IMG/VR virus record: IMGVR_UViG_3300045988_065179
Span: 1-25,997 of that record
DNA from: a virus
DNA length: 25,997 nt
Strand: one strand, 5' to 3'
Part shown: piece by piece, positions 1 through 25,997 of the stretch
Numbering within the stretch: the first letter of the stretch is position 1
How the letters are laid out: the number at the start of each line of letters is the position of its first letter
Program-made: the position numbers and the translations under genes
The notes under the pieces: model-generated
Told to the model about the DNA's origin: nothing
Database searches by the model: none
Seen by the model: the letters and a program-made list of their open reading frames with translations, nothing else

Positions 1-2
1 TA

Positions 3-203
3 GTTTTAATGTGTATAGCTGGAATTAGAGGATATAAAGCTTATAACGAGTATCAAACTAAAACATTTGAATTAAGATTAGAAAGAGCAGAATTAAAACA
101 TAAATTAGATTCAGTAATGTGGATTAATCCAGCAAGTGAAGAAGTATCTAATTTATATGAAGAATATTGTGATTTAACACTTAAAATTAATAATATAAAA
201 TAA
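3..203 (+). CDS. hypothetical protein, probably 5'-partial (frame open to the window edge)
   Basis: The frame is open from nt 3, the first ATG is at 9, and TAA is at 201-203. The stop overlaps the next start (TAATG). No family was recognised. Confidence 0.4.
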   Translation, partial: VLMCIAGIRGYKAYNEYQTKTFELRLERAELKHKLDSVMWINPASEEVSNLYEEYCDLTLKINNIK

Positions 204-640
204 TGAAAACAGATATAAGAAGCTTAGTCTTTACAAAGAATCTATTTAAAGAGAAATTTAATATAGACATAGAATGATGTAAAGACGATTACTCCAGATA
301 TGATGGAACATTTAATTGGAATGGAATTGATTATATAATTGAAGTTAAAAGGAGAAGATTTAATTCTAATAAATATCCAACCACTATTATTAATAGGGAT
401 AAATTTGATATGCTATCAAGAAATAATTCTATATTAGTAATAATATTTGATGATGGAGTATATATATTTAAAGATATAAAACAAGCCTTTATAAAGGATT
501 CTATGAAATATGGTTGTTCTACAACAGATTTTGGAGGAACTTATGGCTATTCATTAAAAACAGAGTTGTCTTTAAAGAAAGCCATTAAGATAGATGTAAA
601 TACAGAATTTAGTAATTATATAGCAAATGATAGCCTATAA
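203..640 (+). CDS. putative PD-(D/E)xK-fold nuclease-like protein (145 aa under code 4)
   Basis: ATG is at 203. One in-frame TGA (275-277) joins this start to the 410..640 track ORF in the same frame. The sequence 'YDG...DYIIEVKRR' resembles a D...ExK nuclease core. The stop is TAA. Confidence 0.5.
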
Positions 641-1121
641 AAGAATACTTAATTTTGAAAACTACCAAATTGGAACTGATGGCTCAATATGAAGTTTAAG
701 AGCATCAGTTCCAAAGAGGTTAAAACCTCAAGTAAAAACTAATGGGTACTTTACAGTAACATTATATAATAAAAATTTGAAAAAGAAGTGTTATATACAT
801 AGATTAGTAGCTGAAACTTTTATATCTAATCCGAATAACTATCCTTGTATAAATCATAAGGATGAAAATAAATCAAATAATAATGTAAGTAATTTAGAAT
901 GGTGTACTTATAATTATAATAATAATTATGGAACTCATAATCTGCGAGCTGGATATAGTCATAAGAAACCAATACTACAATTACTAAATGGAATAGTTAT
1001 TAAAAGATGGGATTCAGCAATAGATGCTGAGAGAGAACTAAATATACAATCTAGAAATATTGTAAAGGTTCTTAAAGGGCAGCGAAAAACAGCAGGAGGA
1101 TATATGTGAACATATGAGTAA
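627..1121 (+). CDS. free-standing HNH homing endonuclease (copy 1)
   Basis: The ATG at 627 overlaps the upstream gene. The N-terminus 'NFENYQIGTDGSIWSL' resembles NUMOD4, and 'HRLVAETF...INHKDENKSNNNVSNLEWCT' is an HNH core. In-frame TGAs lie at 690 and 1107. The C-terminus is 'GGYMWTYE' and the stop is TAA at 1119-1121. Confidence 0.85.
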
Positions 1122-1422
1122 TAACGAAATTGTAGAAAAGTACTATCCATTTATTATGGAACTTAAGCAAAAATTTGGTGCAGATGATGACTGTGTTCAA
1201 ATGATTTTTGTAGAAATACTAGAGTATTCAAATCCAAAATTAAATCAGCTTGATAGCAAAAATGAATTGAAATTTTGGATTACAAGATTATTTAAGAATT
1301 ATTGGTTTAGTAAAACAAGTAGATATTACTATACCTATAAGAAATATTATGAGATTGTTAAAGAACCACTTGAACAACAAAATGACGAATTGGAGGATTG
1401 ATTAAATGAAACGGAAGATTAA
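1114..1422 (+). CDS. ECF-type sigma factor, region-2-like half
   Basis: 'VEKYYPFIMELKQKFG..DDCVQMIFVEILEY' and 'KFWITRLFKNYWFSKTSR' resemble sigma-70 regions 2.1-2.4. The in-frame TGA at 1399 extends the ORF to TAA at 1420-1422. Confidence 0.5.
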
Positions 1423-1660
1423 TATTGACGATTTACTTACTGAGTATGAAATAGACTATAGTATGTTTACAAATACGGATGATAGACTATTAAGTATATA
1501 TCCAAAATGACTTGAGCTTAATAAGGCAGATAAGACAGTAATCATATTATATGCTGAATATCACAGTTATAGAGAAGTGGGAAGAATATTAGGAATTAGT
1601 CATACTACCATAGCAAGGTGTATAAGTAATATTAGAAATAAAATATGTGGAAGGATATAG
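1406..1660 (+). CDS. sigma-70 region-4-like HTH protein (second half of a split sigma factor)
   Basis: 'LNKADKTVIILYAEYHSYREVGRILGISHTTIARCISNIRNKI' is a typical region-4 helix-turn-helix. A TAA lies immediately upstream in this frame, so the ORF must start at 1406. GGAGG lies 9 nt upstream of the start. One in-frame TGA is at 1508, and the stop is TAG at 1658-1660. Confidence 0.55.
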
Positions 1661-2130
1661 CTAATTATGAAGGTCTTTATAAAGTAAATAATATCGGAGA
1701 AGTTTATAGTATAAGGACAAATAAATTTATTAAACCTACTATTAGAAATAACTACTTAGCAGTAGGACTATGAAAAAATGGAAAAGTTAAAATGAAGTCT
1801 ATACATAGATTAGTAGCTGAAACATTTATACCAAATATATATAATTTACCAGAAGTAAATCATATTAATGAAGATAAGACTGACAATAGAGTCGAAAATC
1901 TAGAATGATGTACTAGGAAATATAATACAAATTATGGAACTAGAAATAAAAAGATTTCTTCTTACCTTTCAAAACCTGTAGCTCAATATGATCTTAACGG
2001 AACTCTAGTTAAAAAGTATAATTCTATTAAAGAAGCTGCGAAAGCTTTAGGTAAGTGTGATTATTCAATTCGAGCTTGTTTATATGGCAAATATAAAACA
2101 GGTTATAATTATGTATGAAGATTATGTTAG
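1645..2130 (+). CDS. free-standing HNH homing endonuclease (copy 2)
   Basis: The protein reads 'MWKDIANYEGLYKVNNIGEVYSI...HRLVAETFIPN...VNHINEDKTDNRVENLE[TGA]CT'. In-frame TGAs lie at 1771, 1906 and 2116. It overlaps both neighbouring genes by 16 nt. The stop is TAG. Confidence 0.85.
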
Positions 2131-2453
2131 AATTATTTATAATAGCAGTAATAATAGTCTTTATAATTGATTTATCTGGGGCTTTGGATAGTTTTAAACA
2201 CAGTATTTGAAAAAGACTATTTAAAGGTATACCTTATAAAGAAGATTGAAGACTAAAACCTTTAGATTGCAGTTTATGTATGACTTGGTGAATTGGATTA
2301 ATATATATTCTTATTACAAGTCAATTTTCAATTTTAATGGTTGGGTATATTGCACTATTAGCATTTATGACTCCAATTATTAAAGATATTATGATATTAT
2401 TAAAAGATGCATCTACTAAGCTGATAGATGTTATATACAAACTTATTAATTAA
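2115..2453 (+). CDS. small integral membrane protein with a CxxC motif (112 aa)
   Basis: The protein has two or three hydrophobic helices and the sequence 'KPLDCSLCMTWWIGLIYIL'. Three in-frame TGAs lie at 2208, 2247 and 2289. The WW pair is encoded as TGG followed by TGA. The standard-code track misses this gene entirely. Confidence 0.55.
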
Positions 2454-2542
2454 AAATTATATTTTATGGAAACAGAAGTTATTTATCACTACAAGAATGG
2501 AAAGTTAATTTCTATATTTACTTATACTAAAAAGCGCTAATT

Positions 2543-2878
2543 ATGAAACAATTAACAGAAGAGCAGTTTAAATATTTAAGAGGATTTGAAGATAGATTTG
2601 TAACTGCAACTAAGTCTAATTATTGCAGAAATGTACAAAAGCAGGATGTAATTAAGCTTAAAGAGATTTATGAATATTTAATTGAACAAGAATATAGAAT
2701 GAGCGTAGCTTGTGCTACTTGTATACTTAATCTTATAAAGAGGATTGCCCCAATCTATTTTGAATATCAAGAAAAACTAAAGGAAAATGAAAGTAAAGAA
2801 TCAGGAACTGCCGAAGAAAATAGGGAGACCGAAAAAGGAAGAAGTAAAAGAGGATCAAATAGACGAACAAAAAACTAA
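2543..2878 (+). CDS. hypothetical protein
   Basis: This is an intact 111-aa ORF with a low-complexity basic/acidic tail. Its last 92 nt overlap the next gene. Confidence 0.45.
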   Translation: MKQLTEEQFKYLRGFEDRFVTATKSNYCRNVQKQDVIKLKEIYEYLIEQEYRMSVACATCILNLIKRIAPIYFEYQEKLKENESKESGTAEENRETEKGRSKRGSNRRTKN

Positions 2879-3239
2879 ATATCTTTATGCAGCAAGATTA
2901 TTTAATAAAGGGTGGTCCAGAAATAAAGTAAGTGAGGAACTTCAAACTAAATATGGAGTTGGGCAAACTACTGCTGCTAAATATATTAGAGAAGCTTATA
3001 AGATTATTGCAGATAAAAATGATAATCTTATAAAGAATTTAAGACATATACAATTAACAAGATTGGAAACATTGTTGGATATTGCTATTAGTAAAAATGA
3101 TGTAAGATCTGCTACTGAGGTTATTAAAACAATAAATTCTATGTTTGGATTAAATCAACCAGAAATTCAAGTTAATATTCAAAATAATGAATGCCAATTT
3201 AAATTTGGAGATCCTATTATAAATGACAAGGATATATAA
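2787..3239 (+). CDS. terminase small subunit-like DNA-binding protein
   Basis: It lies directly upstream of terL and overlaps it. The N-terminus carries an AT-hook-like 'KKIGRPKK', followed by an HTH-like 'GWSRNKVSEELQTKYGVGQTTAAKYIREA'. Confidence 0.5.
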   Translation: MKVKNQELPKKIGRPKKEEVKEDQIDEQKTKYLYAARLFNKGWSRNKVSEELQTKYGVGQTTAAKYIREAYKIIADKNDNLIKNLRHIQLTRLETLLDIAISKNDVRSATEVIKTINSMFGLNQPEIQVNIQNNECQFKFGDPIINDKDI

Positions 3240-4470
3240 AGGATATAGGCCATTTATGTACCAATATAAGGTTCATATAGCTATGGCAGATGCTTATAGA
3301 TCTGGAAGGATATTTACAATTAAAGCTAAACGACAAGTAGGTAAATCTTTCTTAGCTGAAAATGAATTATTACGATTTGCAATTAACTATCCAAAAACAG
3401 TCAATTGTATAGTAGAACCTACTCTTGGGCAATCAAGAAAAGTGTTTAAAGAAATAGTTAATGCTATAGCTGAAGCAGATATTCTTAAACGTAAGAATGA
3501 AACTTTGCTTGAATTAGAGTTTAATAATGGCAGTTCTATATTATTTAGATCTGGAGAACAAATGGATTCGTTACGAGGATTCTCTGTAAGTGGATTACTT
3601 GTATTAGATGAGGCTGCTTACTTAAAAGATGAAGTATTTGAAATTATTAAACCTACTACTGATGTGTGGTCTGCTCCAATATTAATTATTAGTACTCCAA
3701 GGTTCCGAGAGGGTTTCTTTTATGACTGCTTTACTAAAGGGTTAGATCCGAAATATGACAAGTTCTATAAATCATTTGATTGAGCTTTAGAAGATACATC
3801 TATGCTTTTAGATAAAGAGAAGTTAGAGATGTATCGACTTACAACCTCAAAAAATAAATTTAGAACCGAATACTTAGGGGAATTTGCAGACGATGATGGA
3901 TGTTTATTTAATAATATAGCTAATTGCATAATTGAGAAAAAACCAGATTATCAGAGTCTTTATATAGGAATAGACTGGGCTACTGGGAGTGGTAAAGACT
4001 ATACTTGTGTTACTGCTTTAAATGAATCTGGGCAAATGGTCTTTATAAAGTATTTTAACGACAAAACTCCAACAGAGCAAGTTGATTTATTAACAAATAT
4101 ACTAACTGAGTATCAAGGATTTATAAAGATTGTGCAAGTTGAACAAAACTCAATTGGTAGCGTCTTCTATGATATGTTAGTTCAGAAGAATCCGAAAATC
4201 AGGATTATACGATTCTTAACTACTAATAAGAGTAAGGCAGATATAGTTAATAAGCTTCAAGCTGCTTTGGAGAATGAAAAGATAGGATTATTAAAAGATG
4301 ATAAACTTTTAAATGAGTTAAGACTATATGAAGCTTCATATAATCCAAAAACTGGAAATATTAGTTATAATGCTCCATCTGGATTTAATGATGATACAGT
4401 AATTTCATTAATGCTAGCCTATGACTCATTAAATACAAACAAAGGACATTATAATATTAAATTTAAATAG
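3223..4470 (+). CDS. terL: terminase large subunit (415 aa under code 4)
   Basis: Recognisable motifs are Walker A 'KAKRQVGKS', Walker B 'LLVLDEAAY', 'IISTP', and the nuclease motifs 'IGIDWATGSGKDYT' and 'GFNDD'. The track ORFs 3223..3783 and 3802..4470 share a frame and are separated only by the TGA at 3781. Confidence 0.9.
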
Positions 4471-4471
4471 T

Positions 4472-5131
4472 ATGAATGTAGCAACTAAATGGGAAGAAGT
4501 ATCTTTAAAGAAATTCCAAGCTTTAAATGCATTTATTATGAGTAATGTAAAAATGACAGATTTAGATAGGAGTATCGAGATCTACTCATTACTTACAGAT
4601 AACCCAGATGAAGCAAGGGATGCTTTATTAAATATGACCGTAGATCAATTATCTGCAGAACTTAGTAAGATTCATTTTATTGTAAATAAATATAAATCCA
4701 AAGTTCCAGAAACTGAGTATGATATTGATGGTAATAAATATACAGTTCAATTAAATCTCAGAAATATGACTGCTGCTCAGTATATTGATTTTCAGAACTT
4801 TTATAAAGATTATGAAAAGAATCAGAAGTATATATTCTTATGCTTTTTAATTCCTAAAGGAAAGAAGTATAATGAGGGTTATGATGTAATGGAACTAGCA
4901 GAAGATTTATATGATAAGATTCCAATTACTATTGTTACTGATGTAATGGTTTTTTTTTGCAAATTATTAGAGAGCTTAACCATAGCTACCCTAATCTCTT
5001 CAATGCGGGAGATGAAGAAATTGATGAAAAAGGAGAAAGATCCAGTAAAGAAACATCAATTACGGAAGAGGATAGTTCAAGCGAGACAAACTCTGAATTT
5101 AGTCAAAAATGGAACTGGATTTGTTGAATAG
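4472..5131 (+). CDS. tail-assembly-chaperone-like protein, zero-frame (G-like) product
   Basis: This is a 219-aa ORF ending in TAG. It contains a U9 run with a correctly phased slippery heptamer and an open -1 frame downstream. The functional call rests on that architecture, so it is an inference. Confidence 0.5.
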   Translation: MNVATKWEEVSLKKFQALNAFIMSNVKMTDLDRSIEIYSLLTDNPDEARDALLNMTVDQLSAELSKIHFIVNKYKSKVPETEYDIDGNKYTVQLNLRNMTAAQYIDFQNFYKDYEKNQKYIFLCFLIPKGKKYNEGYDVMELAEDLYDKIPITIVTDVMVFFCKLLESLTIATLISSMREMKKLMKKEKDPVKKHQLRKRIVQARQTLNLVKNGTGFVE

Positions 5132-5274
5132 ACAGAGTTAGTGAAGTAACAAGGTTAAACTGGCATCAAGTATATGATATGCAGATTCAAGAGTTTTTGA
5201 ATATTATTTGCTACTTACTTGATAAAGGGAAAGAAGAAAAAAGACAAATAGATCTTTGAAAAGCTAAACACTAA
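4472..5274 (+). CDS. putative -1 frameshift (GT-like) fusion product, about 267 aa
   Basis: After slippage at 4951-4957, the -1 frame stays open from 4948 to TAA at 5272-5274 under code 4 (TGAs at 5125 and 5257). It encodes '...FSQKWNWICWIDRVSEVTRLNWHQVYDMQIQEFLNIICYLLDKG...'. Confidence 0.4.
4951..4957 (+). promoter_or_regulatory. U_UUU_UUU -1 slippery heptamer within a T9 run (4950-4958)
   Basis: The zero-frame codons are GTT TTT TTT TGC, so the heptamer has the canonical X_XXY_YYZ phase. Confidence 0.5.
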
Positions 5275-5309
5275 AATGTCAGTTTTTATTTATTTTAACT
5301 ACTAAAAGT

Positions 5310-5325
5310 GAGTAAAAACTTGACA
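5310..5325 (+). promoter_or_regulatory. conserved intergenic motif GAGTAAAAACTTGACA, copy 1
   Basis: This 16-mer is identical to those at 14334 and 23171. It contains TTGACA and lies 70 nt upstream of the ATG at 5396. Confidence 0.5.
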
Positions 5326-5328
5326 CTT

Positions 5329-5353
5329 AAATAGGGAGTAAATCTCCCTATTT
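5329..5353 (+). terminator. perfect 10-bp hairpin (AAATAGGGAG / CTCCCTATTT, 5-nt loop) next to motif copy 1
   Basis: I read the inverted repeat directly from the sequence, and GTGTTT follows it. It could be a terminator or a promoter-embedded palindrome. Confidence 0.4.
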
Positions 5354-5395
5354 GTGTTTAGATACTCAATATGAGAATGATATATTTTAGTAAAA

Positions 5396-5875
5396 ATGGC
5401 AAATCAAGTTTTGGATTTTCCCAATTTAGAAGCTGTCTTAAAACAATATGGAGAACAATTACTTTCTATATATAGGCAGAAATTACTACAAACTGGTTCA
5501 GATGATACGGGAACTCTTGGTAATACACTTAATTATATAGTTGAAGATCAAGATGAAGTATATGAAGTTAGTTTGCAAATACAAGATTATTGGAAGTATG
5601 TTGAGGATGGCAGAAATGCAGGAAAGTTTCCTCCTATCAGTGATATAAAAAGGTGAATACAAACTAAGCCTGTATTACCTCGTCCATATAATGGATTACT
5701 TCCAACTATTGATCAATTAGCATATTTAATAGCAAGAAAGATTTCCAAAAGAGGAATTGAAGGCAAACATATATTAGAGGAATCATTAACTGAATTAGAT
5801 GCTTATATGTTATTAGATGATGCAATTACAAAAGATTTAGAAACACAAGTTGATAATGTATTTAAAAACTTTTAA
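5396..5875 (+). CDS. virion morphogenesis/neck protein (possibly HK97 gp10-like)
   Basis: The 5396..5656 ORF continues through the TGA at 5654 to TAA at 5873-5875. 'YWKYVEDGRNAGKFPP' is weakly reminiscent of the gp10 family. Confidence 0.55.
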
Positions 5876-5877
5876 AA

Positions 5878-8058
5878 ATGGCATTTATACCAAGTAAATT
5901 AGGAATATATAATGCATCAAGGAGTTTTCCTGTTAAATGGAATAATCCTGGATGGGGAATTACTGGAGAATATGATTATTGGACTTGGGGAGATGATTAT
6001 ACTGAAGAAGGGCCTTTAGAGGTAACTATACAAGATCCAAGTAAAGAAGGATGTACAATACAATTTTTATCTCCTACAACAATAACTACTGATTCTTCTA
6101 CTGTATTTCATTTTTATCCTAGAGGCATTACTACTGCTTTATTAGAGGAAGATTTACCAATTAATTTACATAGTAAAGCTCCTGGATATTATCCTGCTAA
6201 TGGCACCATTAAAGTACCAAATACTGGTGGAGAATATACAGTAGAGTATATATTAAATAGATCAGATATTATTAAATGAAATGCAGCAGTTGTTAATGCT
6301 ACAGCTTTAGTTAATATGGAAGTTCTGGATTGGGATTCTTGCTCTATTAAGTTTAAATTCACAGTAAGAGCTAATACTCAATGGAATACAGATTTAACTG
6401 GAACTATCCAATTAGGAGCTTATTATGATACTAATAAATTTATTAGTTATAGTTATGGCTTTAAGATTGAAAAGAGTAATACTCCTGAAGATTTAAAGCT
6501 AGTAGTAACTCCTTCATCTGGAACTTATGGAGCATCTGCTTTTGTTACTGAAGAATTCCATTTAAGTACAACTAAAGCAGAAGAAACAATTACTTCATTT
6601 AATGTTACCTGCCCTCAAGCTAGTAATATTAAAAAGGATATTGTTGATAACTATTTTGTATTAACTGTTCCAGAGAATAAAACTACTAATAATTTGGAGT
6701 TTAGTGCAATGGTTACTGCAACAACTTCTGGAGGTTATACCCTTGAAGCTACAGTTCCAATTAAACAAGCTGCAACGTCTTTAGTGATTCCTAATACTAA
6801 TTATGAAGTAAGTTGAACTGCATCTACATTAAATATAATTGGTACAGGCTCAAACAACTTAGATGATGTTGTATTTAGCATTCCTGTAGGTTGGATTAGT
6901 GGTCAGAAGATAACTGTGAATCCTCAAGGTGTAGCAACTATTAGTTTGAACATTGCAGAAAATTCAGGATTATCTTCCAGAAAAGCAACTATTGGAGTAT
7001 CTGTTATAAAGAATAGTTCAAGTATTATTAATTTATCTATTAATATTACACAATCTGTTAAATCTGATATATCTCCTATTTGGAAAGATTATGTTTGGAA
7101 TGAGATAATCAGTTCAGATTTTATTGAATATCATCTAGATTATGCAGGAGATATGGTTTATGCTGGCAAGGCTTATAAATATCCAGAAACTGATAGAGTA
7201 GAGTTTCTATTAAATAATGTAGCTGAGAATTATCTATCTAATGGTATTATATTTAATACTTCTAAAACTATAATATCTCCAGAATATTTGAAACCATTTA
7301 CTTTGATAACATCTAGTGGAAATGAAAAACCAATTACTTTCTTCAATGACTGGAGTTATAAAGATAGAGATCTAACTAAAGGCACTATGTTAAGTGATCC
7401 TATTACTGGTTTAGTTGATCCAAGGCAGTATTTAGTATCAAGTTGAATTCTACCAACTGGAACTGGAGTTATTAATAGATTCTTTTATATAGATGGAGTA
7501 CAATCTGCTATGGATATTAGTTTAAATTCTGGAATTAATGGATATACATATACAGAAGATTTAAGTAATAAATTATGGTCTTGTGGAAGCTATTTAATAG
7601 TAGGATTTGTAGAAGGTGGAAATATTAGTGATAGACAGATTAGATATGATATAGATACTACAGGTAAAGATTATGTGTTGTATTATACTAATTCAGCAGG
7701 TGGATGAGATTCATTACTTGTTGAGGGTAATGTTAAAAAGAATGATGAGATTAAATCTGAAACATATACTCGTAAGGTATTAAATACATCACAAGAGTTT
7801 GCAAGAAATAAGTATTTGAATACTATAACTTCAAGCTGGGTTCTTTATACTGGTTATTTAAATGATATTCAAGCTTCTAAGATGTTTAATCTAATTGAGA
7901 GTACTAAAGTATATTTGCATAATCTTAAAGATAATACTATCACTCCAGTATTGATTACTGATACAAATTGCGAATATAAAACTTATACTAATCAAGGTAA
8001 AAACAAGTTCTATTATACAATTAATGTGGAAGCTTCTCAAGATACTTATCGTAAATAA
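5878..8058 (+). CDS. large tail structural protein (726 aa) with Ig/BACON-like repeats
   Basis: Five track ORFs (5878, 6316, 6916, 7510 and 7816) share one frame. They are joined by single TGAs at 6277, 6814, 7444 and 7705, and I checked every gap codon by codon. One BACON-like segment reads 'VNPQGVATISLNIAENSGLSSRKATIGVSV'. Confidence 0.75.
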
Positions 8059-8060
8059 TT

Positions 8061-8540
8061 ATGGAAGTATATAAAGACATTAAAGGATATGAGGGACTTT
8101 ACCAGATAAGTAATACTGGTAGAGTCTTCTCTATAAAAAACAATAAAGAACTGAAGAGTGGATATACTCCAGCTGGATATACAAAAGTTCAATTGTGAAA
8201 GAATAAGTCTGGCAAGTGATTCAATATTCATAGATTAGTTGCAGAAGCGTTTATTCCAAACGTAGAAAACTTACCACAAGTAAATCATATAAATGAGATA
8301 AAGGAGGATAATAGGGTTGATAATTTAGAATGATGTACAGCTCAATATAATGTTACTTATGGAAATAGATTAAATAATAATAAAAAACCTGTAATACAGG
8401 AAAGCTTAGATGGCACTTTTATAAAGAGATGAAATTCAATTGCTGATACTAAAAAATATGGGTTTGTTCCCCAAAATATAGGACAGTGTTGTATTGGTAA
8501 TATTTCACAACATAAAGGATATATTTGAAAATATGCGTAA
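8061..8540 (+). CDS. free-standing HNH homing endonuclease (copy 3)
   Basis: The protein reads '[25 protein letters not shown]...[11 protein letters not shown]...[17 protein letters not shown][TGA]CT'. All five Trp codons are TGA (8196, 8217, 8331, 8430, 8526). The standard-code track does not detect this gene. The stop is TAA at 8538-8540. Confidence 0.85.
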
Positions 8541-11500
8541 AAATATTAAATTATTTATTGCAGGAAAAGAAGTACATTGTTCTGAAGGCATATCATTACC
8601 AATGACTTATACTGTAGAAGATTTTCAGAATCCAACAATAGTAAAAAATTCATTCAGTAAGACTATAAGCATTCCAGGAGACAAAAACAATAATAAGATT
8701 TTTGGAGAGATTTATAAGTTAGATAGATTTCTCCATATAAAAGAAGGTAATTTCTCTGGAGTATATTTTGATCCTTCAAAACGAGTTGATTTTGGAATCT
8801 ATAATAATGACTATTTAGTTGAATCTGGATATATGCAATTAAATAGTATATCTATAAAACAAGCTATTATTACTTATAATATTACTTTATATGGAGGATT
8901 AGGAGATTTCTTTTATGGTCTTAAATATAAAGAAGATGGTACTATTAGGACTCTTGCTGATTTACAATACTTTGTAACTGATGAAGATGGGAATACACTT
9001 CCTGCTGATACTGAACTTAATTTTTATATTAACAAAGATTTTGTAAATACTTGTTTTGACTGAAGTAAAACGAATGAAGGAAGTCAAATATATGATTATT
9101 TGACATTTATTCCAGCATATAATGGTTTATATGAAGATTTTGATAATGAAACTTGTTTAATAAATACTAATGAAAATAGTATATTTCCTACTAGTAAGAC
9201 AGATTCAGGAGTTACATATACACCTTATAATGGATATGGATTAGCTAAATTAAATAGAGCATATACAGAATGGGAGATGAGAGATCTTAGAAGTTATATG
9301 CAGAGGCCAGCTTTAAAATTGAGTAAGTTAATTGAAACTATCTGTAGAAAAGAGAATTCTGGATATGATGTAGTATTTGATCCTTCATTTTTTAATTGAA
9401 ATAATCCGTATTGAAGTAAATCCTTTGTAGCTTTACCTTTATTATCTAATCTAGTAAGTGACGAAGAAGATGTAACAGAATCTGGCTTTTTAGTAGAAGA
9501 TAGTAAATATAATTATCAGGTAGGTATAAATAAAGGAGAATCTACATCAAGTCCTTTAAAATTATCCATTGCATCACCTGATATTGTTTACGATTCTGGA
9601 ATAATTGATTTAAGTGAGGCTGGATTTAGAAAAAGCCTTTCTACAACTTTTTATTTTAAGTTAAAGTTTAATCGAACTGCAGGAAATGTTGGGGATAGAT
9701 ATTTTTTTGGATTTAGAAGGTATTTTAGCTCCTCTGCTCCTCCTTTTTATTCAGCATATAGAGGATACGCTGATGTTTGGCTAACAATTACTAATGAAGT
9801 AGATGATACTATTTATACTTCTGAAATACATAGATTTACAAATTCAGGAACCTACTCACATCCTATAGCTAATGGGGTTAATCATTTTGGGTATTTTCAA
9901 AATAATGTATTTTATGATACTTCTTCATTAACTAATGATTTTGTTATTAATATTACAAATTTTAAAATTCCAATTAATAAAATTAAAATTAAACTTAATG
10001 TTGTATGATCTACTGGAAATAGTGTTCGCCCTACTGGATTATTAAGTGAAGTAATAGAAAGAGGAGAGGATTACCAAGCTATTCCAAAAGGAGATCTTAT
10101 AGTAGATCTTACTTCTCCCATTGAAATTACTACTTCTACAGAGGTACTTCAAAGTAATGCATTATTAACTAAAAAATTATTATTAAAAACAGAACAATCT
10201 CCTGCTGATTACTTATTGAGTTATGCAAAACTGTTTGGGTTATATTTTACAAAAGATGTTGATAGTAAAACAATTAGAATATATACTAGAAATAATTTCT
10301 TTAAGAATATAATCTCTGATTGGAGCAAGAGAATAGATTATTCTAAAGATTTCAATGTAAATCCAATATTATTTGATAAGAAGTGATATAGAATGAGTTC
10401 TGAAGGTCCAGAAACTTATTTTTATAAAAAATACAATAAGGAATATTCTATATTATATGGTCAACAAAGATTAAATACTGGTTATAATTTTAATTCTGAA
10501 ACAACTGAACTGTATAGTGATAATATATATGAAAATATAGTTTCTGCAAGATGGAGAAATAAATATTTTAGAAATTTTTACAATTCTTCTTCCCTTGTAG
10601 TTCCTGCATTTATGAATGATAATATTACCTATACATTATTTAATAATAGCACTACTGAACTTAAGACTATAGATCAAGAGTTATACGGAGCTAATTTTAT
10701 AGATCCCTCTAAAACCACAGAATGATATAAAATCGCAGGTAATGATATATTTGCCAAAAATGTATTTTTCTCAATTGATGGTAATGAGGAATCTTTAGAG
10801 GATATCTCTCAATCCCTAGTATTCTTTAACGGTAATGTTCCTTTAACTGATGTAAAAGGAAATGAAGTAACATATTGAATTACAGATGATCTTACAGAAA
10901 TGAACATATTAAATGATCAGGAAATGTGTTATATATCTACTAAAAGTGAGAAAGATATTAGGGGGAATAAAATTGCTATAAAGAGAACTGTATTACCTCA
11001 ATTTACAAGGTATACCGTTTCGTCCTCTAATGTTACTGCTTCTTGAGATTTTGGATTACCACAAGAGATTTATATTGATGATATAACTTATAATATCGGA
11101 AGTACTATTTATAGTAGATTCTGAAGTGAATTTTATAATGATCAATTTGATGTAAATACTAAAAAAGTTACCTGCTTTGTAAGATTGGATGATTTAGATG
11201 TTAAGTATGATTTACTTAGACAGTTCTATTATTTTGAAGATTCTTACTGGATACTTAATAAGATTGATGCTTATGATATTAATTCAGATTCTACAGTTAG
11301 ATGTGAATTTATTAAAGTTCAAGATATTAATAGTTATTTAGCTGGAGTTCAAAATCTAGGTGAATACATATCATTTGATGATTCAGATCCAGTTGTAGAT
11401 TATAAAGCTGGGACTAAAAAGATTACAGTTACTTCTAATATTCCTTGAGAATTAGGATGATATAGTCCAAATGAAATTGTAAGCGTTACACCTGAATCTG

Positions 11501-11892
11501 GGCAACCTGGAGAAACAGAATTAACAGTTACTTATAATGAGAATACTACATATAATCAAAGGAGTTTCTACTTTAGTCTTTATAAACAAGGAGGCATAGA
11601 TGGTCCTAAATGTATGTTTACTCAAACTCCAGACCCAAATAAAGCTGTTCTTATTACAGGAAAACTTCAAACTTCTACTGGAGGTATTCCTTCTGGTGTT
11701 AATCAGATTCTAACTGAAAACGATAACTTCTTGAATGTGGCTTATATGCAGGATAATGGAAATTATAGAATATATGCACAAAATGGAGTCCAGTTTAAAT
11801 TTGAAGTGACTGATGGACCAACAGGAACAGTTAAATATACAGAGAATTTAACACTAACAGAAGATACTGTTAAAAACGTAACTATAAACTAA
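8533..11892 (+). CDS. very large tail/baseplate structural protein (1119 aa) with a C-terminal BACON-like domain
   Basis: A single frame runs from ATG 8533 to TAA at 11890-11892. It contains 11 in-frame TGAs: 9061, 9397, 9412, 10006, 10384, 10723, 10876, 11044, 11122, 11446 and 11458. I found no in-frame TAA or TAG when checking line by line. The C-terminal region reads 'WELGWYSPNEIVSVTPESGQPGETELTVTYNENTTYNQRSFYFSL'. Confidence 0.75.
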
Positions 11893-11893
11893 T

Positions 11894-14236
11894 ATGGCTG
11901 AAGAAATTAAAAAAGTAATTAGTATAGATACTAAAACCAGTTCAAAGTCGATCAAGCAGCTACGAGAAGAAGTAGCTGGCTTGACGGCTGAACTTGAAGA
12001 TCTTGAGATTGGTAGTACTGACTATACTAAAAAGCTTGAGGAACTTGTTAATGTTCAAAATAAGTTAGGTGTTGCTACAGAATCTATGCAAGGTAAAACT
12101 GTAAATGCAGTTAAGGCGTTTGACAGTATCAATCAAGTAGCAGGAGGTTTAGCTGGAGGAGTTTCAGCTGTTAGTGCAGCATTCACTTTATTTGGAAAAG
12201 ATACAGAGAATCTTCAAAAAACTATGGTTAAATTGCAAGCAGCAATTGCTATAGTTCAGGGAATTGGAGGATTAAAAGGTTTAGGTGAAGGTATTCTTAA
12301 TGGAGTAAAATCATTTAAGGCATTATCTGTAGCAATAACTGGTACATCAGCTGCTATGAATGGATTTAAGGCAGCATTAGTATCAACAGGAATTGGTGCG
12401 CTACTTGTAGCAGTTGGTTTGCTTATAGATAAACTTACTTCATTAAAAGATGAAGCTAAATTAACAAGCGATGAAATAGAAAATATTAGACAAAGGAATG
12501 AGAATTTAAGAACTCAAGCTAAAGAATCATTTTGAGAGGAGGAATATCGGAGTCTTATTAAATTAAATCCTGAATTACAAGATGAAATAGAGAATGTAAT
12601 TAAAGCTACTGATGCATATAGGGAATTAAATAGAATAAGAACTGAAACTCAAAAAAAGGCTTGAGAAGAATATGATGCTAAGATATTCTTGAATAATATT
12701 ATAGAACTAGATAAGGCATTTAAGAATGCTCTAACTGCTTATGATAAAGATTTACTATCAATAGGTACAAGATTTGGTAAAACAGAAGAGGAAATCTCAG
12801 AATTATTTAAAAATACGTTATCTAGACAACAATTCTTAAAAAAAGTAACTGGGAAGGATGTAAAAGAAGCAAGATTAGAATTAGAAAGAATTTCTGAAAG
12901 TCTATTAGACAATAGTAAGTATTTAGCAGAAACTAAAGATCCTTTATATGATTACCAAAATCTTGTAAAAACAGGAAATAAAATTCTTGAAGATAGAAAA
13001 AAAGCAGAAGAAGAAGCGGCAAGAGCTAGAAAACAGGCTTTAGATAAACTTCAAGATGAAATAAAAACTAAAAAAGCAGCCATTGATAAATATTGGTCTG
13101 ATAATGAAAAAACTTTATTAAGTGAAACAGATAGAGAAAATTTAATTTTAAGAGAAAATTATCAGTTACAATTAAATGATTTAAAATGGCTACTCGATAA
13201 AAAAGAATTAACTCAAGAGGAATATTTAAAAAGAGTTAAACAAGTAAATGATGCATATAATAAAGAATATTTAGAAGATCAGAGAGAAATTTATAAAACA
13301 GAGCTTCAAGATAGATTATCTGCATTACAAGAAATGCAAGATAGGGAATCTCAATTATTTGCAAATAAAGAGGCTGCATTATCTGCAGGTAAATCTGGAA
13401 GTTACGAAACTAGAGTTCAACAATTTGGTTCAACGGATTTCTATCAATCTGGAGAAGATGTTCAAAAACAATATCAAGATACATTAGCTTATAATGAACA
13501 GTTATATAATCTTACCAAAGATAAAATTACAAGAGAGAATGAATTGATGTCTCAACAGCAAGCTATCTTAGATGAGCAATATAACAATAAGCTGATAACT
13601 GAACAAGAATATACCAATCAATCTCAAGCAATTAAATTACAGCAAGAAGCTAATGATATAGCTTTATCAGAAGCAGCTAATGCAAGAGAAGAAGCAGATC
13701 TTCAAGCATTTAAAGATAGACAAGCTAAAAAGCAACAGGCTATTCAAGCTACTATGAATGTAGCTTCTTCTTTAAGTGGAGCTTTAGCTAATGTATTTAA
13801 ACAAGAAGCTAGTGATGATTCAAAATCAGAGAAACAGAGGGAGAAATCATTTAAAGTTTATAAAGCATTAGCTACTACTCAAGCTATTATTGATACTATC
13901 AGTTCTGCCCAAGGTGCATATAAAGCTATGGTAGGTATTCCGATTGTAGGACCTATTCTTGCTCCAATTGCTGCTGCTACAGCTGTTATTGCTGGTATTG
14001 CTAATGTAAAAGCTATCCAAAATGAGCAGCTTCCTTCATCTGGAGGTTCTGGAAGTGATGCAGGAACTACTGCTCCTGCTGCTTTAAATACTGCTCCTGT
14101 AGAATATACTCGAAACTTACTTGGCAATAAAGAGACTGATGAATTGAATCAACCAGTTAAATGTTATGTAGTTGAGAGTGATATTACTACTGCTCAAACT
14201 AAAGTTGCAGTTACAGAATCAAATGCAAGTTTCTAA
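11894..14236 (+). CDS. tape-measure-like protein (780 aa)
   Basis: The protein has long coiled-coil-type Q/E/K-rich sequence and Gly/Ala-rich hydrophobic segments near both ends. The 11894 and 12689 ORFs are joined in frame by TGAs at 12533 and 12662. Confidence 0.65.
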
Positions 14237-14237
14237 A

Positions 14238-14298
14238 GTGAGTAAAATTTATGACACTACTATGTAAGTTGCTGATTATCAGTGCTTATATAGTAGTG
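14238..14298 (+). terminator. degenerate motif copy (GTGAGTAAAATTTATGACAC) plus a long imperfect hairpin just after the tape-measure-like gene stop
   Basis: The stem is CACTACTAT-GTAAG-(TTG)-CTGAT, then a one-nucleotide T loop, then ATCAG-(TG)-CTTAT-ATAGTAGTG, spanning 14255-14298. An A/T-rich tail follows it. Confidence 0.4.
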
Positions 14299-14333
14299 CT
14301 ATGTCAAAATTTATTTATCTTAGATACAAATTT

Positions 14334-14372
14334 GAGTAAAAACTTGACATTTGATAGTATATAAATATATAA
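14334..14372 (+). promoter_or_regulatory. conserved motif copy 3 with a -10-like element (candidate promoter of the head-gene block)
   Basis: GAGTAAAAACTTGACA lies at 14334-14349. A TATATA/TATAAA-like sequence sits about 16-17 nt after TTGACA. The motif ends 79 nt upstream of the ATG at 14429. Confidence 0.5.
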
Positions 14373-14428
14373 AAATAAAAGATTGTAACAATATTACATT
14401 TTTAAAATAGCTTATATATTAATAAAAA

Positions 14429-15022
14429 ATGGAAAAAATGTATAATGATCTTCCATTATATCAAGCAATTATTGCTGATGATTGTGATGGAATAGAGTTC
14501 GTAGCATTGACCAGTAAACCTGCAACCCAAGTTAATTGGCTTGCTTTTGGGGAATCTCAGAAGTTCTCGATGGATGAAGAAAAACATATAGTTACTTCTT
14601 GTTTAATGGTATGTGATATACCTATATTTAGACGGGATAGTAAAAACGGAGAATATTATATTCAATATGATAAAGAAACTCTCCGTTTAATGGCTGAAAA
14701 AATGATGTATGATAAGAGAACTACTGATGTAAATATTGAACATTTGGAAGATTCAGTAATTCCTGGAATAATTCTTCAAGAACTATATGTTAAAGATATA
14801 GATAGAGGAATTAATCCAGTTGAATTTGCTGATTGTCCAGATGGTTCATTATTTGCTACTTATAAAGTAAATAATCCTGTTATATGGGATGCAATTAAAG
14901 CTGGCAAGTTTAAAGGGTTCTCTATTGAGGGATTGTTTACTTTAGAAAGACAATCTGATGAATATGAGGAACTTAAAGAGATTCAAAAAATGTTGAGAAA
15001 AATAAAAAGAGTTAAATATTAA
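14429..15022 (+). CDS. XkdF-like putative prohead protease
   Basis: '...VNIEHLEDSV...' and 'VIWDAIKAGKFKGFSIEG' resemble the PBSX XkdF family, and the gene sits before the scaffold and capsid genes. There is no TGA; both Trp codons are TGG. Confidence 0.65.
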   Translation: MEKMYNDLPLYQAIIADDCDGIEFVALTSKPATQVNWLAFGESQKFSMDEEKHIVTSCLMVCDIPIFRRDSKNGEYYIQYDKETLRLMAEKMMYDKRTTDVNIEHLEDSVIPGIILQELYVKDIDRGINPVEFADCPDGSLFATYKVNNPVIWDAIKAGKFKGFSIEGLFTLERQSDEYEELKEIQKMLRKIKRVKY

Positions 15023-15028
15023 TTAATT

Positions 15029-15640
15029 ATGAGTAAATTCACAAAAATTAAACTTGAGTTAGCTAAGATGCTTGCAAAATTTAACGATGTTAAGACTAGT
15101 GCTGGAGTTCTAACTTACGATGGTAGTGAGGATGAGGATCTAAGGGCAGGTATGAGTGTATATACAATGGATACTGATACTGGCGAATATGCACCTGCTG
15201 CTGATGGTGAGTATGTTACCGAAGATGGCAAAACTATTGTTGTTAAAGACGGTAAAGTAGAGTCCATTACTGATCCTAAAGCTGAAGTTGATCCTGAAGA
15301 AGACAGGACTGTTGAGGTTGATGCTGCTTGTGGAACTAAGAGAGTAAAAGCTGAGGAAGTTGCTGATCCTGCTGTTGAAACAGACGGTGTTAAAGAAACT
15401 GAGACTGATGCAATCGACGCTATTCATCGCGAAATTAATGAGCTCTATGATATTGTAGATAAGCTTGTTAAGAAAGTAGCAGAACTTGAAGGAAAATCAG
15501 AAGCTACTGAAAAGACTGTAGAAAAAATGAGTAAGATGAGTGCTGCTTTTTCAGCAGAGGAAACACTTGAAAATAAAACAACTGCTCCTATAAGTGGGAT
15601 AGCAGAAATAGATAGAAAGCTTAAAAACTTTATTGGTTAA
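15029..15640 (+). CDS. scaffolding protein
   Basis: The protein is acidic and rich in D/E, has a coiled-coil-like C-terminus, and is encoded between the protease and capsid genes. Confidence 0.6.
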   Translation: MSKFTKIKLELAKMLAKFNDVKTSAGVLTYDGSEDEDLRAGMSVYTMDTDTGEYAPAADGEYVTEDGKTIVVKDGKVESITDPKAEVDPEEDRTVEVDAACGTKRVKAEEVADPAVETDGVKETETDAIDAIHREINELYDIVDKLVKKVAELEGKSEATEKTVEKMSKMSAAFSAEETLENKTTAPISGIAEIDRKLKNFIG

Positions 15641-15661
15641 TTTATAAAATTTTAAATAATT

Positions 15662-16567
15662 ATGGCAAATAGTCCTGTAATGACAACGCTTCCTGCTTAT
15701 GTGGAGCAAAGACGTCTCCCTCTTATTAAGGAAGCGGTTTTAAAAGCTAAGAGTGCAAGTTTATTTAATCTTCAGACAGATATTAAAACTGATGCTGCTC
15801 TTAACCTGTTATCTACCGATGTTCAGTTCGGTGATGGTCTTACTTGTGGTTGGGATGAGGCTGGAACTCAGACTCTTTCTCAGAGAATTCTTAAGACTGG
15901 TAATATTAAGATTAATATGGCATATTGCGATAAGGCTATGCTGAAATACTGGACTCAGTATGCAGTTAAGGTAGCCGCTGGTCAGAAGACACTTCCTTTT
16001 GAAGAGGATTTCGTAAATGCTGTTGTAGAGAACGTAAAAGAGGCTATTGAGGTAGCTATCTGGCAGGGTGATACGGCTTCAAAAACTAATAACTTGAAGT
16101 ATTTTGATGGTCTGCTTAAGATTCTTGCTGATGATGCTGGTACTGTAGATGTAGAAATTGCTGGAACATCTGCCTATACTGACATTATGGCAGTTTATAA
16201 TGCAATTCCTGAGAAGGTTCTTGATGGTGCTTCGATTCTTGTTGGTGCCGATATGTTCCGTAAGTTCGTAAATGAACTTGTTGAGAAGAACTATTTCCAC
16301 TATAGCGGAGAGAGCCTTAATGGTGAGATTTATCTTCCTGGTTCACAGGTTAAGGTTATTGCTGTTAATGGTCTTAATGGAACTGATAAGATTGTTGCTG
16401 GTCAGTTAGACAAGAACTTCTTCTATGGTGTAGATATGATGAACGATGAAGAGAAATTCGAATTGTGGTATTCACAGGATTTCCGCGAGTTCAGATTAGC
16501 TATTGAATTTAACGCTGGTGTACAAGTTGCTTTCCCTGATGAAGTAGTATTAGGTGCCAAGGCTTAA
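15662..16567 (+). CDS. major capsid protein (HK97-fold type)
   Basis: This is a 301-aa ORF in the canonical position. Its sequence is typical of capsid proteins paired with XkdF-like proteases. It has the highest G+C and the most distinct codon usage in the window. All four Trp codons are TGG. Confidence 0.8.
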   Translation: MANSPVMTTLPAYVEQRRLPLIKEAVLKAKSASLFNLQTDIKTDAALNLLSTDVQFGDGLTCGWDEAGTQTLSQRILKTGNIKINMAYCDKAMLKYWTQYAVKVAAGQKTLPFEEDFVNAVVENVKEAIEVAIWQGDTASKTNNLKYFDGLLKILADDAGTVDVEIAGTSAYTDIMAVYNAIPEKVLDGASILVGADMFRKFVNELVEKNYFHYSGESLNGEIYLPGSQVKVIAVNGLNGTDKIVAGQLDKNFFYGVDMMNDEEKFELWYSQDFREFRLAIEFNAGVQVAFPDEVVLGAKA

Positions 16568-16607
16568 TTTCAATAGATTTTATTAACTTATAAATGATAT
16601 TGAAATT

Positions 16608-17132
16608 ATGGCTTGTTTAATAACTATCGCAGGAATCACACTTGATTGCCAACCTTCATTGGGTGGAATCAAACAGGTATGGATTACCCAGTATGCAGAT
16701 GTTAAAAGTGTAACGGTTGATCCTGAGAGCAATATGATTTCAGCTATTACTCTTGAGTCTTCAGCTAAATGGTATAACTACCAATTTAGAAAGGCTACTG
16801 GTTCTCTAACCTCAACTTTAAATGTAGATGAAAGTGCTGGTGTTAATTATGTAAGTAATGAGCTTGCTCTTGTATTTACAAAGATGGAAACAGCAAAACG
16901 AGTAGAGATTGCAGCTTTATCAATTGGTCAGCTTGCAGTTGTTGTTGAAGATAGCAATGGTAAGTATTGGTTCTTAGGTAAAGATGATTATGTAAGCGCT
17001 TCCGCTGGTACGGGTGTTACTGGTACTGCTAAAGGTGATCAGAATGCTTATACTCTGACACTTTCAACAGATTCAGATTCTTATCCTTATGAGTTATCTG
17101 CAGAAGCTATCCAAAGCGTTGTAGGTGCTTAA
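16608..17132 (+). CDS. abundant virion protein, possibly the major tail tube protein
   Basis: This is a 174-aa ORF. 'VVVEDSNGKYWFLGKDD...TGTAKGDQNAYTLTL' resembles tail tube proteins. It is TGA-free, with three TGG Trp codons, and a strong terminator follows it. Confidence 0.55.
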   Translation: MACLITIAGITLDCQPSLGGIKQVWITQYADVKSVTVDPESNMISAITLESSAKWYNYQFRKATGSLTSTLNVDESAGVNYVSNELALVFTKMETAKRVEIAALSIGQLAVVVEDSNGKYWFLGKDDYVSASAGTGVTGTAKGDQNAYTLTLSTDSDSYPYELSAEAIQSVVGA

Positions 17133-17141
17133 TAACAGAAA

Positions 17142-17180
17142 GAGGGGCGAGTATTAATTTACTTGCCCCTTATTTTGTTT
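17142..17180 (+). terminator. rho-independent terminator
   Basis: The stem GGGGCGAGT (17144-17152) pairs with ACTTGCCCC (17161-17169), including one G-U pair. The loop is 8 nt and the sequence TTATTTTGTTT follows. Confidence 0.75.
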
Positions 17181-17223
17181 ATATACCACATAATGAATAA
17201 TTTATATTTTATAGAAAAATAAT

Positions 17224-18345
17224 ATGGCAATAGTATTCACATCAGAACCAGTAGCTAAAAATACTACAACTAAAAATTTAGATTTAATTAAAGCTGCTGA
17301 ATGTAAGTTACAAGAAAAATCAGTAGAATATACTCAAAATGCAGAGTTTGAAGTACTGCCAGATGAGGGATATGATGGAATGTCTAAGGTAAATGTATCA
17401 GTTGATGTGGCAGTTCCAACAGTTCAAAATAATAAAGATGCTTCTATTACTTCTAATGGCACTATTGAGATTCTTCCAGATAGTGACTATGATGTTATGG
17501 AGAAGGTAACTGCTACTGTAAATATTCCATTACAAGATAAGCACATTTCAATAGACAAAAATGTATCAATGACAGAAATAACTCCTGATGAAGGATATTC
17601 TGGTTTATCAAGAGTTGAAGTCGATGTAGAAATACCAGTTGAGGATAATAAACAGGTTACTATTACTGAAAATGGAACTACTACTATCATTCCTGGAGAT
17701 GGATATGATTATATAGAGATGTGTGACGTAATTGTTAATGTTCCTACATATAATATAGAAGATAATGTTACTAGAAGTGTTTTTTTAAGCTCAGATGGAT
17801 CTCAACAATATACTCCTTCATCAGGTTATGATGCAATGAAGAAACTAACATTACAAGTTTATATACAATATAGTATTGATAATCCAGGAGTAAGTTTAGC
17901 ATATTATCAACAGAATAATGTCCCTGATAATATTATATGATGGGAATCATTAACTGATGGGAGTTATAAATGTGCTTCTTCAGAATTAAAAACATTTGAT
18001 AAAACATTATCTTCATTAAATATAGGATCAAATATGTTCTTATTTTGTTCAAGTTTAGAAACCTTTTCGTCTGATTTAAGTGCATTGACTGAAGCAGAGA
18101 ATATGTTTGGTAGTTGTTTTAATATTAAAGATATTACATTAACTGGAACATTAGATGTTGATTTAGATTTAGCAGGCACTAATAGTACTAGAATAACAGT
18201 AGATTCATTAATGTCAGTAATAAATGCATTAGTAGATTTAACAGGGCAAGTAGAAAAAACACAAACAATTGGATCTGCAAATCTTGCAAAACTAACAGAT
18301 GAACAAAAAGCAATTGCAACTAATAAAAATTGGATATTAGCATAA
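17224..18345 (+). CDS. receptor-binding/tail fibre protein paralog 1 (373 aa): tandem PDxGYD repeats plus a BspA-like LRR C-terminal domain
   Basis: The 17224 and 18034 ORFs are joined by the TGA at 17938 (TGA followed by TGG, giving WW). The C-terminus '...LTDEQKAIATNKNWILA' is shared with paralogs 2 and 3. Confidence 0.7.
17311..17865 (+). repeat. five tandem 36-41-aa coding repeats (consensus ..T.NG...I.PD.GYDGM.KV.V.V.)
   Basis: The repeat cores are 'VLPDEGYDGMSKVNVSVDV', 'ILPDSDYDVMEKVTATVNI', 'ITPDEGYSGLSRVEVDVEI', 'IIPGDGYDYIEMCDVIVNV' and 'YTPSSGYDAMKKLTLQVYI'. Confidence 0.75.
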
Positions 18346-18560
18346 TGGAACATTTACATATTAATAAAACTGATAAATTCATTATACTTACATCAGATGA
18401 AGGGTATTATATTACAAAGTATGATGGATCTAATATTAAAGACTATTGTGCATTTACAATAATGTATTGTCCTTTAACTATTGATGTTAATAAGTATTAT
18501 ATTGTTAATGAATTAACACATAAGTCATACTTAAAAGATAAAGAATCAATTAAAAAATAA
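18345..18560 (+). CDS. small conserved protein paired with paralog 1 (possible fibre chaperone)
   Basis: It is a paralog of 21875..22111: 'EGYYITKYDGSNIKDYCAFTIMYCPL' aligns with 'EGYVLTNYKEGMDIKTYSSFTECICPL'. I prefer the start at 18345, where TAATG overlaps the upstream stop. Confidence 0.55.
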   Translation: MEHLHINKTDKFIILTSDEGYYITKYDGSNIKDYCAFTIMYCPLTIDVNKYYIVNELTHKSYLKDKESIKK

Positions 18561-18565
18561 ACAAT

Positions 18566-20749
18566 ATGGAAAATACTATTCTGCCTTACCTAAATGTATT
18601 AGAAGTAGATACAATTGATAAGTCAAATGTTACTAAGGTTCTAGTAATAGATAAAGATGATGAAGTTAAGGTTATGGATGGTTCTCAGTTAGGAACAAAC
18701 AGTTATTTTGATATTCAAAATAAACCTGCAATTAATGGAGTTGAGTTAAATGGAAATATTCCTTCTAAAGAATTAGGAATTCCTTCTATTGAAGATGTTG
18801 ATAATCAAATTACAGAGAAACTAGCTGACTATCCAACTAAAGAAGAGGTAACTGCAGAGATTACTGAAGCCACTGCTGGAAAGCAAAATACACTTGTTCA
18901 AGGTGATGGTATAGTAATTGAGGGTAATACTATTTCAGCAGATTATTCTACAATTAATAATAAGCCATCTTTAAATGGAACTGAATTATCTGGAGCAGCT
19001 TCAATCGTACCTGCCATTAATATTCAATCAGTCCCATCTAAAGTTACTTTAGCTCCTGTATTTGGTAATCAAACTGGAGAAGCAGTTGAACTTCCAATAT
19101 ATAATACAGAGACTAACCAAGCTGGTATTGTTAATGGCCCTCTATACGCACAATTAGCAGATAAATATACTAAAGCTGAAATTGATGCTTTAAATACAGC
19201 TATTAATAAAGAGATAGCTTCAAAACAGGGAACGCTTACAGCAGGAAAGAATATATCTATTATAGATAATGTAATCTCTGCTTTTGAGAATCATTTCTTA
19301 CTTAATTTAGATGAGAATGATCCTGTAAGACAGAAACATATCTATGACTTTATTAGAACTAATCTGGACTTCTATTTATTCTGCCAGATTACATATAAAG
19401 GTGATATTATAGTTATTCCTGTTGCAACTATTGAACATCCTGAAACTATTGATTTATATGGCTATTATTTCCAAGATAATGGTGTATTAGTAGTTATTAA
19501 TGCAATCTTAGTAAATAATGGTAATATGACTGTTAAAGTTACTGAGATTGATCCTATTAATAAAGGATATACTAAAGAAGAAGTAGATGCCAAACTTGAG
19601 GAAAAACAAGGAGTATTTGCTCCTCAAGCTCCATTAGCTTTTAATGAAGATAAGACTCAATTATCTGTAGATTTATCTACTTATGCAACTAATGATAAGG
19701 TTAATACATTAGAAACTTCTTTAGAAGGAAAAATAGATCTAAAACAAGATAAAGGAGATTATGCTTTAAAGAGTGATATTCCAACTAAAGTTAGTGAGCT
19801 TACTAATGATTCTAACTTTGTAACTGAAGCAGAGGTTTCTGGAGATTTAGCAGGTAAAGCAGATAAGACTTATGTTGATGAGCAGCTTGCTACTAAACAG
19901 CCTGTAGGAGATTATGCAACAAAAACAGAACTTGCTGGTAAAGCTGATTCTTCTGTGGTAGAATCTTTATCTACTCAAGTAGCAACTAATACTTCAGACA
20001 TATCAATTATTAAAACAAAGCAAGAAGAAGATGGAAATAAGATTGATTCTCTTGATAAAGAGATGGCTACTAAGCAAGATTTACTTGTAAGTGGAACTAA
20101 TATCAAAACAATCAATAGTCAGTCTTTACTTGGAGAAGGTAATATAGAAATTAAAAGTGGTTCTAATATTCCATTTCTATTTATAAATTCCATTACTCAT
20201 CTTTCTGGAGATTTCGCTGCTGTTAAGAATGCTATAGCTAATAAAACACCATTTGAGCTTTATTATGTAAATATTCTAGGTTATGGTGATATAGCAGCTC
20301 CAGAAGTATGTTTTGTTTCAGGAGAAAGTATTCAAGCTACTTTCCATTTTGAAAGTACTACAGCTAATCATACTGTAGTTCAAACTACTATTACTCCAAC
20401 TGGAGTATCAGCAAATACTAGTTATCATAGTTATCAAGAGCAACTAGTTTCTGGTACTAATATAAAGACTATTAATGGTGAAAGTATTTTAGGAGAAGGT
20501 AATCTTGAAATATCTGGAGGTGGAGGGACTACTGACTATACTCAGTTAACAAATAAACCTCAGATTAATTCTGTTGAGTTATCTGGCAATAAGAGTTTAT
20601 CAGATTTAGGTATTCAGCCTGCTGGAAACTATATTGAAGCTGGAACTGGAACCCAACCTCAAATAAATACTATTACTGTTCTAACTCAATCAGAGTATGA
20701 TGGTTTATCAACTAAAGATCCTAATACACAATATTTAATTGTAGAATAA
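18566..20749 (+). CDS. tail fibre protein (727 aa)
   Basis: The motif 'NKPxINGxELxG' occurs three times and 'LVSGTNIKTINxxSxLGEGNxEI' occurs twice. These motifs resemble tail-fibre repeats, a judgement made by eye. It is an intact ORF with no Trp residue. Confidence 0.85.
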   Translation: MENTILPYLNVLEVDTIDKSNVTKVLVIDKDDEVKVMDGSQLGTNSYFDIQNKPAINGVELNGNIPSKELGIPSIEDVDNQITEKLADYPTKEEVTAEITEATAGKQNTLVQGDGIVIEGNTISADYSTINNKPSLNGTELSGAASIVPAINIQSVPSKVTLAPVFGNQTGEAVELPIYNTETNQAGIVNGPLYAQLADKYTKAEIDALNTAINKEIASKQGTLTAGKNISIIDNVISAFENHFLLNLDENDPVRQKHIYDFIRTNLDFYLFCQITYKGDIIVIPVATIEHPETIDLYGYYFQDNGVLVVINAILVNNGNMTVKVTEIDPINKGYTKEEVDAKLEEKQGVFAPQAPLAFNEDKTQLSVDLSTYATNDKVNTLETSLEGKIDLKQDKGDYALKSDIPTKVSELTNDSNFVTEAEVSGDLAGKADKTYVDEQLATKQPVGDYATKTELAGKADSSVVESLSTQVATNTSDISIIKTKQEEDGNKIDSLDKEMATKQDLLVSGTNIKTINSQSLLGEGNIEIKSGSNIPFLFINSITHLSGDFAAVKNAIANKTPFELYYVNILGYGDIAAPEVCFVSGESIQATFHFESTTANHTVVQTTITPTGVSANTSYHSYQEQLVSGTNIKTINGESILGEGNLEISGGGGTTDYTQLTNKPQINSVELSGNKSLSDLGIQPAGNYIEAGTGTQPQINTITVLTQSEYDGLSTKDPNTQYLIVE

Positions 20750-20750
20750 T

Positions 20751-21872
20751 ATGAATATTAGAGATGATTTAAAAACATTTTATGTAGGTGACAGACAAGG
20801 TACTGCTATTTATGTCGGCAGTACCAAAGTCTGGCCTATCAATCCTTGTAATCCACAGATGGTTACAGTTGCTAATCCAGTTCCTCAAGGTACTACAATA
20901 GTTGATTCTTGCAGTTATGTATTTAGCAGTTATGATGGAACTGCAGATGATATACAAAGGGATTGAATGGGTAGAGGATCTGGTTCTAATTCTACAGTAA
21001 TTAGCTTCACTGCTGATTTAAGTGAATTAGCCCTTAATATAGATGGTGTACCTCTTTGTAGTATTATAGGTTCTGCTCAAACATATGCAGATGTAAAGTT
21101 AAATAGTGGAGATTTAAGTAGAAAAGGAGGGTTTTTTAACACATCTCATTTTGATCTAAATAACCAGGAGATTACTAATCTTAATGAAGCATATGGAAGA
21201 TGGTCTAGTGAATCTCAATTTTGGGGTCAAACAATACATAGTGCTACTTTATCTAATGTTAAAATACCTACAACTACTAAAGAAGTAAGTGCAAATTATT
21301 TATTTATTGGAGTAAAAATAGATAATAATGATTTCTCTGTAATGAATAATTTTCAAAATCTTGTATTAGTAGATCCAAAATGGGCATTTGCAGATACAGC
21401 TGATGGAGCTACTAATATAGATAATATAACGATTAATATTCCCTTTAAAGGAGATTGTAATCATATGTTTCATAGAGCATTATATCTAACAACTATTCCA
21501 AGTAATTTTACCTTTACTGGAATTACAGATATAAGCTATATGTTTAGTACTTGTAGTAGATTAACAGCTACACCAGAAATAGATTGTCATCTTGTTACAG
21601 ATTGTACTAGTTTTGCTGCAAATTGTCCAGAATTAGTTACTGTAGGAGCTTTAAATGGATTAGGAGAGAGTTTAACTAAAGGAGGAATTCTTTATTTTGC
21701 ACAATCTCCAAATCTATCTACGGATTCATTACAAACTATAGCAGAATCTATTGGCACAGCAGTAGCTTCTTATACAAGTATATCATTAAAATCTACTGCA
21801 TATGATAAACTTACAAATGAACAGAAATCATTAATAGCTTCAAAGAATTGAAGTATAAATCGAGTTGCATAA
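20751..21872 (+). CDS. receptor-binding protein paralog 2 (373 aa), BspA-like LRR type
   Basis: The 20751 and 20967 ORFs are joined by the TGA at 20964. The TGA at 21849 extends the C-terminus to '...LTNEQKSLIASKN[W]SINRVA', ending in TAA at 21870-21872. Confidence 0.7.
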
Positions 21873-21874
21873 TT

Positions 21875-22111
21875 ATGAAAATTGAAATTAAAGAAAAATA
21901 TAAAGTAGTTAGTCCAGAAGAAGGTTATGTACTTACTAACTATAAAGAAGGAATGGATATTAAAACATATAGTTCATTTACCGAATGTATCTGTCCTTTA
22001 AGTTGCGATTTAGAGCATCTATCAGAAGTCTCTTTAGATAAAGATGCTGAATATAAAGAATTAGCTATTAAAGCTTCTAAAGAGTATGAGGAATCAATAA
22101 AAGTTAGATAA
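21875..22111 (+). CDS. small conserved protein paired with paralog 2 (possible fibre chaperone)
   Basis: It is a paralog of 18345..18560. I prefer the start at 21875 because the code-4 upstream gene ends at 21872. Confidence 0.55.
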   Translation: MKIEIKEKYKVVSPEEGYVLTNYKEGMDIKTYSSFTECICPLSCDLEHLSEVSLDKDAEYKELAIKASKEYEESIKVR

Positions 22112-22113
22112 TT

Positions 22114-23136
22114 ATGATTATACTTAAGAATACTAAAAATACACAAACTTTCTATGTTAGTAAGAAATGTGGTATTGAATCTGGACAACTTCCTGTTGGT
22201 TCTTATACTAAGATTGAAGCAGATGAAAGATTCCAACCTAAAGGTGTTGCTGTATCAGATTCCGATACCTTTAGAAGCTATGCAGATAAGATAGGACAGA
22301 TTTCTGGAGGTGGTGGAGGAAAGATTAATTTAAATGATTATGGATTAACATTTGCACATTCTAGTATGACACAAGAGCAATATAATAATATAGAATATTC
22401 TCTTCCAGATAATATAAATTATTGATTTGATGGGACTAATTTCATATCTACAATAGATATATCAAGTCATATTGATCTGTCTAAAGTATATAACGCATCA
22501 TATGCCTTCCAAAACACATATAATATATATATTGATAATATAAGAACTAGTGTTGGGGATTCGTATGCATTTTCTGGATTTCAAGGCACACTAAATAATT
22601 TAGAATTAATTAATACCTTATCCTCTAGTTGAAATTATGCAGCAAGAACATTCTTTAATGCTTCTAATTTACCAACTACTTTAAAAGTGATAAATGAAGT
22701 TGATACTGGTGTATCAGCTTTACAATTTTTCTTTTATTCTGTTAGCAGTAATGTTCCTGAAATTGAAGTTATTAATGGACAACTATCTTTATATAATTAC
22801 TTTAGTTCATATAATGAGGGTGTTACAACAGTAGGAAAAATTAAATTAAATAATTGCACATTAACAGGAGATCTAAATAAAACTTCAATATGTGCATCTA
22901 CTAATACTATTGTTACTTATTTTGGGGGTGTTGAAGGAGCTGATAAAAGTATGAATTTAGCAAATTTTAGAGCACTAAATAGTCAATCAGTAACTGATAT
23001 TATTACAAATGTTAGTGATTTAACTGGAAAGGATACCAAAACTTTAACTTTTTATACTAACATTTATAATGCACTTACTGAAGAACAGAAATCATTAGCT
23101 ACATCTAAAAACTGAACTTTAGCAAGTTCAAACTAA
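22114..23136 (+). CDS. receptor-binding protein paralog 3 (340 aa), LRR-like
   Basis: The 22114 and 22687 ORFs are joined through TGAs at 22423 and 22630. The TGA at 23113 extends the C-terminus to '...LTEEQKSLATSKN[W]TLASSN', ending in TAA at 23134-23136. Confidence 0.7.
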
Positions 23137-23170
23137 TTGTCTATTTTTATTTTTTCTTAGTACTTTGAGT

Positions 23171-23186
23171 GAGTAAAAACTTGACA
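23171..23186 (+). promoter_or_regulatory. conserved intergenic motif GAGTAAAAACTTGACA, copy 4
   Basis: This is the identical 16-mer, ending 93 nt upstream of the ATG at 23280. Confidence 0.5.
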
Positions 23187-23213
23187 TTAAAGGAGGCTTA
23201 GGTCTCCTTTAAT
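23186..23213 (+). terminator. perfect 10-bp hairpin (ATTAAAGGAG / CTCCTTTAAT, 8-nt loop) next to motif copy 4
   Basis: I read the inverted repeat directly from the sequence, and TATTTTAAT follows it. Its position relative to the motif matches the hairpin at 5329, but the stem sequence differs. Confidence 0.4.
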
Positions 23214-23279
23214 TATTTTAATACATTAGTAAATTGGTTTATATTTTAAGAAAAAGATATGTAAAACTAATGTAAAATT

Positions 23280-23858
23280 ATGCAAAGTGGAACAATTTAT
23301 AAAATAACTAATTTAATAAACAATAAGATTTATATTGGAAAAACTACCAGAGATATTAAACGTAGGTTCATTGAGCATAAACTGAAAGCAAAATCTGGTT
23401 TGGATTATCATTTAAGTCGAGCTATTAGAAAATATGGAGATAAAAATTTTATTATCGAAACTATACAGGTATTTTGTTGTACCTCAGAAAGTTTATTAAA
23501 TAGAAAATTAGATGAAGCTGAAAAGAAATATATTAATTTATTTAATTCTAAAATAAATGGATATAATATGACAGATGGAGGAGATGGTGGATTTGGACAT
23601 ATAATAACTGAGGAAACGAGAAAAAGATTGTCTGAAGCAAAAAGAGGAGAAAAGAATCCAAATTACGGCAAACATACTAGTAATTATTGTAGATCTGGAG
23701 AATTTCATCCTCTATATGGAAAATCAAGAAGTGAGGAATGTAAACAAGCTATGAAAGAAGCTTGAAAGACTAGGCCAAATCCCAAATATAAATATATTCT
23801 CAGATACTCTTTAGATGGAAAACTAATTAAAAAATATATTTGAAAATATGAATTATAG
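23280..23858 (+). CDS. free-standing GIY-YIG homing endonuclease (copy 1)
   Basis: 'GTIYKITNLINNKIYIGKT' is the GIY-YIG motif, with NUMOD3-like 'GEKNPNYGKH' and 'HPLYGKS'. In-frame TGAs lie at 23763 and 23841. The C-terminus is 'KKYIWKYEL' and the stop is TAG at 23856-23858. Confidence 0.85.
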
Positions 23859-24240
23859 TCTTGTTCTTCAGCATACTGTAACAAAACAAATTTATACATT
23901 TAATCTTGAAAATCAGAATTATTCTGAGAATATCTACTATAAGTTTGATATTACACTTCAAGAAGGAATGAGAGACGGTGAATATCAATATATTTTATTT
24001 ACTAATCCAAATAAATTTCAAGTTATAGTTGATGTAAACAATCCATTTAGATCAGAGTTATATGGCAATCCAGTTATTCTGGTTACATATAATAATACTC
24101 TTACTAATGGTACTCAGATATTAGTTGCTGGTAAACCAATACCTATATTGGGAACAGGATTAATAAGAATTGGAGATTATGAGAATAATAATTATCAATA
24201 CGACAAACCTAATACATACGTAAGTTATGAGCGAAAATAA
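23848..24240 (+). CDS. hypothetical protein (130 aa)
   Basis: This is an intact ORF whose start is embedded in the 3' end of the GIY-YIG gene. Its end overlaps the portal gene start. No family was recognised. Confidence 0.55.
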   Translation: MNYSLVLQHTVTKQIYTFNLENQNYSENIYYKFDITLQEGMRDGEYQYILFTNPNKFQVIVDVNNPFRSELYGNPVILVTYNNTLTNGTQILVAGKPIPILGTGLIRIGDYENNNYQYDKPNTYVSYERK

Positions 24241-25318
24241 AACAAAAGTTCAGTTAAGTGCTATTGATCCATTTATTGCAAGTAATATCGTATTACCTAC
24301 AGAAACTAAAGTGAGGGGAAAAGATTATGTAATGTGGGGAGAAGATAACAAATATCCATTATATCTATGGGATTTATATTTAAATGTTGCCACTCTCCAA
24401 TCTATTATTAATGGTTCTGCTGACTTTATTGTTGGTAACGATGTTAAATGTAATGCTCCAGGATTTGAAGTAGTTGTAAACAAGAAAGGTGAAACAATAG
24501 TTGATATAATGAGAAAAATCACTATTGATAAGATGATATTTGGAGGTTATGCTATCCAAGTAATTAGAGATATGCTCGGAAGAGTTGCAGAGATCTATCA
24601 TATTGATTTTATGAATGTAAGGTCAAGCGAAAAGAATGATATATTATATTATGCAACTGATTGGACAGCTTGGTCTGTAAAAGCTATAAAATATCCAAAA
24701 TTTGGAGCTGGGGATGAAAATCCAGCTAGTATATTTTATAATAAAGGTTATATAACAAGAGGAGTATATCCTATTCCTGTTTATGGAGCTGCTATTTTAT
24801 CTTGTGAAACTGAGAAAAATATTAATGAATTCCATTTAAATAACATCAATAATGGATTTATGGGTAATCTTATTATTAACTTTAATAATGGGGAACCTAC
24901 AGATGAAATTAGAGAGGAGATTGAGAGGAATATTAATGAGAAGTTCTCTGGTTATCAGAATGCTGGCAGAATATTGATTTCATATAATGCAGATGAGGCA
25001 AATAAGACTACTATTGAAAGATTAGATTCTGATGATTTTGATGAGAAATATCAATCATTATCTGAGAGAACCAGAGATCAAATATTCTGTGCCTTCAGAG
25101 CTAATCCTTCGTTGTTCGGTTTAAACTATAGCTCAGGATTTAATGAAAATGAGTTTAATGAAGCATTTAAGCTATATAATCGTACTTTTGTACGCCCAAT
25201 ACAATCAGAAATTTGTGACTCATTTGATAAAATCTTCGGCATTAAGAATAGTATTACTATTGAACCATTTAGTTTAACTCCAAAAGGAATGTCAGACAAT
25301 GCAGAAAATGTTGAATAA
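24227..25318 (+). CDS. portal protein (PBSX/Phage_portal-like, 363 aa)
   Basis: The length and the sequences 'WGEDNKYPLYLWDL...LQSIINGSADFIVG' and 'SLSERTRDQIFCAFRANPSLFGL' are typical of the small portal family. There is no TGA; all four Trp codons are TGG. Confidence 0.7.
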   Translation: MSENKTKVQLSAIDPFIASNIVLPTETKVRGKDYVMWGEDNKYPLYLWDLYLNVATLQSIINGSADFIVGNDVKCNAPGFEVVVNKKGETIVDIMRKITIDKMIFGGYAIQVIRDMLGRVAEIYHIDFMNVRSSEKNDILYYATDWTAWSVKAIKYPKFGAGDENPASIFYNKGYITRGVYPIPVYGAAILSCETEKNINEFHLNNINNGFMGNLIINFNNGEPTDEIREEIERNINEKFSGYQNAGRILISYNADEANKTTIERLDSDDFDEKYQSLSERTRDQIFCAFRANPSLFGLNYSSGFNENEFNEAFKLYNRTFVRPIQSEICDSFDKIFGIKNSITIEPFSLTPKGMSDNAENVE

Positions 25319-25961
25319 TTATACAGTGTACTGCCATAAGAATATAGCTGATAATAAATTATATTTTGGAATAACATCACTTACTTTAAATAATAGATGG
25401 GGAACTAAAGGTCAAGGTTACAAGAATAATCTTTATTTTAGCAGAGCAATTAAAAAATATGGTTGAGATAATTTTGAGCATATTATAATTAGAGATAATC
25501 TTCCAGAAGCTTGTGCTAAGACTTTAGAAAAGATTCTGATTTATAAGTATAATACTAGAAATCCAAAATATGGGTATAATTTAACTGATGGAGGAGACGG
25601 TACTTGTGGATATTCTTTTTCACAAGATTATAAAGATAGTCTTAGAATTATAAGATCAGGAGAAAATAACTCATTTTATGGTAAACAGCATTCAGATGAA
25701 AGCAAGCGTAAAATGAGGGAGGCAAGATTAGGCAAAACTCCTTGAAATAAAGGTATGAAACTCTCAGATAAAGAAAAACAACTAATTTCAGAACGTCAGT
25801 GCAAAAAAGTATATAAGTATGATTTAGATGGTAATTTTATTTGTGAGTATAAATCAGCTAAGGAAGCTGGAGAGAAGAATAATGTAGATTCTTCTAGTAT
25901 ATCTAGATCTTGTAGAAAAAATAAACCCTGCAAAAATTATAAATATTATTATGGAATATAG
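25308..25961 (+). CDS. free-standing GIY-YIG homing endonuclease (copy 2, 217 aa)
   Basis: The ATG at 25308 lies inside the end of the portal gene. The protein has 'YTVYCHKNIADNKLYFGIT', 'YGYNLTDGGDG', NUMOD3-like 'NSFYGKQHSDESK' and 'GKTP[W]NKG', and a C-terminal HTH-like region. In-frame TGAs lie at 25464 and 25743. The stop is TAG. Confidence 0.85.
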
Positions 25962-25997
25962 AAATGTACTATTAATATCTGAAGATTATATAAAATC
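25951..25997 (+). CDS. 3'-truncated ORF starting inside the end of the GIY-YIG gene
   Basis: From ATG 25951 the frame ('MEYRNVLLISEDYIK...') stays open to the window edge. It has the same embedded-start layout as the genes downstream of the other endonuclease genes. Confidence 0.3.
   Translation, partial: MEYRNVLLISEDYIK

Follow-up and report, generated by a model that had tools for sequence, protein, structure and literature searches.

A tRNA-less human gut phage with TGA reassigned to tryptophan and with TGA-free helicase and head genes

Phages with a recoded TGA are well documented (Ivanova 2014; Yutin 2021; Borges 2021/22). By description and gut origin, the phage studied here is like the small Garnet, Amethyst and Topaz clades (22–34 kb) and the TGA-recoded Agate and Jade phages of Borges et al. 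(10.1101/2021.08.26.457843). In that work, as in ours, TGA was assigned to Trp from alignments with the stops masked as X; code 11, code 15 and code 4 were mixed within one clade; close relatives used the standard code; and many code-4 genomes had no detectable suppressor tRNA. The hosts predicted there are standard-code Bacteroidota or Firmicutes, and a replication gene there lacked recoded stops, which lysis genes carried; the helicase and lysis genes of this phage resemble that pattern, its head genes and small early-looking genes do not. A TGA suppressor tRNA was found in just 35% of the code-4 genomes of Borges et al. and in 15% of those of Cook et al. (PMC11210395). Machinery of their own for the code change is thus not strictly a defining trait of recoded phages, since it is seen in 15–35% of code-4 phages. 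Unlike the Jade phages, which have a code-change operon, the present genome has no tRNA, RF1 or tryptophanyl-tRNA synthetase (TrpRS).

In crAss-like phages, either TGA is reassigned to Trp or TAG to Gln (Yutin et al. 2021, PMC7886860). They share with this phage an association with Bacteroidota, the gut habitat, low GC, the lack of Shine-Dalgarno sites and the reading of opal as Trp. However, theirs are podovirus-like genomes of about 90–190 kb that encode an RNA polymerase and, as a rule, suppressor tRNAs, whereas this phage has 31 kb and a tape-measure-like protein; no match to cultured crAss-like phages was found by DNA megablast, with the capsid-like protein or with the portal. Phages of Mycoplasma and Spiroplasma also read TGA as Trp and need no phage tRNA. 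Their hosts are wall-less, whereas this phage keeps a peptidoglycan peptidase and has relatives in Bacteroidota genomes; no DNA, capsid or portal match to these phages was found. In the code-25 phages of Absconditabacteria and Gracilibacteria TGA is likewise a sense codon, which needs no suppressor tRNA as the host shares the code, but the amino acid is Gly and not Trp. In the work of Peters et al. (PMC9523058), validation at the protein level covered code 15 alone. To these known systems we add a tRNA-less genome, a mixed-code clade, clues to the host, and helicase and head genes free of TGA.

The stretch of DNA analysed (the window, 25,997 nt) is the first 26 kb of a circularly permuted phage genome of about 31 kb from the human gut, whose sequence is an ENA metagenome scaffold. 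It is a compact tailed phage with about 40 genes, and a near-identical complete genome has 31,105 nt. The phage occurs very often in human gut metagenomes, its portal protein being indexed in 118 blocks of the collection. Our curated set for the window had 30 genes and 8412 codons.

TGA is a sense codon for Trp in this genome and only TAA and TAG terminate, that is, the genome uses genetic code 4. There were 45 in-frame TGA sites in 17 of the 30 genes, and two more in an overlapping ORF (4957–5274). A preliminary description, made from the window alone, had stated that every break between gene fragments under the standard code is a single TGA, and its coordinates proved correct (3781 in the terminase gene, four in 5878–8058, eleven in 8533–11892 and two in 11894–14236). 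No gene had an in-frame TAA or TAG. The tightly packed genes ended in TAA (24) or TAG (6), in agreement with that description; this is partly true by construction, but standard-code relatives do have TGA stops, in 3 of 20 and 1 of 12 genes. When TGA was treated as sense, ORFs of at least 80 aa covered 95.9% of the window instead of 72.7% and the longest ORF grew from 727 to 1132 aa, whereas reading through TAG raised the coverage merely to 74.7%. The density of TGA was 0.53% in frame and 3.35% in the two other frames. With curated starts, the Trp codons were 45 TGA and 52 TGG, so that Trp would make up 1.15% of the residues, a normal content. In the collection, the genes of this contig had already been called with TGA read through, while public gene calls on short contigs of the same phage (L002) were fragmented at it.

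The sites are spread over genes of several kinds, all on the + strand. Among the small genes at the left end, a hypothetical 145-aa protein (203–640) has TGA at 275, where 26 relatives have TGA and 2 have TGG. A hypothetical 102-aa protein (1114–1422), which could be a sigma-like factor's N-terminal half, has it at 1399 (TGA in 24 relatives, TAT in 4), and a protein like HTH_50 or sigma70 region 4 (1406–1660) at 1508 (TGA in 22, TGG in 6). A 112-aa membrane protein (2115–2453) has three, at 2208, 2247 and 2289, where standard-code relatives have W, F or Y; under code 11 this region has no ORF of 50 aa or more.

Three HNH/NUMOD homing endonucleases provide an internal comparison. Copy 1 (627–1121), with Pfam matches to HNH_3 and I-HmuI_NUMOD-like, has TGA at 690 and 1107. 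Copy 2 (1645–2130), also identified with Pfam, has TGA at 1771, 1906 and 2116. Copy 3 (8061–8540) has TGA at 8196, 8217, 8331, 8430 and 8526, and no ORF of 50 aa or more remains on its strand under code 11. As the preliminary description had noticed, the W of the NLEW motif is TGG in copy 1 (900) and TGA in copies 2 (1906) and 3 (8331), and copies 1 and 3 write the W of KRW as TGG and TGA (8430), respectively. Relatives are evenly divided at 1906 (TGA 13, TGG 13), and the standard-code relative L034 has W there. The solved structure of I-HmuI (PDB 1u3e) has W where copy 3 has TGA in NLEXCT.

In the gene for the large terminase, terL (3223–4470), the TGA at 3781 encodes residue 187, within the Pfam domain Terminase_6N (residues 37–231); W187 is invariant in alignment with standard-code relatives. 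The conserved ORF at 4957–5274, with TGA at 5125 and 5257, overlaps the 3′ end of 4472–5131 in the −1 frame and might be a frameshift extension of it. A 159-aa protein of the structural module (5396–5875) has TGA at 5654, a site that is W in all six TGA-non-recoding relatives with the gene (five standard-code and the TAG-recoded L038) and TGA (6) or TGG (16) in code-4 relatives. TGAs at 5372 and 5378 are not coding, as they precede the gene's true start, the ATG at 5396. A 726-aa tail- or baseplate-like protein (5878–8058) has TGA at 6277, 6814, 7444 and 7705; four standard-code relatives have W at its residue 610. The largest number, eleven, is in a 1119-aa tail protein (8533–11892; 9061, 9397, 9412, 10006, 10384, 10723, 10876, 11044, 11122, 11446 and 11458). 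Its residues 877 and 795 are W in 116 and 99 of 120 database homologues, respectively. A 780-aa tape-measure-like protein (11894–14236) has TGA at 12533 and 12662.

Further downstream are three tail fibre or receptor-binding proteins, the first (17224–18345; LRR_5-like C-terminus) with TGA at 17938, the second (20751–21872) with TGA at 20964 and 21849, and the third (22114–23136) with TGA at 22423, 22630 and 23113. Two other codon exchanges that had been described earlier hold as well. The C-terminal KNW of these proteins is written with TGG at 18331 and with TGA at 21849 (TGA in 7 relatives, TGG in 4) and 23113, and WW pairs are written TGG-TGA (2286–2291) and TGA-TGG (17938–17943). A GIY-YIG/NUMOD3 homing endonuclease (23280–23858) has TGA at 23763 and 23841, and a GIY-YIG/NUMOD3-like endonuclease (25299–25961) at 25464 and 25743.

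The reassignment had been described as window-wide. This goes too far, as 13 of the 30 genes have none and the head genes avoid TGA wholly. Of the 24 genes with any Trp codon, 17 carry TGA. TGA accounts for 46% of Trp codons, as compared with 71–89% A-ending codons in other purine-ending codon pairs, and its share is heterogeneous among genes (p ~0.01). The head block (14429–17132; S78-type protease, scaffold-like, 301-aa major-capsid-like and 174-aa proteins) has nine TGG and no TGA, and the portal gene (24227–25318; Pfam Phage_portal) has four TGG and no TGA. Taken together, these genes have TGA at 0 of 13 Trp codons, while the remaining genes have it at 45 of 84 (Fisher p = 1.5e-4). Their other A/G-ending codon pairs are 63% A-ending.

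The same pattern was seen in the relatives. Over 12–15 related genomes the head block had 0 TGA and 118 TGG, with no TGA in the genes for the major capsid protein (48 TGG), the protease (27 TGG) or the 174-aa protein (36 TGG). The early gene for the SF2 helicase, which lies beyond the window and on the other strand, had 0 TGA and 114 TGG, so that TGA occurred at 0 of 225 Trp codons in helicase and head genes together. The portal had 8 TGA and 52 TGG across 15 relatives. TGA is present in terminase, tail, lysis and homing-endonuclease genes, and also in the small early-looking genes (203–2453) and one small ORF of the helicase operon, which does not fit a clean split into early standard-code and late recoded genes. 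The strictly TGA-free capsid, scaffold and protease genes differ from the phages of Borges et al., where recoded structural genes are stressed; as the head genes are late genes, this is the opposite of the structural enrichment emphasised there. The TGA-free genes may form a set that must stay translatable under the standard code. Alternatively, TGA decoding may be costly and avoided by highly expressed genes. The avoidance in helicase and head genes agrees with either model. One relative that was recoded at TAG independently spares its capsid, scaffold and connector-like genes in a similar way, a hint that the rule may be general.

The phage belongs to a clade with genomes of about 30 kb and with code-11 (L034, L035, L037, L039, L041), TAG-recoded (L038, L042) and TGA-recoded members. 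One of them, L041, is a standard-code prophage in an Alistipes chromosome, where the adjoining purT encodes a protein identical (100%) to one of Alistipes sp.; another relative sits in a second standard-code chromosome. Among cultured phages, the portal matched Bacteroidota phages only. The sole organism-named helicase homologue is in a chromosome of Hymenobacter, also of the Bacteroidota, and a further homologue is in a TAG-recoded prophage adjoining a Phage_int_SAM_5-type integrase. Shine-Dalgarno sites were no commoner across the clade than at random positions. An M15_3 peptidoglycan peptidase is conserved with its zinc-binding, active-site motif SxHxxGxAxD intact. For this exact lineage, neither an integrated copy nor a CRISPR match nor an isolate was found. 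Because of the prophage relative in Alistipes, the lack of Shine-Dalgarno sites and the peptidoglycan peptidase, the host is most likely a standard-code, peptidoglycan-bearing member of the Bacteroidota, and the phage would be one of the "alternatively coded" phages of the gut that Borges et al. described.

The preliminary description had pointed to the rest of the genome as a possible source of a tRNA with anticodon UCA or of a factor interfering with RF2. The complete genome yielded no tRNA and nothing like a release factor. ARAGORN, with default and relaxed settings, detected no tRNA in the window, the 31,105-nt genome or about 20 relatives; a search of the whole genome with all Rfam models at E ≤ 5 gave no tRNA match; and no release-factor or deaminase motif and no TrpRS was found in the whole genome. 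Since these are lacking and an essential tail protein has eleven TGAs, the decoding of TGA must presumably be efficient and supplied in trans. It could come from the host cell, from a co-resident element or from an unrecognised phage factor. That this is a code-4 gut phage with a standard-code Bacteroidota host and with TGA decoded in trans is, in our judgement, probable. More tentatively, and as one possibility among several, such a host might support efficient decoding of TGA as Trp, without a suppressor tRNA of the phage, by an undescribed route. Candidates would be a small phage protein that either disables RF2 or re-tools the tRNA-Trp of the host, or an obligate dependence on a suppressor from another resident element.

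Alternatively, TGA might be a Trp codon of the host itself, as in Mycoplasma and Spiroplasma, in which case neither a switch nor a phage factor would be needed. This would be the simplest mechanical solution because there is no tRNA and up to eleven TGAs occur in a gene: recoding machinery is absent from the complete genome, eleven sites in one essential gene demand near-complete decoding, and early-looking genes are among the 17 with TGA. In addition, the code-4 phages of GenBank have for the most part Mycoplasma or Spiroplasma as hosts (PMC11210395). However, the intact peptidase argues against a wall-less host; the relatives are in Alistipes and other standard-code chromosomes; the portal matches and the named helicase homologue are all from Bacteroidota; and searches with DNA, capsid and portal gave no match to cultured Mollicutes phages. 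In the human gut, where we know of no common code-4 bacterium, the phage is found very often. TGA is used less than the AT bias would predict and is missing from helicase and head genes. We therefore regard a code-4 host as unlikely.

As to the amino acid, the preliminary description had favoured Trp over Gly and selenocysteine. Four independent lines, from domains spanning TGA, codon exchanges, masked alignments and the I-HmuI structure, support this assignment, as judged from sequence comparison. In 33 related code-4 genomes, TGA and TGG exchange freely at homologous sites: relatives had TGA (464), TGG (108), Tyr (18), Phe (8) or Gly (3) at window TGA sites, and TGA 82 times at window TGG sites. 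When TGA was masked as X and the proteins were searched against seven TGA-non-recoding relatives (six standard-code and one TAG-recoded), the masked sites were W in 38 of 98 cases, Y in 11, F in 9 and G in 2. Genuine TGG sites gave a matching profile in the same relatives (W in 58 of 131, Y in 20, F in 16, G in 2). In a BLOSUM-based likelihood comparison, Trp led Tyr by 74 log units and Gly by 188. Reading TGA as Gly, as in code 25, has in its favour that samples from gut and mouth contain code-25 phages (Borges et al., 10.1101/2021.08.26.457843) and that terL residue 187 is aligned with Gly in L036, the most distant relative. Among the relatives that do not recode TGA, Gly stood at 2 of 98 sites, and among close relatives at 3 of 647; with a likelihood 188 units worse as well, this reading is effectively refuted.

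Finally, there might be no reassignment, with the TGAs being true stops of a decayed genome, mistakes of assembly, codons for selenocysteine or sites of leaky read-through. Nothing more specific speaks for this than the use of UGA in read-through contexts and for selenocysteine. It is refuted by conservation: identical in-frame TGAs recur in over 30 assemblies made independently from different samples, TGA and TGG exchange there, and domains extend across the TGAs. The sites number 45, and no Rfam match to a SECIS element or tRNA-Sec was obtained. C directly after TGA, the leakiest read-through context, occurs in 1 of 45 cases, so leaky contexts are not being selected, and read-through of a few percent per site could not yield a protein with eleven TGAs.

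Annotation under the standard code, about which the preliminary description had warned, breaks 17 of the 30 genes and leaves some, HNH copy 3 and the membrane protein at 2115 among them, wholly undetected. If TGA is indeed decoded by an undescribed route in a standard-code host, then helicase, capsid, scaffold and protease would be the set translated under the unmodified code. Decoding without a suppressor tRNA concerns 65–85% of the code-4 phage genomes in the literature (Borges et al.; Cook et al., PMC11210395). Because it is small and tRNA-less and has relatives living in Bacteroidota, this code-4 phage, common in the gut, offers a simple system for stop-codon decoding of this kind.

The in-frame TGA codons noticed in this phage were confirmed, and all coordinates in the preliminary description were correct on recheck. 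When TGA was read as sense, coverage of the window by open reading frames (ORFs) of at least 80 amino acids rose from 72.7% to 95.9%; reading TAG as sense gave only 74.7%. The 30 genes end, as described, in TAA (24 genes) or TAG (6 genes), and none contains either triplet in frame. With curated starts, they carry 45 in-frame TGA and 52 TGG codons, together 1.15% of codons, a normal tryptophan content. TGAs at 5372 and 5378 precede the true start at 5396 and were therefore left out of this count. In the coding frame, TGA is six times less frequent than in the other two. The expected loss of genes under the standard code was also seen: HNH copy 3 (8061-8540) and the membrane protein at 2115 have no ORF of at least 50 amino acids under code 11. 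In the public collection, the gene calls for the contig already treated TGA as sense, giving products of 726, 1119 and 780 amino acids, and a 7-kb contig of the same phage, called with code 11, was fragmented.

Two further TGAs are in a conserved ORF at 4957-5274, which overlaps the 3′ end of the gene at 4472-5131 in the -1 frame. This ORF, including its tryptophan sites, is conserved in standard-code relatives, and the homology starts just 3′ of C AAA AAT at 5104-5110. Judging from the sequence, a programmed -1 frameshift may join the two (4472-5274) into a C-terminally extended protein.

The assignment of TGA to tryptophan is supported. In the terminase gene terL (3223-4470), the ATPase domain model matches without a break across the TGA. 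The exchange of TGA and TGG, first noticed among paralogs within the window, was also seen across 36 related loci from independent assemblies, of which 33 belong to the code-4 lineage of this phage and three to more distant relatives with the standard code. At window TGA sites, these carried TGA 464 times, TGG 108 times, and codons for Tyr 18, Phe 8 and Gly 3 times; at window TGG sites, they carried TGA 82 times. In addition, with TGA positions masked as X, we searched seven relatives in which TGA is not a sense codon, six with the standard code and one that is TAG-recoded (L038). The residue opposite a masked TGA was Trp in 38 of 98 cases, followed by Tyr (11), Phe (9), Leu (8) and Gly (2). 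Opposite genuine TGG in the same relatives, it was Trp in 58 of 131 cases, then Tyr (20), Phe (16), Leu (8) and Gly (2). A BLOSUM62-based likelihood placed Trp 74 log units above Tyr and 188 above Gly. Nearly all relatives had Trp at residue 187 of terL, residue 101 of the product of the gene at 5396, residue 610 of the tail protein at 5878-8058, and residues 795 and 877 of the tail protein at 8533-11892. In the solved structure of I-HmuI, NLRWVT aligned with NLEXCT of HNH copy 3.

Selenocysteine at the TGA sites and genome decay as the source of in-frame TGAs were both excluded. Translation of TGA as glycine (code 25) was excluded by both the residue counts and the likelihood. A C after TGA is the leakiest context. 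Here the following base was C at only 1 of 45 sites, with no preference, and leaky termination was therefore rejected as the decoding route. One protein contains eleven TGAs, beyond what low-level read-through could supply, so an efficient decoder must be present in the infected cell.

The window (25,997 bases, GC 29.7%) is the first part of an ENA metagenome scaffold of 31,166 nt (CHAT13-1_SAMEA1965149_METAG-scaffold_1189). In the public collection, 118 blocks index its portal protein (24227-25318), mostly on contigs of ~31 kb whose orientation and cut point vary. A phage genome that is complete, circularly permuted and frequent in metagenomes would be expected to look like this; from their study-style sample labels, the metagenomes are apparently of human gut. 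The phage is abundant, for instance, in the sample behind ERZ505314 NODE_67, at a coverage of ~324x. The plus strand carries every gene of the window. Pfam detected a large terminase, portal, S78-type prohead protease and tail-tip domain, together with three HNH/NUMOD endonucleases (627-1121, 1645-2130 and 8061-8540) and two GIY-YIG/NUMOD3 endonucleases (23280-23858 and 25299-25961). The remaining 5 kb, outside the window, encode DUF6712, an M15_3 peptidoglycan peptidase and, on the opposite strand, a 572-amino-acid protein and three small ORFs. The window DNA had no megablast match among GenBank phages, the capsid-like protein had no tblastn match, and PHROGs gave no annotation for any of ten unknown proteins.

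The presence of the five homing-endonuclease genes in these 26 kb differs among otherwise near-identical genomes. The three HNH genes and the GIY-YIG gene at 23280-23858 encode a C-terminal GYxWxY-like motif in which the W codon is TGA; in three of the four, this TGA is 7 nt upstream of the ATG of the next gene. The start of the window cuts a gene, and 9-203 is the 3′ part of its 79-amino-acid ORF. In related contigs, the N-terminus of this ORF (MKFPITRQEGFKDCGAACLSMIIKYYKG) is similar to the cysteine motif found N-terminally in C39 bacteriocin-processing peptidases, and a strong AGGAGG lies upstream, unlike nearly all other genes of the phage.

The plus strand has three exact copies of a 16-mer, GAGTAAAAACTTGACA (5310-5325, 14334-14349 and 23171-23186), each in a main intergenic gap and 3′ of a T-rich run. 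A GC-rich hairpin directly follows two of these copies. A fourth copy with one mismatch is intergenic in a related genome (L012, 16726-16743), 5′ of the ORF that crosses the window start, and the 16-mer is conserved in code-4 relatives. With its TTGACA -35-like core, it resembles a promoter or regulatory unit specific to the phage. A search of the window for the Bacteroidetes-type promoter pattern TTTG...TAnnTTTG found none, and a generic sigma-70 promoter scan gave no enrichment over shuffles. Two overlapping small ORFs at 1114-1660 (102 and 84 amino acids) are conserved across the clade, and the second matches HTH_50 and sigma-70 region 4. Together they may represent a split or frameshifted sigma-like factor, which possibly acts on the repeated 16-mer.

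Neither a tRNA nor a release-factor-related gene, both raised in the preliminary description, was detected. ARAGORN detected no tRNA, whether in the window, in a near-identical complete genome of 31,105 nt or in ~20 relatives; the hits that appeared at relaxed thresholds were all spurious, with intron-like gaps as long as ~1.9 kb. A permissive scan with all Rfam models detected nothing tRNA-like and no ribozyme. The protein motif scan revealed no signature of a release factor or of a cytidine deaminase. The only large early protein free of TGA is the 572-amino-acid protein, whose predicted structure (pLDDT 83.7) is that of a generic SF2 helicase with a C-terminal extension. Because this model matched only generic SF2 helicases, including DEAD-box, Mfd and Snf2 families, no translation-specific role could be assigned. 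Candidates for genes that only code-4 members would carry are the small ORFs beside the helicase gene and those at 9-640.

TGA makes up 46% of the tryptophan codons; other purine-ending codon pairs are 71-89% A-ending. Its use differs among genes (permutation p ~0.01). In the head genes (14429-17132; S78-type protease, scaffold-like protein, 301-amino-acid major-capsid-like protein and 174-amino-acid protein) and the portal gene, 0 of 13 tryptophan codons were TGA, versus 45 of 84 elsewhere (Fisher p = 1.5e-4); other A/G codon pairs in these genes are 63% A-ending. Across related genomes, no TGA was seen in the genes for the helicase (114 TGG), the capsid-like protein (48), the protease (27) or the 174-amino-acid head protein (36). 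In the independently TAG-recoded L038, TAG is similarly missing from the capsid, scaffold and connector-like genes. The pattern is more specific than the literature's rule that late genes are recoded, and suggests that decoding TGA has a cost, that certain genes have to remain translatable under the standard code, or that the head module was exchanged recently.

GC content is 34-38% in the head-gene block (14500-17000) versus ~28-30% elsewhere. Protein identity among relatives is 97-100% for the capsid-like and 174-amino-acid proteins, 78-90% for the protease and scaffold, and 30-80% for other genes, which would fit either strong constraint or recent module exchange. Just downstream of the helicase gene, outside the window, a 53-amino-acid ORF on the minus strand (L012, 14717-14878) has a single tryptophan codon; all 23 related genomes examined have TGA there, and in no other gene is TGA fixed.

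Host clues from across the clade point to Bacteroidota. One relative that uses code 11 (L041, GC 28%) is integrated as a prophage at a 3′ tRNA fragment, next to purT in 60%-GC DNA; in a homology search, the product of this purT gene showed 100% identity to a protein of Alistipes sp. A Hymenobacter chromosome contains a helicase homologue, and among cultured phages the portal matched only Nonlabens and Bacteroides phages. Shine-Dalgarno sequences are no commoner upstream of genes than at random positions, both in this phage and in its standard-code relatives. The M15_3 peptidase is retained with its SxHxxGxAxD zinc-binding motif, which argues against a wall-less Mollicutes host. On these clues, a standard-code Bacteroidota host is favoured, with good confidence, over a native code-4 host. 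Close relatives were all on contigs of at most 31 kb; for this lineage, neither an integrated nor a CRISPR-linked copy turned up. In GTDB genomes, a terL-alignment scan found nothing, and with the capsid-like protein as query the only hits were two phage contigs, binned under 'Azospirillum sp. CAG:239' and 'Bacteroidaceae'. These are weak evidence on the host, since phage contigs often end up in the wrong bin.

The wider clade includes two TAG-recoded members, L038 on a Bacteroidaceae-bin contig and the prophage L042 (7000-21740, GC 32%). L042 carries a helicase homologue and lies in a contig of a standard-code host (GC 39%), adjacent to a tRNA-Thr gene and an integrase of the Phage_int_SAM_5 type. 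The 21.7 kb examined contained no suppressor tRNA.

Opal-to-tryptophan recoding in gut phages was reportedly described by Ivanova et al. in 2014. Yutin et al. 2021 (PMC7886860) described it too, as did Borges et al. (10.1101/2021.08.26.457843), who found small clades of 22-34 kb and also clades in which codes 11, 15 and 4 occur side by side. Suppressor tRNAs were present in only 35% of code-4 genomes in that study and in 15% in Cook et al. (PMC11210395). Proteomic validation was for code 15 only (Peters et al., PMC9523058). As such phages are already published, the present one belongs to a known kind and its novelty is low. The interest that remains is in decoding without a phage-encoded tRNA and in the strict avoidance of TGA in the helicase and head genes.

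Follow-up and report, generated by a model that had tools for sequence, protein, structure and literature searches.

The window analyzed here, a 25,997-nucleotide stretch of viral DNA, reads TGA as tryptophan, and, under that code, every gene lies on the + strand. With TAA and TAG as the sole stop codons, the + strand open reading frames are tightly packed, and the three longest gaps (5132–5395, 14237–14428, and 23137–23279) are the sites of a repeated motif. Other gaps lie at 2454–2542 and 17133–17223. The claim of an earlier note on this DNA, that the motif copies occupy the only long noncoding gaps, holds once TGA is treated as a sense codon and fails without that recoding. The genome carries no suppressor tRNA. 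Its sequence suggests an uncultured phage that uses TGA for tryptophan and has early promoters of the Bacteroidota type.

The first motif-bearing gap precedes a block of tail and tape-measure-like genes (5396–14236). The second precedes a TGA-free head operon (14429–17132) encoding protease-like, scaffold-like, and major capsid-like proteins. A strong intrinsic terminator (17142–17171, + strand) marks the end of this operon and lies outside the repeated element. The third gap precedes a GIY-YIG endonuclease gene (23280–23858), the gene at 23848–24240, and the portal gene, and, in relatives, also the lysis genes. The GIY-YIG gene is one of five homing-endonuclease genes in the phage (the others are at 627, 1645, 8061, and 25299) and represents an insertion directly downstream of the third motif copy that relatives lack. 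Module boundaries coincide with the motif positions.

The motif, TGAGTAAAAACTTGACA, is a 17-nt exact triple repeat with copies starting at 5309, 14333, and 23170, all on the + strand. The earlier note had described it as a 16-mer, GAGTAAAAACTTGACA, and a scan of the window allowing up to three mismatches recovers that 16-mer exactly at 5310–5325, 14334–14349, and 23171–23186 (+ strand); the exact repeat is actually 17 nt. Beyond these copies, the scan gives a single match, with three mismatches, inside a gene at 15557. A degenerate copy that the note had also listed, GTGAGTAAAATTTATGACAC at 14238–14257 (+ strand), is likewise recovered by the window search, and the distances from motif end to ATG are, as reported, 70 nt (ATG at 5396), 79 nt (14429), and 93 nt (23280). 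Among 200 sequences simulated from a first-order Markov model of the window, the longest k-mer occurring at least three times measures 11–14 nt and never exceeds 14 nt. Thus, three exact 17-nt copies are far beyond chance.

The 17-mer is the right half of an imperfect palindrome of 48–51 nt (approximately 49 nt) with the layout TGTCWA-TTTTTATTT-centre-GAGTAAAAA(A)nTWGACA. The 16-mer, previously taken as the whole signal, is only the right arm of this element; the remainder had been missed. Element c1 (5277–5325, + strand) consists of a TGTCAG left arm, the T-rich box TTTTTATTTATTTT, the centre AACTAC, and the GAGTAAAAACTTGACA right arm. A hairpin follows at 5329–5353 (+ strand; AAATAGGGAG-TAAAT-CTCCCTATTT, then GTGTTT). 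It resembles a terminator or 5′ stem-loop, and its GGGAG/CTCCC core and GTGTTT tail fall below the rule of the terminator scan; relatives keep the stem, with the loop inverted in L008. Element c2 (14302–14349, + strand) runs from TGTCAA to GAGTAAAAACTTGACA and has no hairpin directly 3′ of it. Upstream of c2 lies the degenerate copy, c2a, a right arm with no left arm, placed directly after the stop of the gene ending at 14236 and conserved as GAGTAAATTATTGACA in a lineage of ~77% identity (L219). A long hairpin (14255–14298, + strand; CACTACTATGTAAG...CTTATATAGTAGTG) separates c2a from c2. Element c3 (23138–23186, + strand) begins 1 nt past the stop codon at 23134–23136 and runs from TGTCTA to GAGTAAAAACTTGACA. 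The hairpin after it (23186–23213, + strand; ATTAAAGGAGGC-TTAG-GTCTCCTTTAAT, then TATTTTAAT) looks like an intrinsic terminator and is listed by the terminator scan as a stem-loop plus T-run with 12 pairs and the tail TATTTTAATA. Its stem is kept via compensatory changes in L224 and L265.

The earlier note had proposed scanning related phages for the motif. Across 89 related loci, 31 distinct versions of the element are found. They are confined to five orthologous intergenic sites, always point in the direction of the downstream genes, and never lie within a gene. Two of these sites are additional to c1–c3. Site c0 is located upstream of the early/terminase operon and of the sigma genes described below, in a divergent region beside the start of a leftward gene, with no co-directional upstream operon to supply RNA carrying it. 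Site c5 precedes a small leftward gene; the element is on the opposite strand there, still pointing toward its gene. Terminator-like hairpins directly follow three of the five sites (c0, c1, and c3); that at c0 lacks a T-run on the + strand. While flanks and nearby coding DNA drop to ~77% identity, the right arm remains invariant. The outer half-sites, TGTCWA and TWGACA, form an inverted pair with ~43 bp between their centres and are unchanged in nearly all copies. Right-arm variants do occur in relatives, with TAGACA or TTCACA replacing TTGACA. The A-run comprises 5 or 6 nt and varies even within a single genome, so recognition must tolerate a 1-bp shift inside the motif. In the distant relative L070 (51% identity in g04), 3 nt separate the end of the element from the ATG, and the outer arms carry a compensated change from TGTC/GACA to TGTG/CACA. 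No recognizable element is found in the more distant phages with g04 homologues, L071, L285, and L078.

The Bacteroidota primary-sigma promoter consists of TTTG at −33 and TAnnTTTG at −7, and, in Flavobacterium, the −7 box spans −12 to −5 (PMC9723704). The TTTG-N19-21-TAnnTTTG pattern has no match on either strand of the 26-kb window, where 1.2 are expected by chance. In relatives, three to four canonical Bacteroidota promoters lie within a few hundred nucleotides of each early control region, so the pattern is detectable where present. With no host-type promoters in the window, the late genes need another signal. A direct exchange of signals is visible at c5: the homologous gene there (MENDIKE.../MESDIKE...) is preceded by the element in some genomes and, in others, by a canonical host-type promoter, TTTG-N20-TATATTTG-tgat-ATG. 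That promoter ends 4 nt before the ATG, a leaderless layout similar to the 3-nt arrangement in L070.

The window also encodes a candidate reader. An ECF-like sigma factor had been placed at 1114–1660; two overlapping open reading frames in fact occupy this interval, and both have features of ECF-like sigma halves. The first, g04 (1114–1422, + strand; 102 amino acids), is a stand-alone protein that resembles ECF-type sigma region 2 (TIGR02937, E = 8e-4). The second, g05 (1406–1660, + strand; 84 amino acids), is a helix-turn-helix (HTH) protein that resembles sigma region 4 (HTH_50, E = 5e-8). They overlap by 17 nt in different frames, retain this adjacent, overlapping arrangement in all examined relatives, and belong to the early operon, ahead of every block that the element would drive. 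By itself, g04 has no Pfam match, and its TIGR02937 score of 19 bits is below the threshold of 42.9. Among 137 remote relatives of g04, 36 match Sigma70_r2 (best E = 9e-6), 31 match TIGR02937 (best E = 3e-10), and 20 match TIGR02985. Profile matches of g04 in the PDB are to sigma factors, with weak E-values, and its AlphaFold model gives no significant structural match, E. coli sigma-E region 2 ranking sixth (E = 7.7). For g05, HTH_50 scores above its cut-off, and Sigma70_r4_2 (E = 4e-4) and Sigma70_r4 (E = 1.7e-3) score below theirs. Two homologues, P0032 (156 amino acids) and P0119 (184 amino acids), are single-chain fusions of a g04-like N-terminus and a g05-like HTH, which indicates that the g04 and g05 domains work together as a single factor. 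In fused homologues, the C-terminal half matches Sigma70_r4 and Sigma70_r4_2. Clustering at 50% identity gives approximately 300 clusters, the majority of sigma-2-only length. We take g04 and g05 to be putative sigma-2 and sigma-4 halves, the g04 assignment resting on sub-threshold, transitive matches.

On balance, we favor the reading that the ~49-bp element is a late promoter recognized by the g04/g05 split sigma factor, and we judge that this reading is probably, by a modest measure, the correct one; both the promoter role and the identity of the reader are deduced from sequence. The idea of a phage-specific promoter with a phage sigma factor as its reader, put forward in the earlier note, gains from the placement of the element, the c5 exchange, the lack of host-type promoters in the late region, and the sigma halves; its mechanistic details find no support. 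The notion is as follows. The host primary sigma factor would transcribe the early genes from TTTG-N19-21-TAnnTTTG promoters, which we place in the divergent control region just outside the window. The early rightward operon would supply g04 and g05, which would assemble into a two-polypeptide ECF-like sigma factor. Host core polymerase carrying the split sigma would then start at the tail (c1), head (c2), and portal/lysis (c3) blocks and, in relatives, also at c0 and c5. Given the 3 nt between the motif and the L070 start codon, transcription would have to begin in the motif or immediately past it; initiation is predicted inside the motif or within ~3 nt of its end. In such an arrangement, GAGTAAAAA could serve as a −10-like element, with the T-rich box located 17 bp upstream taking the −35-like role. 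The hairpins after c0, c1, and c3 would lie at the very 5′ ends of the transcripts, where they may stabilize or attenuate them, or they may terminate the upstream operon. Terminator-like hairpins are oddly placed at these sites if transcription starts at the motif. Also weighing against this reading are the position of c0 ahead of the sigma genes, the variable A-run, and the lack of a recognizable element in L071, L285, and L078.

An alternative is that the element functions in RNA, as a ~49-nt AU-rich hairpin, often with a second GC-rich hairpin, carried on long + strand transcripts from an early promoter or from upstream operons. It would serve either for RNase III-type processing or RNA stability, or in cis for antitermination ahead of terminators. 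Read-through transcripts are plausible given the one-stranded, tightly packed genes. The predicted RNA folds are much more stable than those of shuffled sequence (z = −6.0 for 5270–5365 around c1, and −4.2 and −3.6), with bulged stems of ~19–20 bp in which most paired columns never vary. TTTTTATTT pairs with GAGTAAAAA through G-U pairs only, pairing that works as RNA and only from the + strand. A simple sigma-dependent promoter does not predict a compensated inverted repeat with G-U pairing, and this combination points to a + strand RNA hairpin. In addition to the compensated arms of L070 and the compensatory changes in the c3 downstream stem, TAGACA right arms occur only together with TGTCTA left arms. 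The two arms are nonetheless not equivalent: sequence conservation is seen for the right arm, whereas its left partner is variable and often mismatched, with TGTCTA facing TTGACA in six unique versions and an uncompensated CATC in L239, and c2a retains a right arm without any left arm. Moreover, no upstream + strand operon would transcribe c0, and c5 is replaced elsewhere by a promoter, not by another hairpin. Rfam 15 yields no family match at gathering score on either strand of the whole window. A purely RNA-level role would also leave the late genes without a promoter signal and the phage sigma factor without a target. We consider this alternative unlikely, albeit one that deserves to be taken seriously.

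Improbable to a greater degree is the possibility that the palindrome is an operator, bound by a dimeric phage protein (for example, g05 as an HTH regulator) that switches weak host-type promoters. The inverted, nearly invariant half-sites fit such a role, g05 alone scores best as a generic HTH, and boxes resembling TAnnTTTT precede some ATGs, specifically TATATTTT downstream of c1 and c3 and TATATATT downstream of c2. Those boxes, however, have no TTTG 19–21 nt away and are expected by chance in a 70% A+T spacer, and L070 leaves too little space between element and ATG to accommodate a separate core promoter. A half-site spacing of ~43 bp is unusual for a dimer, and fusion of g05 to a sigma-2-like domain in homologues argues for a sigma-4 domain.

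The element could also lack any regulatory role, being left over from recombination or targeted by mobile DNA or homing endonucleases. The five homing-endonuclease genes, the insertion at 23280–23858 next to c3, and the coincidence of elements with module boundaries are in keeping with this idea. We regard it as very unlikely, given that the right arm is invariant across lineages more than 20% apart in DNA, orientation is always fixed relative to the genes, and elements occur at sites without an endonuclease while no element lies close to the endonuclease genes at 627, 1645, 8061, and 25299.

Scarcely credible, finally, is an ordinary host sigma-70 promoter in which TTGACA would be the −35 box and the A-tract would act like an UP element. 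In its favor, all three window copies contain the −35 consensus, TTGACA, and TATAAA or ATATAA follows 17–18 nt downstream in copy 2 (TATAAT at 17 nt in copy 2 of L008). Copies 1 and 3 and c0 have a GC-rich hairpin at the spacer/−10 position and no −10 hexamer; the anatomy contradicts the sigma-70 reading with the hairpin arms TCTCCC (copy 1) and CTCCTT (copy 3) at that position, and a promoter scan lists no promoter at either copy. Nothing is conserved 16–18 nt downstream of TTGACA, TAGACA and TTCACA are tolerated, and the clear host-type promoters of this phage family are TTTG/TAnnTTTG, not TTGACA/TATAAT. The L070 layout and its compensated outer arms likewise indicate that TTGACA is not a −35 box, contrary to the proposal of the earlier note. 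That note's convincing −10 element at copy 3 was misassigned, the TATA-like hexamer at 17–18 nt belonging to copy 2. Its alternative of AACTT as an ECF-type −35 meets a similar difficulty: AAAAAC(TT) is readable as an AAC-type −35, but the copies share nothing conserved 16–17 nt downstream. There is a central (T/A)AC box 16–18 nt upstream of TWGACA; the start it implies, however, would fall inside the L070 open reading frame. Unrelated low-GC phages also carry GAGTAAAAACTTGACA between genes (L001, L007, L010, L013, L016, L020, L024, L034, and others). In those sigma-70/sigma-A promoters, TATAGT, TATAAT, or TATAAT-like hexamers follow 16–17 nt later and there is no inverted partner, the reverse of the situation here. 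The shared 16-mer reflects a chance combination of A-tract and TTGACA rather than homology.

We return to the split-sigma promoter as our preferred interpretation. To our knowledge, the timing of gene expression in Bacteroidota phages is almost unknown, except in crAss-like phages with their own polymerase. If correct, our interpretation would define a compact, testable late-transcription system of two small proteins and a ~49-bp DNA element, and a natural sigma-2/sigma-4 split in a family with hundreds of members. The promoter/sigma pair would be orthogonal, with possible use in engineering gut Bacteroidota. The case also illustrates that a textbook-looking −35 box can mislead where the host uses another promoter type. 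More tentatively, we speculate that many small phages with Bacteroidota-type promoters encode a split ECF sigma factor, made up of a sigma-2-only protein of ~100 amino acids and a distinct sigma-4 protein, and that, in this TGA-as-tryptophan genome, the ~49-bp inverted-repeat late promoter it recognizes doubles as an RNA hairpin when read through; this broader picture is possible, though we would not yet call it likely.

Comparison with known systems places the element in context. The Bacteroidota promoter is the early host-type signal of the same phage family and shares the c5 position with the element, and both have conserved TA and TTG near the presumed start; in the motif, however, the TA–TTG gap is 5–6 nt rather than 3, with no TTTG 19–21 nt upstream. 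Phage T7 has intergenic RNase III sites as well as promoter-plus-hairpin arrangements, and its conserved hairpins of about two helical turns, between one-strand operons and often beside phage promoters, are analogous to those here. The present element differs in having no sequence or Rfam match to them, in its A-U- and G-U-rich stem, in one arm being far more conserved, and in c2a having no partner arm. SigO–RsoA, a cellular, stress-responsive system of Firmicutes, resembles the putative g04/g05 pair by arrangement, with ECF sigma-2-like and sigma-4-like domains on separate polypeptides encoded by adjacent genes. By contrast, g04 and g05 are phage encoded, their closest profiles are Bacteroidota ECF families (TIGR02985), and their genes are ordered sigma-2 then sigma-4 with a 17-nt overlap. 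Phage T4 late promoters, each an 8-bp TATAAATA, are read by gp55 together with gp33, which does not bind DNA. We find no sequence relationship to the T4 system and no sign of a sliding-clamp requirement; g05, unlike gp33, has a predicted sigma-4-type DNA-binding HTH, and the element is a palindrome of ~49 bp rather than 8 bp. The likeness to T4, on our reading, is one of design: the host sigma factor gives way to a pair of small phage proteins, a relative of sigma region 2 and a region 4 substitute, at a short A+T-rich element just upstream of the start, before all structural operons, with no conventional −35 box.

The 16-mer repeat is real and non-random. Exact copies of GAGTAAAAACTTGACA lie on the + strand at 5310, 14334 and 23171 (copies c1, c2 and c3), and the identity common to all three extends to 17 nt, TGAGTAAAAACTTGACA. 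In 200 first-order Markov simulations, k-mers seen three times were never longer than 14 nt. The sole further site in the window at three or fewer mismatches to GAGTAAAAACTTGACA, at 15557, carries three mismatches and is intragenic. The earlier note had also described a degenerate copy (c2a, a right arm only), distances from the copies to the downstream ATGs and a location in long non-coding gaps. All of these hold: c2a spans 14238-14257, the distances are correct, and, with TGA read as sense, the copies fill the three longest gaps (5132-5395, 14237-14428 and 23137-23279).

Read in the standard code, the window seems full of broken genes. With TGA as a sense codon, it resolves into about 30 tightly packed + strand genes, to which the minus strand adds nothing convincing. 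TGA is a tryptophan codon across the whole window because it sits at conserved tryptophans of HNH endonucleases (NLEWCT, GYxWxY). The called genes contain 45 TGA and 52 TGG codons. Neither the window nor any of 18 related loci yielded a tRNA gene when scanned for a TGA suppressor. TGA is also present in early genes, at odds with recoding limited to late genes. Three blocks carry no TGA at all: the head operon (g17-g20; 14429-17132), the long fibre gene with the small gene preceding it (g22 and g23; 18345-20749), and the gene at 23848 with the portal gene (23848-25318). Genes neighboring these blocks carry up to 11. The TGA-free genes may reflect selection on high expression or recent exchange with standard-code phages. 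Shine-Dalgarno sequences are absent before the window's start codons.

The window covers positions 1-25,997 of a metagenomic contig that is 31,166 nt long (ENA ERZ28575012, scaffold_1189). A megablast search of the window against GenBank phages gave no match. IMG/VR sample 3300045988 contains many relatives of about 27-34 kb, as do Logan and ENA assemblies. For the portal protein alone, the index of the collection that holds them points to 119 blocks. Their gene order starts with a divergent early control region, followed rightward by small genes, g04 (a sigma region-2-like ORF, 1114-1422 in the window), g05 (a sigma region-4-like HTH ORF, 1406-1660), further small genes and the terminase. Next, c1 precedes tail genes; c2 precedes protease-like, scaffold-like and capsid-like genes closed by a strong terminator, after which come fibre genes; and c3 precedes portal and lysis genes (Peptidase_M15_3). 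Last comes a short operon read leftward, which encodes a 573-aa protein whose likeness to DExH helicases was judged by eye. One relative of ~77% identity is embedded in contigs of five times the phage genome's length (L097, human gut contig ORSJ01000015.1, 175,808 nt; L219 and L224, IMG/VR 3300045988_175865, 148,631 nt). Integration as a prophage, concatenation or chimeric assembly could each account for this; in the first case, the flanks would name the host. Scanning GTDB genomes with the composite pattern gave 12 single hits in unrelated taxa, none phage-related by tblastx, and thus no host or prophage.

Five free-standing homing-endonuclease genes lie within the 26 kb, three of the HNH type (627-1121, 1645-2130 and 8061-8540) and two of the GIY-YIG type (23280-23858 and 25299-25961). 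The GIY-YIG gene at 23280-23858 is missing in relatives L015, L021, L004 and L019, and is therefore an insertion between c3 and the gene that originally followed c3. Two stretches of about 150 nt, 1804-1955 and 8227-8376, belong to HNH gene copies and match one and the same stretch of relatives at ~77% identity. Upstream of the large terminase gene, two ORFs in different frames (2543-2878 and 2787-3239) share an unusually long overlap of 92 nt, as they do in relative L008. Part of the second ORF resembles an HTH, and this ORF may encode the small terminase.

Comparison of the relatives reveals an imperfect palindrome of 48-51 nt, of which the 16-mer forms the right arm. Specifically, the left arm consists of TGTCWA followed by the T-rich box TTTTTATTT, the center holds a (T/A)AC box, and the right arm reads GAGTAAAAA(A)-n-TWGACA. 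Among 89 related loci there are 31 distinct versions of this element, all at five orthologous intergenic sites: c0, 5' of the early region and outside the window; c1, c2 and c3, inside it; and c5, on the opposite strand ahead of a small leftward gene. None of the 31 versions is intragenic and all are oriented toward downstream genes. The right arm is nearly invariant, even where neighboring genes are only ~77% identical, as are almost all paired columns of the alignment. The A-run is 5 or 6 long, both forms sometimes occurring in one genome, and the next base is free. A rule suggested by L066-L069, namely that a genome's copies carry 5 A or 6 A in unison, was dropped on finding both forms mixed in L004 and L021. 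A metagenome scan with a degenerate pattern returned chance hits for the most part and a few relatives besides. A further IMG/VR scan, for the variant in L070, a more distant relative with a 51% identical g04, gave three single hits, which we took as chance. The more distant g04-bearing phages L071, L072, L078 and L285 have neither a recognizable element nor an alternative repeated late motif.

Early genes of these phages have a different signal. Every relative covering the early control region has three to four perfect matches, on both strands, to TTTG-N19-21-TAnnTTTG ahead of early genes, packed in a few hundred nt (e.g., L068:17180-17420, L066:15165-15201 and L008:250-380). This motif is the primary-sigma promoter of Bacteroidota. 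The 26-kb window has 0 matches versus 1.2 expected by chance; thus, the late region lacks the host signal serving the same phage's early genes. In Flavobacterium, the -7 box of the Bacteroidota primary-sigma promoter covers -12 to -5 (PMC9723704). The early promoters of the relatives suggest a Bacteroidota host, which is hard to square with TGA encoding tryptophan plus the lack of a suppressor tRNA.

The c5 site links the two kinds of signal. Ahead of a homologous gene (MENDIKETIKQ... / MESDIKETIKQ...), one genome group has the element and another has a canonical host-type promoter, which ends 4 nt 5' of the ATG in a leaderless layout. The L070 element abuts its ATG in just this way. Moreover, c0 adjoins the start of a leftward gene, with no co-directional operon upstream as a source of c0-bearing RNA; c0 could drive late expression of the terminase operon from that position. 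Compared across relatives, the placement and orientation of the element, the c5 swap, the c0 setting and the L070 layout all argue for a promoter. The promoter idea of the earlier note, including its link to the sigma genes, is the best explanation, and we lean toward it; the -35 mechanism offered with it is wrong. In the layout we favor, GAGTAAAAA would be a -10-like block, the T-rich box would lie exactly 17 bp upstream, and transcription would start at the motif's end. Alternatively, transcription could begin at the G of GAGT; the central TAC box would then serve as the -10 element and TGTC as the -35 element.

The palindrome could instead, or additionally, act as an RNA hairpin in RNA processing, RNA stability or antitermination. 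The TTTTTATTT:GAGTAAAAA pairing relies solely on G-U pairs and is thus possible only as + strand RNA, and predicted folds are far more stable than those of shuffled sequence. Consistent with a hairpin, the outer arms in L070 have co-changed from TGTC/GACA to TGTG/CACA, and TAGACA right arms are paired only with TGTCTA left arms. A purely RNA reading, however, sits poorly with left arms that often leave mismatches, an uncompensated CATC in one version, a c2a that has no left arm, a right arm kept in sequence beyond pairing, and the absence of an Rfam match. The promoter and hairpin roles are not mutually exclusive.

Separate stable hairpins directly follow c0, c1 and c3, and also the armless c2a. 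The stem of the post-c3 hairpin is kept via compensatory changes, and a scan lists this hairpin as terminator-like. After c1, the window has a TAAAT loop (5339-5343) where L008 has ATTTA on an identical stem; the loop is inverted, as though the opposite strand had served as template for the hairpin. Downstream of the c0 hairpin (GGCAGG...CCTGCC; e.g., L066:17002-17021), the + strand lacks a T-run. Read on the minus strand, the hairpin is followed by CTTTTT and separates the leftward early promoters from the 573-aa gene, so that leftward early transcripts could be attenuated at this point.

The earlier note's TTGACA -35 box fails: a -10 element is missing, and the sequence 16-18 nt downstream shows no conservation; in copies 1 and 3 that position is taken by hairpin arms. 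In L070 the c1 element is TGTGAGAATTTTTATTTTTCTTAGTACTAAATTTCAGTAAAAATCTTCACA, then cct, then the ATG that begins the homologous gene; with only 3 nt between motif and start codon, a spacer, -10 box and start site do not fit. Unrelated phages provide a control. Their identical 16-mer is followed 16-17 nt on by TATAGT or a TATAAT-like hexamer, without an upstream inverted partner, as is typical of true sigma-70-type use. These copies of GAGTAAAAACTTGACA occur in IMG/VR loci L001, L007, L010, L011, L013, L016, L020, L024, L034, L035 and L037, phages of about 36% G+C in which the 16-mer supplies the A-tract and -35 box of textbook TTGACA-N16-17-TATAAT-like promoters; a conserved spacer, aaatagcgaatcgtgt, recurs in several of these. 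Finally, AACTT is unlikely to be an ECF -35 box, as no downstream sequence is conserved.

The candidate reader is encoded by g04 and g05. Alone, g04 has no Pfam hit, and it matches TIGR02937 (sigma70-ECF) below the cut-off (E = 8e-4). An exhaustive profile search collected 301 related clusters, mostly of about 100 aa; 36 of 137 relatives match Pfam Sigma70_r2, 31 match TIGR02937 and 20 match TIGR02985, a model of Bacteroidota ECF factors. PDB profile hits for g04 are few, and they are sigma factors with weak E-values. Neither sequence searches of g04 and g05 against the PDB nor a Foldseek search there with the g04 AlphaFold model (pLDDT 77) gave a significant match. Hhalign comparison of the g04 family with E. 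coli RpoE aligned only the HTH of fused members, at low probability. For its part, g05 is an HTH protein with sub-threshold matches to sigma region 4. Two homologs, P0032 and P0119, join a g04-like N-terminus and a g05-like HTH in a single chain, and in all relatives examined the two ORFs adjoin and overlap. We conclude from these comparisons that g04 and g05 are probably two halves of an ECF-like sigma factor. Their 17-nt overlap (1406-1422, ATGAAACGGAAGATTAA, different frames) is kept down to 51% g04 identity and fits translational coupling; no slippery sequence was seen in it by eye.

The two genes would read the element in a cascade in which early host-type promoters drive production of the phage sigma factor, which in turn activates the elements. 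Their location in the early operon fits this scheme. In principle, the two halves are comparable to SigO-RsoA of B. subtilis (PMC7826278), and phage T4 gp55 plus gp33 form a functional counterpart. Phage late promoters paired with a phage sigma factor are known already; what sets this case apart is the splitting of the ECF sigma factor, a palindromic architecture, a Bacteroidota-type setting and the recoding of TGA.
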